Virus record (IMG/VR): IMGVR_UViG_3300009103_000001
Span: 1 to 64,000 of that record
Reading direction: 5' to 3' (one strand)
Length of the DNA: 64,000 nt
Shown: positions 1 to 64,000 of the stretch, in pieces
How the letters are laid out: every line of letters begins with the position of its first letter
How positions within the stretch are numbered: the stretch's first letter is position 1
The notes under the pieces: model-generated
Told to the model about the DNA's origin: nothing
Databases searched by the model: none
The model's input: the letters and a program-made list of their open reading frames with translations, nothing else
Program-made: the position numbers and the translations under genes

Positions 1-792
1 ACCAGATAAAAATTCTGGTTTAGATAATTCATTAACTAATTTAAAGGCTTGTTTATCATCTCTTAATGTTTGAAACCTTGGGTAACCAGAAGACCTTTCC
101 CACTTAGGTCTATAATGCATTGCTAATTTATAATAATCATCAGTTTTCATTGACTTTGTGGGGGGTATCATTCTTTTATCCATTAAAAAGAATATTGGAC
201 CTTGTGTAAAATATTGTTCAAAATAACCTGAATAACCCCTCATAGCCACACACCATCTAGTACCTGAACCATATCTACATGCCGCTTGATGTGTTAATGG
301 TGTTAATAGTAAAAAATCATCATTTTCAAAAAGTTTAACAACACCAGACTCTTTTATTTCTTTTCTAGATAATTTTAATTTAGCTTTTTCTACTGCTTTA
401 TGTAATTCATCCCAACCAGAGTATTGATTTATATCTCTTTGTTCAAACTTTCTTGGATATGAATTAAAATATTCAACATCATCTTTTAAATCTTTTCTAT
501 TTTGGTCGTGTATTTTATATTCAGCATAACGTCTAGACCAATAATCATTGTTAACGTCATTTTTTTCGTCATTTAAATAGTCTGTAGGTATATCTGAAAG
601 TGGGTATAACAGAATTTTAGCTAACCAATCTAAATATTTATTATTACCAGATGGGTCATATTTATCCGCAATATCATCAATAATACTATGTGTCCTTAAT
701 GGAAATTTCTTTTTAATATTATCAATTCTGGCTTCAAGAAGTAAGTTGTCAACCTTGCTTAATATAAGTTCCGTTATGTGTTTATTATCCAT
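1..792 (-). CDS. Hypothetical phage protein, C-x-YG-x-GT-x-WC family (runs off window start)
   Basis: Open frame from ATG at 792: MDNKHITELILSKVDNLLLEARID...YDPSGNNKYLDW...PLTHQAACRYGSGTRWCV; paralogous to 62313 and 63391. Confidence 0.8.
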   Translation of the reverse strand, partial: MDNKHITELILSKVDNLLLEARIDNIKKKFPLRTHSIIDDIADKYDPSGNNKYLDWLAKILLYPLSDIPTDYLNDEKNDVNNDYWSRRYAEYKIHDQNRKDLKDDVEYFNSYPRKFEQRDINQYSGWDELHKAVEKAKLKLSRKEIKESGVVKLFENDDFLLLTPLTHQAACRYGSGTRWCVAMRGYSGYFEQYFTQGPIFFLMDKRMIPPTKSMKTDDYYKLAMHYRPKWERSSGYPRFQTLRDDKQAFKLVNELSKPEFLSG

Positions 793-837
793 AAAAAATA
801 CTTTTACTATAAATATGTAAAAATATGTAAAATAACA

Positions 838-2460
838 CTATAAGAAAAAATCCTCAAATAAAAAACTATCGTTTAAATCCCAATCCCTTTTTAGTCTATG
901 TTTTTTTTGTAAATAAAAGTGGCCACCTATATTTTTAATCCAAATATTATCTAATAGTTTATTTAATAACTTTATTCTATCATCAATACACATATCATTA
1001 ATATTTTTTAAATTTTTATTATCATATAATACATCCAAATTTTTAGGTCTCATACCAAGACCATTATAATCTTTTATAAAATTATTTTTAATATATTTTA
1101 TAAATTTAATATGTGATTTTATACTATCCTTTTTACTTATTGTGATATCAAATATACCTCTTGGAATTGTAATACCTATTTTTTCTAATCTAAGCAAATC
1201 TATTGTATCAAATTCACCATCTAAGTAATTTTCATTCTTACCCCAAGACTCTAATAAAACAGAACATTTATTACTCCACCCCATACTATTTCTCTGCAGT
1301 GTAGTTTGGTCATCTATTTCAATATTTGTAGTATAAGTAGGTAAATAAAATTTAGTATCATTATAGTTAGTTTTAATGTCATTAATGTCTATTTCACTAT
1401 TAAAAAAATATTTAAACTTATTATTTATTTTATTACTAAAGGTTGAAGACCTTGGATGAACATTTTTACTCTTTGGTAAACATCCATACCATTCAATTAA
1501 TTTATTTTTTTTATCATTATTTTTATTTCTAACAAATATATCCCAATATTTTATAAAAGATTTATTGTTTAAAATATTATAATTTCTAAAAATATATTTT
1601 ATTTTAAATTTTTTGGGCCAATATACATATAAATCTTCCCTTGTAACCACCCCCGATGATGTATTCTTTAGTTTTTTAACAATAAAATGTTTATTAACAA
1701 ATCTTTTGTTTTTTCGATATTTATCATACCATATTTTCCCAATCGTTTTATGTCTTGGCATAGTATCTTCTAAAAAACCATGTTTTAGTAATTCTATTTC
1801 AGATTTTAAATCACAGTTGGTTTTTAATGCTTTAGTTTTATTTATTAATCTTATTGCCGTATTTAATGGTGTTAATAATGATACAACCTCTATTTTATCG
1901 TTAACTAAAAATTCAATAAACTTATTATTATAAATTATTTTTTTATTTATAGTATCTAATCCAGCACAACAACAGTTTAAATCAAAGTTATCTAATAAAC
2001 CTTTATAATAATCTTGTTGATTTATCTCATCAGAATTAGTACCCACACAAATCAATATGGTATTCCAATTTAAATTTCTAACACTACTAACCATCCTCAT
2101 ATTTTCACCATTTGGGCCAAACCAAACGTTACCATATCCATCTGAATTTAAATTAAGGTTATCATTATTTATAAATCTTTCGTCACCCACGACACTGGTT
2201 GAACCCCAATCAATATCTTCAGTTTTTTTAAAAATAAAAAAATCAATATCATTAATTACCGGTTCTGTATTTTTTTTATATAATATATTGTATATTGTAT
2301 TTGCAATAGAACCTCCGGCTATGTAGCCTTGGCTCAGTGGGTACTGTTCGTATGTGTAATCTCTAGACAACTCAAGTAGAGAGCTTTTAATAATTTGTTT
2401 CTCAACAATATTATATGTTTCTTCTTTATTTAAAAATTCTATAATTTCTTTTTTATCCAT
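838..2460 (-). CDS. Protein with N-terminal Pol-beta/CCA-poly(A) polymerase-like nucleotidyltransferase domain
   Basis: YIAGGSIAN...INDIDFF (GG plus DxD) and later DNFDLNCC, similar to the NTase head-domain motifs. Confidence 0.5.
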   Translation of the reverse strand: MDKKEIIEFLNKEETYNIVEKQIIKSSLLELSRDYTYEQYPLSQGYIAGGSIANTIYNILYKKNTEPVINDIDFFIFKKTEDIDWGSTSVVGDERFINNDNLNLNSDGYGNVWFGPNGENMRMVSSVRNLNWNTILICVGTNSDEINQQDYYKGLLDNFDLNCCCAGLDTINKKIIYNNKFIEFLVNDKIEVVSLLTPLNTAIRLINKTKALKTNCDLKSEIELLKHGFLEDTMPRHKTIGKIWYDKYRKNKRFVNKHFIVKKLKNTSSGVVTREDLYVYWPKKFKIKYIFRNYNILNNKSFIKYWDIFVRNKNNDKKNKLIEWYGCLPKSKNVHPRSSTFSNKINNKFKYFFNSEIDINDIKTNYNDTKFYLPTYTTNIEIDDQTTLQRNSMGWSNKCSVLLESWGKNENYLDGEFDTIDLLRLEKIGITIPRGIFDITISKKDSIKSHIKFIKYIKNNFIKDYNGLGMRPKNLDVLYDNKNLKNINDMCIDDRIKLLNKLLDNIWIKNIGGHFYLQKKHRLKRDWDLNDSFLFEDFFL

Positions 2461-2689
2461 GTGTGTGTTTTGATGTAATTATAAAAAAATAATAAATAAT
2501 TGTCAAAATAATATCGTAAAAACAATTATTATTTTGTATGTTTAATGTGATACAATTTTTTATTTTTATTATGAAATTAAATAAAAAATTATAATTTATA
2601 GACAAATATAATAATATATTAACTACTTATAAACCTTAACAATATTGTCTTTTTTTAATATATTATTTATATTTATAAATAAAAGACTA

Positions 2690-2986
2690 ATGAAAATAAT
2701 ATTAAAAATTACGGTTTTTTTGTTATTTACTCTATTTTTTGAAAAATCTTTTTCACAAGAAAAACAAAACACAGAAGGTCCACAAAAAATAATTCTTGAA
2801 ATGGAATTAGAACAAGTTGTAAAATTTAGTGTACCAGCAAACGATGATTTAGAAATTTTAAATAAAGAGAAACAAAAATACCCACCAAAAACAATAGATA
2901 ATGTGTGTTTACCAGAGAATAAGATAAACATACCAAAAACTAATACAATAATAAAGGAGGAAGATTATGATGAAAACGATAAGTAA
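2690..2986 (+). CDS. Small secreted hypothetical protein
   Basis: Signal-peptide-like MKIILKITVFLLFTLFFEKSFSQ; ATG 2690 follows an ATATTTATA motif (track starts at 2645). Confidence 0.65.
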   Translation: MKIILKITVFLLFTLFFEKSFSQEKQNTEGPQKIILEMELEQVVKFSVPANDDLEILNKEKQKYPPKTIDNVCLPENKINIPKTNTIIKEEDYDENDK

Positions 2987-5465
2987 ACTATTAATTTTAC
3001 TACTACTACCAATTTTCACGTTTGGTCAAGTATCAACACTACCACACGCCTCAGATTTTGAGGTTGGTTTTGGTGATTGGACAAATTCTACATTTGATAA
3101 TTTTGATTGGACCCAAACAACTTCAGGGACACCATCATCTGGTACTGGACCACAAATAGGACCACCATACGGAGATTTAGGCTCTTTGGGTTATGTATTT
3201 ACTGAATCATCTGGGTCTAACCAAAATAGCCAAGCATGGTTAGAATGTGAATATAATTTAACTTCATACACCGGAATTGAAATGACTTTTGCATATCATA
3301 TGTATAGTGCAAATGGAGGTGCATATGGACCTGGATTGTTACAGCTGGACATTTATGATGGAACTGCTTGGACATTTGGAGTATGGAGTAGTACAAATAA
3401 TGACCCAGGATGGCAAACTGGATATGTAGATTTATCGGCTTATGATGGATTAGGTCAGGTTATTTTATCTTGGACTGGTGCAACAACTGGTTGGCAATCG
3501 GATATTTCATTAGATAATATAATTGTTACAGGAGTAGAAAATATACCTTTAATAACAACGTATCCCTATGAAGTAGATTTTGAAACAGAATTACAACATA
3601 TAACCGATGCTGCAGCAACAGGGTTTACCTTTGTTAAGCCAGGTTGGAGAAATACTGGTGGTGATGGAACTGATTGGAGAGCAGATGCTGGTGGGACACC
3701 ATCGGTAGATACTGGTCCTGGTAGTGGTGCAACTACAGGTGCTTCAGATTATTCGCCAGGAAATTCTACTGGGTTTTATCTTTATTTTGAATCATCAACA
3801 CCAAACTATCCAACAGTAAATGCTTACTTATTAACACCAAGATTTGATTTAACATCAAACACATACCCAGTAATGGAGTTTTGGTATAATATGTATGGTA
3901 CTGGTATGGGGAGTTTAAAGATGCAAATGAGTACTGATGGGGGAACTACATGGTCAGCAGATTATATGAACATATCTGGTGATAGAGGTAGTGAATGGAC
4001 ACAAGTTATATTTGACATGATTGATTTTAGGGGTGAAACTAATGTAGTATTTAGGTTTGAGGCGGAATCTGCTGCTGATTGGAATAGCGATATTTGTATA
4101 GATAACTTCCGAGTACTAGATATGAATACTAGTCCTTTAGATGTGTATATTGATTTGAATTTAGTTAGTGATGCTTTCGGTGCAAATCCTGGGACATCAA
4201 TAAATATGGTAGGGAATACAACACAATCAATACGTTCCAATGGATATGAATTTTCTATTTTAAATATCAACAACACTAATGGGATAACAATAACAGATGA
4301 TTTAGTCACAAAAAAATTAGCGTTAGTTGATGGTATTATAACCACTGGGGCAAATAAAGTTTCTGTTACAAGTAATTTATGGAATGCTGTAGCTGGTGGT
4401 TCTGACGCTTCTTTTATAAATGGAAATCTTAGGAGATATATTACAACTAATACAAGTACCTATGGTTTCCCACTTGGTTATGGTACAGGTACAGCAAACT
4501 ATCATAAAATAGATTTGATTAATAACAATATGACAGGTGTGTCATATATTGATGCATATGTTTCAGATATGACTGGTGGTAATAATTTAGAACTTAATAC
4601 ATCAGAATCTTCATCGATGATTACTGAAATGGCAGATAAAGAGTGGTTCTTGACTCCCGATGCACAACCAATTACTGGTGATTATGGTGTTAATTTATAT
4701 TTAAATGGGTTAGCAGGGGCTTTATTACAAGATGATAATTTTACCGTACTTAAAAGACCAAATGGTTCTATCACATATGGAGATTGGGATGCGTTTGATG
4801 CAACAACAGATATTCCACCTGCCGGAAGTAACGGTAGAACAACTGCTAGTGGATATGGTCAAAAAACTGGATTTGATAGTTTCAGTGGTTTTGGTATTGG
4901 CGGTACTGGGGGTAGCCCATTACCAATAGTATTATTATCATTTGGGGCTGAATTAAGTGGTAATAATGTGGATGTTAATTGGTCGGTTGCTTCACAAGTT
5001 AACAATGATTATTATACGGTATTAAGAAGTATTGATGCGTATGATTGGGAAGAGATTGGAAGAGTAGAAGGAGCTGGAAATAGTAATACTCAAATGGATT
5101 ATAGATTTATAGATGATGACCCATATATTGGACTATCTTATTATAAATTAAAACAAACTGATTTTGATGGGAAATTCGAAGAATTTTATCCTGTGTCGGT
5201 TTCATATGATGTTGAAATAGTGGGGTTATTAGTTTCTCCAAACCCCGTTACAGATATTATAACCTTAACAATGGATGGTAATTTACACAATGATTTACAT
5301 GTAATTAAAATATTTGATTATAAAGGTAATGTCATACTTACAAATAATCTAATTGGTAATTTAAAAGATTATATGGTAGATGTTAGAAAATTATCATCTG
5401 GCATGTATATAGTTAAAGTTAAAAACAGAAGACAATTAGGTATTGGTAAATTCATAAAAGAATAG
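2967..5465 (+). CDS. Secreted tandem MAM-domain protein with T9SS type A C-terminal sorting domain
   Basis: Signal peptide; two MAM-like repeats (DFE..F..W...DW...GTPS..TGP, F.YHMYG); PLPIVLLSF...PNPVTD...LSSGMYIVKV tail. Confidence 0.85.
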   Translation: MMKTISKLLILLLLPIFTFGQVSTLPHASDFEVGFGDWTNSTFDNFDWTQTTSGTPSSGTGPQIGPPYGDLGSLGYVFTESSGSNQNSQAWLECEYNLTSYTGIEMTFAYHMYSANGGAYGPGLLQLDIYDGTAWTFGVWSSTNNDPGWQTGYVDLSAYDGLGQVILSWTGATTGWQSDISLDNIIVTGVENIPLITTYPYEVDFETELQHITDAAATGFTFVKPGWRNTGGDGTDWRADAGGTPSVDTGPGSGATTGASDYSPGNSTGFYLYFESSTPNYPTVNAYLLTPRFDLTSNTYPVMEFWYNMYGTGMGSLKMQMSTDGGTTWSADYMNISGDRGSEWTQVIFDMIDFRGETNVVFRFEAESAADWNSDICIDNFRVLDMNTSPLDVYIDLNLVSDAFGANPGTSINMVGNTTQSIRSNGYEFSILNINNTNGITITDDLVTKKLALVDGIITTGANKVSVTSNLWNAVAGGSDASFINGNLRRYITTNTSTYGFPLGYGTGTANYHKIDLINNNMTGVSYIDAYVSDMTGGNNLELNTSESSSMITEMADKEWFLTPDAQPITGDYGVNLYLNGLAGALLQDDNFTVLKRPNGSITYGDWDAFDATTDIPPAGSNGRTTASGYGQKTGFDSFSGFGIGGTGGSPLPIVLLSFGAELSGNNVDVNWSVASQVNNDYYTVLRSIDAYDWEEIGRVEGAGNSNTQMDYRFIDDDPYIGLSYYKLKQTDFDGKFEEFYPVSVSYDVEIVGLLVSPNPVTDIITLTMDGNLHNDLHVIKIFDYKGNVILTNNLIGNLKDYMVDVRKLSSGMYIVKVKNRRQLGIGKFIKE

Positions 5466-5680
5466 TGAAAAATTTATTTTTTATATTATTACCCTTATCA
5501 TTAATAAGTTGTTCAAAATACCAAGTCGTTAGTGAAGTAAGAGTAAATTTATACCACATGCATAACCCAAAAACTAATGATGTGGAAATAATATTGACTG
5601 AACAAGATTTAAAAGTGGGTGAATGGTATAAATTAAACCAAATAAAAACAATAGAAATTGAAAATAGAAAAAACAAATAA
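5465..5680 (+). CDS. Small lipoprotein
   Basis: Lipobox LISC. Confidence 0.65.
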   Translation: MKNLFFILLPLSLISCSKYQVVSEVRVNLYHMHNPKTNDVEIILTEQDLKVGEWYKLNQIKTIEIENRKNK

Positions 5681-6062
5681 TACACCAGAAATTATATTTG
5701 ATAAAGATAATTGTGTTTTAACATTTGCAGGTGCTTCTTATCCTGAAAATGCCAACCATTTTTATGAACCCATAAAGATTGATATTCATAATTGTTTTAA
5801 TGATTTAAATGGTAAAGAAAAGGATATTAAAATTATATGTAAATTTACTTTATTAAATTCTGTATCGACTAGATATATGTATGAATTTTTTAAAATATCT
5901 GATTTATATTCACAACATAATAAACCCGTAGTTGTTGATTGGTTTTATGAAAGTGATGATGAAGATATGGGGGGTGATGGTAAAATATTTAAAAAAAGTT
6001 TTAAATATTTAAACTTTAATATAATTGGTGTAGATGATATAGATAACATTACTGTATCCTAA
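5658..6062 (+). CDS. siaC: SiaC-family (DUF1987) regulatory phosphoprotein
   Basis: IEKTNNTPEI.FD...GASYPENA..FYEPI...LLNSVST...VDWFYESDDEDM pattern. Confidence 0.75.
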   Translation: MKIEKTNNTPEIIFDKDNCVLTFAGASYPENANHFYEPIKIDIHNCFNDLNGKEKDIKIICKFTLLNSVSTRYMYEFFKISDLYSQHNKPVVVDWFYESDDEDMGGDGKIFKKSFKYLNFNIIGVDDIDNITVS

Positions 6063-6960
6063 CCATCCAAACCAATTTATCATTATTAGTGTTAAATATA
6101 TCTGTAAATAAAGCGGAGTTTATTTCACCATTAGTCACAAAACTATTAGGGACCGTACCACTAAAGTCACCACCAATAGTATAGAAGTTATAAAGTGTTA
6201 ACTCAGACATATTATTACCAAAAATACTATTAACAGTGTAGTTATATGGTGTACCACTATTTATTGTATACGATATACCATTTATAAAATCTAAGGTATC
6301 ATTAGGGTAATTATTGGCAAAACCATCATAAAATTTAGTAACAACCCATTTAGTACCTATAATATCACTTACACTCACAGTATTAGTTATAACACCACCG
6401 TACATATATCCATATAAAGCATTTGGTTGACAATTAGTACAAGTTTCACCTTGTTTTAAAAATGTTAATGTAGAAAAATAACTTAAATTTTCACCACCAA
6501 TAGAACCAAAACCTTCATGTATTTTAACAGTAAGTTTAGTATCGGTTAATTCTAAAACAATCATTGGTCTTGATGAACCATTTTCTAACCCAATAACAGA
6601 TATATTATTACCACTAGATGTATAACCATAAGAATTACCCCCATTTAATGTAAAGTTAGAATTACCAAAATTCCATGTAGTTATATCTTGTATAATAGTA
6701 TCGAATGGTACGTCAGCTCCATTAACAGGGTCTAAGGTACTTTGATTTTGAGTCGAACTAAAATGGTCATAATATGTTAAATCACCATTATCCATATTTT
6801 CAACATAAAACCTACCTTCAGTTAAAACCCAATTTATTCCAAGTATACTATAGTTAGTTGGAGTTGGGGCCACTACATTATTATCCGGTCTTAATGGCTC
6901 TTCTTTTTTACAAGATACGATTGTTAAGACACTTAAGAGTATTATAAATATTTTTTTCAT
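6049..6960 (-). CDS. Lipoprotein with lipocalin-like repeats
   Basis: Lipobox IVSC-KKEE; two G..W(V)(L/V)T motifs. Confidence 0.7.
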   Translation of the reverse strand: MKKIFIILLSVLTIVSCKKEEPLRPDNNVVAPTPTNYSILGINWVLTEGRFYVENMDNGDLTYYDHFSSTQNQSTLDPVNGADVPFDTIIQDITTWNFGNSNFTLNGGNSYGYTSSGNNISVIGLENGSSRPMIVLELTDTKLTVKIHEGFGSIGGENLSYFSTLTFLKQGETCTNCQPNALYGYMYGGVITNTVSVSDIIGTKWVVTKFYDGFANNYPNDTLDFINGISYTINSGTPYNYTVNSIFGNNMSELTLYNFYTIGGDFSGTVPNSFVTNGEINSALFTDIFNTNNDKLVWMVRIQ

Positions 6961-6991
6961 GTTTAGGTATTTTTATTTTTATTACAGATTA

Positions 6992-7022
6992 CAAATATAA
7001 CTATTTTATTTTAATTAACAAA
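6992..7022 (-). promoter_or_regulatory. Bacteroidota-type promoter
   Basis: TTTG-19 nt-TATATTTG upstream of 6960. Confidence 0.7.
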
Positions 7023-7082
7023 AAAAAGACGTATTTTTTTATTAAAAGTTTATTTTTAATAAACCTTAATTATATTAAAATT

Positions 7083-7319
7083 ATGAAAAAAATAATTATA
7101 GATAATTTTAGATTGGGTGAAGAGGTTTTAATAACAAATTTTAACCCACCTATGAAAGCAAAAATAGCTGATATGTATGAACTACCATACGACCAAATAC
7201 CTATGATAGGAGACCCTTCATTAAAAAAATATCATGGTAAAAATGTACCAATAATAGAAGTTTTTTTAGAAGGTAAAGTTAGGTCTTTTGTAAAAGATGT
7301 TGTCACAAAAATAAAATGA
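7083..7319 (+). CDS. Hypothetical protein
   Basis: ORF track; fits gene packing. Confidence 0.6.
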   Translation: MKKIIIDNFRLGEEVLITNFNPPMKAKIADMYELPYDQIPMIGDPSLKKYHGKNVPIIEVFLEGKVRSFVKDVVTKIK

Positions 7320-7528
7320 ACACATTAGATATAGTATATTTAGTAATATCAATTTTAGTAACATTCCCCATTTCACATTTATTATTAAAAAAGGCAATAA
7401 TAATGGATTTTAATTATGATGAGGAAAAGGGTAAAGACTTAAATAAATTTTTTTATATACCTTATTTAAATATTGTGATATATTTTTTTTATTTATTATG
7501 GGTTATAATAACATTTAAAAGACCATAA
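7316..7528 (+). CDS. Small membrane protein
   Basis: Two hydrophobic segments. Confidence 0.6.
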   Translation: MNTLDIVYLVISILVTFPISHLLLKKAIIMDFNYDEEKGKDLNKFFYIPYLNIVIYFFYLLWVIITFKRP

Positions 7529-7542
7529 AGATATTTATATGT

Positions 7543-8187
7543 GTGAAACATTTAGAACACATATTAAATAGAATAGTAGAAGAAGAAACTTTTAATGATT
7601 TATACCAAGTAAAAAATACTTGGGTAGAGATAGACCAAAGTGATAGGTCAAAATTAGAAAAAAAATTATGGTATTTAATAGATAATGCCTATAAAGTATT
7701 CCCAAAGGGACACCCCCGAATAAAGAGCCCCAGTGATATAACAAATGATTTAGAAATGTCTTTTTGGCGTGCATCTGACCATGATGATGACCCACATGCC
7801 GATATGGTTGTTTTTGGTAGAAAGACACCTGCAGGTATTAAAATTTCTGGAATTGGTCATGATGGGGAAATATTAAGTAGAAAAGAAGTTGTTAGACAAT
7901 GTGCTAATTTATTAAGACAACAGGGTTTTTGGGTTGAAGCTTCTGATAATTTAGCTAGAATATTATTACAATTACATAAAGTACCAACAGTAGAAACACC
8001 AGAGAAAGTTGAAAAAACTTTATATAAGCCAATAAAAAAGTGGTTAGGAACAGTAGAAGGTCAACCTGGATATGGTTGGTATATAAGAGATGTTGAGTAT
8101 ATGTCCAACTCTTATAACTGGAAGGATTCATTACCAGGTCGTAGAAACTATTTAACAAAGATACTTATAGGAAAGCCTAATGTATAA
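7543..8187 (+). CDS. Leader-family protein
   Basis: GTG start after GATATTTATA; N-term ...LNRIVEEE. Confidence 0.7.
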   Translation: MKHLEHILNRIVEEETFNDLYQVKNTWVEIDQSDRSKLEKKLWYLIDNAYKVFPKGHPRIKSPSDITNDLEMSFWRASDHDDDPHADMVVFGRKTPAGIKISGIGHDGEILSRKEVVRQCANLLRQQGFWVEASDNLARILLQLHKVPTVETPEKVEKTLYKPIKKWLGTVEGQPGYGWYIRDVEYMSNSYNWKDSLPGRRNYLTKILIGKPNV

Positions 8188-8960
8188 TGAAAAACTTAAT
8201 TAAAAAAATATTAAAAGAAGAGTTATCAGATGATGAGTTAAATTGGATTCGTGAAGTGGACCCTATAGCAGAGTTTGGTAGATACGTTGATGAAGAAAGT
8301 TCTCGTTATGGGTTTAAGGATGATTCTGATAGAGATTGGTTACGTTTAATAGATAATACTAAAGAATTTTTAGAAGAATTCGTTGATGAAACAAATATTC
8401 TTCAAAATTATGTAGAAAGTTTAAAGAGTTCAACGATGGGGTATCCAACTAGTAAAGCAACGGATACATTAAAGGCAATAGAAGAGATGTTGGGGGATGA
8501 AGATGGTCAATCATCATGGGATTATGTAGAATATTTTCATGATAATCAACATTATTTATGGACGTTTTTAAATAATTTTGGACATTATGCAAATAAACAT
8601 AATTTAACTTTAGTAGAAATGTTAAATTTAAGTCATACATATTTTGACCAAAAAGTTGATGATGATATTAAAAGGTCAGAATCATTAAGAGAATATAATG
8701 AATACGAAAAAAGGTCTACAACTGAAATGACAATGGGTCTATTACTACAGGCTGTGGATTCACTTAAAGATGCGTTAAGATATGTGGAATCAGCATTACA
8801 ATTCGCTTATCAAACAAATAATGAAGATTTAATTAGAGAATTAGAAGACATTAGAATGCATATTTCACATGATGATGGTGACCAAATTGGTTGGGAAGGT
8901 GACCAAACTCATGCAAATATTATTGGTAAGATAAAAGATGTAATAGAAAAATACAGTTAA
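8187..8960 (+). CDS. Leader-family protein, two modules
   Basis: MKNLIKKILKEE..DELNWIRE; internal LRE. Confidence 0.75.
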   Translation: MKNLIKKILKEELSDDELNWIREVDPIAEFGRYVDEESSRYGFKDDSDRDWLRLIDNTKEFLEEFVDETNILQNYVESLKSSTMGYPTSKATDTLKAIEEMLGDEDGQSSWDYVEYFHDNQHYLWTFLNNFGHYANKHNLTLVEMLNLSHTYFDQKVDDDIKRSESLREYNEYEKRSTTEMTMGLLLQAVDSLKDALRYVESALQFAYQTNNEDLIRELEDIRMHISHDDGDQIGWEGDQTHANIIGKIKDVIEKYS

Positions 8961-9404
8961 GTGAAAGATAGAATTAGAAAAATATTAAGAGAGGAAACCG
9001 AAAAACAACCAACAACTTATTATCTTATTGTTGATAAAAGAACTAATAAAGTAATGGACCCTGGTTTATGGAGAATAGGGTTTGAGAATTCGGGTGGTTC
9101 ATCTTATGGGACTTGGGGTATAGACTTCGGTGACCCAAAGTCAGTTGCTCAATACTCATTCAAAGATATGGATGAGATTGAAGAGGTGGTAGAGGATATT
9201 GAATTAGAAAAAAATGATTTAGAAGAAAGATTTCCATTAGATGATGAAGGTAAAAGAGCTTGGAATATACAAGAAGAGATTGATTATTATACTGAATTAT
9301 TACAACATTTAGAAGTTAGAGGGTTTAAATTAGCGGTAGAACCAATTAAAGTTGAAGACCCTTTTAAAAAATTATTTGGATATTCACCTTATGATGAAGA
9401 ATAG
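8961..9404 (+). CDS. Leader-family protein
   Basis: MKDRIRKILREE. Confidence 0.75.
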   Translation: MKDRIRKILREETEKQPTTYYLIVDKRTNKVMDPGLWRIGFENSGGSSYGTWGIDFGDPKSVAQYSFKDMDEIEEVVEDIELEKNDLEERFPLDDEGKRAWNIQEEIDYYTELLQHLEVRGFKLAVEPIKVEDPFKKLFGYSPYDEE

Positions 9405-9735
9405 AATTAAAAAAATATTGAAAGAAACTGATTTTGATTGGGTTAAGGATAACCCAATTAGTTCTAAAGAAATATATGTAATTCAATTTGATAAGGGTTG
9501 GGTTTTAGAACCAGACCCTAGAGGGGAATTTGGTTATTATGATATTAGAAATAAAAAGATTGGTGATTGGATTATGCATGTGGGATTTAATTCATTAGAA
9601 GAAGCCGGAGAATATTTAGAGTGGTATATATCAGGGAACCAAGAAGCGTATGAAGATGACATTAAAGACCTTGGCCACCCAAAGATAGTTAAATATAGAT
9701 TAAATTATATGTTAGAATTTATAGAAGAATATTAA
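9391..9735 (+). CDS. Leader-family protein
   Basis: MMKNRIKKILKETDFDWVKD (start moved from track 9352). Confidence 0.75.
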   Translation: MMKNRIKKILKETDFDWVKDNPISSKEIYVIQFDKGWVLEPDPRGEFGYYDIRNKKIGDWIMHVGFNSLEEAGEYLEWYISGNQEAYEDDIKDLGHPKIVKYRLNYMLEFIEEY

Positions 9736-10071
9736 ATGAAAGATAGAATTAGAAAAATATTGAGAGAGTCAGATTTTGATTGGACTAAAGAAAATACCAA
9801 CGAAGTGCCAATAAAAGATATTGAGGATTGGGTTGACAAAACTAGGTATGAAGTTGCTGGATGGATTCAAAAAATAGATGAATTTTATAAAAATGCTCCC
9901 CAAGTTGATTGGAGTATTAGGGGTGATATGGAAGAGGAAGATAAAATGTTAGCATTAACGGTTAAAGGTATTGGTGACGAATTAAGAAATATATATAGTA
10001 GTTTTGATTCCATAGATGATGAAATAGATTATCTCAGAAACCCAAAAATGTTTGACGATAATGAACTTTAA
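9736..10071 (+). CDS. Leader-family protein
   Basis: MKDRIRKILRESDFDWTKE. Confidence 0.75.
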   Translation: MKDRIRKILRESDFDWTKENTNEVPIKDIEDWVDKTRYEVAGWIQKIDEFYKNAPQVDWSIRGDMEEEDKMLALTVKGIGDELRNIYSSFDSIDDEIDYLRNPKMFDDNEL

Positions 10072-10082
10072 AAATAAAAAAA

Positions 10083-10577
10083 ATGAAAAGAATTAAATTA
10101 ACAGAACAACAATTTAAAAATATTTTAAACGAAGAAGATAAAAAAAATTATATGTTTTTTCAAAATCTAAATCAAATAAAAGGTCAAGTCGAAGAATTGT
10201 TATCAATGGATGGGTCTAAATTAGATAATATTTTATCGGATGGTCATGATTGGGCTTCGGACCATATTACAACAGCTAAAGATGATGTTGAAGAAGTTTA
10301 TCATTTTTTTAAACATGGTGAAACAATTAGAGAAAATAAGAGTGAACAAAAAGTAATACCGGAAGATTATAATAAAAAAGTATGGGAGTTTAGAATATCT
10401 TATAATAACGCGAAAGACAATCTAGAAGAAATTTTTAATGATATAATGGACACTGATGAGGTAACAGACCCTAATAAAGCTAAAGATATAATAATAGACC
10501 TTCTCCAACAAGTATATGATGAATATGTAGAAGATAACGATGAAGACAATAATTATACCCATAGCTTTGAATGGTAA
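10083..10577 (+). CDS. Leader-family variant protein
   Basis: MKRIKLTE...ILNEE; internal IRE. Confidence 0.7.
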   Translation: MKRIKLTEQQFKNILNEEDKKNYMFFQNLNQIKGQVEELLSMDGSKLDNILSDGHDWASDHITTAKDDVEEVYHFFKHGETIRENKSEQKVIPEDYNKKVWEFRISYNNAKDNLEEIFNDIMDTDEVTDPNKAKDIIIDLLQQVYDEYVEDNDEDNNYTHSFEW

Positions 10578-10589
10578 AATTTTAGAACA

Positions 10590-10871
10590 ATGATAAGAAA
10601 AATTATAATAGAAGAATTATTAAAGGAAGATTTTGATTTAATGAAAAATAGTGATATAAAAATATATGTATTAAAGTTTACTGATTATGATGGTAAGTAT
10701 GAAACAGATGTAGATACAAAGTATTTTGGTGATTATGATAAAGCTATTAAATATTTAGTAGATAATGGGTATGAAAAAAAAGATTGGCCAATTTATAACA
10801 ATGAATATGAACAATGGGGTAAAGATTATTCTTTATCAGCTAAATTATATACAAGAACATTAGAACAGTAA
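10590..10871 (+). CDS. Leader-family protein
   Basis: MIRKIIIEELLKEDFD. Confidence 0.75.
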   Translation: MIRKIIIEELLKEDFDLMKNSDIKIYVLKFTDYDGKYETDVDTKYFGDYDKAIKYLVDNGYEKKDWPIYNNEYEQWGKDYSLSAKLYTRTLEQ

Positions 10872-10879
10872 TAAGAATA

Positions 10880-11218
10880 ATGAATTTAAGAAAAATCATA
10901 CGAGAAGAGATTGAACCCCCAACTAATATAGATTGGATTAAGGATAATCAATTTAACTACATGAAAAATATATCTGATGAAGAAATTAAAAAAATTAAAT
11001 TAGATGAACTAAGGTGGTTAGAGGATAGTGTGAATTGTTATGGTTTAAGTGATACTTTATTTACAAAAGTATCCAGATGGAACAAAGTTCCACTTAGATT
11101 ACACAACGGAGAAAAAATATATGTTGACGATGTTTTAATAGTTGATTATAGATGTAAAAAGAAACCCATGTCAGCTAATAATCATAGGGTGGTGGACCCT
11201 AATATATATGATATATAA
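10880..11218 (+). CDS. Leader-family protein
   Basis: MNLRKIIREE...IDWIKD. Confidence 0.75.
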   Translation: MNLRKIIREEIEPPTNIDWIKDNQFNYMKNISDEEIKKIKLDELRWLEDSVNCYGLSDTLFTKVSRWNKVPLRLHNGEKIYVDDVLIVDYRCKKKPMSANNHRVVDPNIYDI

Positions 11219-11862
11219 TGAACTTAAAGAAACTTATACGAGAAGAAATAGATGATTTTGATTGGGTTGATGATGCTAATCAGCTAGGGGATTCAGAGTT
11301 TAGAAAAGCTGTGTTTGATTTACAAATAGAAAGAATGAAAAAATCTTTGTACGGACATCAAGAACAGATTGCTTCATGGGTACAAAGTGGTGTTGATGAT
11401 TATGAATCTGATGGCGTTACCAAAATAGGAGAAAGAGATATCAAACAATGGTTAAGAGATGATGCTGGTGAATCAGATATTTTTATTCCTGACTGTTGGG
11501 TCAGTGATAGGTACTTTGAAGAAGAGTATATTGACCCATTGTGGCAAAAATTTTCAGATGACACTTATGATAAATATTTTGCACCGAATGCACCAATGGC
11601 CTATAAAATTGGGAGAGTAAATGAAGCTCATAATCTTTTAGAAGAAGATGACTTTGATTGGGATGAAGTTTTAAGAAATCAACGAAATGAAGAAGATGAT
11701 AAGTATTATAGACTTGAACAAGATTTTAGTGAGTGTATAAGAAACTTACAAGAAAAGTATTCTCAAGGTGAGAATAAGATTGGATATGATTCATATGCGA
11801 CAATAGATGTTATGAAACAAATATTGCCACAATTATTAGATGAAATGTTCCAAGAATTATAA
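11218..11862 (+). CDS. Leader-family protein, acidic
   Basis: MNLKKLIREEIDDFDWVDD; internal LLEEDDFDW. Confidence 0.75.
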   Translation: MNLKKLIREEIDDFDWVDDANQLGDSEFRKAVFDLQIERMKKSLYGHQEQIASWVQSGVDDYESDGVTKIGERDIKQWLRDDAGESDIFIPDCWVSDRYFEEEYIDPLWQKFSDDTYDKYFAPNAPMAYKIGRVNEAHNLLEEDDFDWDEVLRNQRNEEDDKYYRLEQDFSECIRNLQEKYSQGENKIGYDSYATIDVMKQILPQLLDEMFQEL

Positions 11863-11880
11863 TAAATAAAAAACATAAAA

Positions 11881-12054
11881 ATGGAAAAAGTATTAGAAAT
11901 TTTAAAATCATGGTGGATTAATTCAGCTGCAACAGGATTATTAGGTGTATTGTTATTATCTTATGGATATAAACTATATGCTGGACTTGCTTTAGGTTGG
12001 GCTGCTTGTGCTACTATAGATAAATTAAAAAGTATGGCAACACCAAAAAAGTAA
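11881..12054 (+). CDS. Small two-TM membrane protein (57 aa, not in track)
   Basis: MEKVLEILKSWWINSAATGLLGVLLLSYGYKLYAGLALGWAACAT... Confidence 0.6.
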   Translation: MEKVLEILKSWWINSAATGLLGVLLLSYGYKLYAGLALGWAACATIDKLKSMATPKK

Positions 12055-15009
12055 TTGAGTAATTTGGTTAATAAAATATTGAGAGAGAATGCTTCAGAAA
12101 TTTATAAAATTTTTGAGGAAGCAGAATTTGACCCTTTTGGTCACATTATTGATAGTGCTAAAGAATCTGATGACCCAGAAGAATTAGATATTAATTTAGA
12201 AGAAGACTGTGTATTAGGTTTTTCAAATGGCAATTCAAAATTAGAGTGGCCTTATATTTCATTGCCTGCAGGGTATACCTGTCCTTTTGCTACTGTATGT
12301 AAAAATTTCCCCGCTAAATGGGAAGGACCGATTAAAGGTGGTAAATTTAAAAGACCATCTTCATGGGAGAAAAATGTTAAACCTGGTCCAGAAGCTAAAT
12401 TTATGTGTTATGCCGCAAGAGCACAAGGACAATATCCGGCAGCAAATGTACAAGTATTTAAAAACCTTAATCTTTTAAAATCAATGAAGACTAAAGAAAA
12501 AATGGCCAACCTTATTATAAAGTCAATGGAGTATCATGGTATAGACAATACAGATATATTTAGGATTCATGAGGCTGGTGATTTTTTTAATCAAGAATAT
12601 TTTGACGCATGGATTGAGGTCGCTAAGAAGATGCCACAGACATTATTTTATGCCTATACAGTGTCATTACCATTTTGGTTATCTAGAAGAAATGAGATAC
12701 CTAAAAACTTTAAATTGATTGCTTCTATGGATGAAAACAATGAACAAACAATATTAGATAATAATTTAAGATATTCAAAGGTGGTAAATGATGAGAATGA
12801 GGCTAAAGAATTGGGGTTACCTATAGATGTTGATGATATGGTAGCGTGGGGAACGGATGATAATTTTGCGTTACCTTTACATGGACCTCAACCAAAAGGT
12901 TCAGAAGCGGCTCAAGCACTTAAAAGAAATAAACAGTCTGGTTTATATGATAAAATAAAACAAGCCAAACAAACCAATCAAGCCAAAAAAAATACATTAA
13001 GAGATAAGTTAAGAAGAGAATTAAGGTCAGAATCTTTTATAAAAGAAAATGATTGGGATTGGGCAGAGTCAATATCAAACCCATTAGAGATTTCAGATGT
13101 CCCACAAAAGATTTGGATGTTGGATTTAACAAGAGAGGAACAGAAAAAAATATATGATTATTTAATTTCTTTAGGGTTTGAAGGAAATACAACTATTAAG
13201 GCTATTACCAAGTCAGATAAATATTTACAAAAATTAGCTGTTTTAATTTTAAATGTTGATAATAGGATTTATGTTGGTGATGAAGAGATTGTTGCTCTAT
13301 CAAGAGGCGAAGAAAAACCAAGACCAAAAGGAAAATTAGGTCATTTGTCTTTTTATAGTGGGGGTAAAGAGAGTCAACGAAAACAACACTTAGAACAATT
13401 AAAGGATTCTTGGGAAAATAGTTATGGTGGTTATTTAGAAATCGACCCAAAAGACTTATTAGATTTAGTCGATAATAACTTAAGTGAAGACATAAAGTAT
13501 ATGGCCGATAATGATGGTTTAGATTGGATAATGGATACTGAACCAAGTGATTTTGGTTATGGGGTTTATGACTCACTTAAAGATGCTGTTATATCACAAT
13601 TAGGTGATTACGATAATATTTCTATTGAAGACACCGTGGTGTTTGAAGGTGATAATTTTACTGTCTATAGGGTAGAGATACAATCAGGTCGTGAAATAGT
13701 AACATTAAAAAATAATAGAACTAATAAAAATTTTCAAATAGTTCTTCACAACCCAATTCCACCAGAGTGGGAAAAAGAGCTTCCACCTTTAGATGAAGAC
13801 CTAGAATATTGGGGTGTTAGGGGTGATAAAATGGGCCCTATAAAGGAAGATGATGAGGTAACATCATTAAAAGGACATAGAGACTATGATAATTGGGTTT
13901 TTATTCATAGAAATTTACATAGACCACCCTATTATTCAATTAAAGCAGGGAGAAGTGGGGGACCAGTCATTGGTTATGATACTGATATATGGTTAGAAGA
14001 TGTTACATTTAAAGTACAAGCAGGCGGAAGAGATAGGACTAGAAAAGAAATGAGAAAAAATGTTCATGCCGGTGTTGTGGGTAAAATTAAAGATTCTGGT
14101 GGTAGTTATGATACAAGTGGTTGGGTGTTGGTGACTTATAATCCATATCAACATGATTCATTCGTTGAATATGAAACTGGCATACCAATACATAACGCTA
14201 AAGAAGCAATATTAAAAAACGAAAAAGAAGTTTGGATAAAACAAGATAAAAATAATATAAATGAAGAATTCAGTTGGTTATTAACTGCTGGTGCCATTTT
14301 TTCACTCTATAAATTTTTTAAGGGAGCTCTTAAATCTAGAAATAATAGTAACCCAGAAGATGAAAAAATAAGAAGAAAATTATGGAATTTAAATATATAT
14401 ATTCGTGATTTTTTAAAAGATGGTGGTAAATTAAAATACGAAGAGAATCCTTGGTTCCACGTTTTTGAAATTGGTGAAGTAACTATAAAAATAAATAAAG
14501 AAAATAATACAATGTTTTGGACTAATTTGGTTCCAGGGAAATTTTTGAAGTATAAGCCAGGTAAAAGAACAGAATTTACTGACATTGGTTGGGATGAACA
14601 CGAATTTACAGAATCAATACAAATGTCCCAAGAAGAAATTGATGAATTAGTTAGTGCAATAAAAGAAGACTTAAAAGAAGATTTAAAAGAAAATAAAAGT
14701 GACTTTGATTGGGTGGATGATAGACCACAACCATCTACTGGTGAGATAGAATTAAAAGTATATTTAAAACCACATTGGTATGAGGGTAGGAATGAATATA
14801 TGTTATTAGAATGGATGATATCTTTTGAAAATATGGAACAATTTTTATCAGATGTGAAAGATTATGTGATTGAAGCTGTTGAAGGATATGATATACCATT
14901 AATGAATATAGGTATAAATGGTTGGGGAGCATTAAATAGATACCCCTCAGAAACAAAAGAATTAAAAGATGGTATAGCTAAAATAGTAAAAATGGCTAAA
15001 AAGTTATGA
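12055..15009 (+). CDS. Leader-family multi-module protein with Gp88-like Cys/Fe-S domain
   Basis: SLPAGYTCPFA..C...CYA...FRIHEAGDFF..EYFDAW...FYAYT; several I/L-x-E..DW linkers; KNVHAGVVG module. Confidence 0.7.
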   Translation: MSNLVNKILRENASEIYKIFEEAEFDPFGHIIDSAKESDDPEELDINLEEDCVLGFSNGNSKLEWPYISLPAGYTCPFATVCKNFPAKWEGPIKGGKFKRPSSWEKNVKPGPEAKFMCYAARAQGQYPAANVQVFKNLNLLKSMKTKEKMANLIIKSMEYHGIDNTDIFRIHEAGDFFNQEYFDAWIEVAKKMPQTLFYAYTVSLPFWLSRRNEIPKNFKLIASMDENNEQTILDNNLRYSKVVNDENEAKELGLPIDVDDMVAWGTDDNFALPLHGPQPKGSEAAQALKRNKQSGLYDKIKQAKQTNQAKKNTLRDKLRRELRSESFIKENDWDWAESISNPLEISDVPQKIWMLDLTREEQKKIYDYLISLGFEGNTTIKAITKSDKYLQKLAVLILNVDNRIYVGDEEIVALSRGEEKPRPKGKLGHLSFYSGGKESQRKQHLEQLKDSWENSYGGYLEIDPKDLLDLVDNNLSEDIKYMADNDGLDWIMDTEPSDFGYGVYDSLKDAVISQLGDYDNISIEDTVVFEGDNFTVYRVEIQSGREIVTLKNNRTNKNFQIVLHNPIPPEWEKELPPLDEDLEYWGVRGDKMGPIKEDDEVTSLKGHRDYDNWVFIHRNLHRPPYYSIKAGRSGGPVIGYDTDIWLEDVTFKVQAGGRDRTRKEMRKNVHAGVVGKIKDSGGSYDTSGWVLVTYNPYQHDSFVEYETGIPIHNAKEAILKNEKEVWIKQDKNNINEEFSWLLTAGAIFSLYKFFKGALKSRNNSNPEDEKIRRKLWNLNIYIRDFLKDGGKLKYEENPWFHVFEIGEVTIKINKENNTMFWTNLVPGKFLKYKPGKRTEFTDIGWDEHEFTESIQMSQEEIDELVSAIKEDLKEDLKENKSDFDWVDDRPQPSTGEIELKVYLKPHWYEGRNEYMLLEWMISFENMEQFLSDVKDYVIEAVEGYDIPLMNIGINGWGALNRYPSETKELKDGIAKIVKMAKKL

Positions 15010-15476
15010 AAAATCTAATTAGAAAAATATTAAAAGAAGCGAGAGAACCCATAAATGGGTATTCTATACCTAATAAGTGGATTGACGGCAATAAGTTACA
15101 AACTTTTGAATCTAAAGGTATTAAATATCGTGTAATATATCCTTGGGACAATGAAAGAAATGGTAGAATAGTTATGCAAGTAATACCTTATGATGGTAAA
15201 GATATAGCTATTTATGATGAATATAAGAAGGTATCAAATAATCCTTATGCTCAAGAAAAATATTATGAAGATGGTACAATATATGAATGGACCAAAGAAA
15301 GTGGTGAAAAATTATTCAATCAATTAAATTCTTTTGTTGGTTCTAACCATGATTGGTATGTACATAAATTTGAAGAAGAATTTGGGTTAATTATTTATAT
15401 AGGTATGAATATTTTTGAACTGGTTGAAGATTTTTTACATATAGCTGATGATGGAGACCCATTTAATAAATTATAG
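15006..15476 (+). CDS. Leader-family protein
   Basis: MKNLIRKILKEA. Confidence 0.75.
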   Translation: MKNLIRKILKEAREPINGYSIPNKWIDGNKLQTFESKGIKYRVIYPWDNERNGRIVMQVIPYDGKDIAIYDEYKKVSNNPYAQEKYYEDGTIYEWTKESGEKLFNQLNSFVGSNHDWYVHKFEEEFGLIIYIGMNIFELVEDFLHIADDGDPFNKL

Positions 15477-15521
15477 AATATATACATATTTTTTTTGTAA
15501 TTCAAAGGTATATTTATAGGT

Positions 15522-15731
15522 ATGGCATTACCAATTAAATTTAAAGAATTTGTTAAAGACCCAGTTAAAGGTATTTTATTTTTAGCATTAATCGCAATAA
15601 TGTATTTATACATTGATAATAAAATGGTATATGTTAACCAAATAGAAAAACAAGAACAAAGAATAGAAAAACTTGAAAAACAAGTTGAAGAATTACAAGA
15701 AAAATTATTAAAGGTTGTATCAGAAGATTAA
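15522..15731 (+). CDS. Small TM plus coiled-coil protein (possibly lysis-related)
   Basis: One TM segment and a heptad tail; follows ATATTTATA. Confidence 0.55.
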   Translation: MALPIKFKEFVKDPVKGILFLALIAIMYLYIDNKMVYVNQIEKQEQRIEKLEKQVEELQEKLLKVVSED

Positions 15732-16328
15732 ATGAAAGATAATATTCAAATAATAATTGTTATACTATTAGTAGCATCATTTTTAGGTTTTTTGATTGTA
15801 TACGAAAAAACTCATTTAGTCGCACCAATACAAAAAGAGGTTGAGTCTGTTAAAGAAGAAATATCTAAAAACGATTCAATATTTCAGATGGTAGATAGAA
15901 AATGGGCAGAACAAAAAATACATAAACAAAAAACAGAACACGAAATGGATTCTTTAATGGAGACTTTGGATGGTAAAAAATTAACAATAGAGTTAATGGA
16001 AGGAATTAAAGAAAAGTTTATTAAAGCAAAAAAAGAATGTGATAGAAAAAGTGTTGTCATAGATAGTTTAACTAATAGATATATAGAAGATACTAAAAAA
16101 CTACAAACAGAATTAAGTGATGTGCATTTAGATTTAATAGGAGCGGAACAAAGAATTGAAAAATTATTAGAGAGAGAAATAAAAATAATAAATTCTTATT
16201 CACATAAAGTAGATTCATTAGAATTAAAGTTAAGTGAATTTATAGATATTGATGATGTCCCTACAATTATAGTTGACACCGATTCAGACAGAAAAAAGAA
16301 AAAAAGGTCTAAAAAAAATAAAAATTAA
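15732..16328 (+). CDS. Membrane-anchored coiled-coil protein
   Basis: N-terminal TM, long helical region, basic C-terminus. Confidence 0.6.
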   Translation: MKDNIQIIIVILLVASFLGFLIVYEKTHLVAPIQKEVESVKEEISKNDSIFQMVDRKWAEQKIHKQKTEHEMDSLMETLDGKKLTIELMEGIKEKFIKAKKECDRKSVVIDSLTNRYIEDTKKLQTELSDVHLDLIGAEQRIEKLLEREIKIINSYSHKVDSLELKLSEFIDIDDVPTIIVDTDSDRKKKKRSKKNKN

Positions 16329-16365
16329 AGTTTACCAATAAAAATATTTTCTTTAAAATTATTAA

Positions 16366-16608
16366 ATGAGAAAATATTATAGAAAAAACGAACATTATTA
16401 TTCAGTAGATGAAACACATATTTTACACGTAAAATATGGTAAATGTGTTAATACTATACCTTCAATAGAAGATTTTTACAAACAAATAAGTATTGGAGAA
16501 GAAATAAATGAAGAATCTTTTATTTGGGCTTTAAAAAATACATTAAATACATTATTCTTTAATAATAAACAACTAGAAAAGTTAAATACGTTAAAACATA
16601 AATTTTAA
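16366..16608 (+). CDS. Hypothetical protein
   Basis: ORF track. Confidence 0.55.
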   Translation: MRKYYRKNEHYYSVDETHILHVKYGKCVNTIPSIEDFYKQISIGEEINEESFIWALKNTLNTLFFNNKQLEKLNTLKHKF

Positions 16609-16611
16609 AAC

Positions 16612-16788
16612 ATGCCAAAATCAAGACATAGAAAGAACCATAAAAAAAAGGTAAAAGCGAGAAGATTAAGATTAGAACAAAAAAGAAGTTCCTTTTATAA
16701 AAAATTACAAGAAGCTTATGGTAAAGAAATGGCAGAGAAATTAAAGGAACAAGGTGGTTTAGACGAAGACCCAAATAATATAGAGTAA
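16612..16788 (+). CDS. Small basic protein (58 aa, not in track)
   Basis: MPKSRHRKNHKKKVKARR... Confidence 0.6.
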   Translation: MPKSRHRKNHKKKVKARRLRLEQKRSSFYKKLQEAYGKEMAEKLKEQGGLDEDPNNIE

Positions 16789-16799
16789 AAAAATTAAAT

Positions 16800-17438
16800 A
16801 TGGAAAATATTGTCACCAACTATGAAATAAAAGAAAAAAAAGTATTACATAAAGGTTTTATTGATGTAAAAGAATACACTATTAGTGATGGTGAAACAGA
16901 GGTAAAAAGAGAAATTATAGAATCCCCAAATTCGGTTTCAGCAATTATATATAACACTAACACTAAAAAATATATATTTGTAGAACAATATAGAGCAGGT
17001 TCTAACGGTATAATGGTTGAGGTTGTCTCTGGTGAAATAGAAAAATCTGAAAAACCTGAACAAACAATTAAAAGAAAAGTAATGGAAGAAACGGGTTATA
17101 AAGTAGATTATAGTAACCATATTACCGATTTTTACATATCTCCAAATAAGATGTCACAAATAATATCTATTTTTTATTGTGAAGTAAGTGAAAAAATTAA
17201 TGAAGGTATAAATAATAACACATCTATTGTGGAAGTAGAAAAATTAGGTTTAGGTGGTAAACTATTTTTCGAAGACCCATCAACAATAGATATGTCCGCA
17301 GATAAAGAAAATAATTTTTTACCACCATACCAATTAATTGATGCAAAATCTTTGGTTTCTGTAATGTGGTTAGAAAATAGTAATACATTAAAAAACATGG
17401 CTGATGTTATAACACAAGCTAAAATTAGGTCATTATAA
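16800..17438 (+). CDS. Nudix hydrolase, ADP-ribose pyrophosphatase-like
   Basis: REIIES.NSV, VEQYR, GEIEKSEKPEQTIKRKVMEETGY (RE changed to RK). Confidence 0.8.
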   Translation: MENIVTNYEIKEKKVLHKGFIDVKEYTISDGETEVKREIIESPNSVSAIIYNTNTKKYIFVEQYRAGSNGIMVEVVSGEIEKSEKPEQTIKRKVMEETGYKVDYSNHITDFYISPNKMSQIISIFYCEVSEKINEGINNNTSIVEVEKLGLGGKLFFEDPSTIDMSADKENNFLPPYQLIDAKSLVSVMWLENSNTLKNMADVITQAKIRSL

Positions 17439-18106
17439 TGGAAGATGTTTTACCAATATTTTTTAATGTTAACACACAAAAAGATTTTTTTATAGGTTCT
17501 TATAAGATACCTACCTCGGAACATATCTTAAATAATTTAAATGATTTAACACAATATGCTAAATTAAATAATATAAAAGTTATTAATTCAGCTGGATGGT
17601 ATACTGAAGACTCTAAACATCTTTCAGATAATCCAGATTATGTTAAAACTTTTCCTAAACATTGTTTAATAGATAGTGCTGGGGCTATTTTTTTAAGAGA
17701 AACTTCACCAGAAAAATATTTTTTAATGGATTGGAATAATCCTACTGGTATGCAATTTAATTTAATACATTCAAATAATAATATTATAGTAACTAAAAAA
17801 AATATGGATTTTTTTGAAGGTAATAGTTATTCTGAAATGTTAATACATAATTTAGGTGTACCAATAAAACAAAGACCTTTATTTTTAGTATATGGAATAG
17901 ATGTTGGACCAACAGTGTTAGGTTTATTAAAAAGAGGTTATTCGGTACAAGTGGTTGAAGATGCCAATAGAACATTACAGGGATTACCATTTAAAAGGGA
18001 TGATATTCTAGAACAAAAACAAAATTTATACCCAGACCAAATTCAGTCTATTTCTGATGAAACACCATTAAAATTTATTAAAACAAAAGAAGTATTATCA
18101 CTATGA
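17438..18106 (+). CDS. Nicotinamidase/isochorismatase-fold protein, catalytic residues degenerate
   Basis: NVNTQKDFF, FPKHC, GLLKRGYSVQVVEDA; nucleophile Cys segment absent. Confidence 0.7.
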   Translation: MEDVLPIFFNVNTQKDFFIGSYKIPTSEHILNNLNDLTQYAKLNNIKVINSAGWYTEDSKHLSDNPDYVKTFPKHCLIDSAGAIFLRETSPEKYFLMDWNNPTGMQFNLIHSNNNIIVTKKNMDFFEGNSYSEMLIHNLGVPIKQRPLFLVYGIDVGPTVLGLLKRGYSVQVVEDANRTLQGLPFKRDDILEQKQNLYPDQIQSISDETPLKFIKTKEVLSL

Positions 18107-18726
18107 ACCAAGAAGACCAAGAAGATATTTTAAATGTTGTACAAAGATGGGAACCTTTGGGTTTATTAGATGGTTTACCCATTTTAGAAAAAACTGAATT
18201 AGCGGTAATATATGATAATGCTACTAGATTAATGTTATCAGAGATATCTATTAAAAAAATACCTAAAAGCGTTTCAGATATTTTCGATAATGTATTATTA
18301 CCAATATGTAGAAGATTATATAAAAGAGTTGGACCTAATTTTGAATTAGATTTGATGTTAAGTTCATTATTGGATGTTATTAATGAACGTAAGGGTGAAA
18401 TACTTAAAGTAGACCCAAAAGAACCAGAAAAAAATCCTATTGTAAGTTTTTGTATTGAATTTGCGGATAGTTATGAAGATGATACTACAAATAAAAATAT
18501 ATTAACAGATGAAGAATATGGTAATAAAATAGAAAAAATTTTATCATCATTAAAAAATGTTTTGTTAAATGATAATATTATTTCATGGGTAGATTCTAGT
18601 GATGGTGAATATAAAATTAATTTATCAAAAGCTAAAAAAACAAAACAACAAACTAGATTTTATAACCAATCAGTAGCTAAAAATTTATTAAATTCAGCTT
18701 TATCGGAGATTAATAAAGGTATTTAA
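18103..18726 (+). CDS. Hypothetical protein, N-terminus resembling a T4-gp23-type capsid protein leader region
   Basis: RWEPLGLLDGL....KTELAVIYDN...VLLPICRRLY. Confidence 0.5.
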   Translation: MNQEDQEDILNVVQRWEPLGLLDGLPILEKTELAVIYDNATRLMLSEISIKKIPKSVSDIFDNVLLPICRRLYKRVGPNFELDLMLSSLLDVINERKGEILKVDPKEPEKNPIVSFCIEFADSYEDDTTNKNILTDEEYGNKIEKILSSLKNVLLNDNIISWVDSSDGEYKINLSKAKKTKQQTRFYNQSVAKNLLNSALSEINKGI

Positions 18727-18917
18727 CTTTTATTATTTATGTGTTCTCTCATTTTATTTATTTGTTTATCTATTTCCAAGTTTAAATATTTTATGGTCTC
18801 GTCATCATCAGTTTTATGTAACCATTCTTTAAGCCTTTCAATATTATCGATATAATTTTGTAATACTTTATAATAGTCACTATCTTCCATTAAATTTTTT
18901 AATATAAATATTGACAC
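18723..18917 (-). CDS. Small hypothetical protein (start may be ATG 18890)
   Basis: ORF track. Confidence 0.4.
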   Translation of the reverse strand: MSIFILKNLMEDSDYYKVLQNYIDNIERLKEWLHKTDDDETIKYLNLEIDKQINKMREHINNKS

Positions 18918-18939
18918 TTAGTTAGATTATTACTATAAT
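18911..18939 (+). promoter_or_regulatory. Consensus sigma70-like promoter
   Basis: TTGACA-17 nt-TATAAT, 14 nt before the tRNA-like gene. Confidence 0.75.
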
Positions 18940-18952
18940 TTAAATATTAAAT

Positions 18953-19023
18953 GCGGGTGTAGCTTAATATAAAGAGCGTTCAACATCCAGTTGGAAGGTG
19001 AAGGTTACTCCTATCCACCCGCT
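18953..19023 (+). tRNA. tRNA-Gly(UCC)-like, degenerate T-arm
   Basis: Acceptor GCGGGTG/CACCCGC; D-stem GCTT/GAGC; anticodon stem TTCAA/TTGGA with loop CATCCAG; no GGTTCGA. Confidence 0.7.
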
Positions 19024-19038
19024 CTAAAAACTCTTTAA

Positions 19039-19326
19039 ATGAAAAAATATAAATTAAGAAGTGGTTCAGATATACATTTAGATTCATTAGATAATGTTAT
19101 ACATAATTCTGATTTTGATTCTGTATTAGGAAAAATAAATTCAGAATTTAGATTCATCCCTAATGGTAAAATATGTTTAGAACAAGGATTAACATCAGAA
19201 ATGTTAATTGCTATAACAGAAGTAATAAAAGAAAAAGCTGGTATAGGTAAAAAGAAAGATGATTATATTACTGACATCATTAAGGGAAAAGACACATCCA
19301 AAACGGAAAAAGAACTCTGTGGATAA
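19039..19326 (+). CDS. Hypothetical protein
   Basis: ORF track. Confidence 0.6.
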   Translation: MKKYKLRSGSDIHLDSLDNVIHNSDFDSVLGKINSEFRFIPNGKICLEQGLTSEMLIAITEVIKEKAGIGKKKDDYITDIIKGKDTSKTEKELCG

Positions 19327-19541
19327 TGGAAAACCTTTATTATAAAATATCTAATTTAGATTTAGATATTAAATTTAAGAAGAATACCCATAAATATAAT
19401 AATGAGGAAAAACACTTCCCAAAAATAGTAGAAATAATACATAAAGGTGATGATATCACAGAGTTAATCGATAGAAATCTACTAGAATCAATCCAATCAG
19501 ACATTTATAAAAAAATAAATAACATTAACACTAATGATTGA
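19326..19541 (+). CDS. Hypothetical protein
   Basis: ORF track. Confidence 0.55.
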   Translation: MENLYYKISNLDLDIKFKKNTHKYNNEEKHFPKIVEIIHKGDDITELIDRNLLESIQSDIYKKINNINTND

Positions 19542-19553
19542 TATTTATATCAT

Positions 19554-21026
19554 ATGGGTAATGTTAAAAAAATAATCAAAAAACTTTTAGTAGAAGTGGC
19601 AGGAATATCTTTCGAGGTTAGAAAATGGTCTAACATAATAGGTAATTATGTAGATAATGTATATGCAGAAGAAAAAAAGAAATTAGAAAAAGAAAGTAAT
19701 GATAAACCACAACAATCAAAAAGTTGGGGTAGTACAACACCTTCGTATAATGATTTTGATTATGACGCATCATTAGGCTTCACACATTTTCAACATGATA
19801 AAGATGCTGATGTTCACGAATATGATAGAATAGTAGATGAAGCTTATCTTTATGCTGATGAATTACAGGTTACACCAGACGCTAGACATGAATGTCCTAA
19901 CATAGATAAGGCTATATCTGGTATTTTATTAAAAATAACTTTAGATGGGGTGGGTGGTATAGATGTAGAATCAGCTCAAGGGTCTAAATTAGATGATTCT
20001 TTTATTGATTGTGTTATTGAATTAGTAGAAGACCATATGGTTTCTGGACAAGATTTTTATGACATGAGTTATAATACTTTACACGCAATGAGGGAAGATG
20101 AGGAAGATTTTGGTTGGACATTCCCTAAATATGATAGTAAAAATAAAAAATGGTGGGAAATAGATAGAAGTAGTTATGGTGGTTATGGTGGTTACAGTGG
20201 TTACAAACGTTTAATTCCAGATATTAAAAAAATAGAGATAAATGGTAAAGATTATCCTGAAGCTTATAAAGATTTTAGTGTTGATAAGTGGGTTATAGAA
20301 GATTCTTATAGAACTGAATATGACCATTGGAAGTCTGGTTATAATGATGAGGGTGAATATATTGTATATTTAAATATGAGTATTGGGCCTAATTTTGGTG
20401 GCTCAGCCTTAACACACGAAATTAAACATGCTTATGATGATTGGAATAGGATGAGACATGGTGGTAAACCTATCAGAGATTCTTGGGAAATCCAAAACAT
20501 ATATACAAAGGATTTTGAAAAATTAGTTTTAGGTGCTGGTCGTGATTTAAATCAAGCATTAACTTCAATTATAAGATATTATTATTTGGGTTCAAATTTA
20601 GAAACGCCAGCGTATCTTGAGAATGAATATGATAATGTATCATTTATGGGAAATTATCGTGAAACAGCTAAAAAATTAATGAATTTTAAAGCTAAAAACT
20701 ATATGAAAGAAAATGGTGAACCAGCTAAAGGTTTACAAGAATCTTGGGAAAAGTTAATAAAAGAATTTGATATACCACTTTTTAGAAAATTTAAAAATGT
20801 TATTAATTTTTTAGAATATACAGAAAAATATTTTAATAAAAGAGGTAGAAATATATTAAAACGTATCGATAAGATGAGGTATGTTCACGATAAACCAGAA
20901 CCTAAACCAGTAGTTGGTAAATGGAAAAGTAAGAGTTGGGATGATTATAAAAAAGAAATAGAGAATAATCGAAAAGATAATAATCGAAAAGATAATAATC
21001 AAAACCAATTAAAATTACCATTTTAA
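19554..21026 (+). CDS. Leader-family protein with HExxH zincin-like motif
   Basis: MGNVKKIIKKLLVE; ALTHEIKHAYD; later ETPAY. Confidence 0.65.
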   Translation: MGNVKKIIKKLLVEVAGISFEVRKWSNIIGNYVDNVYAEEKKKLEKESNDKPQQSKSWGSTTPSYNDFDYDASLGFTHFQHDKDADVHEYDRIVDEAYLYADELQVTPDARHECPNIDKAISGILLKITLDGVGGIDVESAQGSKLDDSFIDCVIELVEDHMVSGQDFYDMSYNTLHAMREDEEDFGWTFPKYDSKNKKWWEIDRSSYGGYGGYSGYKRLIPDIKKIEINGKDYPEAYKDFSVDKWVIEDSYRTEYDHWKSGYNDEGEYIVYLNMSIGPNFGGSALTHEIKHAYDDWNRMRHGGKPIRDSWEIQNIYTKDFEKLVLGAGRDLNQALTSIIRYYYLGSNLETPAYLENEYDNVSFMGNYRETAKKLMNFKAKNYMKENGEPAKGLQESWEKLIKEFDIPLFRKFKNVINFLEYTEKYFNKRGRNILKRIDKMRYVHDKPEPKPVVGKWKSKSWDDYKKEIENNRKDNNRKDNNQNQLKLPF

Positions 21027-21064
21027 TACTTTCCTAATACAGTTATTTTTTCTATACTTAACAT

Positions 21065-21502
21065 ATGGATAAAATAATAAGAAATTTAAGAGATTGTCTT
21101 TTAGCTAAAAAAAACGGTAAAAAAGTACCTAATTTATTTAGAAGTAAAATTACTAAAGAAACTTATGGTAATTATTGTTATTTTGCTTTTAATGACGATG
21201 GTGTAGATTCCAAAATCACATCAATATCAATAATAGTAGAGAAAGAAAAAGTTTCATTAATAAAAAATATTTTTAATAAACAAAAAACATATATTTATAA
21301 AATGAGATTAGTTGTAGATTGTTCAAATACTGACAAAAAATTTAATTTTAATTCAAAAGAAAAACCGATAATAAAAGAAATTTATCATTTAATGGATGAT
21401 TGTATCGACACATACCATGAAAAAACAATTAAGTATTTAAATGAAATAACTAAAGCAGATATTAGTTTAGTTAATAATAATAATATAACACATAATTTTT
21501 AA
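21065..21502 (+). CDS. Hypothetical protein
   Basis: ORF track. Confidence 0.6.
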
Positions 21503-21509
21503 AAATAAT

Positions 21510-23366
21510 ATGGGAAAAATTATAGGAATAGATTTAGGTACCACAAACTCTTGTGTTGCCGTAATAGAAGGAAGTGAAACAAAAATAATAGTTAACGGAG
21601 AGGGTAAAAGAACAACACCTTCAATAGTTTCCTATTTAGATGATGAGATTAAAGTTGGTGACCCAGCTAAAAGACAAATGGTTGTTAAACCAGATAAAAC
21701 AGTATATTCAATAAAAAGATTTATTGGGTTAAAATACGATGAAGTTAAAGATTACTTAAATAAAGTATCTTATAAGATAGTTAAAAGTGGTAAAAATTTA
21801 AAAGTAGACGTTGGTGGTAAAAAACTATCACCACAACAAATATCAGCGACCGTACTACAAAATTTGAAGAAAACAGCTGAAGACTATTTAGGGTCTGAGG
21901 TTACTGAAGCGGTTGTTACTGTACCAGCTTACTTCAATGACGCTCAAAGACAAGCAACAAAAGAAGCTGGTGAAATAGCTGGATTAAAAATAAGTAGAAT
22001 AATAAACGAACCAACAGCCGCAGCTTTAGCTTATGGTATGGATAAGAAAAAAGATGATATGACTATTGCTGTATATGATTTAGGTGGTGGTACGTTTGAT
22101 GTATCTATTCTTGAGTTAGGTGATGGGGTATTTGAAGTTAAATCTACTAATGGTGACACAAATCTTGGTGGTGATAATTTTGATGAAGCTATAATAGATT
22201 GGTTAGTGGAGGAATGTAAAAAGGATTTTGGTTTTGATATTAGTAAAGATACACAAGCATTACAAAGAATAAGAGAAGCTTCTGAAAAGGCTAAATGTGA
22301 GTTGTCATCATCATCAACTACTGAAATAAATTTACCATATATAACTGTTACAGATGCTGGGCCACAACATTTAGTTAGAAATTTTAGTAGAACAGATTTT
22401 GATAAGTTAACATCTGATTTAGTAAGTAGAACTTTAGAACCTTGTAAAAAGGCATTAAAAGATGCCAATCTAAATACTAAAGATATTGATGAAATTATTT
22501 TGGTTGGAGGGTCTACTAGAATTCCTGCAGTACAAGAAGCTGTTGAAAAACTATTTGGTAAAAAACCATCTAAGAATGTTAATCCAGATGAGGTTGTTGC
22601 CATGGGTGCAGCAATACAAGGTGGTGTGTTATCTGGTGATGTTAATGATGTGTTATTATTAGATGTTACACCATTATCTTTAGGTATTGAAACTGTTGGT
22701 GGTGTTATGACTAGGTTAATAGAGGCCAATACAACAATACCAACTACTAAAAGTCAAGTTTTCTCTACGGCAGCAGATAATCAACCAGCGGTAGATATAC
22801 ATGTGTTACAAGGAGAAAGACCAATGGTAGCAGATAATAGAACATTAGGCAGATTTCAATTAACGGATATACCACCAGCAATGAGAGGTATACCCCAAAT
22901 AGAGGTTACCTTTGATATTGATTCTAATGGTATTATTAATGTATCAGCTAAAGACAAAGGGACCAACAAAGAACAAAACATAAAAATTGAATCTGGAAGT
23001 AGTTTAAGTGAAGAAGAAATTGAAAGAATGAAACAAGAGGCTGAAATGAATATGAAAGCTGATGAAGAAAAGAGAAATAAGATTGATAAAATAAATCAAG
23101 CAGACACTTTAATTTTCCAAACGGAAAAACATTTAAAGGAACTTGAAGAGAAACTATCTGATGAAGATAAAGAAATAATTGTAGAATCTTTAAATGAACT
23201 TAAAGAGTCTAAAACTAAAGAAGATTTAAAAGAAATTGAAACTAATATAGAAAAATTAAATTCAAAATGGCAAGAAGTATCGTCTAAAGTTTATCAGACA
23301 GATGAAACATCAAGTGACACCCAAGACAATGAAGCAACAGATGTTGAATTTGAGGAAGTTAAATAA
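21510..23366 (+). CDS. dnaK: Molecular chaperone DnaK
   Basis: [52 protein letters not shown]. Confidence 0.99.
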
Positions 23367-23671
23367 TGACTAAAAAACGTAAAACATATTTAAGTATTTT
23401 AATTACATTAACCGCTATAAGTGCATTAACAATATATTTGACAGTACCCAAATATTTTTTTTATAACCCAACTTATAAAGATAGGTGTATTCAAAAAAAA
23501 GAATGGATATATAAAATAGATTCTTGTGATGACGATTCTGAATTAAAAAGACAAATATGGTTAGATAGTTTATTGCTAGAAGATGCTAAAATATACGATA
23601 TACATACATTAGAAGAATATTTTGAAAAACACGATTCATTAGTTAAACAAAGTGATGGAAGAGATAAGTAA
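23366..23671 (+). CDS. Hypothetical membrane-anchored protein
   Basis: N-terminal TM. Confidence 0.6.
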   Translation: MTKKRKTYLSILITLTAISALTIYLTVPKYFFYNPTYKDRCIQKKEWIYKIDSCDDDSELKRQIWLDSLLLEDAKIYDIHTLEEYFEKHDSLVKQSDGRDK

Positions 23672-23843
23672 AATAGATATGATTATATATCTGAGAAAAA
23701 GAGGTTGGAGACCTTTATGGTCAGAAGATAATTGGATAGATGGTAATAGGGTTTATAGTAATCCAGATTGGGCAGGAACTAGTTTAGACAAGGCCTATCA
23801 GTATGTTAAAGAAAACGAACATTTATATATAGAAGAAGATTAG
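23652..23843 (+). CDS. Hypothetical protein
   Basis: ORF track. Confidence 0.55.
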   Translation: MMEEISKIDMIIYLRKRGWRPLWSEDNWIDGNRVYSNPDWAGTSLDKAYQYVKENEHLYIEED

Positions 23844-23845
23844 TA

Positions 23846-24037
23846 ATGACTACACAAGAAAGAGATTGGGTATTAGGATTACCCAAAGAAACCAAACTTA
23901 GGTTTTTAGAAGATGCTTTAAAAGAAGATAATTTTAAAATATTTTTACAGATAAGTAAAATATTATTAGACGCACCATTATGTGATGGTGGGATATCTAC
24001 AGAAGAAATAGAAGAAGTAAGAAAAAAATATATTTAA
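23846..24037 (+). CDS. Hypothetical protein
   Basis: ORF track. Confidence 0.55.
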   Translation: MTTQERDWVLGLPKETKLRFLEDALKEDNFKIFLQISKILLDAPLCDGGISTEEIEEVRKKYI

Positions 24038-24046
24038 AACAATAAA

Positions 24047-24244
24047 ATGAACAAAAGTTATATTATAAAGAAAACCATGAGAAAATCTGATGGTAAAAAA
24101 ATACATATATTTATGACAAACGGTCAAAGTGAGATTTTAGAAATGGAAGATAAAAATATTGCTAAAAAGTTTGTTAAAGTATTAAATGAAAATTCAGATA
24201 GTGGTTGGAAGTATACCTTACATTCCATTTCAACACCTAAATAA
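24047..24244 (+). CDS. Hypothetical protein
   Basis: ORF track. Confidence 0.55.
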   Translation: MNKSYIIKKTMRKSDGKKIHIFMTNGQSEILEMEDKNIAKKFVKVLNENSDSGWKYTLHSISTPK

Positions 24245-24255
24245 TTAAATAATTT

Positions 24256-24286
24256 ATTGCCTTTAAATTTATTTTAACTATATTTG
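24256..24286 (+). promoter_or_regulatory. Bacteroidota-type promoter
   Basis: ATTG-19 nt-TATATTTG, 8 nt before ATG 24295. Confidence 0.65.
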
Positions 24287-24294
24287 TAGTTAAT

Positions 24295-24768
24295 ATGGAA
24301 ATTTTATATTTACACGGCTATAAGGGTGAACCTAACGAAAAAAGAATTAAATATTTAAAAGGGTTAGGCCATAATGTTATTGCCCCACATATAGATTACG
24401 ACAACGAACCAAACATATTCATAGAATTACTTAAATTAGATTATGACTACATTATAGGTAATTCTTTAGGTGGTTATTTAGCTTTCTATATTTCTAAATA
24501 TAAGGGAGTAAAATCTATCTGTATTAACCCACCGTTACATATGGATTTAAAAGTTAATATTACAATACCAAATATCGATGAGTTACCAATACAAAAACCT
24601 TGTAGTGTTATACTTGGTATGGATGATGATGTGGTTAACCCAAAAAAAGTTATTGATTGGTTAATAGAAAATAAACCTTATTGTGACTTACATGTGTATG
24701 ATGGTGTTGGACATAGATATCATATAAATGATTTTATAAATATGGTTGGTCACCTAATAAAAAAATAG
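24295..24768 (+). CDS. YqiA/YcfP-like alpha/beta hydrolase
   Basis: YLHG, GNSLGG, INP, D..V, G.GH. Confidence 0.85.
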   Translation: MEILYLHGYKGEPNEKRIKYLKGLGHNVIAPHIDYDNEPNIFIELLKLDYDYIIGNSLGGYLAFYISKYKGVKSICINPPLHMDLKVNITIPNIDELPIQKPCSVILGMDDDVVNPKKVIDWLIENKPYCDLHVYDGVGHRYHINDFINMVGHLIKK

Positions 24769-24799
24769 AATTTAAACAGTAAAACTAATATTTATTAAT

Positions 24800-25522
24800 A
24801 TGGGTTTAGATAAAAACATAAAAATGATTACTAGAAATATTTTGTTAGAAGAGTTTGACGATGTATCTAAAAGTGTACGTAAAGAACTTTTATCTAGAAT
24901 GGAGAAAGATAAGGAAGAAGAATATTATGTTTTTGACGATGATGAGGTAAAAACAGACCCAACTAAAGGTGTTGTAGCACCATCTAGAAAAGTTATAGAC
25001 AATGTATGTAGAAGAGCTAAAATATGTGATGAACAAGGTCCGATAACATTTGGACAACTAGAACTTTTAATTAAAGCAGCACAAAAAAGAAAGTTTGGTA
25101 TAAACATGGGTGAAGGTGTGTATAAATCATTTATAAGATTATTACCATGGTTTATACCACAAATTGCTATAGCAGCATTTTTAGGTAGTGGATTAAGAGC
25201 AACAAATAAAGTGGTTAAACCAGCTTTAGAGACAACAAAAGGTTATAAGAGATGGTGGGGTAAAGTTGTTACAAATGTAATGGATTTAGTTGAAGGTGAG
25301 TTACCAATTAATGACCCATTTAATAAAATATTTTTTATAAGTGATGGTATGTTAGAATTGTTGAATGAAAAATCTAAAATTAAATTTGCTAGATATATTG
25401 CTGAAGTTGCAGCATCTAAACCAAAAAATGAAGTTGTACCAGACTATTTTGTTGAAAATGAACTTAGAAGTTGGTTAAATAAAAAATATTTACTAAATCC
25501 ACCATTAAAACCACAAAAATGA
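24800..25522 (+). CDS. Leader-family variant protein
   Basis: ...ITRNILLEE; follows AATATTTATT. Confidence 0.65.
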   Translation: MGLDKNIKMITRNILLEEFDDVSKSVRKELLSRMEKDKEEEYYVFDDDEVKTDPTKGVVAPSRKVIDNVCRRAKICDEQGPITFGQLELLIKAAQKRKFGINMGEGVYKSFIRLLPWFIPQIAIAAFLGSGLRATNKVVKPALETTKGYKRWWGKVVTNVMDLVEGELPINDPFNKIFFISDGMLELLNEKSKIKFARYIAEVAASKPKNEVVPDYFVENELRSWLNKKYLLNPPLKPQK

Positions 25523-25779
25523 TTCGTAAAATAATAAAAGAAGAACTATTAAAAGAGTTAGATATGAGTATTGAAAGAGGTTTATTATCATATTTAATGA
25601 TAAATTATGAAACTATGGATAATAGTTTTACAAAGAGACATGGTGATGGTGAAGAATGGTTCACAAAAGAAGAAATGATAAAACACATACAAACAAAGTT
25701 TAAAGTTAATAAAGATATGGCAACAAACATTATAGAAGCTTATTTAGAATCTGAAAATAATAAGAATTTTGGTGTTTAA
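25519..25779 (+). CDS. Leader-family protein
   Basis: MIRKIIKEELLKE. Confidence 0.7.
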   Translation: MIRKIIKEELLKELDMSIERGLLSYLMINYETMDNSFTKRHGDGEEWFTKEEMIKHIQTKFKVNKDMATNIIEAYLESENNKNFGV

Positions 25780-25785
25780 TATTTT

Positions 25786-26196
25786 ATGTTTTTTTATTAT
25801 AATTCCATTATGGAAAATAAAAACCCAGCAGCAGGTGTACTGTTAATTTGTGACAAAAAATTTTTATTAGCTAAAAGAAGTCATAAATGTAATTACCCAC
25901 ATAAATGGGCTATTATAGGTGGAGCAATGGATGTTGGTGAAACATCTTTAACAACAATTAAAAGAGAGTTAAAAGAAGAAACCCAAATAAATTCAGGAGA
26001 TATCAAATTTGTTTTTTTTGAGAGACAATTAGAACTAGATAGACCTTTTGATTTCTATTTGGGTTTTTGTGATAAAGAATACTCTTGTATCTTAGACCAT
26101 GAAAATGATGATTGGGGTTGGTTTACAATAGATAATTTACCCACACCCCTATTTCCAACATTGAATAAAACATTAAATAAAATATTTAAAAAATGA
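25786..26196 (+). CDS. Nudix hydrolase
   Basis: GGAMDVGETSLTTIKRELKEET; start may be ATG 25810. Confidence 0.85.
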   Translation: MFFYYNSIMENKNPAAGVLLICDKKFLLAKRSHKCNYPHKWAIIGGAMDVGETSLTTIKRELKEETQINSGDIKFVFFERQLELDRPFDFYLGFCDKEYSCILDHENDDWGWFTIDNLPTPLFPTLNKTLNKIFKK

Positions 26197-26387
26197 AAAA
26201 ATATTATTGTATTTATGAGATAATAAGTAAAACTAAATTTGGTACTGTTGAATCAGAAGAAAAGGAAGTTTTAAAAAATAAAACATTTTCAGAACACTCA
26301 GCAGTTCAATGGGTTAGTGAACATCTTAGTAAGGAAAAATATAAGGAAAATGTTTATAGAATAAAACCTATATACGCAAATGAATAA
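26193..26387 (+). CDS. Hypothetical protein
   Basis: ORF track. Confidence 0.55.
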   Translation: MKKYYCIYEIISKTKFGTVESEEKEVLKNKTFSEHSAVQWVSEHLSKEKYKENVYRIKPIYANE

Positions 26388-26751
26388 AGTTTTTTTAATA
26401 GATATTGATGGTACCATTTGTGATGATATCAAGAATGAGGATAGTCATTTATTTTCTACAGCTAAACCATTTAAAAATGCTTTAAGTATAATTAATAAAT
26501 GGTATGATGAAGGTAATGTTATAACATATTTTACGGCTAGAGAAAATAAAGATAGAGAAGTAACAGAAAAATGGTTAGAAGATAATGGTTTTAAATATCA
26601 TGCATTAATAATGGATAAACCAAGGATTAAAGACAATCAAATATATCATTGGATTGACAATAAACCAACTAGAGCTACAACATTTAAGGGTGCTTGGACA
26701 GAACTTAAAAGAGTTAACACTGAGATAGATGTTTTCGATGATGAAGAATAA
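26380..26751 (+). CDS. Small HAD-superfamily phosphatase
   Basis: IDIDGTIC, YFTAR, MDKPR, WIDN. Confidence 0.8.
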   Translation: MNKVFLIDIDGTICDDIKNEDSHLFSTAKPFKNALSIINKWYDEGNVITYFTARENKDREVTEKWLEDNGFKYHALIMDKPRIKDNQIYHWIDNKPTRATTFKGAWTELKRVNTEIDVFDDEE

Positions 26752-26980
26752 AAATACACCGACATTAGATTTACACGGAACAAAACATAGAGATGTTTTT
26801 AGAAAAGTAGATGTGTTTATTGGTGAACATTTATTAAAAGGTACGACAAACCAAATATTTATTATAACTGGACATAGTAAAGACATGAAAAATCTTGTAA
26901 ATAAAGTCTTAGGTGATTATGAGTTATATTCACAAGAAAGTATAATAAATAATGGTTTATTAGTTGTAGACTTAACATGA
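26729..26980 (+). CDS. Smr-domain protein
   Basis: TLDLHG...IITGHS. Confidence 0.8.
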   Translation: MFSMMKNKNTPTLDLHGTKHRDVFRKVDVFIGEHLLKGTTNQIFIITGHSKDMKNLVNKVLGDYELYSQESIINNGLLVVDLT

Positions 26981-27537
26981 AAAATGAACACATAACAGTA
27001 TTATTATTAATATTATTTACATTAGGCCTTATTATATCTTTTTCTATTTATCACCATAAAACTGAAAAATACATTAAAAAATTAGAAGAAGATATAGCAG
27101 AAACCTACCAGCACATTAATTCTTTTTATTATTTTTTAAATGGGTTACCTTTAGGTTCCCCATTGGACTCATTAAAAATAACTTCTAAATTCGGGATAAG
27201 AAAAAACCCAAACAAAAAATGGCGTAAACATAATGGCATTGATTTAAGTGGAAGCTATAAAGATTCTGTATATGTTACTGCTGATGGGGTGGTTATTAAA
27301 TCTGGTTGGTTTTATGGTTATGGTAAATGTGTTATTGTAGAGCATTCAAATGGTTACACAACATTATATGCACATTTGAGAAAAACTTTAGTAAAAAAAG
27401 ATGATATTGTTTGTAAAGGTCAGGTTATTGGTATAGTTGGTAATACAGGGTTTTCTACTGGGTCCCATTTACATTATGAAATAAGACATTTGGGGGAACC
27501 ACAAGACCCATATCATTTTATTATTTTTGAAGAATAA
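26977..27537 (+). CDS. M23 family peptidoglycan endopeptidase with N-terminal TM
   Basis: HNGIDL, YAHL, GNTGFSTGSHLHYEI. Confidence 0.92.
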   Translation: MKNEHITVLLLILFTLGLIISFSIYHHKTEKYIKKLEEDIAETYQHINSFYYFLNGLPLGSPLDSLKITSKFGIRKNPNKKWRKHNGIDLSGSYKDSVYVTADGVVIKSGWFYGYGKCVIVEHSNGYTTLYAHLRKTLVKKDDIVCKGQVIGIVGNTGFSTGSHLHYEIRHLGEPQDPYHFIIFEE

Positions 27538-27614
27538 TATTGTTTATTTAAAACATTATTATTATATTTATAATATATTAAAATAAAATTTTATAAAATA
27601 AAAACAATTCAGTA

Positions 27615-27797
27615 ATGTGTGAAAATTCTTTAATTAGAAAAGAACAAGTGATTTTAAGTAAATTATACGAATGCCAAGATGAATTAGATATTTTATTTAA
27701 CAATAAAGAAAATATAATACCATCACAACTAAACAGTATTAAATCATTAATAAAGGTGTTAGAATATGATTTACAGAATAAAAATACAATAATATGA
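27615..27797 (+). CDS. Hypothetical protein
   Basis: ORF track; TTGTTT-17-TATATT upstream (27541-27569). Confidence 0.5.
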   Translation: MCENSLIRKEQVILSKLYECQDELDILFNNKENIIPSQLNSIKSLIKVLEYDLQNKNTII

Positions 27798-27905
27798 GAT
27801 TTATAAAATTTATGTTAAGTATATTTAATGGTTTTAGTGGGCTATTGATAATATTAATTTTATTCTTTATTTTTATTTATTACATAACTTTTTAAATTAT
27901 TAAAA

Positions 27906-28091
27906 ATGAACGAAAAATTAAATGAAATAATAAATATAGAACAAATAAAAATTATATTGGACGAATTTAGTGATGAAGAATTATTAAGGGAGTTAAAGTT
28001 TTATTTACTAACATTTAATGATGAATTAAAAGAATTGGGTATAGACCCATCCACATTAGCGTGGCAAATATACACTACAAATAATAAATAA
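27906..28091 (+). CDS. Hypothetical protein
   Basis: ORF track. Confidence 0.55.
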   Translation: MNEKLNEIINIEQIKIILDEFSDEELLRELKFYLLTFNDELKELGIDPSTLAWQIYTTNNK

Positions 28092-28092
28092 C

Positions 28093-28308
28093 ATGGAACA
28101 AATATCTAAAACTATTAATAGAAATTTTTATACTAACCTTAGAGATTTAGGTAGAGGTCATTCAGAAATAATGAAATCCATACAACCCAATAGAAAGGAA
28201 CAATTTTATAAAGATATAGAGTCTTTAATTAAACCAAAACATAAGTGGTGGTCACTATTATTATACGCTTTTAAAAATAAAAGGTTAAAAGGTAAATATG
28301 AAATATGA
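28093..28308 (+). CDS. Hypothetical protein
   Basis: ORF track. Confidence 0.55.
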   Translation: MEQISKTINRNFYTNLRDLGRGHSEIMKSIQPNRKEQFYKDIESLIKPKHKWWSLLLYAFKNKRLKGKYEI

Positions 28309-28907
28309 ATGAAGATTACACATATACCACAAGTGATGCTGATTATATATTAGTGAAAAAATATTTAGAAGGTGATTCTACAGCCTTTACACCCCTTTTT
28401 AACAAATACAAACCGATTTTTTTTAGTAATTTAATTAAATGGTATGGTCAGAATAGTTATAATGATTATGAAGAAATACAAGATATGTCTATGGAATTTT
28501 TGGGTAGAATTGCATCAAAATTACATATGTATGACCCTAAAAAAAGTACTGTAGGTACTTGGATTACTAATTCTATGAGAAATTTTATGATTGAATATTA
28601 TAAAAGAAATAATAGTCAAAAAAGAATACCTAGTCAAAAAAAGATATATTTTGATGAAATACCACATTTTGAACCATCAGATAATGACATTTATAAGAAT
28701 TTAGAAATTAAATCTCACAGAAAGTTAATAAAAAAAATGTTAGAGTCTTTGGGTCACGATGATACTAAAATATTTAACGATATATTCATTAAAGGTAAGA
28801 CACAAGCGGAGGTAGCAAGAGAATTAGGAATTGGGGCTAGTACATTAGAATATAGAGTTAGAAGAGTAAAAAAAAGATTAGAAAAATTTAAACCAAAAGA
28901 TTTTTAA
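28305..28907 (+). CDS. ECF-type RNA polymerase sigma factor
   Basis: Region 2 (IQDMSME.L..I..K...YDP.KS...TWI....RN...EY) and region 4 HTH (QAEVARELGI..STL..R..R.KK.L). Confidence 0.85.
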   Translation: MNEDYTYTTSDADYILVKKYLEGDSTAFTPLFNKYKPIFFSNLIKWYGQNSYNDYEEIQDMSMEFLGRIASKLHMYDPKKSTVGTWITNSMRNFMIEYYKRNNSQKRIPSQKKIYFDEIPHFEPSDNDIYKNLEIKSHRKLIKKMLESLGHDDTKIFNDIFIKGKTQAEVARELGIGASTLEYRVRRVKKRLEKFKPKDF

Positions 28908-29302
28908 TGAAAAATTGTAAGGAGACTATATTATTAATATGTTTTATACTATTTGTTGGTATTTTTCAGTATAAAGCAGATAAAAAAAAATATAATATAA
29001 TTTCTACAACAGATATTAATATTGAGGAAGCTATAGATATTATTCATCATAATTTTTCTGGTATTTATACCAAACCAATCATAAGAGAGTCTTTAATATT
29101 GTTATTTAACAAATATTCTATAGAAAAAAGTTTAGAAAATTATTTAGATATTAGTAATAGATTAATAGAATATCGAAAAGTTTCTAAGGGTATGGTAAAA
29201 GAAATGGATATAATAAATGATATATTATTAAAACCAAAAATTGATACAATTCAATTAAAGGAGGCTATTGAGATTTCGTATAATAATTTTATTAATAGTT
29301 AA
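28907..29302 (+). CDS. Hypothetical membrane-anchored protein
   Basis: N-terminal TM. Confidence 0.55.
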   Translation: MKNCKETILLICFILFVGIFQYKADKKKYNIISTTDINIEEAIDIIHHNFSGIYTKPIIRESLILLFNKYSIEKSLENYLDISNRLIEYRKVSKGMVKEMDIINDILLKPKIDTIQLKEAIEISYNNFINS

Positions 29303-29317
29303 TATATTTATAATAAA

Positions 29318-29494
29318 ATGGACAAATCATTAAAAGAGGTAGAATTAGACCAAATATATGAAACCATTAGATGGTCTAAACAACATGATTTAGAGGCTGA
29401 AGTTATCTTATCCTCAATAAACTATATTAAAAATAATCCTAAAGCTTCAATAAAAGAATCTTTGGAGTATGCATTAACTGAATGGGATTTATGA
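29318..29494 (+). CDS. Small hypothetical protein (58 aa, not in track)
   Basis: MDKSLKE...EWDL; follows ATATTTATA. Confidence 0.5.
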   Translation: MDKSLKEVELDQIYETIRWSKQHDLEAEVILSSINYIKNNPKASIKESLEYALTEWDL

Positions 29495-29655
29495 AAGTAT
29501 CACAAAAAGATTTGTTTCAAGCCCTAATATGGGTTATTATGGTGTTTTTTATTTTAGCTAGTTGTACACCAGTTAAAAATAATTGTGGCACTACAAAACA
29601 ACATAAAATTAGAATGAATAACACTAAAAAGATGGCACCATCTATGATGAATTAA
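29491..29655 (+). CDS. Small lipoprotein (54 aa, not in track)
   Basis: Lipobox LASC. Confidence 0.55.
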   Translation: MKVSQKDLFQALIWVIMVFFILASCTPVKNNCGTTKQHKIRMNNTKKMAPSMMN

Positions 29656-29661
29656 ACTATT

Positions 29662-30501
29662 ATGAAAAATTTAAAATATTATTTTGAGGATGAAAGAATA
29701 AAATATTTATTCTTTTTAATTATTTTTACTCTATTTGTTTGTTGTACAGTATATTCACAAGAATACTATGATGATATATATTATACTGTTGATGATTATG
29801 AGACTTTAGATACATTAGATACGGATACTTTAGAAAAATCAATATATATAACTAATAATTACTATACCAATTATTCTTCAAGAATTAATAGATTTTATAG
29901 AAGACCATATTATGCATCTTATTGGTCATATTATAACCCACATTGGTATTCCTATTATTATTACGGTTATAGTAATGTTTCATTTTATTGGTGGTACAAT
30001 AGGAATTGGGGTGTTGGTTGGTATTACCCTTATAATAACTATTCTTATTGGTATTGGCCAAATTATTATTCAAACTATTATTGTTATAGTAATTATTACC
30101 CAAATAATTATTATTACGGTCATAGAAAAAGTATATCCACTAATAATAGAAAAACAACTACTTCAAATAAAAATGTTAAATTAATAAAAGTAGAAAAAGA
30201 AAAAGATTATAGCTATAAAAATGATAATTATATTAAGGTAAATAATACAAACCAAGTTAAGGTAAATAACCAAGTAAGAGTTTCAAAAAGTGATATTAAT
30301 ATTGAAAAATTAAATAAATCAAATAATAATTATAAAAATAGTAGTGTAAGAGTTAATAGTAATTATAATAATAACAAAGTGAAAATTAATAACAATTATA
30401 ATAACAACTATAAAAATAATTATAATAAACCTAGACGTATAAACATGAACCCTAATAGGTCAAATCAAGTTAATCGTTCTAATAATAGATTACCTAAATA
30501 A
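29662..30501 (+). CDS. Exported protein with Tyr/Trp-rich core and Asn-rich tail
   Basis: TM/signal, YYDDIYY, low-complexity Y/W and N tracts. Confidence 0.65.
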   Translation: MKNLKYYFEDERIKYLFFLIIFTLFVCCTVYSQEYYDDIYYTVDDYETLDTLDTDTLEKSIYITNNYYTNYSSRINRFYRRPYYASYWSYYNPHWYSYYYYGYSNVSFYWWYNRNWGVGWYYPYNNYSYWYWPNYYSNYYCYSNYYPNNYYYGHRKSISTNNRKTTTSNKNVKLIKVEKEKDYSYKNDNYIKVNNTNQVKVNNQVRVSKSDINIEKLNKSNNNYKNSSVRVNSNYNNNKVKINNNYNNNYKNNYNKPRRINMNPNRSNQVNRSNNRLPK

Positions 30502-30568
30502 TAATTAAAAAAAAAACATACTTTAGTATTTTACAGCATATTTACTATTTTAGAGGAACAATAATAAT

Positions 30569-31411
30569 TTGTCTAAAAAAAAAATGATAAAAACTAAAGA
30601 GTACAATTCCCTAGTTCAGAAACTAAGGGAATTTTTTTTGCAAAAGGGGTTTCTAGAAGTACCCGTTCAATCTAGATTATCAATATTAGCAGCATGTGAA
30701 GACCCATATACGGTTAAGAAGTTTAAGTGGAAAGGTAATGATTGGCCTTTACCACAAACAGGCCAAATGTGGTTAGAACATGAATTACTATCCAATCCTA
30801 GTGAAAATGGTTTTTTCTGTATATCAACATCATACAGACACGAACCAAATCCCATTCCTGGTAGACATGAAACTATATTCCCAATGTTTGAATTTGAAGC
30901 AAAAGGTGATATGGGTGAGTTAATTAAAATGGAATTTGAACTATTAGAACACTTAGGGTTAGATACACCTAAAAGATTGTATTATGATAATATTTGTAAA
31001 GAATATAACATAGACATTTTAGAAACTGAACATGAAACTAAGATGTGGGAAGATTTTGGTTCATCTGTTTCATTAGAGTATTTTCCAGAAAGAACTTCAC
31101 CTTTTTGGAACATGAAACATGGTGGTGATGGAATATTCAATAAAGTAGATGTGATATTATTTGGTCAAGAAACAATTGGTTCAGCCGAAAGAGCAACTAA
31201 TAAAGATGAAATGAGGTATTATTTCAATACTATATCAGATGGTGGTTATAAAAATAAATTATATGATTTATTTGGAGAAAAAAGGGTAAATGAAGAATTA
31301 GAAAAATATTTATCTTTTGATTTTTTTCCTAGATTTGGTGGCGGTATTGGTGTAACTAGACTTTTAAGGGCAATGAAGTTACAAGAAAAAAATATGTTAG
31401 TGACAGTATAG
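30569..31411 (+). CDS. Class IIb aaRS (AsnRS/AspRS-like) catalytic domain only
   Basis: FF..KGFLEV, LPQTGQ, SYRHE...RHE..F.M.E.E, ETIGSAER, GGGIGVTRL; no N-terminal OB domain. Confidence 0.85.
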   Translation: MSKKKMIKTKEYNSLVQKLREFFLQKGFLEVPVQSRLSILAACEDPYTVKKFKWKGNDWPLPQTGQMWLEHELLSNPSENGFFCISTSYRHEPNPIPGRHETIFPMFEFEAKGDMGELIKMEFELLEHLGLDTPKRLYYDNICKEYNIDILETEHETKMWEDFGSSVSLEYFPERTSPFWNMKHGGDGIFNKVDVILFGQETIGSAERATNKDEMRYYFNTISDGGYKNKLYDLFGEKRVNEELEKYLSFDFFPRFGGGIGVTRLLRAMKLQEKNMLVTV

Positions 31412-31603
31412 GTATTGAATGTTAGAATTATTATTCTTATTTTTAATATATGAATAAGAATAATAAAACATGTCCAGATTGCGGGGTAGAAATGTCTTTA
31501 ATACATTCACCTTATATTGGTAATTGTACCAAAAAATACAGTAAAATTAAAAGTTTATTGTTAGAAGTTACAGAAGTACAAAATAATTGATATTTATTTT
31601 TAG

Positions 31604-32935
31604 ATGTTATTTAAAAGAATATTAAATACTATAATTTTATTATTATTTTGTATAAGTATTAAAGCACAGTTACCTAATGATGATTGTAATAATGCAACAC
31701 CATTAGGTAATCTACCAAATCCCGCAAATTGTGGTAACGGACCAAACAACAACGGTCAAGGTGCACCAGTTACATTTAATAATCTTACAAATGTAAATTC
31801 CCAAACAGAAACTCCTTATACTACTTTAATTAATTGCCAAGGTACTATAGGAAATAATATGGCATCACCGGCTACAGATGTTTGGTATTCATTTGTCGCA
31901 ACAGGTAATTCCTTAGATTTAACTATTACTGGAGGAATTAACCAACCAAATGTTGGAATATGGACAGGTAATTGCGGTGCATTAATTGGTGTTGGATGTG
32001 ACATTGGTGCAGGTGGTAATTTAAATACTACCGCACAATTAACCCCAGGTCAAACTTATTATATTCAAGTTAGTGGTGGGAATCCTGCCGACCAAGGTGT
32101 ATTCGATTTAACTTTACAAAACAATAATAGTTGTGACGATTGTTTATTATCGTCCACAATGACTGTTACACCATTACCAACAAATGGTGTATACCAAGCA
32201 GGGACTACTGTAACTTTTTGTTTTACTGTTACAGAATGGTCTCAAGAAAATCAAAACTGGTTTCATGGTGTTGTACCAATTATGGGTGCCGGTTGGGGAC
32301 CAATCACACCGGTTAGTGCCGCGAATACTTGTGATGGTGGTCCTGGTGTCTGGGATTGGTTTACAAATATTGGTACACCAAATGGAAATTCCGATGGATT
32401 CTTTTTTGATGGTGATTTATTCAATAATCCAAATGGAAATCCAGATGATAACTATGGGGATAATTGTAATGGTAATGTCAATTGGGAATTTTGTTGGGAA
32501 GCAACAACTATTGATTGTCCTCCAGGTCAAGATGGGGATGATTTAAGTGTTTTTGTAGAAACATATGCAGATGGAGAAACTGGGAGTTGGGTTAATATTG
32601 CTTGTCAAAATGACCCAGTTTTTGCTTTCTCAGCAAGTTTAACATGTTGTCCACCACCATTAGAATCTCATACAGATGAAATATGTTTGGGACAAAATAA
32701 TGGTACGATAACTGTCACTGGTCAGGGAAGTAGTCCTTGGGATTATGTTTGGGAAGACCCATCTTCAAACGTGATTCAGACATCTAATAATGTTAATGGG
32801 TCGGATACCATGACAGGTTTATCTCCTGGTATATATACTGTTACTGTCACTGATGATGATGGTTGTGTACAAACGATAACAATAACTATATTGGCCGGAG
32901 GCCAAGCCATGACAAGTAGTATATGGCATAACTAA
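31604..32935 (+). CDS. Secreted adhesin-like protein with SprB-like repeat
   Basis: Signal peptide; NDDC..A; PPC-like domain; C.G..NGTI...Y.W...GL.PG.YTVTVTD..GC; ends IWHN. Confidence 0.75.
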   Translation: MLFKRILNTIILLLFCISIKAQLPNDDCNNATPLGNLPNPANCGNGPNNNGQGAPVTFNNLTNVNSQTETPYTTLINCQGTIGNNMASPATDVWYSFVATGNSLDLTITGGINQPNVGIWTGNCGALIGVGCDIGAGGNLNTTAQLTPGQTYYIQVSGGNPADQGVFDLTLQNNNSCDDCLLSSTMTVTPLPTNGVYQAGTTVTFCFTVTEWSQENQNWFHGVVPIMGAGWGPITPVSAANTCDGGPGVWDWFTNIGTPNGNSDGFFFDGDLFNNPNGNPDDNYGDNCNGNVNWEFCWEATTIDCPPGQDGDDLSVFVETYADGETGSWVNIACQNDPVFAFSASLTCCPPPLESHTDEICLGQNNGTITVTGQGSSPWDYVWEDPSSNVIQTSNNVNGSDTMTGLSPGIYTVTVTDDDGCVQTITITILAGGQAMTSSIWHN

Positions 32936-32952
32936 TAATTAATAATAAAAAA

Positions 32953-33516
32953 ATGAAAAAACTATTAATTTTATTTGGAATTTTAACATTCTTTACGACA
33001 GATTTGTTTTCACAAATCACAACTAACCCCGATACTGCTTGTGTTGGTTCGGTAGGTGAACAATATTGGGTCACAAACACTGCTGGTTCAACTTATGATT
33101 GGACAGTAACAGGTGGTGGTGGTTCAATTGCGTCAGGTCAAGGAACATCAGCAATTACAGTTGATTGGGGTAATACACCAGGACTTTACCCATCGGCTAT
33201 TACGGTAGTTGAAACTAATGCTGCTGGATGTACAGATACAGTAGATTTGGATGTATTCTTATTATTACCAACATTTACACAAATAGGTCCTTTCTGTGAA
33301 GGTGACCCATGTGAAATATTAGATGGTACACCAGCTGGTGGTGTATGGACTGGCACAGGAGTAGTATTTGACCCAGTAACAGGGAATTATGAATTCTGTC
33401 CAACAACATCTGGTAATGGTACATTCAATTTAACATACACAGTTGGTGGATGTTCTATAGTAATGACGGTAGTTGTTAACGCAGCACCAGTATTAGGACC
33501 AATAATACATAATTAA
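32953..33516 (+). CDS. Secreted PKD/Ig-like protein
   Basis: Signal peptide; Y.WTV.GG.I..GQGT..ITVDW; ends IIHN. Confidence 0.75.
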   Translation: MKKLLILFGILTFFTTDLFSQITTNPDTACVGSVGEQYWVTNTAGSTYDWTVTGGGGSIASGQGTSAITVDWGNTPGLYPSAITVVETNAAGCTDTVDLDVFLLLPTFTQIGPFCEGDPCEILDGTPAGGVWTGTGVVFDPVTGNYEFCPTTSGNGTFNLTYTVGGCSIVMTVVVNAAPVLGPIIHN

Positions 33517-34097
33517 TGTTTAGGATAATATTAATAATATTATCTTTATTACCATTATTTGGTTTGTCACAGGATGTGCAAACAATAGAATCGTGTGAAA
33601 GCTCATTATTAATCCAAGAATATTGGGTTGATGATGGGCCTAACACTTACTATTGGAGTGTAGAAAACGGTGTAATACTCAATGGTCAAGGTGAAAATTT
33701 AGTTACTATAGATTGGAACAATACTCCTTTTGGTCAATATCTTTTAAGTGTATATGTTATTAGTGATGCAGGGTGTGCTGGTGATACTTCATATCTTATA
33801 ATAGATATAGATGAATGTTCATTTGACGGTATTTACATACCCAACGCATTTAGCCCAAATGGTGATGGAGTAAATGATGTTTTTGGGCCTGTAGGACAAA
33901 ATATTGAAAGGTTAGAATTATTTATTTTTAATCGTTGGGGACAACAAATATATGAATCATATCATGGAGAAGCATGGGATGGTACATTATACGATAAAAT
34001 GTGTCAAATAGATGTATATGTTTGGAAGGTAAACTACAAATTTGAAGGAGAAAATTTTATGCACTATGCATATGGTCATGTAAGTTTAATTAGATAA
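33516..34097 (+). CDS. Protein with T9SS type B (gliding-motility-associated) C-terminal domain
   Basis: YIPNAFSPNGDGVNDVF...IFNRWGQ.IY...WDG...G.V.LIR. Confidence 0.92.
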   Translation: MFRIILIILSLLPLFGLSQDVQTIESCESSLLIQEYWVDDGPNTYYWSVENGVILNGQGENLVTIDWNNTPFGQYLLSVYVISDAGCAGDTSYLIIDIDECSFDGIYIPNAFSPNGDGVNDVFGPVGQNIERLELFIFNRWGQQIYESYHGEAWDGTLYDKMCQIDVYVWKVNYKFEGENFMHYAYGHVSLIR

Positions 34098-34107
34098 ATG
34101 TTTTAAA

Positions 34108-34701
34108 ATGAGAACACTTCTTTTAATATTTCTAATATTAAAGGTAAACATTTTATTCTCACAAATAATATGGATAGAGGATTTTACACCTTATATTAAT
34201 GGAACACAAAATGCGTTAAAGTGGACAACTAATGCAAATAATTGTGATGCTGATGGTTTACCAGGAACTGTTGCTGATAACTATTGGGGAACATTTAACG
34301 GAGAATTTAGGTGTGAGGATATTGAAGGATTAACTTGTTGTTCTGGTGGACAAGGAGAAGCAGATAACTTATGGCTATCAGAAGATATTAACATAAATGG
34401 TTTCACAAATATATACGTTTCAATAACAACTAGGGTACAAGGAAATGTAGAATGTGCTGCTTGTGGTTTAGGTGGTGATTATTTAGAGGCATCATACCAA
34501 ATAGATGGAGGACCATGGATTCCGTTTACTACTATATGTGGAGCTACTAATGGATTTACTAATACTGATTGTATATATGTGGGTTTAGGTAACATAGTTA
34601 AAATTCGTGTTATATTAGGGAATCAAGCAAACGATGAGGTTTATTATTTTGATGATGTAACAGTTTATAGTACACAAAATAATGTAATTTTTCATAATTA
34701 A
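34108..34701 (+). CDS. Secreted beta-sandwich protein
   Basis: Signal peptide, Cys-rich; ends IFHN. Confidence 0.7.
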   Translation: MRTLLLIFLILKVNILFSQIIWIEDFTPYINGTQNALKWTTNANNCDADGLPGTVADNYWGTFNGEFRCEDIEGLTCCSGGQGEADNLWLSEDININGFTNIYVSITTRVQGNVECAACGLGGDYLEASYQIDGGPWIPFTTICGATNGFTNTDCIYVGLGNIVKIRVILGNQANDEVYYFDDVTVYSTQNNVIFHN

Positions 34702-34894
34702 TTTGATATATTGATTATAAATGTATAATATTAATTAATGAGACCAAAATATAATTTATTAAAACATAGGTTTAATAACCATCTTTATGATTTTATTGTG
34801 ACTGGTAATTTATCAGATGTAAGTGATGAGGATATTAGATATTTTACCCAAAGATTAATAGAATCATTAAGATTACCCCCAAATTACTACTCAT

Positions 34895-35338
34895 ATGAAT
34901 AAAGGTGATATAGTAAAATTAGTTGATGGTAGAAGAGTTACAATAGTAAGTCTACCTACATCTTTTATGGCTAACGGTTCTTATGAGGTTATAGATAATA
35001 AAACTAAATTTTGGGTCACCCCAGAAGAAATACTATATACAATAGACCAAGAAAATGATGATGATTTAGATAATTATTTTGAATGTATATTTGATGAAAA
35101 TGGTTTAAATTTAATACCTAAAAATATTATAAATATTGATATAGAATCTGACCGAGAAGATATTAATAGAATTAAATTAACTTTTAGTGATGACACCAAA
35201 CATAAGATATGTAATATCCATATTGGTGATACGGTTATAAAAGACTTAGATGGATTAACTGAACAAGCAAAAGAAGAAGAAAAAAGTAAAATAGAAAAAA
35301 TAGTAGATATTATTAAAACAAAAAAAGTAGAATTATGA
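34895..35338 (+). CDS. Hypothetical protein
   Basis: ORF track. Confidence 0.6.
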   Translation: MNKGDIVKLVDGRRVTIVSLPTSFMANGSYEVIDNKTKFWVTPEEILYTIDQENDDDLDNYFECIFDENGLNLIPKNIINIDIESDREDINRIKLTFSDDTKHKICNIHIGDTVIKDLDGLTEQAKEEEKSKIEKIVDIIKTKKVEL

Positions 35339-35601
35339 AAAAATTAATAACAATAATATTAATATCATTTAATTATATAACATATGGACAAGATAGGAAA
35401 GACAAACCAATTTCAGTTGTTTCAGAAAATAGAGATACATTATTTTTAACAAATGATGATGTGGGTTATATGATACAAAATGTTTGGGATGAAAACTATG
35501 AAAATGAAAAACCAATAATAATCATAAAGTCAGAAAATTGGATTATAACAGAATATATTAAAAGAAATGAAATAGTTTTCATAAATGAATCAAAACAATG
35601 A
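35335..35601 (+). CDS. Small secreted hypothetical protein
   Basis: Signal-peptide-like start. Confidence 0.55.
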   Translation: MKKLITIILISFNYITYGQDRKDKPISVVSENRDTLFLTNDDVGYMIQNVWDENYENEKPIIIIKSENWIITEYIKRNEIVFINESKQ

Positions 35602-36674
35602 AAAACAACATAGAACACGATTATTTAAAACTACTCAAGGATGTCCTTGAAAATGGGCAAGAAAAAAAAGATAGAACAGGAACAGGTACTATCTCTGTAT
35701 TTGGTAGACAAATCAGACACGATATGTCAAGAGGGTTCCCTCTATTAACAACAAAGAAAATGTATTGGAAAGGAATTGTAACAGAATTGTTATGGTTCTT
35801 ACGTGGTGATACAAACATCAAATACCTTGTTGATAATGATTGTCATATTTGGGATGGTGATGCGTATAAAAATTATGAAAAAAACGCTGTTGTAGGTGAT
35901 GTTATTGATAGTTACTACGAACCATCAACTGATAAATGGCATCTCTATAATAAAGAAGAACTCATAGACAAAATCAAAACAGATGAGGTTACTGAGTTTG
36001 CAAAGAAGTGGGGTGATTTAGGTCCTATCTATGGTAAACAATGGAGAGATTGGGGTGGTGATAAGTTTGTAGGTGATAACTTTCCTAACTTTAAGAATGG
36101 TATCGACCAAATCCAACGAGCAATAGACAAACTAAAAACAGACCCAGATTCTAGAAGAAATATTGTTTCAGCTTGGAATGTAGATGAGTTAGACCAAATG
36201 ACGCTTCCACCTTGTCATTATGGGTTTCAAGTTTACACAAGAGAGTTGAATTATAATGAAAAGGTACATGAAGCTAGAAAAAGGTTCGGGTTTGAATCAG
36301 AGGATGGTACTAGAACGTTTGATATTAATAGTAAAGAATCTATTGAATTTCTAAATTCATCACAAAGAGCAATCTCTCTAATGTGGAATCAACGTTCAGT
36401 CGATACATTCTTAGGTTTACCATTCAATATAGCATCTTATGGTTTACTACTTGAAATCATAGCTAAAGAAGTTAATATGGTTCCTGATGAATTGATTGGT
36501 ACTTTGGGTGATGTTCATTTATATAAGAATCATATCGAACAAGCGAAGGAACAATTAACTAGAGAACCTATGGAATTACCTAAATTAAATATAGTAAATA
36601 AAACATCCAACAATGAAATATTGATTGAAAATTATCAATCACACCCAACAATTAAAGCAGAATTATCTAATTAA
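35598..36674 (+). CDS. thyA: Thymidylate synthase
   Basis: DRTGTGT, FPLLTTK, LGPIYGKQWR, LPPCH, QRSVD.FLG.PFNIASY, GDVHLY.NH. Confidence 0.98.
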   Translation: MKNNIEHDYLKLLKDVLENGQEKKDRTGTGTISVFGRQIRHDMSRGFPLLTTKKMYWKGIVTELLWFLRGDTNIKYLVDNDCHIWDGDAYKNYEKNAVVGDVIDSYYEPSTDKWHLYNKEELIDKIKTDEVTEFAKKWGDLGPIYGKQWRDWGGDKFVGDNFPNFKNGIDQIQRAIDKLKTDPDSRRNIVSAWNVDELDQMTLPPCHYGFQVYTRELNYNEKVHEARKRFGFESEDGTRTFDINSKESIEFLNSSQRAISLMWNQRSVDTFLGLPFNIASYGLLLEIIAKEVNMVPDELIGTLGDVHLYKNHIEQAKEQLTREPMELPKLNIVNKTSNNEILIENYQSHPTIKAELSN

Positions 36675-36678
36675 TACT

Positions 36679-36912
36679 ATGACAAAAAGACAAAAAATAC
36701 TTTTAATAACATATTGGGGATTAATTTTTTTAAGTTGTGGTTGTGTAACATCTAAAAGAACAAAACCTTGTAATCAATGCCCACAATATAGTTTTATAAG
36801 TTATGATACAACAATTATAACCATACCACATTATAACTATAATAAAATGTGTTTCCCAGGATATAAAACAAAATTAATTACTGAAGAAGAGATTATAATA
36901 GAAAAGTTATAA
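36679..36912 (+). CDS. Small lipoprotein
   Basis: MTKRQKILL...FLSCGC (start moved from track 36625). Confidence 0.55.
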   Translation: MTKRQKILLITYWGLIFLSCGCVTSKRTKPCNQCPQYSFISYDTTIITIPHYNYNKMCFPGYKTKLITEEEIIIEKL

Positions 36913-36972
36913 TATAGCAAAAAAAATGTGAATATAAATTTATACTCACATTATTAACCCATATCTATATTA

Positions 36973-37755
36973 CTATATAAATGTATGTCTAAAGGGACTT
37001 TGTCTATCCGAAGTAATTTGTTCAACTTGTTCAAATATTTCGGTAGCTCTTGGTATGTATCTCATTCTACCTTCAGCTAATCTATAAGACAATTTAACTT
37101 TGTTTTCACCTCTACGATTTTTACTAAAGATTAAATAACGATTTGTTTCATGTTCATCATTAATAACATATAACATACCTGTTGTATCAAACTCAATAGA
37201 AGAATCACCCTTAAACGTACCAGATTTTGTGGCTTGTTGAATAACCATAAAAGATGTGTAAGTGTTTGTTGGGTTATTACCCTTTTTATGTTTGAACATT
37301 AAGTCCATAACCCATTTATAACTTTGTTTAGCGTTTAAAGAAGTTGTAGCTTGTATTCTTTGAGATAGAACTTCCAAACTATCTATTAAAATACCATCCC
37401 AACCTTCATTTAAAGTATCGGTTAAAACTTGTTTTGGGTCTTCACAACCAGCTAAATATAATGTATCCAAATCACGTAGACCGTGGATTTTCATTGACAA
37501 TTCGTAATTATCAATTTCATCTTGTTCACCAGAAATATATAAGAACTTCTTTGTTTCATTATTTCTTTGTAGTCTATGTAATGTGTCAATAGCCCAAGAT
37601 GTTTTACCACTACCAGCACCACCAACCACAACATAAATACATGAAGGTAATAAACCCCCTCTATCAGAAATAAAATTATCTAATATGGTATTGGTCTTCA
37701 TAGGTACTAAAACTTCTTGTGGTATCTCTAAATCTCTTAATTTGACTATTTTCAT
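36973..37755 (-). CDS. RecA-family ATPase, RadA/Sms-like core only
   Basis: GGAGSGKT, LYISGEQ, LIDSL, Q.TKSG.F.G.S...FD, KNRRG; no Zn-finger or Lon domain. Confidence 0.8.
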   Translation of the reverse strand: MKIVKLRDLEIPQEVLVPMKTNTILDNFISDRGGLLPSCIYVVVGGAGSGKTSWAIDTLHRLQRNNETKKFLYISGEQDEIDNYELSMKIHGLRDLDTLYLAGCEDPKQVLTDTLNEGWDGILIDSLEVLSQRIQATTSLNAKQSYKWVMDLMFKHKKGNNPTNTYTSFMVIQQATKSGTFKGDSSIEFDTTGMLYVINDEHETNRYLIFSKNRRGENKVKLSYRLAEGRMRYIPRATEIFEQVEQITSDRQSPFRHTFI

Positions 37756-37795
37756 TGGTTAATATATTATAAGGTTATTAATTTTTTACTTTGTA

Positions 37796-37826
37796 CAAAT
37801 ATAGTTAAAAAAAATAATATGGCCAA
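37796..37826 (-). promoter_or_regulatory. Bacteroidota-type promoter
   Basis: TTG-20 nt-TATATTTG upstream of 37755. Confidence 0.6.
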
Positions 37827-37885
37827 GTAAAAAACTAGATATTTAAAGGAATGCTGGCTCAGAATACGGAGGAGCTAGATAAAAT

Positions 37886-38818
37886 CTAGTTATCCAGCAA
37901 GGTGTCGTGGTGGTACTTGTCTATCTCATCTATTAACAAATAGTAACTAGGCGTTCTTTCTCTTATATCTTTTGATAAGTAATTATAGTTGAGTTTAACT
38001 TCATAAAAATCATCTATTATATTCATTACCGTCGCTTCTTGGTAACCAGAAATTCGTCCCATTTTTACGTAATCTACAGTATTTACATAATAATGATAAC
38101 CATTTATTGGCTCTATAGTATCACCTATATTGTATCTATATGGGTTGACATCCTTAACCCAATCTAAGTCAGATTCATTTATTTTATTGGGTTTTATATC
38201 ACTCCAATATATTACTTCTATGTTTTCTTCAATAGAATTTTCAATATCATCATCTGATAATTTTTTTTCTGTGTCTTTATAAAAAGTTAACAGTCCCCTC
38301 ATTGCCCCCAGAAAATGATGTATACTATTTATTTTATATGGTAATATTTTTTGTCCACCACTGTTCCAATTATACCCTAAATTAAATAATGTTTTTTGTA
38401 TTTCTTCACTTTCTTTTGAACTTGATGGGTCTATGTCATTAACTAAAACCCATTCAGTATCCATATTTAAAGCGGTGTTTGTGTCCTCAATCCATTTCAT
38501 ATCATTGGATTCATTCACATCTTTAGGGTATTGTAAATGGTCTGGTGTGGGTACTGAGTTTGGTGGTGCTGTTTCTCCTGTGCATAATTTTAATTTGCCT
38601 TCTTTATTTTGAATATAAAGAGCTGTTAAATCCCAAATTTGTCCATGGCCTTTTTTACTTCTAACAATTACTGTGTTTCTCGGTACATCTATATGTTCAA
38701 TAGTCCAATCAACTCCCTTACTGCTTTTAATACAAGAGCCGGCAATAATAGTACTGGGGACTTCTTTAGCCCAACTAAAATCTTTTATTGATTCTCTTAT
38801 AATTCTTTTTATATTCAC
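37886..38818 (-). CDS. Leader-family modular protein, 3 modules
   Basis: GTG 38818 after minus-strand GATATTTATT; NIKRIIRESIKDFSWAKE; VNESNDMKWIED; INESDLDWVKD. Confidence 0.8.
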   Translation of the reverse strand: MNIKRIIRESIKDFSWAKEVPSTIIAGSCIKSSKGVDWTIEHIDVPRNTVIVRSKKGHGQIWDLTALYIQNKEGKLKLCTGETAPPNSVPTPDHLQYPKDVNESNDMKWIEDTNTALNMDTEWVLVNDIDPSSSKESEEIQKTLFNLGYNWNSGGQKILPYKINSIHHFLGAMRGLLTFYKDTEKKLSDDDIENSIEENIEVIYWSDIKPNKINESDLDWVKDVNPYRYNIGDTIEPINGYHYYVNTVDYVKMGRISGYQEATVMNIIDDFYEVKLNYNYLSKDIRERTPSYYLLIDEIDKYHHDTLLDN

Positions 38819-38924
38819 AATTTTATTATTATAATAATAAATATCATTAAAACATGTAATAATAAACACCACTATATCTTAACATAACAAACACTTTTTA
38901 TACGGTAAAGATATTTATGAATAT

Positions 38925-41177
38925 ATGAATATTAAAAGACATATAAAAGAAGAAATTAATAAATCTGAAAGTGACTTTGATTGGGTATCTGACCAGGACC
39001 CAAACAATATTCATATAAGAAATTTAGAAAAAGGGATGGAAGTAATGGTTAGTTGTCGTTCTTCTAATGGTCGTGAGAAATTCCCTTCAGTATTGAATAG
39101 AAAACTTACAGTAGATTATATATATGATGATTATAGAGAAGGGTCAATCTGTGTTCACTTTAATGATATGGGTGGTATAAAATATCCTTTTGGTTATAAC
39201 CGTGAACCATTAATACCTGGGTTAAGTATATGTGAAAGTTTGGGGTGTAATTTTAAACTTATTAAATATATCGATGAATCTGATACTAGTAATAAATCAA
39301 AAGACATGCAGTGGGTTAAAGATGTTAAACCAATTAAAATAGGTGATTGTTTAAGAGGACGTTTTTATCGGGAGATTCTCCCATATCAAAACACATATAT
39401 TGTAACAGACATTCTGTTTTCAGTAATACAGTTAAAGATTATACCAAATGCATATCATAATGCTACAATTACAAAACCAATAACTGAAGTTATAAACGCA
39501 ATAGAAAAGGGTTATATGGTGGTATGTGATTGTCTTGAAGATTGTCATGAAAATATAAATGAATCAGAATCTAATATGGATTGGATTAAAGATGTTCCAG
39601 ATAAATTACCTTTAATTCATGATAGGACTAAAATTGGTTTAAAAGATTTTTTAATGGATTTTATGGAGGATAAATCATCTGGAGTATTGGAGGGATTATA
39701 TGATTCAGAACAATATAAACCAACAGATGAATATTTTGATAATATAGAAGCTGAATATGGTCCAGCTCATTGGGAAAATGAAGGGTTAGGTGATTGGGTA
39801 GATTATGATTGGAAAGAACATGGTTATTGGACAAATCATGATGGTACTCCATGGGTTGGTAATTTCGATTTGTTAGAAGAATTAGAAATGGGTTGTGATT
39901 CATGGGAATTTATTGAACGCAAAACAGATGATTATGATTTAGAGTACGGTGGTTGGAATGATTCATTTATATTTAAAAGAAAACGAGACGGTAGATATTT
40001 TTCTTTAATGGTGGGAGGTAGTTATCAAGATGGGATAGAAGACCATTGGGATTTTTTATATGAAGTTTTTCCCCAAATGAAATTAGTTTATGAATCTGAT
40101 AATATAAAAAAAGTAATAAGGAAAGAAATAAATGAATCTGATTTTGAATGGATAGACCATGATAGTCCTTTGGATGATATTAGTTTTAAAACACAATGGA
40201 AAGGAATACACACTCCAGTTTTTACTATTAAAGATAATGGAGACCCTAATTGGGTGTCAATTACTTGGATTAATTCTAGTGGGGTAAAACAAGAGTCAAC
40301 TTATGTACGAAATACTGTTAATAAATTTTTTAGAGAAGGTACATGGATACCTATAAATAACACCCGTTATAATTCTATCACAATAAAAGAATCTAAGGGT
40401 TTAGATTGGATGAATAATTTCCAATGGACTGCTGACATGTTATTATCTATGTTAGAAAATTGTAATGAGATTAAAGTTAGTAATTATAATTTAAAAAATG
40501 ATAAACCTTATACGATAAGAGGTAAAAATTTTCCTATTTATACATTAACTAGATGTGAAGAATGGTGGGATAAGTTTTCCCAAATACCATTAGATAAGAA
40601 TAATCGTGGTCCAGCTGAGTGGTATGATGATTATGATGAGGGTAGGATAGGTTTAATATCTACTTATGGACCTAAATATAAAAATATTAGGGATATTAAT
40701 TTGGAAGACATTGACCAGCGTTGGGGTTGGACTATTTCCCAAACACCACAACAAATAGTTAATTCCTTAAATGGTAAAGGTGGTGAACTTTATATTTTAT
40801 TAGATGAAAATCATAGACCTATTTATGACTTAATCCCTAAAGAATATAGAGAAAAAATTAAATCAAAATGGGAAGATTATTTTTATGATGAAAATTTAAA
40901 AAATACTATAAAAGAAGAAATTAAAAGACCATCAGAAAAAGAATTCAAACAGGCGTTAAAAGACATTCTTACCTTAATCCCTTCTTTATCTCACCAAAGA
41001 ATACATGATGAAGGTTTGGAACATGATAGTGAAACAATGATAAGATTAAATAAAGAAATCTTAGAAAAGGTGAAAGAAGGTGATGATGAGGTTTTGGACG
41101 AATTATGGGAAATATCGGGCACTTTGATAATGAAAAACGCAATTAATATAATTACTTTTTATACAAAATGGATTTAA
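38925..41177 (+). CDS. Leader-family modular protein, about 6 modules
   Basis: MNIKRHIKEE...DFDW; linkers IDES..MQWVKD, INES..MDWIKD, INESDFEW, IKESKGLDW. Confidence 0.8.
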   Translation: MNIKRHIKEEINKSESDFDWVSDQDPNNIHIRNLEKGMEVMVSCRSSNGREKFPSVLNRKLTVDYIYDDYREGSICVHFNDMGGIKYPFGYNREPLIPGLSICESLGCNFKLIKYIDESDTSNKSKDMQWVKDVKPIKIGDCLRGRFYREILPYQNTYIVTDILFSVIQLKIIPNAYHNATITKPITEVINAIEKGYMVVCDCLEDCHENINESESNMDWIKDVPDKLPLIHDRTKIGLKDFLMDFMEDKSSGVLEGLYDSEQYKPTDEYFDNIEAEYGPAHWENEGLGDWVDYDWKEHGYWTNHDGTPWVGNFDLLEELEMGCDSWEFIERKTDDYDLEYGGWNDSFIFKRKRDGRYFSLMVGGSYQDGIEDHWDFLYEVFPQMKLVYESDNIKKVIRKEINESDFEWIDHDSPLDDISFKTQWKGIHTPVFTIKDNGDPNWVSITWINSSGVKQESTYVRNTVNKFFREGTWIPINNTRYNSITIKESKGLDWMNNFQWTADMLLSMLENCNEIKVSNYNLKNDKPYTIRGKNFPIYTLTRCEEWWDKFSQIPLDKNNRGPAEWYDDYDEGRIGLISTYGPKYKNIRDINLEDIDQRWGWTISQTPQQIVNSLNGKGGELYILLDENHRPIYDLIPKEYREKIKSKWEDYFYDENLKNTIKEEIKRPSEKEFKQALKDILTLIPSLSHQRIHDEGLEHDSETMIRLNKEILEKVKEGDDEVLDELWEISGTLIMKNAINIITFYTKWI

Positions 41178-41485
41178 GAAAAATTATAAGAGAAGAAGTG
41201 GATAAATTGGGTTGGATTAAAGACCAAGACCCATTATTTGTGGGTTCTTGTATAACAAAACATTTGCATAAATTACATCCAGAAACACATGGCCCAAATA
41301 GTGAAATATATAAAGAATTTGGACCAACAGATTTAGATTATATAATTGTTGGTGAGAGGGATAATGAAATAATTATTAGACCCAAACCTTTTGACCCAAA
41401 CGATGAAAGACTTTATCTTAGTATCAATAAAAAAGAATTAAGCAATAACATCATTAATAAAAAAATAAGTTTTTGTGAATATTAG
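41168..41485 (+). CDS. Leader-family protein
   Basis: MDLRKIIREEVDKLGWIKD. Confidence 0.78.
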   Translation: MDLRKIIREEVDKLGWIKDQDPLFVGSCITKHLHKLHPETHGPNSEIYKEFGPTDLDYIIVGERDNEIIIRPKPFDPNDERLYLSINKKELSNNIINKKISFCEY

Positions 41486-42167
41486 AAAAATCATACGAGA
41501 AGAACTAGATAATATTAAATGGGTTCAAGACCATGGAGATTATTCAGATGCTTTTATTATAAAACCATACCAGCAATCTGCTTTTGGTGGGGATTTATAT
41601 GTAGTATTAGGTTACAATGATAAAGGAATTAGACTTATGAAAGCTGGTGGAATAAGGAGAAATATATATAACCAACCATATGCTCATTTTATTTTTAATA
41701 CCAAAAATGAAGGTGTTGTAATTATAAGAGATTTTCAATGGGAACAATATAGAAAACTTAATGAAGAAGAAAAGGAATTGGTAAATGATGCCATAAAAAG
41801 TAACAAACATCAAGATTATCTTAATATATTAACAAGTGACACAAATTTATATGAGTCAGAAGACCCATTAAAATGGATAAAAGATGTTAAAACAAATGAT
41901 GATATTGCACAAGAGATTTATGATGAGTTGGAATGGGATGCTCTTCACAAGAGACCTCATATCGTTAGAAATCAATGGAATGACATACCTTTCTCAGTTA
42001 GACCATCTCAAAAAAAAGAATCAGCAATTATAATTCCTAGTGTTTTTTATAAAGGGTATAGAGATTATATGAGGAAAAAATGGGGAATTTATGACCCAGA
42101 TATTCAAAAAGAAATTTATTTTAAAATAAGATATTTAATGTATCAAAAAGTAAAAACATATAATTAG
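41475..42167 (+). CDS. Leader-family protein, 2 modules
   Basis: MNIRKIIREELDNIKW; LYESEDPLKWIKD. Confidence 0.78.
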   Translation: MNIRKIIREELDNIKWVQDHGDYSDAFIIKPYQQSAFGGDLYVVLGYNDKGIRLMKAGGIRRNIYNQPYAHFIFNTKNEGVVIIRDFQWEQYRKLNEEEKELVNDAIKSNKHQDYLNILTSDTNLYESEDPLKWIKDVKTNDDIAQEIYDELEWDALHKRPHIVRNQWNDIPFSVRPSQKKESAIIIPSVFYKGYRDYMRKKWGIYDPDIQKEIYFKIRYLMYQKVKTYN

Positions 42168-42172
42168 ATATT

Positions 42173-42988
42173 ATGGATATAAAAAGAATCATAAAAGAAG
42201 AAATTGATGACTTTAATTGGATTAAAGAATCTGACCCCATAGAACAATTAGATAATCATTATGGTAATATATTTAATCATCTCCCAAGACAAGAAAATAT
42301 TCCTGAAACAGATTATTATAAAGATGCTATTACACTACATGAACTTTTAAATCAATTAGAAGGGGATTATGATGATTTGTTTAGTTCAACTCTAGCAGAT
42401 ATATGTACATGGGGATTACCAATTCCAAGTCATGAAAAATATAGTTCAGTACCAATAATAAAAAAAATACTTTGTCATGATGATTTTAAGAAACCTGAAA
42501 TTAAAAAGTTATTAAAGGGATATTATAAAAAAAGAATAAAACAACTTAAAAAGTTGTTAGGACAACCATCAAGTACATGGGAAACTATTAAAAGATATAA
42601 TCCTTTTTATTCAAGGATATCTGACGCAATTAGAACCACCAATCAAAATGTAAATGAATCCGATGATTTTGGTTGGGTTGATAACTCTATTGAGGTAGGT
42701 AAATGTTTCATGGTAAACTATCCCATTCCATCGTACTATACTATGGAGGATATTAATCTATTGTTTCAGATGATTAAAATAATTGACATAAAACAAGGTA
42801 AAGAACTTAAGGGTGTTGGTGGAAGAAAATTAATGGATATTCCAAAAGATTCATTTAATGAAAGAGCAGTTAAAATAAAATTCGCTAAAATGAATTATGG
42901 TTCTTGGAGAGATGACTTTGAAATATATTACCCTGAAGTTCAAGACTGGATTGATTGGGGATGGTTAACACCTGTAGAATGTGAATAA
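42173..42988 (+). CDS. Leader-family protein, 2 modules
   Basis: MDIKRIIKEEIDDFNWIKE; VNESDDFGW. Confidence 0.78.
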   Translation: MDIKRIIKEEIDDFNWIKESDPIEQLDNHYGNIFNHLPRQENIPETDYYKDAITLHELLNQLEGDYDDLFSSTLADICTWGLPIPSHEKYSSVPIIKKILCHDDFKKPEIKKLLKGYYKKRIKQLKKLLGQPSSTWETIKRYNPFYSRISDAIRTTNQNVNESDDFGWVDNSIEVGKCFMVNYPIPSYYTMEDINLLFQMIKIIDIKQGKELKGVGGRKLMDIPKDSFNERAVKIKFAKMNYGSWRDDFEIYYPEVQDWIDWGWLTPVECE

Positions 42989-44039
42989 AAACAAGATGTC
43001 AAAGAACTTAAGAAATATAATAAGGGAAGAAATCAAGGATATACAATGGATTAAAGATACTAATCCACTTAAAGAGGGATATTACTATATTGATGCTGAT
43101 GGTTTATCTCGTGAAGAAAGATTAGATTTACAACAAAAAATATTAGACTTAGGTTTTCGTTGGGATGAACGTTACAATATTCCCCATTATACAAGTGATA
43201 ACCTCAACCATATAGCTTTAAATACATTACGAGGTTATGTTTTAAATGGTGTAGACAATAGAATAACCTATACTGTATTGGCTTATCCTCAGTACGCTAA
43301 AAATTGGTTAACGTATTTATCATATAATAATTTTATTAAATTATATAACCAAAATATTAATGAGAATGATGGTAAGGAATGGATAAAAGATGATTTCGAT
43401 TGGGCTGAAAATCCCATAGAAGTGGGCAATTGTTTTACCCTTAAATTCATAACTCACGGTAACCCTATTTTTGTTATAGATAGAATAGAAGAAGATGGTA
43501 GTGATTTAGATTTGTTTGAGGAACGTGTTGTTGTATATTTTAAAATGATAAATTCTTTCACATCCCTAGGTGGGACACAACAGGTCAACAACTATATGGA
43601 TTACACAGGTCCTGCAAGGATTGAACCATTTGAAGCCTCATTTAAACGAGTTGGTGAATTGATTGATAGGGGTATTTTAATACCTGTAGATTGTGGGAAT
43701 AATCTTAATGAATCAAGTGAGTTGGAATGGATTAAAGATGTTAAAATAAGATTGGGAGATGCATGGAAGGCTGGTTTAATTAATGATGGAGATATTTTAA
43801 CTTTATCTGGAGAACTTGCGGATAGTGACGATTTAAGAAGGATAATGGTAACCGATTTTAGAATAAAAATAATTGAAGTTAAAAACAAATTTACTGACTC
43901 TTACTTCGTACCATTAGATGAAAAATACTATGAATATATTGGATACGATAATGAAGAAGTGAGGTTTTATATAACTGATAAAAAATTAGAAATTGTTGAC
44001 CATATCAAAGTACATGATAATTTAAACATTTATGAATAA
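42981..44039 (+). CDS. Leader-family protein, 3 modules
   Basis: MSKNLRNIIREEIKDIQWIKD; INENDGKEWIKD; LNESSELEWIKD. Confidence 0.78.
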   Translation: MNKNKMSKNLRNIIREEIKDIQWIKDTNPLKEGYYYIDADGLSREERLDLQQKILDLGFRWDERYNIPHYTSDNLNHIALNTLRGYVLNGVDNRITYTVLAYPQYAKNWLTYLSYNNFIKLYNQNINENDGKEWIKDDFDWAENPIEVGNCFTLKFITHGNPIFVIDRIEEDGSDLDLFEERVVVYFKMINSFTSLGGTQQVNNYMDYTGPARIEPFEASFKRVGELIDRGILIPVDCGNNLNESSELEWIKDVKIRLGDAWKAGLINDGDILTLSGELADSDDLRRIMVTDFRIKIIEVKNKFTDSYFVPLDEKYYEYIGYDNEEVRFYITDKKLEIVDHIKVHDNLNIYE

Positions 44040-44057
44040 TATTTATAGATAATTAAC

Positions 44058-45806
44058 ATGGATATTAAAAGAATCATAAAGGAAGAAATTAATGACTTCG
44101 ATTGGGCTGAAAACTTAATTAAGGTGGGTAATTGTTTTGCTATAAGGGACCGAAGGGGTGGTGAAATGTCTCTTAAAATAACTAAAATAATGATACATCC
44201 GGCTAAATCCTACCGTAATGAAGACCCCAATATAAAAGATAACTTCAAACATGATGATGTTATTGTAGTATTCAGTGGAAGCAAATCATCATTAGATTGG
44301 TTATCCTATACAGAAGTTGAAAGTTGGCTTAATAGAGGTGTTTTAATCCCTATTGATTGCGAACAACCAAATGATAAAGAATTTTCAATTATTGATGAAA
44401 ATGATGAGATGGAATGGATTAAAGAAAATCCAATAGAGGTGGGAAAATGTTTCTTAGTAAAAAGCTCAATAATTTTTGGTTGGAATGAGCGTAATGACTT
44501 TACAGTTAAAATAATTGATATAGAACAAGATGAAGGTAAATGGGTAGATATTCCAAAAGGTTCCTTTAATGAAGACACCATTAAAATAAAGTTCAATAAT
44601 TACCTTGAGTTATATTATTCTGATTTTCAAGAATGGCTTAATAATGGATGGTTGATACCCACTGATTGTGGAAATAGTATTAATGAATCTGATGACCTAC
44701 AATGGATTAAAGATATAAAACCATCCTTTTATACACTTGTAATAGATTTAGGGGAGAAGATATCTAGAGCTAAATATAGAAAAGTAATGTTGAAATTAGA
44801 TTCAATGGGTTATAAATGGTATCAATTAGCTATGAATGTGAGAGATAAATTATTAGTTAATAGATTTGGTCCAAAACCAATTATACATTTTTACCCTGGA
44901 TTTAGATATCTAATATTAGGCCCAACAGGAGAAATCCCAGAAAAAGAGATAAGTCATACCAACCTTATAAGAAAATATCCATCATTAGATGTAATCCCCG
45001 TTAATGATTTTCTTAGTCAACCCATAAATGAATCCAATGACCTACAATGGATAAAGGATGTAGAAACATCAAAGTTTAGACCAGAGGTGGGTGATTACAT
45101 AGAAGTAAGGAATAAAGGTAGTGAAGAAGCTTATCGTAATTGGTTGGGTTCAGATTTAAGTGAAGCTTATGATGATGGTATCTATGGTTATAACATACAA
45201 GGTGAAGTTATACCCGAAATTCAAAAAGCGATGAGAGGTAAAGGGTTTAATATAATAGAACATAATACGGATGATGTTATTTTTTTTCCTTATCATGAAT
45301 ATATGTTAGAATATGCTGATATCCATGTTGAATTTAAAGATTTAGATTTAGAATATTACCCCATTTCTTACTCTTCTAAGGATATTAATGAATCAGAAGA
45401 AATGGATGACTTTGGTTGGATTAAAGATTCTCAACCAATATCATACGATTTTCTTTTGGGTAAATCTTTATATTTTAACCCATCCATTAGTGACGCTGAA
45501 ACCAATGAATCAATAATGAAATTATTGGAAAGTATAGGTTTTAAACGCTGGGACAGGAACCCAAATACTAACGAAATAGATGATTGGGGTGGTCTATTTA
45601 AGGAAGAAGAAATTATTGGCTTATATTTTAGACCAAGTGATGGACAGGTAATGTTTACAACAGACGATGACTTAGACCCCCACCATGGTAGTGACTTTGA
45701 TGAATATGATTATGAAGAACATCTTCATGGCGCAGTGGAGGACATCAGTTGGATTGAGATTCTTGATGGTTGGCAAGTATTGGGACATTATTTAGGTACT
45801 GTATAA
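44058..45806 (+). CDS. Leader-family protein, 5 modules
   Basis: MDIKRIIKEEINDFDW; IDENDEMEW; INESDDLQW; INESNDLQW; INESEEMDDFGW. Confidence 0.8.
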   Translation: MDIKRIIKEEINDFDWAENLIKVGNCFAIRDRRGGEMSLKITKIMIHPAKSYRNEDPNIKDNFKHDDVIVVFSGSKSSLDWLSYTEVESWLNRGVLIPIDCEQPNDKEFSIIDENDEMEWIKENPIEVGKCFLVKSSIIFGWNERNDFTVKIIDIEQDEGKWVDIPKGSFNEDTIKIKFNNYLELYYSDFQEWLNNGWLIPTDCGNSINESDDLQWIKDIKPSFYTLVIDLGEKISRAKYRKVMLKLDSMGYKWYQLAMNVRDKLLVNRFGPKPIIHFYPGFRYLILGPTGEIPEKEISHTNLIRKYPSLDVIPVNDFLSQPINESNDLQWIKDVETSKFRPEVGDYIEVRNKGSEEAYRNWLGSDLSEAYDDGIYGYNIQGEVIPEIQKAMRGKGFNIIEHNTDDVIFFPYHEYMLEYADIHVEFKDLDLEYYPISYSSKDINESEEMDDFGWIKDSQPISYDFLLGKSLYFNPSISDAETNESIMKLLESIGFKRWDRNPNTNEIDDWGGLFKEEEIIGLYFRPSDGQVMFTTDDDLDPHHGSDFDEYDYEEHLHGAVEDISWIEILDGWQVLGHYLGTV

Positions 45807-45812
45807 ATCAGT

Positions 45813-45995
45813 TTAATCCCACATTCTGTAGGTTTTTGGAATCATATCTACCATAGTCATAATAGATTTTCTACTATGAGTAGATTCTAACTCATCATTA
45901 TTCTCTGTTATGATATTATGTTCTTTTAAGAAGAAGTACTGTCTATCAGATACTATAAAAACATCATTTTCTTTGGGTAGGTTAATTACTCTCAT
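45813..45995 (-). CDS. Small hypothetical protein
   Basis: Likely start MRVINL at junction-like AAAGATGAG (track 46037). Confidence 0.5.
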   Translation of the reverse strand: MRVINLPKENDVFIVSDRQYFFLKEHNIITENNDELESTHSRKSIMTMVDMIPKTYRMWD

Positions 45996-46167
45996 CTTTA
46001 TTAACTTCTTTAATCTCAAATACTTTACAATCTTCAATATTACAACACTCTAACATTTCTTCTTTCCATTTTAACATTTTATTTATGTTAGTTGAAATGT
46101 TGTACCCTACGGTAAAGTCATCATTTCTTTCACCATGAATCAACCCTATATATTGTTTCTTACTCAT
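45982..46167 (-). CDS. Small cassette-type protein
   Basis: MSKKQY... starts in a copy of the junction repeat at 46163-46184. Confidence 0.6.
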   Translation of the reverse strand: MSKKQYIGLIHGERNDDFTVGYNISTNINKMLKWKEEMLECCNIEDCKVFEIKEVNKDESN

Positions 46168-46180
46168 CTTTGTTTTGGTT

Positions 46181-46396
46181 TTAATCTCTAAATGTTGGTC
46201 CAGCAAATCCTGGTATATACATAACTCTCATTGTAGTTGTTTCTGCTTGTTCTTGAGTCATTCCTTTGTCAAGATATTTCTGTATTAGCTCTTCTTTCAT
46301 TTTTATACACTGTTTCGTCATTTCTCTATCTTCATCTGTAATACTCTCAACATATCTTTTGAAAAGTCCTTTCTTGGGTTTGAATTCTTTACTCAT
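46181..46396 (-). CDS. Small hypothetical protein
   Basis: ORF track; its stop is the TAA of the junction repeat. Confidence 0.6.
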   Translation of the reverse strand: MSKEFKPKKGLFKRYVESITDEDREMTKQCIKMKEELIQKYLDKGMTQEQAETTTMRVMYIPGFAGPTFRD

Positions 46397-46839
46397 CCTT
46401 TAATAAGTTTGGCAATCAATTTTGATTTTTCAATAGTACTCATATCATCGTTCTCCAATAATTTCAATGTCTTATACACTTTAAATTCATTTTCATCAAA
46501 TTCATTAATACCATTCTCTTCCATCCATTGTATTTTGAGTTTAACATCACCAAGCTCCAACTCCAATCTTTCTTTCTCTTCCGTTAAATCTTCTTTATTG
46601 GTGGCATTACAGAAACCAACCAATTCATGTGCATATACCCAACCAACACTTCTAGAATCAACACAAGACAATATATAATAAGCTTCATATTGTTGATGCT
46701 TGTAATCAACTTTCACACATGGCTCTCCCAAATACACTTCTTTACTCAAGTCACAAGAAGCACCATAAATAAACCCATGAGAACTCTGAGGCATTCCACA
46801 AGGCGCCACCTGCAATTTATAAGTTTTTGTTTTTCCCAT
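46393..46839 (-). CDS. Hypothetical protein
   Basis: Likely start MGKTKT (track 46893). Confidence 0.6.
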   Translation of the reverse strand: MGKTKTYKLQVAPCGMPQSSHGFIYGASCDLSKEVYLGEPCVKVDYKHQQYEAYYILSCVDSRSVGWVYAHELVGFCNATNKEDLTEEKERLELELGDVKLKIQWMEENGINEFDENEFKVYKTLKLLENDDMSTIEKSKLIAKLIKG

Positions 46840-46910
46840 TTTAATTTTTAATATTAGATTTTTAATTTTTTTCACTAAAACAACAATAATCATTATCTAC
46901 AAAAACGTCA

Positions 46911-46951
46911 AATAAAAAAAAGGGGGGTAGGGGGGATTTTTCTTAAGCCGC
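46911..46951 (-). repeat. About 40 bp G/C-run element, copy 1
   Basis: Reverse complement of 55302-55341 apart from homopolymer lengths. Confidence 0.75.
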
Positions 46952-47038
46952 AATTTTTTTACTAATCCACATATAAATTTAACCCTATTATGAATACTCA
47001 TAACAGGGGCTTTTCTTACAAGAACGATATTTATGATT

Positions 47039-47359
47039 ATGAAACTAAAAAGAATAATAAAAGAATCCATATTAGATAACTGGTTTAGAAAGAATACACT
47101 TAAAACCCTTATAAACAGAAGTGCTTATTCTTATAATATGCATGATGTTATAATTAAAAAAGGTGATGATATAATTATATGGTTAAAACCATTTCCCAAA
47201 AGCAGTTATAGTGAAGAAGACCAACAATATGTATTAAACACAGAAAATGAAACTTTATCAGTATATGGAAGAGGATTAAATAATGAACCTGATTCAATAT
47301 ATAATTTATCAGAAAAAGAATACCATGATATATTCAATAAAATATATCATTTAATATGA
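47039..47359 (+). CDS. Leader-family protein
   Basis: MKLKRIIKES after GATATTTATG. Confidence 0.75.
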   Translation: MKLKRIIKESILDNWFRKNTLKTLINRSAYSYNMHDVIIKKGDDIIIWLKPFPKSSYSEEDQQYVLNTENETLSVYGRGLNNEPDSIYNLSEKEYHDIFNKIYHLI

Positions 47360-47805
47360 ATATAAGAAGAATCATAAGGGAAGAAATGGATAACCATATA
47401 ACCAAAGTTATATTAGATACCATTAATGAATATGATATGGACCCTTATGATATTAATAATGATTTATGTGAAGATTTCACAATGGATGTAATTAATAAAA
47501 TGGGAGGATATAACGATAATTTATATGAATTATCTGATGATATGATTTCTAATTTTAGAGACCCAAAATATGCGTTAGATTACTGGGATGGAGAATTAAT
47601 AGAAACACCTTATGGCGTATGGAGCAAAAATGGGTTAGATAGATATGGATACCCTCCCATTCCTTTAAAAGATATTAAAGAAGAATTTAATCATGTATGG
47701 ATATATTACAATGGAAAACATTATGATGCAGAAGAACCTTATGGAGTTAATAACTGGACCGAATTGCCAATGATTAAAAGACAATTAAACTTATATAATA
47801 TATGA
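47356..47805 (+). CDS. Leader-family protein with papain/transglutaminase-like Cys-His-Asp motif
   Basis: INNDLCEDF...HVWIYYNGKHYDAE; paralog of 56979. Confidence 0.7.
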   Translation: MNIRRIIREEMDNHITKVILDTINEYDMDPYDINNDLCEDFTMDVINKMGGYNDNLYELSDDMISNFRDPKYALDYWDGELIETPYGVWSKNGLDRYGYPPIPLKDIKEEFNHVWIYYNGKHYDAEEPYGVNNWTELPMIKRQLNLYNI

Positions 47806-48806
47806 AATCAACAATAAGAAGAATCATAAGGGAAGAAATGGATGGTCTGGAATGGATTAAAAATGTTCAATCCAATCAGGACATTGCACAAGAGATTGCT
47901 GATGAAACAGAGGTAGATGATAATAAAAGAAAAATATATTTTCCCTTTTCCACCCCTTTCCCTCACTCTCTTTCTTTTTCTCTTCCTTTCTTTTCTTCAC
48001 ATTGTAAAAAAGTATATGGATTAAATGATGATGATATAAAAGATATATGGAAAAGATATAAGAAGATGGTTATGGATAAAATAAATGACCATAATAATCT
48101 TAATGAGAATGATGAATTAAAATGGATAAAAGATGTTCAATCCAATCAGGACATTGCACAGAAAATTGCTGATGAAACAATTATTGACTATGACTATAAA
48201 ATATATGCACCCTCCTTACCCAAATACCCTTTTCCACCTTTCCCACCAAATAAACCAATACGTTCCTTTCATGCTTATTGTGAAGAACAATATGGATTAA
48301 ATGATGATGATATAAAAGATGTATGGAATAGATATAAGAAACTTATTACAGATAAAATTAATGACTATAGGGAAAATTTATTCTCCACTAATGCTTTTAA
48401 TGAATCACCCAATATTAATGAATCCAATGACCTACAATGGATTAAGGATATTAGGTCAATTAAAATAGATGATTGTTTAAAGGTTAGTGGAAACTACACC
48501 TTTTCAAAGGATGATGAAGGAGAAATAACACATTGGCTACATCGTCCATGGACATATATTGTAAAAGATATTAAAAATAACAATTTAGGGGATTATTTAC
48601 TTTTAGAAATTATTTATACTGATTTACCAACTAACCGGAGAAGTACATATTTAATTACAAAATCATTAAAAGAAGTTATAGATGCTATAGAAAGAGGTTA
48701 TTTAAAATTTTGTGATAACCCTAAAAAACGAGATGAGTTTCAAGATGAAATAAATAGTGATTTATATCCTGGTAATATGGGAGATGAAATGTCTGCACCT
48801 AGATAA
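47802..48806 (+). CDS. Leader-family protein, 3 modules (first two duplicated)
   Basis: VQSNQDIAQ.IADET...YGLNDDDIKD.W.RYKK twice. Confidence 0.8.
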   Translation: MKSTIRRIIREEMDGLEWIKNVQSNQDIAQEIADETEVDDNKRKIYFPFSTPFPHSLSFSLPFFSSHCKKVYGLNDDDIKDIWKRYKKMVMDKINDHNNLNENDELKWIKDVQSNQDIAQKIADETIIDYDYKIYAPSLPKYPFPPFPPNKPIRSFHAYCEEQYGLNDDDIKDVWNRYKKLITDKINDYRENLFSTNAFNESPNINESNDLQWIKDIRSIKIDDCLKVSGNYTFSKDDEGEITHWLHRPWTYIVKDIKNNNLGDYLLLEIIYTDLPTNRRSTYLITKSLKEVIDAIERGYLKFCDNPKKRDEFQDEINSDLYPGNMGDEMSAPR

Positions 48807-48815
48807 TATAAAAAA

Positions 48816-49190
48816 ATGAATATAAGAAGAATCATAAGGGAAGAAATAAATGACTTTGATTGGGCTGAAAATCATATAGAGGTTGGGAAATGTTTCAAAA
48901 AACTTTCCAGCAACTACAGAAAAGAAGGGGGTTGGTTAATCGATGAACCTAATGAAAACTATACAGTTAAAATAATTGATATAAAACAAGGTAAAGAACT
49001 TCACAATAAAGGCAAATGGATAGATATCCCTAAAGGTTCATTTGATGAAAGAGCAGTTATAATAAAGTTCGCCAGACCTGAGATGAAGAGAACTGGATAT
49101 ACAAATTGGACAGGTGATATTGAGTTATATTACTCTAATGTTCAAGAATGGCTTAATGATGGGTGGTTAGTGCCTACAGAATGTGAATAA
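48816..49190 (+). CDS. Leader-family protein
   Basis: MNIRRIIREEINDFDWAEN; IEVGKCF module. Confidence 0.78.
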   Translation: MNIRRIIREEINDFDWAENHIEVGKCFKKLSSNYRKEGGWLIDEPNENYTVKIIDIKQGKELHNKGKWIDIPKGSFDERAVIIKFARPEMKRTGYTNWTGDIELYYSNVQEWLNDGWLVPTECE

Positions 49191-49770
49191 AAACAAGATG
49201 TCAAAGAACTTAAGAAATATAGTTAAAAGAATACTGAAAGAATCAGAATTAGATTGGTTCTCAGATATGAATATCGATAAGATAAAAGTGGGTGCTAAAT
49301 TTAACGTCAATGGCTCCTTTACAGGAACTTTTATAATTAATGAGATACTTTGGAATGAGAAGTTTCCTATGCATACTGAGGTTAACTATGAAGGTATTGA
49401 TTATAGTGGTTCCAAATTTAAGAATAGTGTTAGAATTAAAGATTTTTTAAGATGGTTAGACAATGGAATAATAGTACCCATAGAAAGAACACTAAAAGAA
49501 GCAGAATTCGATTGGTTCTCAGATATGAATATAGATAAGATAAAAGTTGGTGCTAAATTTAAATCTGTTAAACATTTGGATTTCCAAACAGGGGATGCAG
49601 GAACTTTTATAATTGATGAGATACTTTGGAATGAGAGGTCTCTTATGCATAGTGCAGTTAAGTATAGTGGTGTTGATTATAGAGGTTTCAAGTTTTTAGA
49701 TTGGGTCATAGTTAAAGATTTTTTAAGATGGTTGGATGATGGAACAATAGTACCTATAGAAGATAAATAG
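49183..49770 (+). CDS. Leader-family protein, 2 duplicated modules
   Basis: LKE(S/A)E.DWFSDMNIDKIKVGAKF twice. Confidence 0.78.
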   Translation: MNKNKMSKNLRNIVKRILKESELDWFSDMNIDKIKVGAKFNVNGSFTGTFIINEILWNEKFPMHTEVNYEGIDYSGSKFKNSVRIKDFLRWLDNGIIVPIERTLKEAEFDWFSDMNIDKIKVGAKFKSVKHLDFQTGDAGTFIIDEILWNERSLMHSAVKYSGVDYRGFKFLDWVIVKDFLRWLDDGTIVPIEDK

Positions 49771-50039
49771 AGACGTTCTACGGTCTTTAAATCAATTAAA
49801 TAATCCCCACTATCATTAGAACATTAAATGTCCTTAAAACCCAGGATTTACAAAACACTACTTTTTATATTATGTGGAAATCGTACATATGGGTAGTAAA
49901 CAAAACCATCGATTAAATGGAGTATTGTGGGATAAAGTGGTAAATTGTGTCCTTTTTACACCTCTTTCACACTGTGGGACCCGACCTTCCCTTAAATTGT
50001 TTGCAAAAATCTGGGGATTTTAGACAAAAAATCAAGGTC

Positions 50040-50109
50040 TGACAAAATGTCATGGTCGATTTCACCAGTACAAAAACCATACCAAAACTATGGGTATGAC
50101 ATAATGTCA
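50040..50109. promoter_or_regulatory. Two TGACA-N3-TGTCA palindromes flanking a conserved spacer
   Basis: TGACAAAATGTCA 50040-50052, TGACATAATGTCA 50097-50109. Confidence 0.6.
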
Positions 50110-50121
50110 TTCAAGTTGGAC

Positions 50122-50358
50122 TTAACTCAATAAACGAGAGTGTATATGTGGTTGTGCAGATAAACCATTCTCTTCAATCTGCCTCCAAAACTCTGGTTCC
50201 CAAATATTCAAAGGCACATTTCGATAAAATTCATGCCATTGGTTCCACAAATGAAATACAGCATTCATGTAATCCATTTCTCTCATTAATTCTCCATTTG
50301 GTGTTACAATTGTATCTTCAATGAAGCAATGTCTATTTATTTCCTTTTTTATTTTCAT
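50122..50358 (-). CDS. Small hypothetical protein
   Basis: ORF track; ATGA overlap. Confidence 0.55.
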   Translation of the reverse strand: MKIKKEINRHCFIEDTIVTPNGELMREMDYMNAVFHLWNQWHEFYRNVPLNIWEPEFWRQIEENGLSAQPHIHSRLLS

Positions 50359-50525
50359 CTTTTAACAATGATTGTATTACCAAACCTATTAGCATGGACC
50401 CACCACTTAATATACTCATCCTTTATAACTGCTGGAGTGTGATGTCTTGTAAGAGTAACCACAAAATAGCCTTCCATTACATTTTTTTTAAAGTTATGTT
50501 TCTTATTTTTCTTTATTATTTTCAT
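50355..50525 (-). CDS. Small protein (56 aa, not in track) sharing its first 21 codons with 55361-55513
   Basis: MKIIKKNKKHNFKKNVMEGYF; ATGA overlaps at both ends. Confidence 0.6.
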   Translation of the reverse strand: MKIIKKNKKHNFKKNVMEGYFVVTLTRHHTPAVIKDEYIKWWVHANRFGNTIIVKR

Positions 50526-50782
50526 AGTATATGATTTTTAATATGTCTCTTTGGCAATAGTTCACGCCCACATTTAAACATACAATAAAATATCATATCA
50601 TCACAACTATCAAAATCTTTATTTAATACTCTTTTTTTATCTTCCTTATTTAATGAGTCATATTCTTTAAGTAAGGAAAAAGTTTTTAAAACTGAGTATC
50701 GTGCATTCCACATTTGAGCTGGTTGGGATGAATAGAATCTAGCGTAGTCACGTGCTAATACTATGTAGTTAGTGCCTTTCAT
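50522..50782 (-). CDS. Small hypothetical protein
   Basis: ORF track. Confidence 0.55.
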   Translation of the reverse strand: MKGTNYIVLARDYARFYSSQPAQMWNARYSVLKTFSLLKEYDSLNKEDKKRVLNKDFDSCDDMIFYCMFKCGRELLPKRHIKNHIL

Positions 50783-50785
50783 GTT

Positions 50786-51118
50786 TTACATCATCCAGTT
50801 AAGTGGTGTTATCTTCTTCCTTACAAACGTGTCTACTTTAACCACGGCTGATGGTGATATAGCATTCCTATGGCCAGTACGAGTAGAATCCAACTCAGGA
50901 CCAGTAATCCATAATCTATCATCTGACCAAGGGTGACCATATTTAACAAAAGGCGAATCCACAAACTCAGTTACCGTGAAAACCTTATCCCTTGCTGGTC
51001 TTGTCATAGTTCTTGTTCCACCACCTTTAACTATTTGTATTTCATAGTTCGTTTCGGGGCGTTTATAATGTACTGTGTCCCCAATCTTTATTTCCGTTCC
51101 GTTCTTATCTTTTACCAT
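50786..51118 (-). CDS. Hypothetical protein
   Basis: MVKDKNGTEIKIGDTV start. Confidence 0.6.
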   Translation of the reverse strand: MVKDKNGTEIKIGDTVHYKRPETNYEIQIVKGGGTRTMTRPARDKVFTVTEFVDSPFVKYGHPWSDDRLWITGPELDSTRTGHRNAISPSAVVKVDTFVRKKITPLNWMM

Positions 51119-51124
51119 CTTATT

Positions 51125-51295
51125 TTATTTTAGCCATACACCATATATAGGAATTTCACTAAGTCTTCCCTTTCTGTATGGGCTTTCAGACTTAACAACG
51201 CAAAGCAATTCTCTTCTTGCTACGTTGTCTTCAGTGTTTATTACCTCACTGTTATACTTTGGATTTCTGCTATTTAGTTTTCTTTTCTTTGCCAT
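51125..51295 (-). CDS. Small basic protein (56 aa, not in track)
   Basis: MAKKRKLNSRNPKY... Confidence 0.6.
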   Translation of the reverse strand: MAKKRKLNSRNPKYNSEVINTEDNVARRELLCVVKSESPYRKGRLSEIPIYGVWLK

Positions 51296-51314
51296 TGTAA
51301 TTAATGTTAAAGGG

Positions 51315-51536
51315 TTAAAATTTGAATTTATATTTTGTGAACTTAACTAATGGGTTGCTCCCCAATGGACATCGATGAACTTGAGGCAAACTAATCACTA
51401 TATCCATTTCCATACAAGGGTTGGTCATTTCTTCTGAAATTTGTCCATACACTGTCATTATTCTATCCATATCATACCAATAGTATTCACCACCACCGAG
51501 TAGTCTTAAACGTCTTTCTGCTTCTGTTTCGTGCAT
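51315..51536 (-). CDS. Small hypothetical protein
   Basis: ORF track; directly below a Bacteroidota promoter. Confidence 0.55.
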   Translation of the reverse strand: MHETEAERRLRLLGGGEYYWYDMDRIMTVYGQISEEMTNPCMEMDIVISLPQVHRCPLGSNPLVKFTKYKFKF

Positions 51537-51554
51537 ATCAATTATTCTTTAATA

Positions 51555-51586
51555 CAAAGATAGTAATAATAATTGAATAAAACAAA
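51555..51586 (-). promoter_or_regulatory. Bacteroidota consensus promoter
   Basis: TTTG-20 nt-TATCTTTG. Confidence 0.75.
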
Positions 51587-51595
51587 TAATGGCAT

Positions 51596-51621
51596 AAAAA
51601 AAGACCTCATCTCTGAGGCCT
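51596..51621 (-). terminator. Intrinsic terminator, copy 1
   Basis: GGCCTCA-GAGA-TGAGGTC followed by T7. Confidence 0.75.
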
Positions 51622-51659
51622 TACAGATTTAGAAACAATCTTATGTTATTGTTATAAAA

Positions 51660-51690
51660 CAAATATAGTGATTATTTTTTTAATGGACAA
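51660..51690 (-). promoter_or_regulatory. Bacteroidota-type promoter
   Basis: TTG-20 nt-TATATTTG. Confidence 0.65.
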
Positions 51691-51701
51691 GCCCTTAGCA
51701 T

Positions 51702-51727
51702 AAAAAAAGACCTCATCTCTGAGGCCT
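51702..51727 (-). terminator. Intrinsic terminator, copy 2 (identical hairpin)
   Basis: GGCCTCA-GAGA-TGAGGTC followed by T7. Confidence 0.75.
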
Positions 51728-51892
51728 AGTTTACTAAATGAGATTTACAATAACAAATTTTATTTAGTAAAGACAAAGAGTAAAAAATGGGTTGCCCCTT
51801 TTTTTATCATAATATAAATATAGTGATTATTTTTTAATAAAACAATAGGCCATGTCAAATATTTTTTTTATCTTTGTTATGTCGTTTAGCTA

Positions 51893-51982
51893 AGGACTGC
51901 AGGTACAGACTCCAGCGCCAAGGAATACTTTAAGACCTTTTTTTTTATAAGGCAGGTGTGGCGCCGATTGCCTCTCACATCC
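51893..51982. ncRNA. Candidate structured (pseudoknot) RNA, family unknown
   Basis: GC-rich; GCGCCA/TGGCGC, AAGG/CCTT and AGGCA/TGCCT pairings; flanked by convergent TATCTTTG boxes. Confidence 0.35.
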
Positions 51983-52036
51983 TTAATACAAAGATACGGC
52001 TTTTATTTTTAACGGCAATGGAATATTTATAAAAAG

Positions 52037-52702
52037 ATGCGTAAATCAATCAAAAAAATATTAAGTGAAAACGAATGGGAATGGGTTAATAAGATAGAAC
52101 CTAAACTAACTAAAGACCTAATCTTATGCTCTAACCATGAAAGGTTTAATCCAGGTTGTATGGAAATACTAAATGTATCGAATAGAATAGTATACACGAA
52201 ATCCTTAGAGACTGGTAACCGTTACGCAGACCCTATAGCAGATGTTATGAGGTGGTTAACTGATGGTGATTATCTACTAATGGATGGAACAGGAGAACTG
52301 GTAATACCATTAAAAGAATCAGATGATATGGACTGGATAAGAGATGTGGACCCAATGGTATCATTCGAAGACATTCATAAGGATAACTACCCACTTAGAA
52401 GAGATAGAACTTTTGACGGCTATGATTTAAAATTTGGTGTGAAGATTAAAAACTTGGATGCTATTATAGAAATGACAATGGATTGTAATGGTGATGAAGG
52501 AGAATGGATTGAGGATATTGCATGGTGTATAGTTGTGAATAGTAGCTACTTAAACCATCAAGATGTATACTGTGTTACCTCTCCAAAATATACATGGGAA
52601 GGACAAAGGGCTTGTTTGGATGTATACTTCTACGATAAAAATAATGTTAACATAGCCGACTACTGGGTATCAGATGATATGATTGAGTTATATTATCTGT
52701 GA
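52037..52702 (+). CDS. Leader-family protein, 2 modules
   Basis: MRKSIKKILSENEWEW; LKESDDMDWIRD. Confidence 0.75.
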   Translation: MRKSIKKILSENEWEWVNKIEPKLTKDLILCSNHERFNPGCMEILNVSNRIVYTKSLETGNRYADPIADVMRWLTDGDYLLMDGTGELVIPLKESDDMDWIRDVDPMVSFEDIHKDNYPLRRDRTFDGYDLKFGVKIKNLDAIIEMTMDCNGDEGEWIEDIAWCIVVNSSYLNHQDVYCVTSPKYTWEGQRACLDVYFYDKNNVNIADYWVSDDMIELYYL

Positions 52703-52849
52703 CAATGTGACAGTTCTATATAGTTTGGTATGATTCTTGTACTGGGCTAACAACTTTAAAAAATAGTATGACAATGTGACAGTTCCATATGGTTTGGTAC
52801 GATTCTTGTACTGGCTAACCACTTTGAGAATATATATGACAAAATGACA
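52700..52849 (+). repeat. Two about 57 bp direct repeats plus a partial third
   Basis: TGACAATGTGACAGTT...TTTGGTA.GATTCTTGTACTGG at 52700 and 52769; TGACAAAATGACA at 52837. Confidence 0.85.
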
Positions 52850-52859
52850 GACATTTTAG

Positions 52860-52960
52860 CCCTATGGGGCTCCCCCCTGGGGTCCCCCCCGTGGGCGCGT
52901 ATCCCCCCTCCCCGGTATGGCAAGGGTTGCCACAACCAGGGGTCGGTTCCGTTTGCACAC
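52860..52960. other. GC-rich island with four minus-strand G-runs
   Basis: 46 of 60 bases G+C in 52861-52920 within an AT-rich genome. Confidence 0.8.
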
Positions 52961-53142
52961 CTAAATCCTGTAAATCCCAGAAAAAATATGGGCGCTTTTT
53001 TTTTCAGAAAAGCGACTAAAAAATGCCCAGAAAAATTTTTACTAAAAAAGGGGTCTATCTCAATGCACAGTAAGACAAATAAAATAGACTTATAAGTAAT
53101 ACCCAAATGAAAAGAATTTCATATAAATACTTTTCAGTAAAA

Positions 53143-53328
53143 TCATTTAATTTTTTCATCTTTTTTTGGTTTATTACAATGTGAATCGTTCAACCCCAGT
53201 TTCTCAATAATACTACCAGCACATAAACCTATAACAAACGCAAACCCTGTTGTGACACTTATCTTAAATCCTAACAAAATTACACCCACACCTATAATGT
53301 TAAATAATATATTTCCTATTTTACTCAT
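53143..53328 (-). CDS. Cassette: small membrane protein
   Basis: Starts and ends in junction repeats; two TM. Confidence 0.65.
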   Translation of the reverse strand: MSKIGNILFNIIGVGVILLGFKISVTTGFAFVIGLCAGSIIEKLGLNDSHCNKPKKDEKIK

Positions 53329-53455
53329 CTTTGTTTTGGTTTAAGTAATATAATTCGACTATTTCTTCAGGTGTTAGTTCCATCATTGTATCTGTGCAAT
53401 AAGGTGCGTCTTCTTGAATCCATCGAATAAATTTTATCATTTCTTCTTTACTCAT
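53321..53455 (-). CDS. Cassette: small protein ending LNQNKDE
   Basis: Start MSKEEM in junction (track 53503). Confidence 0.6.
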   Translation of the reverse strand: MSKEEMIKFIRWIQEDAPYCTDTMMELTPEEIVELYYLNQNKDE

Positions 53456-53670
53456 CTTTGGTTTAGTTTTTCGATTAAATAATCTTTCAATCCTTCTATC
53501 CAAGTGGGAATCATATCATAATACTGGTGTGCTGAAGGGGTAAAAGTCATATTACGATTATCTTCATAGTATTGATATTTATCTTTTAGTTCTTGAATTT
53601 TAAGCTTAACATCTTCAGTGGTTGAAACCTTTATCATGCTTACTATTTCTTTCTTAATTATTTCACTCAT
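53452..53670 (-). CDS. Cassette: small protein
   Basis: Junction-bounded. Confidence 0.65.
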   Translation of the reverse strand: MSEIIKKEIVSMIKVSTTEDVKLKIQELKDKYQYYEDNRNMTFTPSAHQYYDMIPTWIEGLKDYLIEKLNQR

Positions 53671-53682
53671 CTTCTTTTTGGT

Positions 53683-53811
53683 TTATCTAGTTTCATAATA
53701 ACCTTTGCTTTTGTAATTCACATTTTTGTCTTTTCCAATGTAAAACAAGAACCATATAATGGTAATAAGAAAAAACAATTTGAGTATGAATCCAATATCA
53801 ATTCTTCTCAT
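53683..53811 (-). CDS. Cassette: 42 aa membrane peptide (not in track)
   Basis: MRRIDIGFILKLFFLITIIWFLFYIG... Confidence 0.55.
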   Translation of the reverse strand: MRRIDIGFILKLFFLITIIWFLFYIGKDKNVNYKSKGYYETR

Positions 53812-54098
53812 CTTTGTTTTGGTTTAATATAATCGTATCTAATATGTAAAGCACATGCCTTTGAGTCACCTACAATATCACCAATAGGTTGTATATCGTA
53901 CAGATATATTCCTTCAATATCTTTATATACAGGATTTGATTTCATATAATCCTTTTTACGATTCCACCATTCATTAAAAGTTTCATTTAGTTTCGTACCT
54001 TCAGCCCTAACACACCAATTTGGGTATTCGCCGTTTATACATTGTTTATTCAATGTTGTATCGTGTTGTAGGGGGTTATCTACTTTAATTACTTTCAT
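53808..54098 (-). CDS. Cassette: hypothetical protein ending KPKQR
   Basis: Junction-bounded. Confidence 0.65.
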   Translation of the reverse strand: MKVIKVDNPLQHDTTLNKQCINGEYPNWCVRAEGTKLNETFNEWWNRKKDYMKSNPVYKDIEGIYLYDIQPIGDIVGDSKACALHIRYDYIKPKQR

Positions 54099-54110
54099 CT
54101 TTGTTTTGGT

Positions 54111-54248
54111 TTAATCTTTTGACATCATATAAAATAATAACATATAGATTGCCATTAATATAGAGCCATTGGATTGTCCAACACACATAAAGTAAGTCGA
54201 AGCAATCATTGCAGCAATACTAAAATATCTCCATTTACCTTTATTCAT
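54111..54248 (-). CDS. Cassette: 45 aa membrane peptide (not in track)
   Basis: MNKGKWRYFSIAAMIAST... Confidence 0.55.
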   Translation of the reverse strand: MNKGKWRYFSIAAMIASTYFMCVGQSNGSILMAIYMLLFYMMSKD

Positions 54249-54260
54249 CTTTGTTTTGGT

Positions 54261-54467
54261 TTAATGACCCCACTTTTTATTAAATTCTTTGTCTGTTCGA
54301 AGTTTTTCTAAAAATTCATCTTCTGAATAAACGGAATGACTCTTCGATGGAAATGGTGTTTTTAATTCTACTTCTTTTAACCATTTATTATCCATCATAT
54401 CCACATTATCCATATATTTTCTCCATAGTGGATTTTCGTCTTTTGGGTTTGTTTTATACATAATCAT
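54261..54467 (-). CDS. Cassette: small protein
   Basis: Stop is the first TAA of the junction. Confidence 0.65.
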   Translation of the reverse strand: MIMYKTNPKDENPLWRKYMDNVDMMDNKWLKEVELKTPFPSKSHSVYSEDEFLEKLRTDKEFNKKWGH

Positions 54468-54631
54468 CTTTGTTTTGGTTTTAATTCAATGTACTTATTA
54501 AATTGTCTTTTATATTCATTCCACTCTTCATCTGTTGGCGGTGTTTCCCTATCTAACCAACTTTTGATATCAATCTCCAACTTTAATCTGAGGTTGTTTA
54601 TCGCTTTATCAATTCCTGTATCAATCATCAT
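54464..54631 (-). CDS. Cassette: 55 aa protein (not in track)
   Basis: MMIDTGIDKA...KPKQR. Confidence 0.6.
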   Translation of the reverse strand: MMIDTGIDKAINNLRLKLEIDIKSWLDRETPPTDEEWNEYKRQFNKYIELKPKQR

Positions 54632-54636
54632 CTTTG

Positions 54637-54783
54637 TTATGTGTAATATTCATATCCCATCATACGCTCATTATCATCCAATCTCTTTTGGAGTTCTTTC
54701 TTTAACTTTTTGTTCTTGGTTTTACTTATAGCTCTTTTTAAACTATTGTTACTGTTCTTAAGTTGTTTAATAAGTCCTTTCAT
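54637..54783 (-). CDS. Cassette: 48 aa basic protein (not in track)
   Basis: MKGLIKQLKN... Confidence 0.55.
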   Translation of the reverse strand: MKGLIKQLKNSNNSLKRAISKTKNKKLKKELQKRLDDNERMMGYEYYT

Positions 54784-54798
54784 CTTCTTTGTTTTGTT

Positions 54799-55062
54799 TT
54801 AAACTTTTAATTCAATCATTTCACATATCATATCAAACTGTTCCATGTTGTTACATTTACCATTATATTTAACTGAGTAATTTGGACCATCTTGATTAAA
54901 CCCTTTATCGGTTGTTGTTATAGTAACTTTACCGTTTAATACGGTTAGGAAAGCTCCTTGTCCATCATCTTCCCAAACATTACCCTTTTGATATTTGTCT
55001 TCGTTTAACCATTGGCTCATCCATCTCCATCCTTTTTCTTCTAATTCTTCTCTAGTCATCAT
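54799..55062 (-). CDS. Cassette: hypothetical protein
   Basis: Junction-bounded. Confidence 0.65.
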   Translation of the reverse strand: MMTREELEEKGWRWMSQWLNEDKYQKGNVWEDDGQGAFLTVLNGKVTITTTDKGFNQDGPNYSVKYNGKCNNMEQFDMICEMIELKV

Positions 55063-55246
55063 CTTTGTTTTGGTTTAATATACCTCTGCCTACACCTTCC
55101 TCTATCATAAACAATTGTTGCCAAAGTGCTATAGCAGTTTCTGTATCTCCGGATTCTTTTATCTTCATTATTTCATTGTCCATTTCAACAAAATCTTCTT
55201 TAGTCTTGCATTGAAATAGTCTTTCTAATATTTCTTCTTTACTCAT
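55052..55246 (-). CDS. Cassette: small protein ending LNQNKDDD
   Basis: First gene below promoter 55262-55290. Confidence 0.65.
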   Translation of the reverse strand: MSKEEILERLFQCKTKEDFVEMDNEIMKIKESGDTETAIALWQQLFMIEEGVGRGILNQNKDDD

Positions 55247-55261
55247 CTTTGTTTTGGTTTA

Positions 55262-55290
55262 AATATAAGTAATACATTTTAGATTATCAA
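55262..55290 (-). promoter_or_regulatory. Sigma70-like promoter abutting a junction repeat
   Basis: TTGATA-17 nt-TATATT. Confidence 0.6.
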
Positions 55291-55301
55291 TAAAAAAAAT
55301 G

Positions 55302-55341
55302 GCGGCTTAAGAAAAATCCCCCCTACCCCCCTTTTTTATTT
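55302..55341 (+). repeat. About 40 bp G/C-run element, copy 2
   Basis: GCGGCTTAAGAAAAATCCCCCCTACCCCCCTTTTTTATTT. Confidence 0.75.
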
Positions 55342-55360
55342 CTATTTTTATCTAATTCTT

Positions 55361-55513
55361 TTAACTATGATTGTCAAAAATTATTGGTTCAGTACCATCA
55401 TGAATATTGCCAAGTTTTATGTAAAATGTGGCTTTTGAAAGAGTAAACATAAAATAGCCTTCCATCACATCTTTTTTAAAGTTATGTTTCTTATTTTTCT
55501 TTATTATTTTCAT
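55361..55513 (-). CDS. Cassette: 50 aa protein (not in track)
   Basis: Shares 63 bp (2 mismatches) with 50463-50525. Confidence 0.6.
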   Translation of the reverse strand: MKIIKKNKKHNFKKDVMEGYFMFTLSKATFYIKLGNIHDGTEPIIFDNHS

Positions 55514-55656
55514 CTTTGTTTTGGTTGTTCTCTATACAATTCTTCTAACCGTTTCTTATGTGATTTAACATACTTTCTATTTAAGTCTAATAATGTCATC
55601 TTATATCTATAGTCTTTATCCGTTAGATATCTCCATATATGTTTAATAAATCTCAT
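55510..55656 (-). CDS. Cassette: 48 aa protein (not in track)
   Basis: MRFIKHIWRY...QPKQR. Confidence 0.55.
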   Translation of the reverse strand: MRFIKHIWRYLTDKDYRYKMTLLDLNRKYVKSHKKRLEELYREQPKQR

Positions 55657-55849
55657 CTTTGTTTTGGTTTTTAATATCCAACACCCATTCCATTAAATCA
55701 ATCATACTACATTGTGTTCTGAATTGTTCTCTTTTTTCAGATATACCCCACAAACCTCCATTTGGTGGATTATTTAAGAAATGAGTTAATTCATCTTTAT
55801 GTTCATTCATTTCTATTAACTTGTTATATATTTCTTCTCTGCTTTTCAT
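55643..55849 (-). CDS. Cassette: small protein ending NQNKDEIY
   Basis: Junction-bounded. Confidence 0.65.
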   Translation of the reverse strand: MKSREEIYNKLIEMNEHKDELTHFLNNPPNGGLWGISEKREQFRTQCSMIDLMEWVLDIKNQNKDEIY

Positions 55850-55965
55850 CTTCTTTTTGGTTTTTCATATTATAATTAATGTATATATTATTACAGAACA
55901 AGCAATTAATATTCCTATAATATGTAACCCCTTCTGTAACTTATTTAATTTATTCCAATCCTCTC

Positions 55966-56151
55966 TCATCTTTGTTTTAATTTAATTAATTTATCACACA
56001 ACCTATATTGTTCTTCCTGTATATAATGTTTGATTAATTCATCTATATCATTATTTGTATATTCTATTTTACCCAATCTAATATCTAGAAATTTAAAATT
56101 CATTTCTATATTTCTCTTAACAGTTTTAAATCTATTACTAAGTTCACTCAT
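55966..56151 (-). CDS. Cassette: small protein ending KLKQR
   Basis: Junction-bounded. Confidence 0.6.
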   Translation of the reverse strand: MSELSNRFKTVKRNIEMNFKFLDIRLGKIEYTNNDIDELIKHYIQEEQYRLCDKLIKLKQR

Positions 56152-56307
56152 CTGTATGTGCTTTGTCTATTCCTGTGTCAATCATCTTTGTAGAGTTTTA
56201 TTAAATCTTTAATAATGTAATACCCTGCCATTAAAAAAGAGAATATTGCTATCCCATAAAATATTAATCCTATTATACCTATTATTTTAATCATGTTCAT
56301 CTTTGTT

Positions 56308-56811
56308 TTAATTTTTTTTCCATCCACAATCACAATGATTGGCAATACCTAACATATCGTCTTTTTCCCAACCAAGTTCCTTTAATACTTTCATTTGGGT
56401 TTCTTCATCTCTATCCATACCAAATAGGTCTTTACATCCATTGTATTTCCTACTCCAACAGTTTGGTTTGTGTGATGCTTTAATATCTCCCCATTTTTTT
56501 AATTTGGTTTCATACATAATAAAACCTGGAAGATGGCCTATTACCCACCACTCTTTACAACCATTGTATTCATCGTTCCAATCATACATTGCCATTAAAT
56601 CCATCTTATAATAATTCTCATCATCTCTAGATAAGTTTTCATTAATATCGACAGAGACTGCATAAGAATGAAATTTTGGGTTTTCTGAAAACCTTTTAAC
56701 AAAGGGTATCTCTAAAACTTGGTCGAAGGTGTCTACTTCATACTCACTATCTTCAAAACCTGAAAAATAATTTGGTCTTCTTTCTATAAATTTCTTTTTA
56801 CTCATCTTCAT
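56308..56811 (-). CDS. Cassette: hypothetical protein with Cys/His motifs
   Basis: Junction-bounded; HKPNC...C...HCDC. Confidence 0.65.
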   Translation of the reverse strand: MKMSKKKFIERRPNYFSGFEDSEYEVDTFDQVLEIPFVKRFSENPKFHSYAVSVDINENLSRDDENYYKMDLMAMYDWNDEYNGCKEWWVIGHLPGFIMYETKLKKWGDIKASHKPNCWSRKYNGCKDLFGMDRDEETQMKVLKELGWEKDDMLGIANHCDCGWKKN

Positions 56812-56978
56812 TTTAATTTATATACAATGGTCCACAATGGGTGAATCATTTGTATTAGTTAAATTTCTTATTAGTTTAACATCATCTTTAATAATGTGTG
56901 TAGTACCATCGGTATATAAGATTTCTACAATACCATCTTCAATTGTAACTTCTTTAATGTTATCTAAATTAAACTCTC

Positions 56979-57272
56979 TCATCTTCGTTTTGATTTTAAA
57001 TTTCTTTTAGCTAAAGGTAATTCCGTCCAGTTATCAACTCCATTAGGTACTTCAGAATCATAATGTTTCCCATTATAATAAACCCAACAATGAGTTATTT
57101 CATCATCAACAGATACTAATGGAATACACTTTTCATCACTTATACCTTTCATCTTATTAATAACAGTCGTAGCAAACTCACCACATAAACCATTGTTAAT
57201 ATCATAAGGACTATAGTTTATTTTTTTATATTTGTTAATAGTATCTAATATAACCTCTGTTATGTTACTCAT
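56979..57272 (-). CDS. Cassette: papain/transglutaminase-like Cys-His-Asp protein
   Basis: INNGLCGEFA...HCWVYYNGKHYDSE; paralog of 47356 without the leader. Confidence 0.7.
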   Translation of the reverse strand: MSNITEVILDTINKYKKINYSPYDINNGLCGEFATTVINKMKGISDEKCIPLVSVDDEITHCWVYYNGKHYDSEVPNGVDNWTELPLAKRNLKSKRR

Positions 57273-57304
57273 CTTCTTTTGGTTTATTTATATGTTACAA
57301 ACAA

Positions 57305-57538
57305 TTAAAATAAGATTAATGGGTATTCATTCAGATATAGCCCATATATAAACAACCCTATTGATGTAAAAAGCAGTAGCCAAAACCTTCTTTTAGGGGC
57401 TGTTCCCTGTTCAATTTCTATAAACCCCCATAACATTTTTTTTCTACTAGACCATTTCTCTTCATACGTGGCTATGTTTAACACAATGCTAAATATTAGG
57501 AGTATTACCACTACTGCTTTTAATTCAAATCCTACCAT
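57305..57538 (-). CDS. Cassette: two-TM membrane protein
   Basis: Hydrophobic segments. Confidence 0.6.
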   Translation of the reverse strand: MVGFELKAVVVILLIFSIVLNIATYEEKWSSRKKMLWGFIEIEQGTAPKRRFWLLLFTSIGLFIYGLYLNEYPLILF

Positions 57539-57773
57539 CTTCTTTTATTTTTTTTAATTCAATACATTTTTCGAAATCGTTCTTTTCTGCGAAGTAATCT
57601 AATATTAAATCAAAGTCAATATCATTTAAATCTTTGCGTATATCATGAGCTACCCATATTTCTTCTTCATTGGTATCAATTAATTCGTCAAATGTATTCT
57701 TACCTGTTAGTATTTTATAAGAATTAATCATAGATAATTCAATAAATTTATCATTAGATACTATTTTACTCAT
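57525..57773 (-). CDS. Cassette: first gene of the array
   Basis: MSK start in junction; YF.EK..FEKC.EL motif. Confidence 0.65.
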   Translation of the reverse strand: MSKIVSNDKFIELSMINSYKILTGKNTFDELIDTNEEEIWVAHDIRKDLNDIDFDLILDYFAEKNDFEKCIELKKIKEDGRI

Positions 57774-57788
57774 CTTTGTTTTGATTTA

Positions 57789-57817
57789 AAAATAAGTAAT
57801 ATATTGGATATTATCAA
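57789..57817 (-). promoter_or_regulatory. Sigma70-like promoter heading the cassette array
   Basis: TTGATA-17 nt-TATTTT; near copy of 55262-55290. Confidence 0.55.
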
Positions 57818-57853
57818 TAAAAAAACTTTGTATAATTAACGATATTTATTAAT

Positions 57854-58144
57854 ATGAATATCAAGAAAATTATAAGGGAAGAAATCGATTTAAATTGGGT
57901 TAAAGATATCAGTCCTGATAATGCCACCATAAAGGATTTGGAAGTGGGAATGAATGTTATACCAAGCTGTAATAGTTTGGGTTTATTTGATATATCATAT
58001 GCTGTAGCTGAAATACATGAACATACTGAGGGAAACTATGATGAGGGTTCTTGTGTGTTATTATATCCCAACACTGAAAACACAGAGTATAATGTATTAT
58101 ATTTATGTGAACACTTAAACTGTAGTTTTAAAATATTAACCTAA
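57854..58144 (+). CDS. Leader-family protein
   Basis: MNIKKIIREEIDLNWVKD; module resembles the first module of 38925. Confidence 0.75.
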   Translation: MNIKKIIREEIDLNWVKDISPDNATIKDLEVGMNVIPSCNSLGLFDISYAVAEIHEHTEGNYDEGSCVLLYPNTENTEYNVLYLCEHLNCSFKILT

Positions 58145-58450
58145 GATTTAAGTTTATTTAGAATTTCTTTTAATTCAAAACACAATAGTTCTACTACTTC
58201 TGGTTCTGTTGATGAACCACAACAAAAATTATTATTTTCCTCTATTTCATCTACTATTGAGATAGCTCTTTCAATTTCTGGGTTCATGATTAATAATGTT
58301 TATTACCAATAAATATTAATATATTTATATTAAAATGTTAGAAAAAATAAAAGAAATAAAAGAAATTAGAGATAAGTTAATAAAAGATGGGTATCACTTT
58401 CCGTTAAAATGGGAGGAAGTTAAAAAGGCTATTATATATAACAATAAATG

Positions 58451-58747
58451 TTAAGTATTATTAATAACTGATTCCACTATTAAGTTTTTTGGTGGTAAAC
58501 CACTTTGTCTCCACACCACTTTACCTTCTTTAAATAAAATAAGTGTTGGCACACTTCTTATACCATGTTTAACAGCAAAATCCCTATTTTTATCTATGTC
58601 TACCTTTAGGATTGTTGCAACATCTTTTACTTCTGTAGATACTTGTTCTAATAGTGGTTCCATCATACGACATGGGCCACACCAAGTAGCATAAAAATCT
58701 ACTAGTGTTGGTTTAGTTGAATTAATTGTTTCGTTAAAATTTTTCAT
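58451..58747 (-). CDS. trxA: Thioredoxin
   Basis: VDFYATWCGPC, GIRSVPTLILFK. Confidence 0.96.
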   Translation of the reverse strand: MKNFNETINSTKPTLVDFYATWCGPCRMMEPLLEQVSTEVKDVATILKVDIDKNRDFAVKHGIRSVPTLILFKEGKVVWRQSGLPPKNLIVESVINNT

Positions 58748-58766
58748 ATTATTAAATATCTATTTT

Positions 58767-59021
58767 TTATTTAAAATCATGTTTAATTGAAGTTCTTCTT
58801 GGTGTTAGGTCACCAATGTAACCATACTTTAACACTAAGTCAATTCTAAACTTTAATGTAAATATATCTATATTATAATTTAAACAATCTAAATCTCTAA
58901 TCCATGATTTAAAAGATGGGTATTCCTTTTCATTATGGTATATTAATCCATGAGACACAACACTAGCCATCAATCTCTGTTCTTGTTTAGTTAATATTTC
59001 AAAATAATCGTTACTCTTCAT
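58767..59021 (-). CDS. Hypothetical protein
   Basis: ORF track; C-terminal LTPRR...KH. Confidence 0.55.
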   Translation of the reverse strand: MKSNDYFEILTKQEQRLMASVVSHGLIYHNEKEYPSFKSWIRDLDCLNYNIDIFTLKFRIDLVLKYGYIGDLTPRRTSIKHDFK

Positions 59022-59334
59022 TATTTAATTTATGTTTAAGTAAATTTTTCTTTGGTGATAACTTGTCAGTCTTTGGCCTAATCTCATCATAAGGTATGAT
59101 AGCACTTCGTCTAACAAAACTTTGAGCTGTTTGCCAATATTGATTAACCTCTTCCTGCATTGTCATCATATCATGTTCATCAAGTGGTCTGTTGACTCTC
59201 TCTTCAATCTTTTTATTTATTATCTTTATATTTCTCTTATGTTTATAATGTATATATAAAAGAACAATGCCCCAAAATGTAAGAGATGACACACATGCGA
59301 TTAAACCTCCAAAATTTATTGATACTTCATTCAT
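59011..59334 (-). CDS. Membrane-anchored hypothetical protein
   Basis: MNEVSINF start shared with 59327. Confidence 0.65.
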   Translation of the reverse strand: MNEVSINFGGLIACVSSLTFWGIVLLYIHYKHKRNIKIINKKIEERVNRPLDEHDMMTMQEEVNQYWQTAQSFVRRSAIIPYDEIRPKTDKLSPKKNLLKHKLNNEE

Positions 59335-59731
59335 TCTCTCTATTCCTCCTTACTAAATTGCCTTCTATTAAATTGAACCCTTGTAAAGGAACTAAATTAT
59401 CCAGTTCATCTTGAGAAACCTCTTCTCCATTATCCACTTCCCTTACATAAATTCCAGGGCCAATAGGTGAATGGATTCTAAAGGCTTCTTTCCTAATCCC
59501 TTGGTCAATCTTATGTACCTTCATCTTTTTCTTTGGTAAGAAGTCTTCCTTCACAGTAATCGTATTCCCACTGATTGCACCAAACCGTGGTAAATTCATC
59601 CGTGGTTCCGTATCTACTGTTTGTTCTCTTTTATGTTTATAACGTATACATAACATAGTAATGCCATATCCTAGTAGTACTGACACACATCCTATGATTA
59701 AACCTATAAAATTTATTGATACTTCATTCAT
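59327..59731 (-). CDS. Membrane-anchored hypothetical protein
   Basis: Shares N-terminus with 59011 and C-terminal segment with 59733. Confidence 0.65.
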   Translation of the reverse strand: MNEVSINFIGLIIGCVSVLLGYGITMLCIRYKHKREQTVDTEPRMNLPRFGAISGNTITVKEDFLPKKKMKVHKIDQGIRKEAFRIHSPIGPGIYVREVDNGEEVSQDELDNLVPLQGFNLIEGNLVRRNRENE

Positions 59732-59732
59732 T

Positions 59733-60584
59733 CTATCTATCCCTCCTTATCCTTACCATTCCTGAGTAATATTCGGAATTACTCCTTGGTGTCCACAAAT
59801 TCCCATCCATTAAATCATCTATATCTACAGTGCTATGGTCCACTTCCCTTACATAAATTCCAGGCCCTAAAAGAATTTCATGTTTTCTAATACCTTGGTC
59901 CAGCTTATGTACCTTCATTTTTTTCTTGGGTAAGAAGTCCGCTTCCTTTTTAATCCAAGGATAATCATATGTTTGTCTATTTAGATAATCAAATATTTGC
60001 CTTCTTGATGGCCAACCTCTTCTAATTCTAAGATAGCCATTCTCTTCAGCATAATTCCAACTTGCCATACGACAATGTTGGCACTCACAATCGGTCGCAT
60101 GTGTTGCAGGATAACCTTCAAAGCCATATAAATCTATATGAGTTTCTTGGGTTATAACAAAGCCTCGCCAATCTTGTACCAGGTATTCATTATCTGTAAA
60201 GTAAGGGTCTTGTTGAGGTGGGGTAGGTTTCTTCTTTTTAATTAATTTCTTTATCCTGCTTATTGCATGTGCTGGTAAAGAATAGGCAAGAAAGGGCAAT
60301 GCTGTCATGAACAATAGTCCTTTCCCTATGTCTTTTATTATTCCAGAACTTGTTACATCTGGCGGTTCCTGTAATTGTTTATCCACCATATCCACGTATA
60401 GATGTACACCCCAATCAATTGTTTGCAATATGCCTAATATGCCTACAAGGCACATAAGAGGTATCACTATCCAAAACTTAATCAAAAAGAAGGCAAGGTT
60501 TTCAGGTTGAATCCCAAGATAATCTTGAATTTTATCTATTAGCTTATTCCAGCCATATGTATGTTCATCATTCCATTTAATCAT
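59733..60584 (-). CDS. Membrane hypothetical protein
   Basis: Two TM; HATDCECQHC; FLPKKKMKVHK. Confidence 0.65.
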   Translation of the reverse strand: MIKWNDEHTYGWNKLIDKIQDYLGIQPENLAFFLIKFWIVIPLMCLVGILGILQTIDWGVHLYVDMVDKQLQEPPDVTSSGIIKDIGKGLLFMTALPFLAYSLPAHAISRIKKLIKKKKPTPPQQDPYFTDNEYLVQDWRGFVITQETHIDLYGFEGYPATHATDCECQHCRMASWNYAEENGYLRIRRGWPSRRQIFDYLNRQTYDYPWIKKEADFLPKKKMKVHKLDQGIRKHEILLGPGIYVREVDHSTVDIDDLMDGNLWTPRSNSEYYSGMVRIRRDR

Positions 60585-60674
60585 GAATTAAATATATAAA
60601 TAAATAAAATATCAAACAAGCATTTAAAACAAATATTTATATACAATAATAAAAATATTATTTATATTTGACAA

Positions 60675-60863
60675 ATGAATAAAACTAAATTTAAAATTGG
60701 TGATAAAGCAATAAAACCAAAAGGGTATAATTTCCCATGTACCATTGTTGGTGTTTTTGAGACCTTAAAGGGTGAGATTAGAATAGTTGGTGAAATGGAC
60801 GATTATGGTCTATTACATATTTTTAATGAAAACCAATTAGAACATTATGGAGAAAATAAATAA
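60675..60863 (+). CDS. Small SH3/KOW-like hypothetical protein
   Basis: KFKIGDKA.KPKGY.FP..IV.VF. Confidence 0.6.
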   Translation: MNKTKFKIGDKAIKPKGYNFPCTIVGVFETLKGEIRIVGEMDDYGLLHIFNENQLEHYGENK

Positions 60864-61383
60864 AATAAAAGAATTAGCCACAACATTACATGGTGACCAA
60901 AAAAGAAAATATTCTGGTGACCCATATATTACACATACCTTCAGAGTTGCTGATACAGTAAAAGAAAATGGTGGTGATGAGGCTATGATATATGCGGCAG
61001 TTCTCCATGATGTTTTAGAGGATACACCAACAACTGAAACAGAACTTTTTGAAAAATTAATGACAATTATTGAACCTAATATTGTTATAGATGTCATTAA
61101 ACTGGTTAAAGAATTAACAGATGTCTTTACTACAGAAAAATACCCAAATATGAATAGAAAAGGTAGGAAGGAAATGGAGGCTATCAGAATGGGTAAAATT
61201 TCACCTAGAGCTCAAACAATTAAATACGCCGACCTTTTGGATAATATTGAGGATATCATGAAAAACGACCCAAATTTTGGTAAATTATATATTAAAGAAA
61301 AATATATTATTTTAAAACACATGAATAAAGGGAATAGAAATCTTTATGAAAAATGTTTAGAAATAATTAATAAACATATATAA
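60847..61383 (+). CDS. Small HD-domain (p)ppGpp hydrolase-like protein (Mesh1/SAH)
   Basis: H..Q.RK..G.PYITH, AAVLHDVLEDT, IKYAD.LDN. Confidence 0.88.
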   Translation: MEKINKIKELATTLHGDQKRKYSGDPYITHTFRVADTVKENGGDEAMIYAAVLHDVLEDTPTTETELFEKLMTIIEPNIVIDVIKLVKELTDVFTTEKYPNMNRKGRKEMEAIRMGKISPRAQTIKYADLLDNIEDIMKNDPNFGKLYIKEKYIILKHMNKGNRNLYEKCLEIINKHI

Positions 61384-61410
61384 ACAACCATCATTAAGAT
61401 ATTTATTGAT

Positions 61411-61791
61411 ATGAACATAAAAAAGATAATAAAAGAAGAATTAGAATGGATTAAAAAAATCGAACCAAAATATATGCCAAAAAAAGATGAGTTGATTGAG
61501 GTTAGGTACGAAAATAAAGATTCTTTTTTACAATGGATTGGTTCATTTAAAACACCTTATTTAAGTGGTAAGTTTGGTAAATACATTAAAGGGCGTGTTG
61601 TAGACATATCTGATAATTTCTTCTTATTAGTGGTAAAAGATACAACTGGAAATCATGGAATATATTTCCCAACAATAACCGATAACATTGAATGGACAAA
61701 ACCATATTGGCCAACTAGTGGGGTAGGTGGACCACCTAAAGGTATATATGTTGAAGATATTGGTCTTAGATATGTACCACTATCGTCTTAG
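61411..61791 (+). CDS. Leader-family protein
   Basis: MNIKKIIKEELEWIKK; module resembles the fourth module of 44058. Confidence 0.75.
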   Translation: MNIKKIIKEELEWIKKIEPKYMPKKDELIEVRYENKDSFLQWIGSFKTPYLSGKFGKYIKGRVVDISDNFFLLVVKDTTGNHGIYFPTITDNIEWTKPYWPTSGVGGPPKGIYVEDIGLRYVPLSS

Positions 61792-62258
61792 TACCGTGTG
61801 TATCTAGGGAACCTATGTTTTAATATTCTACCCCTAGGTTTTAACTTACCATTTAAAGTATTAAATCTGTACATACTATAATTTACTCTTGTTACCCTAG
61901 TTATTGGGGGCAGTAGTGGTTGTGTAACTTCAGTTGGTGTATATCTATCTATAATAATAGTATATTGTCTTTCATGTTTTTTTCGTAAAATATCTAATTT
62001 AAGTTGTTTTTTAGCTCTAAGAATAGTTAACCTAGATGGCCTTTTATTTATATTTCTTTTCCTAAAACAAGCGAAAGGGTAATTAGATATCCAAATCGTA
62101 GTATCACCTAATTTTGCGGTATGTTCACCAATATTACTAAAGGTATATTCATCTAATAACACATTAAATTCATCATCCCAATCTTTATCATATGGGTCAT
62201 TCATTAACCAAAAATTAGGTCTGAATATAAATTGTAAGTTTCTAAAAAAATCTTTCAT
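61788..62258 (-). CDS. Hypothetical protein
   Basis: ORF track; C-terminal LKPRG...KH. Confidence 0.6.
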   Translation of the reverse strand: MKDFFRNLQFIFRPNFWLMNDPYDKDWDDEFNVLLDEYTFSNIGEHTAKLGDTTIWISNYPFACFRKRNINKRPSRLTILRAKKQLKLDILRKKHERQYTIIIDRYTPTEVTQPLLPPITRVTRVNYSMYRFNTLNGKLKPRGRILKHRFPRYTRY

Positions 62259-62312
62259 AATTATTAATTATAATAAAATATTTTTAAATCGTAAAGATAT
62301 TTATATATAACT

Positions 62313-62861
62313 ATGGATATAAGAAAAATCATAAAAGAGGAAATGGAATCTAAAAATATAGGATATGAAGATATTGTATATGAAGATGATAACCTAATAG
62401 TTATATATCCAAAAACAAGGGAAGCTTCATGTAATTATGGTGAAGACACAAATTGGTGTACAGCAGCTGAAGGTGGACAATCTTTCCATGAATATAATGA
62501 TAAAGGTAACTTATATTATCATATATGGAAATTTAAAATGCCTAATAATAAACAAAACTATCAAAAAATTGCTAGATTCATTGAATATGGTAAAGAATAT
62601 GGTGAACTTGGTGATTTTTTCTTATTTGATGATAGTCAAGTGGATAAGTATGAAATATTATTTAATATTTTAAATGGTAAAAAATTAAAGGAGGGTGGTT
62701 TTGAGTATCCAGCAGAGTTAAAACCATTAAATGATTCTTGGGAAAAAGCTTTTATTGCTGTTGATACACATTATGCAAAAAATGGTTTACACAAAACACC
62801 AACATATACGGAACCCGATATAGAAGATTTATGGGATGACGATTATGAAGAATTTTTCTAG
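62313..62861 (+). CDS. Leader-family protein with C-x-YG-x2-T-x-WC domain
   Basis: MDIRKIIKEE; PKTREASCNYGEDTNWCTAA. Confidence 0.75.
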   Translation: MDIRKIIKEEMESKNIGYEDIVYEDDNLIVIYPKTREASCNYGEDTNWCTAAEGGQSFHEYNDKGNLYYHIWKFKMPNNKQNYQKIARFIEYGKEYGELGDFFLFDDSQVDKYEILFNILNGKKLKEGGFEYPAELKPLNDSWEKAFIAVDTHYAKNGLHKTPTYTEPDIEDLWDDDYEEFF

Positions 62862-62950
62862 TGTAAATTGACTTTTATAGTCAATAACTTATATTTATAT
62901 AGTAGACCAACCAATTAGGTACACACCTTAATCAATAATTAAAAATTATT

Positions 62951-63070
62951 ATGAGAAATTACGACCCAAACGATAAACCTTGCTTTGATGGTGATATTTA
63001 TGAAGATTTTATAGATGAAATCCCAGAAGAAGATATTTATTATAATATAGATGATTCTTTTGAATATTAA
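62951..63070 (+). CDS. 39 aa acidic peptide (not in track)
   Basis: 14 of 39 residues D/E; TTGACT-16-TATATT upstream. Confidence 0.4.
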   Translation: MRNYDPNDKPCFDGDIYEDFIDEIPEEDIYYNIDDSFEY

Positions 63071-63390
63071 AAAAACATAATCATAAGAGATATAAGACCA
63101 TATACTGATACTAAAGACCTAGAGGTAGGTAAAAGATATATTGCCTATGATATAGGTAATGATGAACTTCATGGTGAACCTTTTATTGTTTTAAAAAAAA
63201 ATGAAAGTATAGATAATATACAAATTCACATCAAATGGCTTAATATGAATAGAGGTACTATCATAACAGAAAAATCTATAGGAAATTGGGAACCAATATT
63301 TAGACCTAGTATGGAGTGGATGTGGTTCTATAGATAATTTAATTCACACAACTTTATTGGATATTTATTATTAATAATATATTTATTGAT

Positions 63391-64000
63391 ATGGATATTA
63401 AATTATTATTAGAAAGAATTATACTTACTGAAGGTAGGGTTGAGAATGCTAGAAAAAAATATCCTAATATACCAGATAAAATTTTTGATTATTACGTAGA
63501 TAATGACCCATCTGGTAATCAAAAGTACCTTAATTGGGTTTTAAAAACTATAACAGCTGATTGGGGTATTACACAAACATCACATTTTAGACAAAATCAT
63601 TCTGAGTTATTAGATAGTTTAACATTCTTCCATGAAAATAACCAAGCGTTTAATAAAAAAGATATAAATCATTATAAAAATTTAACTATGTTTTTCCAAA
63701 CCATTGCTGAGGTTAGGGAAAAGGTGAGACAAAAAAAGGAAGAAAAAAAGGCTAAAAAACAAAGAAACCTTGTTTATCAAGATAAGGATTGGGTTGTAAT
63801 ATCACCTAAATCACATTTAGCTTCTTGTGTTTATGGTTCTGGTACAAAATGGTGTGTTACAATGAAAGATTATTCACATCATTGGGATAGATATTCTAAA
63901 AACGCAACATTCTTTTTTATAATAGATAAAAATAAAGATGATTCGGATAACCTATATAAAGTCGCTTTTAGAAAAATAGGTAGAAGTGGTAAGGTTGAAT
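63391..64000 (+). CDS. C-x-YG-x-GT-x-WC family protein (runs off window end)
   Basis: MDIKLLLERIILTEG...DPSGNQKYLNW...PKSHLASCVYGSGTKWCV. Confidence 0.8.
   Translation, partial: MDIKLLLERIILTEGRVENARKKYPNIPDKIFDYYVDNDPSGNQKYLNWVLKTITADWGITQTSHFRQNHSELLDSLTFFHENNQAFNKKDINHYKNLTMFFQTIAEVREKVRQKKEEKKAKKQRNLVYQDKDWVVISPKSHLASCVYGSGTKWCVTMKDYSHHWDRYSKNATFFFIIDKNKDDSDNLYKVAFRKIGRSGKVE

Follow-up and report, generated by a model that had tools for sequence, protein, structure and literature searches.

What does it mean when small, unrelated protein modules recur in different genes of one phage and the DNA at their joints is so alike? The locus considered here lies in the window, by which we mean the whole stretch of DNA analysed, comprising the first 64 kb of a 210-kb contig from an uncultured marine T4-like jumbo phage that encodes gp20, gp21 protease and gp23 homologues. 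The original prediction was that four module families recur in different gene contexts and that the linkers between them look like recombination handles for combinatorial shuffling. As described below, all six of the underlying observations hold and the interpretation is supported, although with qualifications. About twenty genes are built from such modules, and relatives show the modules re-assorted at a shared peptide header, which may in addition be a capsid-targeting and protease-cutting signal.

Module families, linkers and the shared header

The four module families are real paralogues, as shown by comparing the proteins of the window with one another by BLASTP (E 1e-8 to 1e-32; genes are named here by their listed start positions). 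Module A (IEVGKCF...C) matches between g42173 (residues 162-271) and g48816 with 49% identity (E 6e-32) and between g44058 (residues 111-204) and g48816 with 47% identity (E 4e-26), with divergent copies in g44058 (1-102) and g42981 (137-238). The DIAQ module of g41475 (127-230) matches g47802 (11-98; E 1e-8) and occurs twice in g47802. The IK(I)(G/D)DCL...AIE(K/R)GY module is shared by g38925 (117-202) and g47802 (200-305; 38%, E 5e-13), and the LE.GM.V..SC module by g38925 (1-113) and g57854 (36%, E 4e-12). The three copies of the linker DNA, which form one family in a search for repeats, are 81-83% identical over 47 nt and contain an invariant 16-mer, ATGACCTACAATGGAT. The 44-bp junction is exact at both of its positions, and none of 100 shuffles gave any match, while its flanks are about 70-80% identical. 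It was not found in other IMG/VR contigs.

What the original prediction did not recognize is that the linkers are copies of one conserved peptide header of roughly 16 residues, (I/L)NESDD(F/L/M)xW(I/V)(K/R)D, with about 35 copies across the contig. At the N-terminus of a protein the same header is extended to M-x-I-(K/R)(K/R)-I-I-(K/R)-E-E-...-W-x-x-D, and in this form it opens about 20 genes. In addition, the gene listed from a GTG at 42981 more likely starts at the ATG at 42996, and the gene at 49183 likewise more likely starts at 49198. The features are collected in Table 1.

Table 1. Header genes, linkers and junctions in the 64-kb window.
Position	Strand	Feature	Remarks
37886..38818	-	Three-module header gene; probably starts at the GTG at 38818 (VNIKRIIRES...); internal headers VNESNDMKWIED and INESDLDWVKDV	GATATTTAT upstream at 38845 on the minus strand; BLASTP matches to g44058 and g47802
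38925..41177	+	750-aa header protein: LE.GM.V..SC module, IKIGDCL module, large acidic part	Internal N-terminal-like headers at 40081-40132 and 40873-40924 look like fossils of gene fusion; repeat family D17; GATATTTAT at 38910
41168..41485	+	Single-module header gene, 105 aa	Cys near the start and the end
41475..42167	+	Two-module header gene: unknown module, then DIAQ module	
42173..42988	+	Two-module header gene: unknown 152-aa module, then module A	
42996..44039	+	Three-module header gene (x, divergent A, x)	Starts MSKNLRNIIREE at the ATG at 42996
44058..45806	+	Five-module header gene: A', A, x, F, x	
44709..45053	+	One module (115 codons) between two NDLQW linkers	Absent from relatives in sequencing runs X9, X4, X5 and X6; depth 0 over 44754-45005 in all four runs
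44679..44725	+	Linker INESDDLQWIKDIKP; with the two linkers below, the rare-codon subtype AAT GAC CTA CAA TGG	92% identical to positions 1390-1455 of L023; matches an X4 contig with 1 mismatch in 67 nt
45024..45070	+	Linker INESNDLQWIKDVET	
48414..48460	+	Linker INESNDLQWIKDIRS	Between a DIAQ module and the IKIDDCL module
42976..43019	+	Exact 44-bp junction	End of module A (ECE, stop), spacer AAAACAAG, start MSKNLRNI of the next gene
49178..49221	+	Second copy of the exact 44-bp junction	
47033..49770	+	Second operon of header genes: 47033-47359, 47356-47805, 47802-48806 (DIAQ-DIAQ-IKIDDCL), 48816-49190 (module A alone), 49198-49770 (G-G tandem duplicate)	GATATTTAT at 47026
52037..52702	+	Header gene with N-terminal ...KKILSENEWEWVNK and internal LKESDDMDWIRDV	
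57854..58144	+	Single-module header gene (LE.GM.V..SC module)	Preceded by GATATTTAT
61411..61791	+	Single-module header gene	Homologous to the fourth module of g44058 (family F)
62313..62861	+	Gene with the N-terminal tag MDIRKIIKEE but no W-KD part	Preceded by GATATTTAT
8187..11862	+	Five further header genes: 8187-8960, 9391-9735, 9736-10071, 10880-11218, 11218-11862	Outside the region of the original prediction

Exchange of modules at the header

These genes represent a lineage-specific multigene family in uncultured marine T4-like jumbo phages. Each unit is a 90-130-aa module of varied fold, including SH3/Tudor-like beta-barrels with a Cys at each end, the helical DIAQ domain and many orphans, and each is preceded by the header, which is of low confidence (disordered) in AlphaFold2 models of two unrelated folds. 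No module has a known function. Genes hold one to five modules here, and eight or more in a relative, and the same modules occur alone, first, in the middle or last. N-terminal and internal headers fall in the same alignment columns and align as homologous, so genes and modules interconvert by fusion and fission.

Module order is not fixed in relatives, which differ by whole-module insertions, deletions and swaps whose breakpoints mostly lie in the header-coding DNA. The architectures among 33 family members and related contigs include A; x-A; A-A-x-F-x; B-B-A; B-B-C; B-C-H-A; A-L; E-D and others, and a complete 380-kb relative (G002) holds homologous modules in quite different proteins. Run X9, from a different study than the probable source sample, has one 471-nt contig that joins 44708 to 45054 and skips 345 nt (115 codons), in frame, with 295 and 176 nt of 96-99% identical flank, thereby removing exactly the module between two linkers. 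This was the only clean linker-to-linker joint seen, and it is in a short assembled contig rather than in raw reads. Two other sequences, L023 and L009, are 88% identical through module A and their homology ends at the module's last codons, while P0018 and P0031 are 94% identical over 273 aa, starting at the W of the header. Moreover, a 66-67-nt linker island is 92-98% identical between otherwise diverged contexts.

The joints are not, however, special at the DNA level as a class. Over 35 headers, synonymous-codon identity equals the codon-usage expectation (0.645 observed, 0.640 expected), and hence the general DNA likeness of the joints reflects a conserved peptide written in the AT-biased codons of an AT-rich genome rather than a DNA signal. 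Only the NDLQW linker subtype (rare codons TCC, GAC, CTA, which are shared by the three NDLQW linkers and by L023) and the 44-bp junction show excess identity. Some breakpoints also lie inside modules, or about 20 residues away from a header. The term 'handle' therefore describes where exchange happens and not a demonstrated purpose. We infer that, as the recombination machinery of T4-type phages needs only short patches of homology, and as the header is the one patch that every module shares, in-frame crossovers there yield intact new combinations, with conserved stretches inside modules being used as well.

What the header might do

We propose, tentatively and as a reading that is possible but less likely than not, that the header is the functional analogue of the T4 capsid-targeting sequence (CTS) plus a gp21 cleavage site (hydrophobic-x-Glu). 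MNIRRIIRE|E would parallel T4 MKTYQEFIAE|, and the internal INE|S sites would let the prohead protease cut fused polyproteins back into single modules that are packaged and ejected with the DNA, which would explain why the peptide, and not the DNA, is conserved. The phage has a gp21-type protease (Peptidase_S77, 88.8 bits) whose His and Ser align to the T4 gp21 structure 5JBL, as well as gp23, portal and TerL, and the gene order of the head module matches that of Flavobacterium phage immuto. The major capsid protein has L-I-N-E|T just before the segment aligned to residue 12 of mature T4 gp23*, where relatives have LINE|T and LISE|T and immuto has IVSE|A. When internal headers were defined without the (I/L)xE part, 81 of 90 still had [ILVM]xE within 12 residues upstream, against 21% expected, with E at -6 in 49 of them, although the acidic-residue selection used inflates E. 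The motif [KR][KR]II[KR]E[ED] falls in the first 25 residues in 30 of 31 occurrences, and these include small genes between the gp21 and gp23 homologues. The start-proximal motif (G)ATATTTAT precedes TerL, portal, protease and head-core genes as well as the header operons, and 44 of 120 copies lie upstream of an ORF start, against 8 of 120 for the reverse complement. In T4, the CTS is the first 10 residues, processing depends on residues 8 and 10 and the mature internal proteins are diverse (PMC9026906, PMC3012670), and T4 Alt is cut at ITE-6 and LTE-619 (PMC5694885). On the other hand, no proteomic, transcriptomic or biochemical datum shows that the header proteins are in virions or are cut, the header has no sequence similarity to the T4 CTS, the conserved DDxxW(I/V)KD part lies on the P' side of the proposed cut and is unexplained by the protease model, and most modules are acidic, unlike the basic T4 IPII and IPIII. 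A co-fold of the protease with the peptide gave no answer.

Taken as a whole, we consider the above account more likely than not, but alternatives must be weighed. The header might instead be a flexible inter-domain linker carrying a short docking motif (acidic run plus Trp) for some common partner, such as the phage's own Hsp70 or a host or phage complex, with no capsid targeting or proteolysis and with the multi-module proteins acting intact in the infected cell. The disorder of the header, the acidic modules, the presence of a phage-encoded Hsp70 and the failure of a protease site to explain DDxxW(I/V)KD, the most conserved part, all fit this view, but we regard it as rather unlikely given that the hydrophobic-x-Glu part is equally conserved and has the same form as the predicted capsid-protein maturation site, that the N-terminal tag is shared with small genes inside the head-assembly module and that the header operons carry the same start-proximal motif as the portal, terminase and protease genes. 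It is less likely still that the modules are exposed virion parts, such as fibres, whiskers or capsid decoration, in which small binding domains are strung on linkers and shuffling changes adsorption specificity. The late-type promoter motifs, the Cys at each end of the small beta-barrel modules, which would suit a disulfide outside the cell, and the precedent of the gp37/gp38 adhesins (PMC3157838) could be cited for this, yet many members are single 95-125-aa modules with no anchoring domain, there are no collagen-like, coiled-coil or beta-helix fibre features and no fibre Pfam or PHROG hits, the genes are scattered over the genome rather than grouped with tail genes, and helical DIAQ modules are mixed in with the barrels.

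The two remaining alternatives question the shuffling itself. That the pattern is only tandem duplication and divergence of a repeat-domain family, without preferential exchange at linkers, is in keeping with the synonymous identity of the headers, with g49198 being a plain tandem duplicate and with the weak hhalign links between some module families (A with D at 87% probability, A with G at 30%). This is, however, very improbable and already largely refuted by the sharing of the header between unrelated folds (beta-barrel and helical), the different neighbours of the same module in relatives, the exact joint in X9, the linker islands and the shared rare codons. An artefact of metagenome assembly, in which the repeated linkers and the 44-bp repeat caused chimeric joins, appears the least likely of all. 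While the 44-bp exact repeat exceeds common k-mer sizes and Logan unitigs break at the linkers, the other exact repeats in the linkers are only about 16-20 nt, an independent contig from run X3 (42466-43034) crosses the 44-bp junction from unique sequence on the left to 15 nt beyond it, the architecture recurs in many independent assemblies from IMG/VR and ENA, and all the long ORFs stay in frame.

Relation to known phage systems

A close parallel to the proposed function is provided by the T4 internal proteins (IPI, IPII, IPIII, Alt), which carry the N-terminal CTS and are cut by the gp21 prohead protease (PMC9026906, PMC3012670, PMC5694885). In both cases a T4-type phage with gp21 or its homologue has a short conserved N-terminal tag on otherwise unrelated, fast-evolving small proteins, the cargo is diverse and differs among relatives, and the tag ends in hydrophobic-x-Glu at almost the same distance from Met (IRE at residues 7-9 here, IAE at 8-10 in T4). 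The phage described here differs in that its tag has no sequence similarity to MKTYQEFIAE, in that the motif is also repeated inside proteins between modules, which would make polyproteins and is unknown for T4, in the conserved DDxxW(I/V)KD that follows the proposed cut, and in having about 20 genes and 35 modules per genome, most of the modules being acidic. Paralogous head and inner-body protein families of phiKZ-like jumbo phages, for example SPN3US gp53/gp54 with identical 15-residue N-termini containing protease motifs (PMC5694885, PMC9026906), are expanded families of head-internal proteins that share conserved N-terminal propeptides, are cut after Glu by a gp21-related protease, have several cut sites per protein and vary in copy number among relatives. 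Those paralogues are homologous along their whole length, however, with no repeated header joining unrelated modules and no reported domain shuffling.

With respect to the shuffling, the PeSL (promoter-early stem-loop) cassettes of T4-type phages (PMC2839356, PMC4122927) are also short conserved sequences flanking orphan genes in plastic regions of the genome, where homologous recombination between copies inserts, deletes or replaces the unit between them and close relatives differ by exactly such events. PeSLs are non-coding intergenic promoter-terminator elements, whereas here the repeat is an in-frame coding segment that is conserved at the peptide level and involves no stem-loop, so the exchange re-assorts protein domains within ORFs. 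A more PeSL-like array, with the junction TAAACCAAAACAAAGATG, lies next door at 53-58 kb. In the T-even tail-fibre adhesins (gp37 His boxes, gp38 glycine-rich motifs; PMC3157838), conserved in-frame peptide motifs similarly delimit variable segments and serve as crossover points that swap them, but those segments lie within one structural protein with a known receptor-binding role, while here whole autonomous domains of different folds are dispersed over about 20 genes of unknown role.

Genomic setting and features of the header genes

The 210,157-bp IMG/VR record (G000; about 64% complete by CheckV, with a GC content of about 28%) encodes a T4-type head-assembly module, and the gene order TerL, portal, protease, scaffold-like protein, MCP matches that of Flavobacterium phage immuto. 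The His and Ser of the gp21-type protease align with those of the T4 gp21 structure 5JBL, and the nearest relatives of the capsid protein in the phage collection searched are an uncultured huge phage, Microcystis phage Mel-JY01 and the immuto phages, at about 40% identity. Near-identical DNA occurs in marine, cold-seep and brine metagenomes. The window also encodes Hsp70, thymidylate synthase and a MAM-domain protein with a type-IX-secretion sorting tail, the last of which hints that the host is a member of the Bacteroidota. Table 11 reads every gene and no tRNA was found.

Self-BLASTP confirmed all four of the module families that the original prediction had described as recurring in different gene contexts, and the three linkers and the exact 44-bp junction that it had noted are likewise present. 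The locations of these and of the other features considered here are listed in the table below, in which genes of the window are named by their start coordinates (g42173 and so on).

Locations of features in the window, in the full record (G000), in the complete 380-kb relative (G002) and in the related contigs L009 and L023
Location	Feature	Details
g42173 162-271; g48816; g44058 (twice)	Module A	A divergent copy lies in the gene placed at 42981 by the original prediction
g41475 127-230; g47802 (twice)	DIAQ module	
g38925 117-202; g47802 200-305	IKIGDCL...AIEKGY module	
g38925 1-113; g57854	LE.GM.V..SC module	
44703, 45048 and 48438	Linkers with rare codons	81-83% identical over 47 nt, with an invariant 16-mer
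42976-43019 and 49178-49221	44-bp junction	Exact in both copies; contains a shorter relative (TAAAAACAAGATG) of the leader at 53100-57800
40081-40132 and 40873-40924	Two copies of the full N-terminal tag inside the 750-aa g38925	NIKKVIRKEINES..., NLKNTIKEEIK...
38908-38959	Promoter-and-start region	Still resembled by the first internal tag of g38925 (repeat family D17)
49322-49485 and 49598-49761	Internal tandem duplicate of one module in g49198	Copies 82% identical over 164 nt
53100-57800, minus strand (also 46140-46190)	About 17 tiny ORFs (34-97 aa) following one another	Each joined to the previous one by TAA-ACCAAAACAAAG-ATG; the same 25-nt leader is exact in L023 119-143
38910, 47026, 57841, 61398, 62296, 19540, 31589; G000 95574, 97675, 112347, 115333 and others	Oriented motif (G)ATATTTAT	5-35 nt upstream of start codons
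2967-5465	832-aa protein with MAM domains	C-terminal type-IX-secretion sorting domain (Por_Secre_tail)
12055-15009	984-aa protein combining the mycobacteriophage GP88 and L5 gp82 domains	Pfam E 3.5e-33 and 2.2e-27
21510-23366	Full-length Hsp70/DnaK gene	Pfam HSP70, E 6e-253
62313-62861 and 63391-63999; L009 8563-9999	Several proteins carrying the N-terminal tag share an L(I/V)V.PK...C.(F/Y)G..T.WCT stretch	The neighboring ORF at 63391 hits Pfam PcfJ weakly (E 1e-4, below the cut-off)
G000 95595-97385	Large terminase (Terminase_6N)	
G000 97698-99575	T4-type portal (Portal_T4)	
G000 104290-105018	gp21-type prohead protease	Peptidase_S77, 88.8 bits
G000 110065-111888	gp23-type major capsid protein	
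G000 105015-107805 and 115360-116431; L009 18635-19201	Second conserved N-terminal tag, MKK(I/V)IKLNENDIENLVKKIIKE(E/D)	Heads six or seven small genes between the gp21 and gp23 homologues and just after the capsid gene
G002 109811-113575 and 359237-363970	Header proteins of 1,254 and 1,577 aa	At least eight and seven internal headers

The header peptide and the DNA of the joints

Splitting every protein at the recurring Trp shows modules of about 90-130 aa, each of which is preceded by one peptide motif. We collected 90 internal copies from this contig, from G002 and from the family proteins without requiring the first three residues, and their consensus is (I/L)-N-E-S-D-D-(F/M/L)-(D/E)-W-(I/V)-(K/R)-D-(V/I)-x-P. 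Of the 90, 81 have [ILVM]-x-E upstream of the Trp, against 21% expected, although the acidic-residue selection used inflates E, and the E is at -6 or -7 in 67 of them. The same motif, extended on its N-terminal side to M-x-I-(K/R)(K/R)-I-I-(K/R)-E-E, opens about 20 genes scattered over the contig, and the N-terminal and internal versions occupy the same columns when aligned. AlphaFold2 models of module A (mean pLDDT 70, a small beta-barrel plus a C-terminal helix) and of the DIAQ module (mean pLDDT 70, helical) both show the header at low confidence, with the predicted fold beginning a few residues after W-x-K-D, and the header is therefore a tag or linker shared by structurally unrelated domains. 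Module A and several other families carry one Cys just after the header and one at the very end. Profile-profile comparison with hhalign links only some of the families, and weakly (A with D at 87%, A with G at 30%).

Pfam and PHROGs scans of 30 header proteins and head-module small proteins gave nothing above threshold, and megablast and tblastn searches of 50,697 phage records found no match for the region, for module A, for g44058 or for a head-module tag protein. Fold searches with module A against the PDB, AlphaFold DB clusters, BFVD and VIA-wide gave only generic SH3/Tudor/chromo-barrel likeness (best Z 5.5, no E below 1e-3), nothing useful was returned with the DIAQ model or from the ESM Atlas, and a literature search for the motif strings found nothing relevant.

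While the original prediction emphasized DNA-level identity at the joints, the DNA of the joints is in general not specially conserved. Over 35 headers aligned on the Trp, codons encoding the same residue are identical in 64.5% of pairs, whereas genome codon usage predicts 64.0%, and hence the DNA likeness of the joints is what a conserved peptide gives in an AT-rich genome. Because there is no synonymous-site excess, a recombinase or homing site in the linkers is rejected. A signal peptide, an alternative genetic code and a tRNA-linked element are also rejected; all of the ORFs are open in table 11 and no tRNA was found. There are two exceptions to the general absence of special DNA conservation. 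The three linkers listed in the table share the rare codons GAC (21% of Asp codons) and CTA (8% of Leu), and two of them share TCC (3% of Ser). The same DNA occurs in another genome's contig, L023, which is 92% identical over 66 nt, yet the flanking module A copies are only about 35% identical as proteins and the downstream modules are unrelated. The second exception is the 44-bp junction, for which no shuffled sequence gave any match and which is far longer than any run of identity expected at about 70% similarity, the flanks being only about 70-80% identical. This points to recent intragenomic copying or gene conversion, as does the patchwork similarity of g48816 to the two other A copies. 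Scans of IMG/VR for the 44-bp junction and for the DNA of the linker subtype encoding NDLQW gave 0 hits outside this record, and both are therefore young or local rather than widely conserved DNA elements. The array of tiny ORFs on the minus strand looks like a set of cassettes with a conserved translation-coupling or PeSL-like junction.

Shuffling of modules among relatives

A profile of module A finds only 33 proteins among 1.84 billion cluster representatives. In these and in related contigs the modules occur in many orders, with a header at nearly every boundary: A; x-A; A-A-x-F-x; B-B-A; B-B-C; B-C-H-A; A-L; B-L; E-D; F-x-D; x-G-A. The complete relative G002 has a capsid protein 81% identical to this one and contains about 22 header genes and about 50 headers, but its header loci show no synteny with this contig, and homologues of the modules of the window are found there in different proteins and at different loci.

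Comparisons between close relatives show where the breakpoints lie. Contigs L023 and L009 are 88% identical through module A up to its last codons, after which one continues with a linker and a new module while the other has a stop codon and the next gene. The proteins P0018 and P0031 are 94% identical over 273 aa beginning at the Trp of the header, upstream of which one has four more modules and the other an N-terminal header. The most direct evidence is from metagenome run X9, which comes from a different study than the probable source sample, and in which a single 471-nt contig joins 44708 to 45054, skipping 345 nt (115 codons), with flanks of 295 and 176 nt that are 96-99% identical. All four runs compared in this way show zero depth across the skipped module. 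In addition, a 966-nt contig in run X4 matches the window only over 44656-44722, with 1 mismatch, between foreign flanks. Most of the joints seen in the first round of mapping were discarded as cross-mapping of paralogues (for example, 42885 to 44605 and 44653 to 42976 are g48816 and its junction), and joints with short sides of 22-35 nt, such as 43024 to 43376 and 41510 to 41862, are suggestive of header-to-header deletions of 351 nt but are too weak to use. Not every breakpoint is at a header, as P0010 and g42173 switch from low to about 92% identity inside module A, at KIIDIKQG, and the right end of the P0018/P0031 block lies about 20 residues before a header. The two internal tags of g38925 look like fossils, suggesting that this 750-aa protein arose by fusion of neighboring genes, while g49198 is an example of module gain by simple duplication.

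This is, then, a family of header-plus-module units that fuse, split, duplicate, drop out and change neighbors, mostly by events in the header-coding DNA. As for the mechanism, we infer that T4-type recombination needs only short homology (less than 50 bp is cited; PMC2839356), that the header is the only patch common to all units, and that crossovers there keep the reading frame, for which reason the products of such crossovers survive selection. The original prediction that the linkers are places of combinatorial shuffling is in this sense supported, although the general likeness of the joints resides in the peptide and not in a DNA signal.

Possible role of the header and comparison with known systems

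Why the peptide itself is conserved is not shown, and our best guess, which remains tentative in the absence of expression or proteome data, is that the header is an analogue of the T4 capsid-targeting sequence (CTS) together with a gp21 cleavage site. In T4, the first 10 residues of IPIII suffice for loading into the prohead, processing depends on residues 8 and 10 (I-A-E), and the cargo is diverse (PMC9026906, PMC3012670), while T4 Alt is cut at ITE-6 and LTE-619 (PMC5694885). Here the tag reads MNIRRIIRE/E and the linkers read INE/S (the slash marking the proposed cut), and the predicted maturation site of the capsid protein of this phage is L-I-N-E/T, immediately before the segment that aligns with residue 12 of mature T4 gp23*. 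Relatives have LINE/T and LISE/T, and immuto has IVSE/A, although the P2 residue of the capsid-protein site does not covary with the linkers across the genomes G000, G001 and G002. The [KR][KR]II[KR]E[ED] motif falls in the first 25 residues in 30 of 31 occurrences, on cargo modules that are of different predicted folds or are orphans, and it also heads small genes lying between the protease and capsid genes, which carry a longer tag, MKKIIKLNENDIENLVKKIIKEE. The second conserved tag contains LNE and IKE motifs and overlaps the KKIIKEE part of the header. Moreover, the header operons share the oriented start-proximal motif (G)ATATTTAT with terminase, portal, protease and head-core genes. In G000, 44 of 120 copies lie within 35 nt upstream of an ORF start, against 8 of 120 for the reverse complement, and in G002 the figures are 78 of 181 against 14 of 181. 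As it precedes these genes, it is probably the late promoter of this lineage, although this timing is inferred and not measured. On this reading fusion would cost nothing, because the protease would cut the polyprotein back into modules inside the head. On the other hand, the best-conserved part of the header, DDxxWIKD, lies after the proposed cut, the modules are mostly acidic, and by inspection the tag (M-N-I-R-R-I-I-R-E-E) shows no similarity to the T4 CTS (MKTYQEFIAE) beyond the hydrophobic-x-E end, so that this is analogy and not family membership. A predicted complex of the protease with a 37-residue linker peptide gave no answer (score 0.00), and we do not count it either way.

Alternatively, the header could be a docking linker with no role in the capsid, or the modules could be exposed fibre or decoration domains. 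Two further possibilities, that the pattern reflects duplication and divergence only or that it is an assembly artefact, are largely excluded by the independent assemblies, by a contig from run X3 that crosses the 44-bp junction, by the X9 joint, and by the sharing of the header by unrelated folds.

A more far-reaching possibility, which we regard as doubtful though not excluded, is that the header is a dual-purpose cassette signal, which as a peptide sends any downstream domain into the prohead and marks it for release by the gp21-type protease, and which as the only sequence shared by all modules is also where recombination re-assorts them in frame. The phage lineage would then keep an evolvable combinatorial library of ejected proteins, encoded as freely fusing and splitting polyproteins of up to 1,577 aa, as a protein-level counterpart of an integron for virion cargo.

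Phage accessory proteins that travel with the DNA are a front line against host defences, but how phages diversify them is known only for a handful of T-even loci. Here one peptide header unites dozens of orphan domains across a clade of marine, cold-seep and brine jumbo phages, and environmental contigs catch module gain or loss exactly at the header. If the header proves to be a targeting-and-cleavage signal, it would reveal processed polyproteins in a T4-type phage, give a rule for predicting virion cargo in uncultured jumbo phages from sequence alone, and offer a compact tag for loading foreign proteins into such capsids. Even without that, it is a clear natural case of in-frame domain shuffling driven by a shared linker.

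In function, as inferred here, the family most resembles the T4 internal proteins with their targeting sequence, in that it is encoded by a phage with a gp21-type protease and a T4-type head-assembly module and has a short conserved N-terminal tag ending in (L/I)-x-E on otherwise unrelated proteins, but the tag is not homologous to that of T4. As in a viral polyprotein processed at conserved inter-domain sites, a potential protease recognition motif, of the same form as the predicted maturation site of the capsid protein, accompanies the domain boundaries at the frequency noted for the internal headers. In evolution it most resembles PeSL-mediated modular shuffling in T4-type phages (PMC2839356, PMC4122927) and the motif-mediated swaps in T-even adhesins (PMC3157838). 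In the former, close relatives differ by insertion, deletion or replacement of the unit lying between two copies, as in the X9 joint and in the L023/L009 and P0018/P0031 comparisons, but here the repeat is in-frame coding sequence inside ORFs rather than an intergenic promoter-terminator. In scale it resembles the head paralogue families of phiKZ-like phages (PMC5694885). It is not a member of any of these, and its units are whole domains of different predicted folds.

Follow-up and report, generated by a model that had tools for sequence, protein, structure and literature searches.

Two copies of one enzyme in distinct gene architectures

The window, which is the entire 64-kb stretch of DNA analysed here, is the first part of a 210,157-b record that is about 64% complete, and its source is a jumbo myovirus, so far uncultured, whose head morphogenesis is of the T4 type. 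Two paralogous genes within it encode the same Cys-His-Asp domain, as delimited by BLASTP, a family alignment and AlphaFold models. In particular, a long copy of 149 aa (47356-47805, plus strand) consists of a leader, the domain and a 47-aa insert, and a short copy of 97 aa (56979-57272, minus strand) carries the domain without leader or insert. BLASTP aligns them with 53 identities (E = 5e-29), and no further copy turns up when all six frames of the 210,157-b record are searched. Both ORFs lie where the preliminary description had placed them, as paralogs with and without a leader, and the three shared motifs that it had reported were all found: IT(K/E)VILDTIN, PYDINN.LC..F and H.W.YYNGKHYD.E.P.GV.NWTELP.

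The leader, MNIRRIIREE(MD), comprises 10-12 residues that are missing from the short copy, because the latter's MSN-ITEVIL aligns from residue 13 of the long copy. A second difference, beyond those described earlier, is a single 47-residue gap corresponding to residues 58-104 of the long copy; this insert (47527-47667, plus strand), delimited by the BLASTP gap, the relatives and the AlphaFold model, separates the Cys helix from the His strand. Most family members contain the insert, and many others are like the short copy in having none, chimallivirus members included.

As first proposed, the two copies are placed in distinct architectures, a leader-gene operon and a small-gene array. The long copy is the second gene of an operon of five consecutive leader-bearing genes (47039-49770, plus strand; starts at 47039, 47356, 47802, 48816 and 49198), and begins with an ATG that overlaps the stop codon of the gene before it. 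The promoter-like motif GATATTTAT is located 4 nt before the operon's first ATG (47026-47034, plus strand). More leader-bearing genes, several of them composed of ~100-aa modules, occupy positions 38925-45806 on the same strand. In about half of the leader genes carrying the promoter-like motif ATATTTAT, just 3-8 nt separate it from the ATG, and a Shine-Dalgarno sequence is lacking. The motif is absent from the small-gene array; it is also found upstream of the replication-block genes at 148612 and 152231, and is thus best read as a phage-specific, not strictly late, transcription mark.

The short copy comes third in an array of about 20 small genes on the minus strand (53143-57773; 40-167 aa). 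The array's repeat comprises a 14-nt A/C-rich translation-start region and the first codons (ATG AGT AAA). The start region, AAACCAAAACAAAG-ATG-A, is near-identical in 15 array genes, one more gene of this kind, the sixteenth, begins at 46167, and elsewhere in the 210-kb record the element has only one match, with 3 mismatches, at 110065. The short copy uses AAACCAAAAGAAG-ATG-AGT (57273-57290, minus strand), a variant of the array consensus AAACCAAAACAAAG-ATG-AGT. A sigma-70-like promoter, TTGATA-17 nt-TATTTT (57789-57817, minus strand), precedes the array head at 57773, and a near-identical copy of ~50 nt precedes the gene starting at 55246 (55262-55290, minus strand). The DNA is AT-rich, and sigma-70-like hexamers occur in it no more often than by chance (112 observed, 121 expected); the array-head promoters, TTGATA-17-TAT(A/T)TT, are credible only because the block of ~50 nt around them is conserved between the two array heads. 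Their sequences suggest that the short copy is transcribed early by the host polymerase. Directly upstream of the short copy, positions 57305-57538 encode a 77-aa protein with two predicted transmembrane helices, and the array includes other small hydrophobic proteins.

Conserved triad and predicted fold

The enzyme family is large and comes chiefly from phages, with 1558 clusters in a profile search at E ≤ 1e-3 and 375 at E ≤ 1e-10. Across 123 family members, the columns of the triad are at least 90% conserved, as are those of an Asn four residues before the Cys and a Glu two residues after the Asp. The predicted triad is formed by Cys38 (47467-47469), His113 (47692-47694) and Asp124 (47725-47727) in the long copy (plus strand), and these residues align with Cys30 (57183-57185), His61 (57090-57092) and Asp72 (57057-57059) in the short copy (minus strand). 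The AlphaFold (AF2) models have pLDDT values of 96.7 and 86.6, respectively. The predicted nucleophile starts a helix in both (residues 38-48 in the long copy, 30-44 in the short). In the long model, the segment from His113 to Asp124 (47692-47727), H-x-W-I-Y-Y-N-G-K-H-Y-D-A-E, forms a beta-hairpin in which the His lies just before strand 114-118 and the Asp just after the adjacent strand 121-123.

The Cys-His-Asp order had been taken to fit a papain/transglutaminase-like fold, and the models and their best structural neighbours agree. Foldseek, named in the preliminary description as a check, found no match in the PDB; exhaustive structural alignment gave best neighbours that are mostly superfamily members, at modest Z-scores of 5.2-5.7 that lie under the 7-8 often reached by unrelated models. 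The top match is a protein-glutaminase (8z3i; Z 5.7, 88 of 97 residues, 3.0 Å), followed by arylamine N-acetyltransferase (NAT; Z 5.6) and LapG (4fgo; Z about 5.6-5.7). Lower matches include SpvD, vasohibin, PeiW/PeiP, SseI, Cif, factor XIII, TG3 and the PMT C3 domain, and about two-thirds of the best 50 matches belong to the papain/transglutaminase-like superfamily.

The phage enzymes share triad order and placement with protein-glutaminase, LapG/BTLCP, NAT, SpvD, SseI/PMT C3 and Cif. Unlike these, they have a far smaller core of ~95 residues, their own signature (I-N-N-G-x-C-x-x-F and H-x-W-x-Y-x-G-K-H-Y-D-x-E) and no sequence-profile link to any Pfam member: neither copy, nor any of the 123 relatives, matches a Pfam family at threshold, NLPC_P60, CHAP and Transglut_core included. 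The Peptidase_C97 profile scores only E 0.066, under its curated threshold, and the Tox-PL-2 HMM has no match to the phage genome at E ≤ 10. Overall, the models suggest that the product of each ORF is a minimal Cys-His-Asp enzyme of the papain/transglutaminase-like type, with predicted catalytic activity.

Cell-wall hydrolysis of the NlpC/P60 or CHAP type is a quite improbable activity for this domain. It would make the long copy a virion-associated entry lysin and the short copy an endolysin paired with 57305-57538 as the holin, and it draws on structural matches to Tse1 (Z 4.2) and PeiW/PeiP (Z 3.9-4.0), on weak Foldseek matches to MepS and a Thermus endopeptidase, on the two hydrophobic stretches of the 77-aa protein and on the other small hydrophobic array products. 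However, cytoplasmic or protein-directed enzymes (protein-glutaminase, NAT, LapG and SpvD) score higher, the NLPC_P60 and CHAP profiles are silent, and the Cys-His-Asp triad comes with an extra conserved Glu. Further, a scan of 20 fusion proteins revealed no cell-wall-binding domain. Their partners are instead GNAT domains (P0020, P0096 and P0134), ART-PolyVal, as weak, sub-threshold matches (P0134 and P0074), and a cyanophycin-synthase N-terminal domain.

GNAT and ART-PolyVal are domain types of the injected, multi-effector polyvalent proteins of phages and conjugative elements (Iyer et al. 2017, PMC5512222); a description of the Cys-His-Asp domain was not found in the searched passages of that paper. 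Polyvalent proteins resemble the family members with GNAT fusions and weak ART-PolyVal matches, and differ from the two window copies, which are stand-alone and single-domain.

A leader peptide shared with head genes

The leader of the long copy, MNIRRIIREE (47356-47385, plus strand), belongs to a basic, amphipathic, 10-residue consensus, M-x-I-[RK]-[RK]-I-I-[RK]-E-E, found on about 30 proteins of the phage and often followed by D-F-D-W-[IV]-K-D. The motif is N-terminal in 30 matches, versus 0.16 expected from shuffles, and its sole non-N-terminal match is at residue 29. Its codons vary synonymously, and it is also borne by genes inside operons, with an ATG that overlaps the preceding stop codon (47356, 47802, 8961 and 15006), which points to selection at the peptide level. 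In the modular proteins, each ~100-aa module is preceded by [LI]-[NK]-E-S-x-D-[FLM]-x-W-[IV]-K-D (43 matches versus 2.3 expected), a motif that is predicted from sequence to be a protease site followed by a module start; the [LI]-x-E context recurs at internal module junctions.

Outside the window, profile searches identify a Peptidase_S77/gp21-like prohead protease (104290-105018; PF03420, E 3e-26) and a Gp23-like capsid protein (110065-111888; PF07068, E 2.5e-63). Between these genes, most ORFs start with MKKIIKLNENDIENLVKKIIKE[DE] or MGLIRKIIKEE, and in head-module genes the leader motif is located at residues 16-22 and not at the 5′ end. The capsid protein shows the [LI]-x-E pattern twice, as A-I-R-E at residue 23 and as L-I-N-E at residue 60, the latter just preceding the start of the Gp23 domain at about residue 70. 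A search of the ~64% complete record found no gp55-like late sigma factor. The phage also encodes a DnaK homolog.

The leader's final I-R-E-E fits, as a sequence pattern, the I-x-E or [LI]-x-E pattern of T4-type prohead proteases, with a predicted cut after Glu9 (I-R-E) or Glu10. T4 leaders are 10-20 residues long and cut after Glu (PMC9026906, PMC5694885); that of IPII and IPIII, MKTYQEFIAE, has 10 aa and ends in I-x-E, and the T4 capsid-targeting sequence (CTS) has been proposed to serve, in evolution, as a means by which varied proteins come to be loaded into the head (PMC9026906). Like the CTS of IPI, IPII and IPIII, the phage leader is a 10-residue, N-terminal, amphipathic peptide common to unrelated proteins; the resemblance is limited to length, amphipathic character and the terminal I-x-E. 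Unlike the CTS, it is the basic I-[RK]-[RK]-I-I-[RK]-E-E, present on about 30 proteins of one phage, and its [LI]-x-E plus DFxWIKD context is repeated every ~100 aa within multi-module proteins. To our knowledge, such repeated junctions have no counterpart in T4. Relatives of the enzyme often have N-terminal extensions of 9-28 residues, including the T4-like MKYLKLFEE.

The earlier suggestion that the leader marks packaged proteins thereby gains circumstantial support from the gp21-type protease, the gp23-type capsid protein, the motif's presence in head genes and its I-x-E end, and a role as a capsid-targeting propeptide of the T4 type is plausible for the leader. It is unlikely that the leader is instead a shared N-terminal helix with another role, whether as a translation-initiation enhancer on mRNAs that are leaderless or nearly so, a helix for docking to a cytoplasmic assembly or a chaperone, or a degradation or localisation tag, with both copies cytoplasmic during infection. 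Where ATATTTAT lies 3-8 nt before the ATG without a Shine-Dalgarno sequence, the ribosome's landing site would be the 5′ coding region, and the leader's codons are A-rich. Moreover, in the AF2 model the leader opens one continuous helix with the domain (residues 3-26), so that its role could be merely structural, and the DnaK homolog would offer a chaperone. Set against such roles are the conservation of the peptide despite synonymous variation, its presence on operon-internal genes overlapping an upstream stop, its placement at residues 16-22 in head-module genes, its invariable [LI]-x-E end in a phage with a gp21-type protease, and the return of that context at internal module junctions.

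Probable direction of change and proposed deployment of the two copies

In a tree of family members, the two copies group together (SH-aLRT 95), and their clade is nested among long forms with the insert, mostly with an N-terminal extension. The preliminary description had the domain moving between gene pools by gaining a leader; the tree argues for the reverse. Loss is more parsimonious, and the leader and insert were therefore probably lost from the short copy.

Such losses could also mark the short copy as a decaying or non-catalytic remnant (a decoy, a regulator or a recombination leftover), which we consider very improbable. A subdomain of 47 residues has gone, pLDDT dips at the deletion scar (means of 62 and 74 within residues 41-60), and the stem branch is longer for the short-copy lineage (0.59 versus 0.36). 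However, the ORF is intact and retains every near-invariant family residue; homologs from other samples with 97% (P0001) and 82% (P0002) identity retain the same short architecture and triad; many family members, including those of chimalliviruses, have no insert; and the gene has a proper array start region.

The best explanation for the locus, to which we assign about even credence as a whole, is a packaged, leader-bearing enzyme accompanied by an unpackaged paralog in the array, as in T4. We infer the packaging, cleavage, timing, substrate and chemistry of the pair as follows. The long copy would be produced together with about 30 other leader proteins, and its leader, like a T4 capsid-targeting sequence, would dock it onto the prohead core, where the gp21-like protease would later cleave it behind the Glu of I-x-E. 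Leaving the head together with the DNA, the mature enzyme would act ahead of all phage gene expression. The short copy would have arisen through duplication of the leader-bearing long form, the array start region replacing the leader and the 47-residue insert being lost; it would act inside the cell, unpackaged, following transcription from the sigma-70-like promoters. The chemistry is likely a thiol-dependent protein modification (deamidation, proteolysis or acyl transfer) of a cytoplasmic host target.

T4 Alt is a packaged protein that has a short N-terminal propeptide, is cut by gp21 after Glu and is injected with the DNA, and its paralogs ModA and ModB, likewise ADP-ribosyltransferases, are not injected (PMC5512222, PMC5694885). 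T4 thereby deploys one enzyme family twice, as this phage would, and the phage shares gp21- and gp23-type head genes with T4. Unlike Alt, ModA and ModB, the enzyme here is a papain-like Cys-His-Asp domain rather than an ADP-ribosyltransferase, is known from its sequence and models, and has a presumably unpackaged copy that has probably also shed an internal 47-residue subdomain.

A broader proposal, which we hold tentatively and on balance doubt, combines a new capsid-loading system with gene transfer by leader swapping and the founding of a new family. If true, a basic 10-residue leader, together with the junction '[LI]-x-E / D-F-x-W-I-K-D' in repeated form, would bring about 30 proteins into the head, including polyproteins that the prohead protease cuts into ~100-aa modules. 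Genes would switch between this cargo pool and the host-transcribed early array by exchanging the leader for the 14-nt start region, with the Cys-His-Asp pair as the first such transfer to be caught, and the pair would found a new, chiefly phage family of minimal papain-like effectors.

The array itself resembles the PeSL or mobile regulatory cassettes of T4-type hyperplastic regions (PMC2839356, PMC4122927) in having small, variable genes with a repeated regulatory element between them, through which modules could be shuffled. Unlike the PeSL arrangement, which has a promoter and stem-loop between every gene, the array has promoters at its heads only.

The phage and its two enzyme copies

The IMG/VR virus record of which the window forms bases 1-64000 (210,157 b, linear, ~29% G+C, CheckV completeness estimate of 64%) is a jumbo myovirus with a tail sheath gene (180711-183494), virion protein genes (163973-172897) and a DNA polymerase gene (149223-152141). 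Its head genes include a T4 gp21-type prohead protease (104290-105018; Peptidase_S77, E 3e-26) and a T4 gp23-type major capsid protein (110065-111888; E 2.5e-63). A nucleus-forming chimallivirus identity was considered for this phage, as 201phi2-1, Phabio and Psa21 contain homologs of the enzyme, and was rejected because the head genes are instead T4-type. A nucleotide search of phage records with positions 47000-50000 returned no match.

The preliminary description had paired two open reading frames as copies of one Cys-His-Asp enzyme, and the pairing holds. In particular, the long copy (47356-47805, plus strand; 149 aa) and the short copy (56979-57272, minus strand; 97 aa) are both present and share 53 identities (BLASTP E = 5e-29), all of the alignment motifs quoted earlier are found in both, and the N-terminal leader MNIRRIIREE(MD) of the long copy is absent from the short one. 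There is a second difference that had gone unmentioned: a 47-residue block of the long copy (residues 58-104) is missing in the short copy. A six-frame search of the entire record found these two copies only; open reading frames were translated with genetic code table 11 only. The domain of the short copy begins at precisely the point at which the long copy would begin after removal of its leader.

A mainly phage-borne enzyme family without a Pfam entry

Neither copy reaches the Pfam thresholds, and the sole significant PHROGs match is between the short copy and phrog_6870 (function unknown; E 3e-8). Peptidase_C97 (E 0.066) was rejected, as its His precedes its Cys. A profile built from six relatives, which were recovered by word search, was run against 1.84 billion representatives and detected 1558 clusters, defined at 50% identity, at E <= 1e-3 and 375 at E <= 1e-10. 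The family is mainly phage-borne, has no Pfam entry, and comprises long forms of ~140-165 aa with the insert, short forms of ~90-120 aa without it, and fusion proteins. Across a 123-sequence alignment, conservation is 90% or higher in the I-N-x-G-x-C-x-x-F, H-x-W, Y-D-x-E, G-V and L columns. Nucleus-forming jumbo phages of Pseudomonas and Vibrio encode weak homologs (201phi2-1 gp345, and others in Phabio, RVTF4 and pTD1); in Psa21 gp029, annotated as a phosphatase, the homology covers the N-terminal half. In the 201phi2-1 record, gp338 is labelled a virion protein and its neighbour gp345 does not carry that label. Within IMG/VR, a search for close relatives of the short copy yielded nothing nearer than distant homologs of the long form, from 363-kb and 676-kb phages.

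AlphaFold2 models, calculated from the 123-row alignment, have pLDDT values of 96.7 (long copy) and 86.6 (short copy). In both models, the Cys (Cys38 in the long copy, Cys30 in the short) opens a helix, the His (His113 or His61) leads into a strand, and the Asp (Asp124 or Asp72) comes after the next strand of the hairpin. A Cys at a helix start with His and Asp on hairpin strands is the hallmark of papain/transglutaminase-like enzymes. An exhaustive structural aligner placed protein-glutaminase 8z3i (Z 5.7; 88 of 97 residues at 3.0 A), LapG (Z 5.6-5.7) and arylamine N-acetyltransferase (Z 5.3-5.6) in its top-ranked group, followed by the MOA/PSL protease domain, TglA, SpvD, vasohibin, Ceg10, Tse1, PeiW/PeiP, SseI, Cif, factor XIII, TG3 and the PMT C3 domain. 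About two-thirds of the top 50 matches belong to one superfamily with an identical triad order; the Z-scores are modest, all lying below the tool's caution line of 7-8. Foldseek found no PDB match at E <= 0.001, a sequence-profile search of the PDB found nothing relevant, and every TM-score in an ESM Atlas shape search was below 0.5. The Atlas feature search produced Tox-PL-2 as a lead (score 0.84), which was rejected, since its HMM matches nothing in the genome and none of the 123 relatives. The fold assignment of the preliminary description is supported by the triad placement and the aligner's neighbours, although not by Foldseek, and both copies are likely to adopt a papain/transglutaminase-like fold.

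The fusion partners bear on what such an enzyme would do. A lysin is one candidate: directly upstream of the short copy, a 77-aa protein with two hydrophobic stretches (57305-57538, minus strand) has the size and shape of a holin. However, none of the 20 fusion homologs scanned contains a cell-wall-binding module, and the partners are GNAT acetyltransferases (in the family members P0020, P0096 and P0134), ART-PolyVal domains matched weakly and below threshold (P0134 and P0074), and a cyanophycin-synthase N-terminal domain (P0009). These partners, together with the missing wall-binding module, favour a protein-modifying effector over a lysin. The label of a minimal Cys-His-Asp papain-like enzyme would provide a testable function for many hypothetical proteins, including 201phi2-1 gp345.

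The leader and its proposed head targeting

The leader pattern, [IVLM][RKN][RKN][IVL][IVL][RKSN][ED], was counted across the 267 predicted proteins. The first 25 residues contain 30 occurrences, compared to 0.16 in shuffled proteins; past that point there is one (at residue 29), compared to 0.95. The window contains 24 of the leader bearers, nearly all on the plus strand. The leader codons show synonymous variation, and operon-internal genes whose ATG overlaps the upstream stop codon also begin with the leader; both observations argue for selection on the peptide and not on the RNA.

Four lines of evidence tie the leader to the head. First, the head genes are of the T4 type. Second, motif-bearing genes lie between the protease and capsid genes (starts 105015, 105627, 106011, 107461 and 107805), the location of core and scaffold genes in T4, and just downstream of the capsid gene (starts 115360 and 115739); all seven encode proteins that start MKKIIKLNENDIENLVKKIIKE[DE]-like or MGLIRKIIKEE. 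Third, the leader ends in I-[RK]-E. In T4, the propeptides of head proteins span 10-20 residues and cleavage follows a Glu, for example at ITE-6 and LTE-619 of Alt and at LIE-9 of gp21 (PMC5694885, PMC9026906). The N-terminus of T4 IPII and IPIII is MKTYQEFIAE. Fourth, the capsid protein itself contains A-I-R-E at residue 23 and L-I-N-E at residue 60, the latter just before the Gp23 domain, which starts near residue 70, an arrangement reminiscent of the T4 gp23 propeptide.

Within the enzyme family, 42 of 123 members have their N-terminus within six residues of the domain, while about 50 have extensions of 9-28 residues in which MKYLKLFEE (T4-like), IRKIIKE and ITESQ recur. Judged from these N-termini, the presence or absence of a leader is evidently a recurring polymorphism of the family. 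If the leader is a capsid-targeting sequence (CTS), then about 30 injected proteins of an uncultured jumbo phage become predictable from sequence alone, yielding a candidate list of first-strike anti-host or anti-defence effectors. The leader is also short and portable, and could serve as a packaging tag in engineered T4-like phages.

Further, several leader proteins are built from ~100-aa modules, each preceded by the junction [LI]-[NK]-E-S-x-D-[FLM]-x-W-[IV]-K-D (43 matches versus 2.3 expected). Within the window, examples are encoded at 38925-41177, 42996-44039 and 44058-45806 (region 38925-45806), and at 47802-48806, 49198-49770 and 52037-52702; elsewhere in the genome, examples lie at 66725-68785 and 112748-113842. 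By their repeated junctions, they look like cargo polyproteins with a putative T4-type protease site before every module.

Expression signals of the array and the leader genes

The short copy lies in an array where 16 small minus-strand genes (57773 to 53143, plus 46167) share the start AAACCAAAACAAAG-ATG-A with at most two mismatches; the sole other match in the 210-kb record, at 110065, has three. In its extended form, the start region is a nearly identical AAACCAAAACAAAG-ATG-AGT-AAA, which is why many array proteins start with MSK, MSN or MSE, and the element overlaps the 3' ends of upstream reading frames, which is why those often end in KPKQR*. The short copy has the variant AAACCAAAAGAAG-ATG-AGT, so that its first two codons (M-S) are part of the start element. 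The array heads at 57773 and 55246 have a ~50-nt block in common, with TTGATA, 17 nt and TAT(A/T)TT. A scan for the sigma-70 consensus showed no enrichment over shuffles, and reliance is therefore placed on these two conserved copies only.

The leader genes have a different signal, (G)ATATTTAT, which stands 3-18 nt ahead of the ATG with no accompanying Shine-Dalgarno sequence. Genome-wide, 50 predicted genes have it in the 45 nt before their start, in two spacing classes of 3-8 nt and 12-18 nt (examples at 57841-57849 and 61398-61406); the 3-8 nt class implies putatively leaderless or nearly leaderless mRNAs. The signal also precedes the prohead protease gene, genes flanking the tail sheath and other large genes of the virion block (starts 104290, 183567, 185254, 195458 and 199944), as well as some replication-block genes (148612 and 152231). 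The T4 gp55 late sigma factor was not found in this record, a result that carries no information given a 64%-complete record of a distant phage. These differences separate two gene classes with distinct expression signals, from which we infer the labels 'early' for the array and 'late' for the leader genes.

Two paralogous small array genes on the minus strand (50355-50525 and 55361-55513) encode proteins that both start MKIIKKNKKHNFKK(N/D)VMEGYF, and so the enzyme is not the only case of duplication between minus-strand arrays. Two inverted copies of a 36-nt G-rich element, AAAAAAGGGGGGTAGGGGGGATTTTTCTTAAGCCGC, are present (46916-46951 and 55302-55337). With respect to transcription, one copy immediately precedes the head of the leader operon (47039) and the other immediately precedes the array head at 55246. 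The copies flank 8.4 kb that contain the long enzyme copy, and the element may act as a regulatory site or mark where an invertible or mobile segment ends.

Probable direction of change and proposed dual deployment

The preliminary description had domains moving between an early cassette pool and the packaged pool by gaining a leader; the family tree points the other way. A maximum-likelihood tree of 77 members groups the long copy with the short clade (the short copy with P0001 and P0002, short forms from other samples) at SH-aLRT 95. The nearest neighbours are P0004, P0005, P0018 and P0073, where P0004 and P0005 carry the insert, P0004 and P0018 have IRKIIKE-like leaders, and P0018 and P0073 are possible fragments. 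With both copies placed amid insert- and leader-bearing neighbours, parsimony favours a duplication within this lineage, after which the copy that entered the array lost its leader and insert. We regard this order of events as fairly likely and no firmer, because the tree is built on few columns and leaves many forks unresolved.

In the proposed mechanism, the long copy would be produced alongside head proteins, dock on the prohead core through its leader, and be trimmed by the gp21-like protease after Glu9 or Glu10; the mature enzyme would then be ejected with the DNA, to act on a host protein from the first moments of infection. Expression of the array would supply the short copy inside the cell, where it would stay unpackaged, and its specificity may differ as it lacks the insert. 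In T4, Alt is packaged and injected, and ModA/ModB are not injected (PMC5512222), a direct precedent for the proposed packaged and unpackaged pair. CTS-tagged head cargo and dual deployment of the Alt/Mod type are a known theme; the observation behind the preliminary description is confirmed and its interpretation partly supported. The present case involves a large, unannotated family of minimal papain-like enzymes, together with an unusually extensive leader and junction system. As with Alt and ModA/ModB, the paralog pair offers a natural experiment in which a phage would re-deploy one activity at two stages of infection.

Other features of the window

A 68-nt tandem duplication (52701-52836) is followed by an unusually GC-rich stretch with C- and G-runs, in a genome of 29% G+C; the region 52701-53010 contains no convincing open reading frame and no Rfam match, and may represent a non-coding RNA or resemble an origin. 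The Rfam scan of the window returned no matches save one at chance level, at 18911-19030. There, a sigma-70 consensus without mismatches (TTGACA, 17 nt, TATAAT) precedes GCGGGTGTAGCTTAATATAAAGAGCG, a sequence that resembles a tRNA in its 5' half; ARAGORN detects no tRNA anywhere in the window. The window also encodes a thymidylate synthase and a full-length DnaK/Hsp70 homolog (21510-23366) with 58-63% identity to those of 630-735 kb uncultured megaphages (LR745206, LR756502 and LR756501). A 984-aa protein (12055-15009) combines Pfam GP88 (E 3.5e-33) and mycobacteriophage L5 gp82 (E 2.2e-27) domains, and has a leader-like N-terminus if a TTG codon is its start.

What the first reader, a model, noticed from the sequence alone, without database searches (positions are those of the whole stretch)
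53055..57817. Gene-cassette array built on a universal three-frame stop/start linker
About 20 ORFs of roughly 13-167 aa are each preceded by TTAAACCAAAACAAAGATGAGTAA or a close variant. In this 24-mer, TAA is at 2-4, ATG at 17-19, TGA at 18-20 and TAA at 22-24, so stops fall in all three frames around one start. All three exits are used: ...KKWGH* and ...ELKV* (first TAA), ...KPKQR*, KLKQR* and KSKRR* (TGA overlapping ATG), ...LNQNKDE* (last TAA). The same motif forms the 5' leader right after the promoters at 55262 and 57789 and recurs at 46163. Any ORF inserted between two copies is therefore terminated, coupled and given an A-rich Bacteroidota-style initiation site. I infer an integron-like, recombination-fed library of small early effectors. 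It is analogous to, but distinct from, T4-type PeSL cassettes and mycobacteriophage start-associated sequences. No integrase is in this window.
Basis: partly seen in the sequence, partly recalled or inferred. Interest (0 to 1): 0.9.

Follow-up and report, generated by a model that had tools for sequence, protein, structure and literature searches.

The report
Shuffled phage mini-gene array, universal linker
A large uncultured phage of Bacteroidota carries about 23 tiny genes, each preceded by the same 24-base stop/start linker; in related phages these genes appear in many different orders with breaks exactly at the linker, so it looks like both a translation signal and a gene-swapping joint.

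Summary
On the minus strand of 53055-57817, 23 small ORFs (34-165 aa, plus a 13-aa remnant) sit in two promoter-led runs. Nearly all start with the 24-mer TTAAACCAAAACAAAGATGAGTAA or a variant, which no other gene in the window uses except a mini-array at 46 kb.

- **Distribution:** the same linker occurs in co-oriented clusters in over 100 other IMG/VR contigs. In 185,579 bacterial and archaeal genomes it occurs only as scattered single copies.
- **Three stops:** of 282 junctions, upstream ORFs end 55 times at the 5' TAA, 57 times at ATGA and 77 times at +6.
- **Shuffling:** the best-conserved cassette has 14 kinds of downstream and 17 kinds of upstream neighbour in about 20 loci. Homology stops at position -15/-16, and one two-cassette indel breaks inside the linker.
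- **Fit to a start site:** the linker is unstructured and has A at -3, -6, -12 and -13, the known Flavobacterium initiation determinants.

Best reading: a class-specific start and coupling adaptor for host-promoter-driven (probably early) mini-genes, which is also the short homology where cassettes recombine. "Integron-like" holds only as an analogy: there is no integrase and no attC-type structure. I rate it a new variant of PeSL/start-associated-sequence elements. I found no description of it in the literature I could search.

The parts
57787..57817 (-). Promoter-like site P1 (TTG-N21-TATTTTTA), 13 nt before the ATG of the first cassette
   Evidence: It fits the Bacteroidota -33/-7 pattern TTG-N18-21-TAHHTTT[GA] (consensus from PMC6847099). 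The sequence is shown.
55361..57773 (-). Run 1: 11 cassettes. g01 57525-57773, g02 57305-57538, g03 56979-57272, g04 56818-56982, g05 56308-56805, g06 56178-56300, g07 55966-56151, g08 55865-55969, g09 55643-55849, g10 55510-55656, g11 55361-55513. Linkers here are mostly variants (AAATYAAAAC...).
56144..56185 (-). 13-aa mini-ORF behind a degenerate linker. It is a remnant of the 5' end of a g15-like cassette, and its stop overlaps the start region of g07.
   Evidence: 13-aa ORF; window 56159-56191 is 97% identical to the start of the g15 homologue in L100
55293..55337 (.). 45-nt A-run / G- or C-tract / T-run element between run 1 and promoter P2. A second copy, inverted and 98% identical, lies at 46916-46960.
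   Evidence: I4. No significant fold. Role unknown; it may be a terminator or insulator.
55260..55290 (-). Promoter-like site P2 (TTG-N21-TATATTTA), 13 nt before the ATG of g12
53055..55246 (-). Run 2: 12 cassettes. g12 55052-55246, g13 54799-55062, g14 54637-54783, g15 54464-54631, g16 54261-54467, g17 54111-54248, g18 53808-54098, g19 53683-53811, g20 53452-53670, g21 53321-53455, g22 53143-53328, g23 53055-53159. Seven of the 12 linkers are exact.
55239..55262 (-). Exact copy of the 24-nt linker TTAAACCAAAACAAAGATGAGTAA. A second exact copy is at 53321-53344. Near copies are at 53804-53827, 54241-54264, 54460-54483, 55055-55078 and 57766-57789, and exact 17-mer cores precede the ATGs at 54098 and 55656.
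52993..53014 (-). Terminator-like hairpin just past the last cassette, at the edge of a conserved G+C-rich block (52860-53050)
45813..46893 (-). Mini-array: a 166-aa gene (46393-46893), then a 71-aa ORF (46181-46396, ATGA overlap), then a linker-led 61-aa ORF (45982-46167, linker 46160-46183), then a 60-aa ORF behind a degenerate linker (45813-45995)

Best explanation
The array is a hypervariable module of small genes in a roughly 210-kb phage of a Bacteroidota host. It is probably an early, host-takeover type module.

Two host-type promoters each drive a polycistronic run of 11-12 cassettes. Every cassette begins with a 24-nt adaptor, T-TAA-ACCAAAACAAAG-ATG-A-G-TAA, which I think does two jobs.

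1. **On the mRNA** it is an unstructured, T-free, A/C-rich initiation region suited to ribosomes that do not use Shine-Dalgarno pairing. It also stops the ribosome translating the upstream gene within about 15 nt of the next AUG, whichever frame that gene is in (TAA at -15, TGA in ATGA, TAA at +6). Any two cassettes are therefore translationally coupled.
2. **On the DNA** its 17-24 nt of identity at every gene boundary is where homologous recombination or template switching exchanges, inserts and deletes whole cassettes. These events occur between copies and between co-infecting relatives, and they build a shared pool of hundreds of mini-gene families.

**Shown:** the anatomy, the phage-specific clustered distribution, the use of all three exits, and the linker-bounded mosaicism.

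**Inferred:** translation and coupling activity, early timing, the recombination pathway, and what the cassettes do.
For: **Class-specific linker**
- 22 sites in the window, all on one strand and all at small ORFs. The 64 other ORFs of at least 90 aa lack it.

**Phage-specific, clustered distribution**
- At least 120 IMG/VR stretches hold the exact 17-mer. 74 loci have two or more sites, always co-oriented, with up to 23 sites in 6.5 kb.
- 1.33 Mb of unrelated viral DNA has only 3 hits.
- 185,579 bacterial and archaeal genomes give only single copies, without flank conservation.

**Fit to a translation-initiation region**
- The linker is fixed to the ATG and has A at -3, -6, -12 and -13, the positive determinants in F. 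johnsoniae (PMC6847099).
- Unpaired probability is 0.65 at linkers against 0.47 inside cassettes (p = 6e-7), and the 24-mer has no self-structure.
- SD-like motifs occur at only 6 of 64 other starts.
- T9SS sorting domains point to a Bacteroidota host.

**Coupling**
- Of 282 junctions, 55 upstream ORFs stop at -15, 57 at ATGA and 77 at +6. About 87% stop within 16 nt of the ATG.

**Shuffling**
- Shared cassettes (82-96% nt identity) occur in different orders in L100, L104, L241 and L243.
- 330 linker-led ORFs fall into 228 families. 18 of 26 informative families have more than one kind of downstream neighbour.
- The g05 family has 14 downstream kinds in 19 loci and 17 upstream kinds in 20 loci. 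Identity falls from over 0.8 to background exactly at -15/-16.
- A precise two-cassette indel has about 97% identical flanks and its junction inside the linker.
- Homology-block ends occur at 0.97 per linker-led start against 0.13 per other gene start.

**Promoters**
- Both fit TTG-N21-TAHHTTTA, with the ATG 13 nt downstream.
Against: - There are no expression, Ribo-seq or reporter data, so translation, coupling and early timing are inferred.
- The generic Bacteroidota rule (A-rich, unstructured) does not explain the near-invariant C at -5, -10 and -11 and G at -1. Other genes of the same phage lack these. Some specific reader of the sequence, protein or RNA, may therefore exist.
- Host genomes do not use the motif as a repeated signal.
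- Comparison loci were found by the motif itself, or by one cassette, so there is ascertainment bias.
- Because only the linker separates the genes, selection for intact genes would also place surviving breakpoints near it.
- No recombinase was identified, and only 64 kb of the 210-kb contig was available.
Confidence: 0.65

Rival explanations
1. The linker is only a strong translation-initiation motif. The mosaic order comes from ordinary illegitimate recombination in a dispensable region, filtered by selection for intact genes, and the linker plays no causal part in exchange.
For: The linker is fixed to the ATG, unstructured, and has A at the four known positions. Ordinary gene starts in the same loci also show a 3-fold enrichment of homology-block ends.
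Against: Block ends are 13-fold enriched at linker starts, 0.97 per start against 0.13 per ordinary start. One indel junction lies inside the shared linker between about 97% identical flanks. Identity steps from background to over 0.8 exactly at -15/-16 in 17 independent contexts. Linker length variants are as expected from unequal exchange.
Confidence: 0.15
2. The linker is an operator read by a dedicated factor, either instead of or in addition to its adaptor role. Candidates are a phage translational repressor or endoribonuclease, in the manner of T4 RegA/RegB acting on early mRNAs, or a ribosome component. Such a factor would switch the whole gene class on or off together.
For: C at -5, -10 and -11, G at -1 and A at +4 are almost invariant, and conservation extends into codons 2-3. 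A generic A-rich start site does not require this. Use is strictly class-specific within the phage. The RegA/RegB comparison is from my own knowledge.
Against: No candidate factor was identified. No antisense partner for the linker exists elsewhere in the window. The invariance could equally come from homogenisation by recombination.
Confidence: 0.12
3. It is a true integron-like system. An unidentified site-specific recombinase, encoded elsewhere in the genome, excises and inserts cassettes at the linker.
For: Cassette-sized units with variable content and order behind shared promoters.
Against: No integrase or recombinase family was found in 40 of the window's 43 ORFs of at least 150 aa. The linker is 24 nt, asymmetric and unstructured, unlike attC. 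It contains the start codon, so it is tied to translation.
Confidence: 0.04
4. The repeat is a promoter for a phage-specific RNA polymerase or sigma factor, so each mini-gene is transcribed separately as a leaderless or near-leaderless mRNA.
For: The window encodes a sigma-70-family protein at 28305-28907. The motif is repeated before every gene of one class.
Against: The motif abuts and includes the ATG, and upstream ORFs read through it in two of three frames. Recognisable host-type promoters occur only twice, upstream of the linker. The flanks upstream of -16 are not conserved.
Confidence: 0.04

Closest known systems
PeSL (promoter-early stem-loop) cassettes of T4-type phages (Arbiol et al. 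2010, PMC2839356)
   Same: Short conserved regulatory elements sit in front of small ORFan genes in hyperplastic regions. Recombination between the copies produces insertions, deletions and replacements between relatives (compared).
   Different: A PeSL is a composite of a sigma-70 promoter, a stem-loop terminator and an SD sequence, so each gene is its own transcription unit. Here the repeat is a 24-nt unstructured stop/start adaptor with no promoter and no hairpin, about 11 cassettes share one promoter, and the host has no SD mechanism. Mini-circles could not be tested.
Start-associated sequences (SAS) of Cluster K mycobacteriophages (Pope et al. 2011, PMC3203893)
   Same: An asymmetric short repeat, in one orientation, sits right at the start codons of non-structural genes. 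It is rare in the host genome, sometimes contains the upstream stop codon, and has a suspected role in translation initiation.
   Different: SAS is 13 bp (GGGATAGGAGCCC), contains an SD core, lies 3-7 bp from the start, and occurs 11-19 times scattered over half a genome. It has not been linked to cassette shuffling or to three-frame termination. Here the repeat includes the ATG and two codons, lacks an SD, forms tight arrays, and marks recombination boundaries.
Integron gene-cassette arrays
   Same: Promoterless cassettes sit in one orientation behind a common promoter, with variable content and order.
   Different: No IntI was found, there is no attI or attC hairpin site, and the repeat is a translation signal. 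Exchange is most simply explained by homology.
Kozak-like initiation regions of Flavobacterium johnsoniae (Baez et al. 2019, PMC6847099)
   Same: A at -3, -6, -12 and -13, low structure, and no SD.
   Different: That is a statistical tendency of host genes. The feature here is a fixed 24-nt sequence with invariant C and G positions, used by only one phage gene class.
Host-takeover module of Bacillus phage SPO1 (Stewart et al. 1998; recalled from memory, not checked here)
   Same: A cluster of about 24 small early genes with uniformly strong initiation signals behind early promoters.
   Different: The SPO1 signals are strong SD sequences. As far as I know, they have not been described as a frame-independent stop/start adaptor or as exchange points.

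Membership tests
Integron | Adjacent intI tyrosine recombinase | tested here: not met
   No integrase or recombinase Pfam family was found in 40 of the window's 43 ORFs of at least 150 aa. The rest of the 210-kb contig was not available.
Integron | attC sites: imperfect inverted repeats that fold into a hairpin | tested here: not met
   The 24-mer has an MFE of 0 and no pairing. Linkers are more unpaired than cassette interiors.
Integron | Promoterless cassettes expressed from a shared upstream promoter | tested here: inconclusive
   Only two promoter-like sites serve 23 cassettes. This is a sequence prediction, with no transcript data.
Integron | Cassette content and order vary between relatives | tested here: met
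PeSL (T4-type) | Each element contains a strong sigma-70-type early promoter | tested here: not met
   The linker itself carries no -33/-7 pair. Flanks upstream of -16 are unconserved, and only two promoter-like sites exist.
PeSL (T4-type) | Each element contains a stable stem-loop terminator or attenuator | tested here: not met
   Only the single inter-run spacer at 55293-55337 has G tracts, and its fold is not significant.
PeSL (T4-type) | Located before ORFans in hypervariable regions, with recombination between copies making indels and replacements | tested here: met
PeSL (T4-type) | Mini-circles formed by exchange between nearby copies | not testable with these tools
   This needs reads or PCR from the source sample.
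Start-associated sequence (Cluster K) | Short asymmetric repeat at start codons, one orientation, non-structural genes, rare in the host | tested here: met
   The features are as defined.
Start-associated sequence (Cluster K) | Sequence GGGATAGGAGCCC with an SD core able to pair with 16S rRNA | tested here: not met
   The consensus is A/C-rich with no SD.
Bacteroidota SD-independent initiation region | A at -3, -6, -12 and -13; low structure; no extra AUG near the start | tested here: met
   Activity itself was not tested.

The most novel reading that the evidence does not exclude
The 24-nt adaptor is a purpose-built joint that combines translation and recombination. It lets a broad network of aquatic Bacteroidota phages, whose g05-bearing contigs include Tara Oceans scaffolds, trade hundreds of mini-genes freely in any order and any frame. 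That would be an integrase-free functional counterpart of an integron. The linker would then be a sequence tag for harvesting thousands of early host-takeover or anti-defence genes directly from metagenomes.
Probability: 0.45. Interest if true: 0.85.

Novelty: new variant of a known kind. Interest (0 to 1): 0.7.

Why it matters
- **Translation:** how internal cistrons are translated in Bacteroidota, which lack Shine-Dalgarno pairing, is an open question. A natural, fixed, 24-nt element that precedes hundreds of unrelated genes is a ready-made test object for initiation and for termination-reinitiation in these organisms.
- **Phage evolution:** it gives a clear example of gene-by-gene mosaicism with defined breakpoints, and shows that such shuffling can rest on a translation signal rather than on a promoter-terminator unit or a site-specific recombinase.
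- **Discovery:** the linker is an easy probe for collecting small early phage genes. This class is rich in inhibitors of host functions and defences in other phages. It is the approach already used with conserved regulatory sequences in archaeal viruses, according to the abstract of PMC11065993.
- **Tools:** it may also serve as a portable expression and coupling part for Bacteroidota genetics.

Tried and rejected
- **Cultured relatives:** there was no megablast or blastn match of the array to 50,697 phage records. A 48-nt promoter-plus-linker query gave only chance hits. Protein searches with the 984-aa protein and with Hsp70 found no close cultured relative.
- **Promoter searches:** my first promoter pattern used the wrong spacer and missed both sites. 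The exact TATTACTTAT promoter box is not shared by relatives.
- **RNA families:** Rfam gave no match in the whole window or in a sensitive search of 52.5-58 kb.
- **Trans-acting antisense RNA against the linker:** outside the array's own antisense strand, the best duplexes are weak and lie inside genes. The candidate small transcripts at 51.5-52 kb score only -5 to -9 kcal/mol.
- **Cassette function:** Pfam and PHROGs found nothing above threshold. The g05 family has 72 representatives in 1.84 billion proteins. Its model is confident (pLDDT 92), but there is no PDB sequence match, no significant PDB fold match, and one unnamed viral match.
- **Synteny through the neighbouring thioredoxin:** the only related contig, L247 (67% identity), has no array there. 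The other 78 loci served as a negative control.
- **Host use of the motif:** hits in bacterial genomes are single, lack the conserved flanks, and are not enriched at gene starts.
- **Literature:** searches for the motif string and for descriptions in Flavobacteriia phages found nothing relevant.
- **16S rRNA complementarity:** not tested, because no host 16S sequence was in hand.

Full report
**What is there**

The window equals the first 64 kb of IMG/VR contig IMGVR_UViG_3300009103_000001 (210,157 bp). This follows from loci L052, L013 and L244, which match it at identical coordinates.

- The window has about 28% G+C and no tRNA genes.
- It encodes phage-style and auxiliary functions: Hsp70, thymidylate synthase, an M23 peptidase, NUDIX, thioredoxin and a sigma-70-family protein.
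- Three of its proteins carry type IX secretion sorting domains (Por_Secre_tail, CHU_C). By established knowledge these domains are confined to Bacteroidota and their relatives, so the host is very probably a member of that phylum.
- SD-like motifs precede only 6 of 64 larger genes.

**Checking the observation**

The feature is on the minus strand.

- The 17-mer AAACCAAAACAAAG+ATG occurs 10 times exactly. Within 4 mismatches it occurs 22 times on the minus strand, 21 between 53159 and 57773 and one at 46167. Shuffles give 2.7.
- After moving three starts to the linker-led ATG, the array holds 23 ORFs of 34-165 aa and a 13-aa mini-ORF.
- The other 64 ORFs of at least 90 aa have A/T-rich starts. 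They have almost no C at -5, -10 and -11 (0.03-0.06) and G at -1 in only 0.08. The linker therefore marks one gene class.

The array is two runs. Each is headed by a site that fits the Bacteroidota promoter pattern TTG-N21-TAHHTTTA, with the ATG 13 nt after it (57787-57817 and 55260-55290; consensus from PMC6847099). That spacing predicts a leader of only about 9 nt. Run 2 has 7 exact linkers out of 12. Run 1 has mostly a variant 'dialect' (AAATYAAAAC...).

**The consensus and its spread**

- 74 loci have two or more sites, always on one strand, with up to 23 sites in 6.5 kb.
- In 266 unique sites from 115 loci, positions outside the searched core are conserved: T-15 0.82, T-16 0.58, A+4 0.95, G+5 0.58, T+6 0.69, A+7 0.77 and A+8 0.76.
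- ORFs behind the linker are small, with a median of about 60 aa.
- As a control, 79 unrelated viral loci (1.33 Mb, thioredoxin neighbourhoods) hold only 3 hits.
- In one genome from each of 185,579 bacterial and archaeal species, the 17-mer occurs only singly. About 37% of the hits whose organism is listed are in Bacteroidota. The hits lack the conserved flanks and are not enriched at gene starts.

Clustered use is therefore a property of these phages, not of host genes. Of 119 viral loci, 93 are linked by stretches of at least 100 nt at 75% identity or more, and 106 are linked at protein level. The carriers thus share a gene pool and are probably a broad related group. Many of the 'small' contigs may be fragments of large genomes.

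**Three-frame termination**

For 282 junctions with an identifiable upstream ORF, the stop lies as follows:

| Stop position | Junctions |
|---|---|
| TAA at -15 | 55 |
| TGA of ATGA | 57 |
| +6 to +8 | 77 |

About 87% of stops lie within 16 nt of the ATG. The linker interior (-12 to -1) contains no T, so it has no stop and no AUG in any frame. Upstream ORFs can therefore read through it, adding short hydrophilic tails such as KPKQR or LNQNKDE.

**Fit to a translation signal**

- The linker is fixed to the ATG.
- It has A at -3, -6, -12 and -13. These are the four positions shown by ribosome profiling and reporters to promote initiation in F. johnsoniae (PMC6847099).
- It is predicted to be more single-stranded than cassette interiors (0.65 against 0.47, p = 6e-7), and it has no self-structure.

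That rule does not explain the invariant C and G positions. This is the main reason to keep a 'specific reader' rival alive.

**Shuffling**

The result is clear: they are not.

- Single cassettes at 82-96% nt identity occur in other contigs in different orders. g09 abuts g19 in L104, whereas nine genes separate them in the window. L243 has the order F4-g19-F13-g05. L100 has g09...g20...g15.
- Within the 380-kb contig, two versions of one region differ by a roughly 380-nt insert of exactly two cassettes. The flanks are about 97% identical and the junction lies inside the linker.
- Among 330 linker-led ORFs there are 228 families, of which 169 are singletons. 18 of 26 informative families have more than one kind of downstream neighbour.
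- The best-conserved cassette, g05, was traced in 23 metagenome contigs (Tara Oceans scaffolds among them) and 4 viral contigs; about 20 of these loci were informative. It has 14 kinds of downstream neighbour in 19 loci and 17 kinds of upstream neighbour in 20 loci.
- When 17 distinct contexts are aligned on the ATG, majority-base frequency is 0.38-0.52 upstream of -16 and at least 0.8 from -15 onward.
- Homology-block ends fall within 20 nt of a linker-led start 13 times more often than random points do, against 3 times for other gene starts. That is 0.97 ends per linker-led start against 0.13 per other start.
- Traces of imprecise events exist. The 13-aa ORF at 56185 is the 5' stump of a g15-like cassette. 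Short (TTAAAACAAAG) and +3 (…CAAAGAAG) linker variants also occur.
- The cassettes are real genes overall. Differences between homologues total 199, 125 and 353 at codon positions 1, 2 and 3, and g05 is clearly under purifying selection.

**Interpretation**

The most economical model is a dual-purpose adaptor.

- On the mRNA it gives every cassette the same SD-independent start site, and it terminates the preceding ORF next to it in any frame. This permits coupling along an 11-12-gene transcript.
- On the DNA its identity at every boundary is the substrate for homologous exchange, which yields a shared and highly diverse cassette pool.

Early expression is inferred from the host-type promoters and from the phage's own sigma factor, which is presumably for later genes. 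An integron in the strict sense is not supported, because there is no integrase and no attC-like site. A PeSL in the strict sense is not supported either, because there is no promoter or hairpin in each unit. The element has the position and orientation rules of mycobacteriophage start-associated sequences, but not their sequence or SD core.

**Limits**

- Nothing here measures expression.
- The comparison set was ascertained through the motif or through one cassette.
- Only 64 kb of the genome could be read.
- No cultured relative was found.
- Cassette functions are unknown.
- Searches of the paper library for the motif and for related descriptions found nothing. This is absence from that library, not proof of novelty.

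**Verdict**

This is a new variant of the known kind 'conserved regulatory repeat that mediates modular shuffling of small phage genes'. Its notable features are the frame-independent stop/start design, the non-SD host context, and its wide occurrence in uncultured phages.

Noticed in passing
window 8187, 8961, 9394, 9736, 10880, 11218, 12055, 15006, 41168, 41475, 42173, 43002, 44058, 47356, 48816, 52037, 57854, 61411, 62313 (gene starts, + strand): About 19 plus-strand genes begin with the same N-terminal peptide, roughly M-[ND]-[IL]-[KR]-[KR]-I-I-R-E-E-[IM]-[DN]-D-F-x-W-[IV]-K-D. This is either a large paralogous family or a shared N-terminal tag. The peptide is also present in the distant relative L247.
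   Followed up: partly
window 56979-57272 (-) and 47356-47805 (+): Array cassette g03 has a paralogue outside the array (39% aa identity, up to 83% nt identity in stretches). The paralogue carries the MNIRRIIREEMD tag and a 47-aa insert, so the same domain is used in two expression classes.
   Followed up: yes
window 46916-46960 and 55293-55337: A 45-nt element (A-run, GGCGGCTTAAG, CCCCCCTACCCCCC, T-run) is present twice in inverted orientation at 98% identity, in each case just upstream of a minus-strand gene run. It also occurs in L016 at 93% identity. No significant fold was found and its role is unknown.
   Followed up: partly
window 52860-53050: A G+C-rich block of about 200 nt, with several C6-7 and G4-6 tracts, lies between the end of the array and the convergent gene at 52037-52702. 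It is 82% conserved in L016 (a 72.6-kb contig). There is no Rfam match, and the fold z-score is -1.8.
   Followed up: partly
window 51555-52020 (- strand): Four Bacteroidota-type promoter-like sites lie here. Three are each followed by about 70-130 nt without an ORF, and two share the same terminator hairpin (AGGCCTCAGAGATGAGGTCT followed by T7). These are candidate small RNAs. They have no Rfam match and only weak complementarity to the linker.
   Followed up: partly
L100, L033, L040, L048, L006, L095, L044, L014, L009, L026, L074, L091 (IMG/VR contigs): Many linker arrays lie at or within a few kb of contig ends. Either assemblies break in these hypervariable repeats, or the arrays sit near physical genome ends.
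   Followed up: no
window 56308-56805 (-), cassette g05: The 165-aa g05 protein gives a confident predicted fold (pLDDT 92) with invariant H112, C116, C158 and C160. It has no significant PDB match and one unnamed viral match. The family has only 72 representatives in 1.84 billion proteins.
   Followed up: yes
L243 / L245 (IMGVR_UViG_3300030102_006934, 380 kb): This contig holds two roughly 97% identical versions of the same cassette region, at 90.7 kb and at its end. That suggests either a real duplication or an assembly that joins two strain variants.
   Followed up: no
window 30569-31411 (+): A 280-aa protein matches the catalytic core of class II aminoacyl-tRNA synthetases (D/K/N type) at E = 6e-11. 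It is much shorter than a full synthetase.
   Followed up: no
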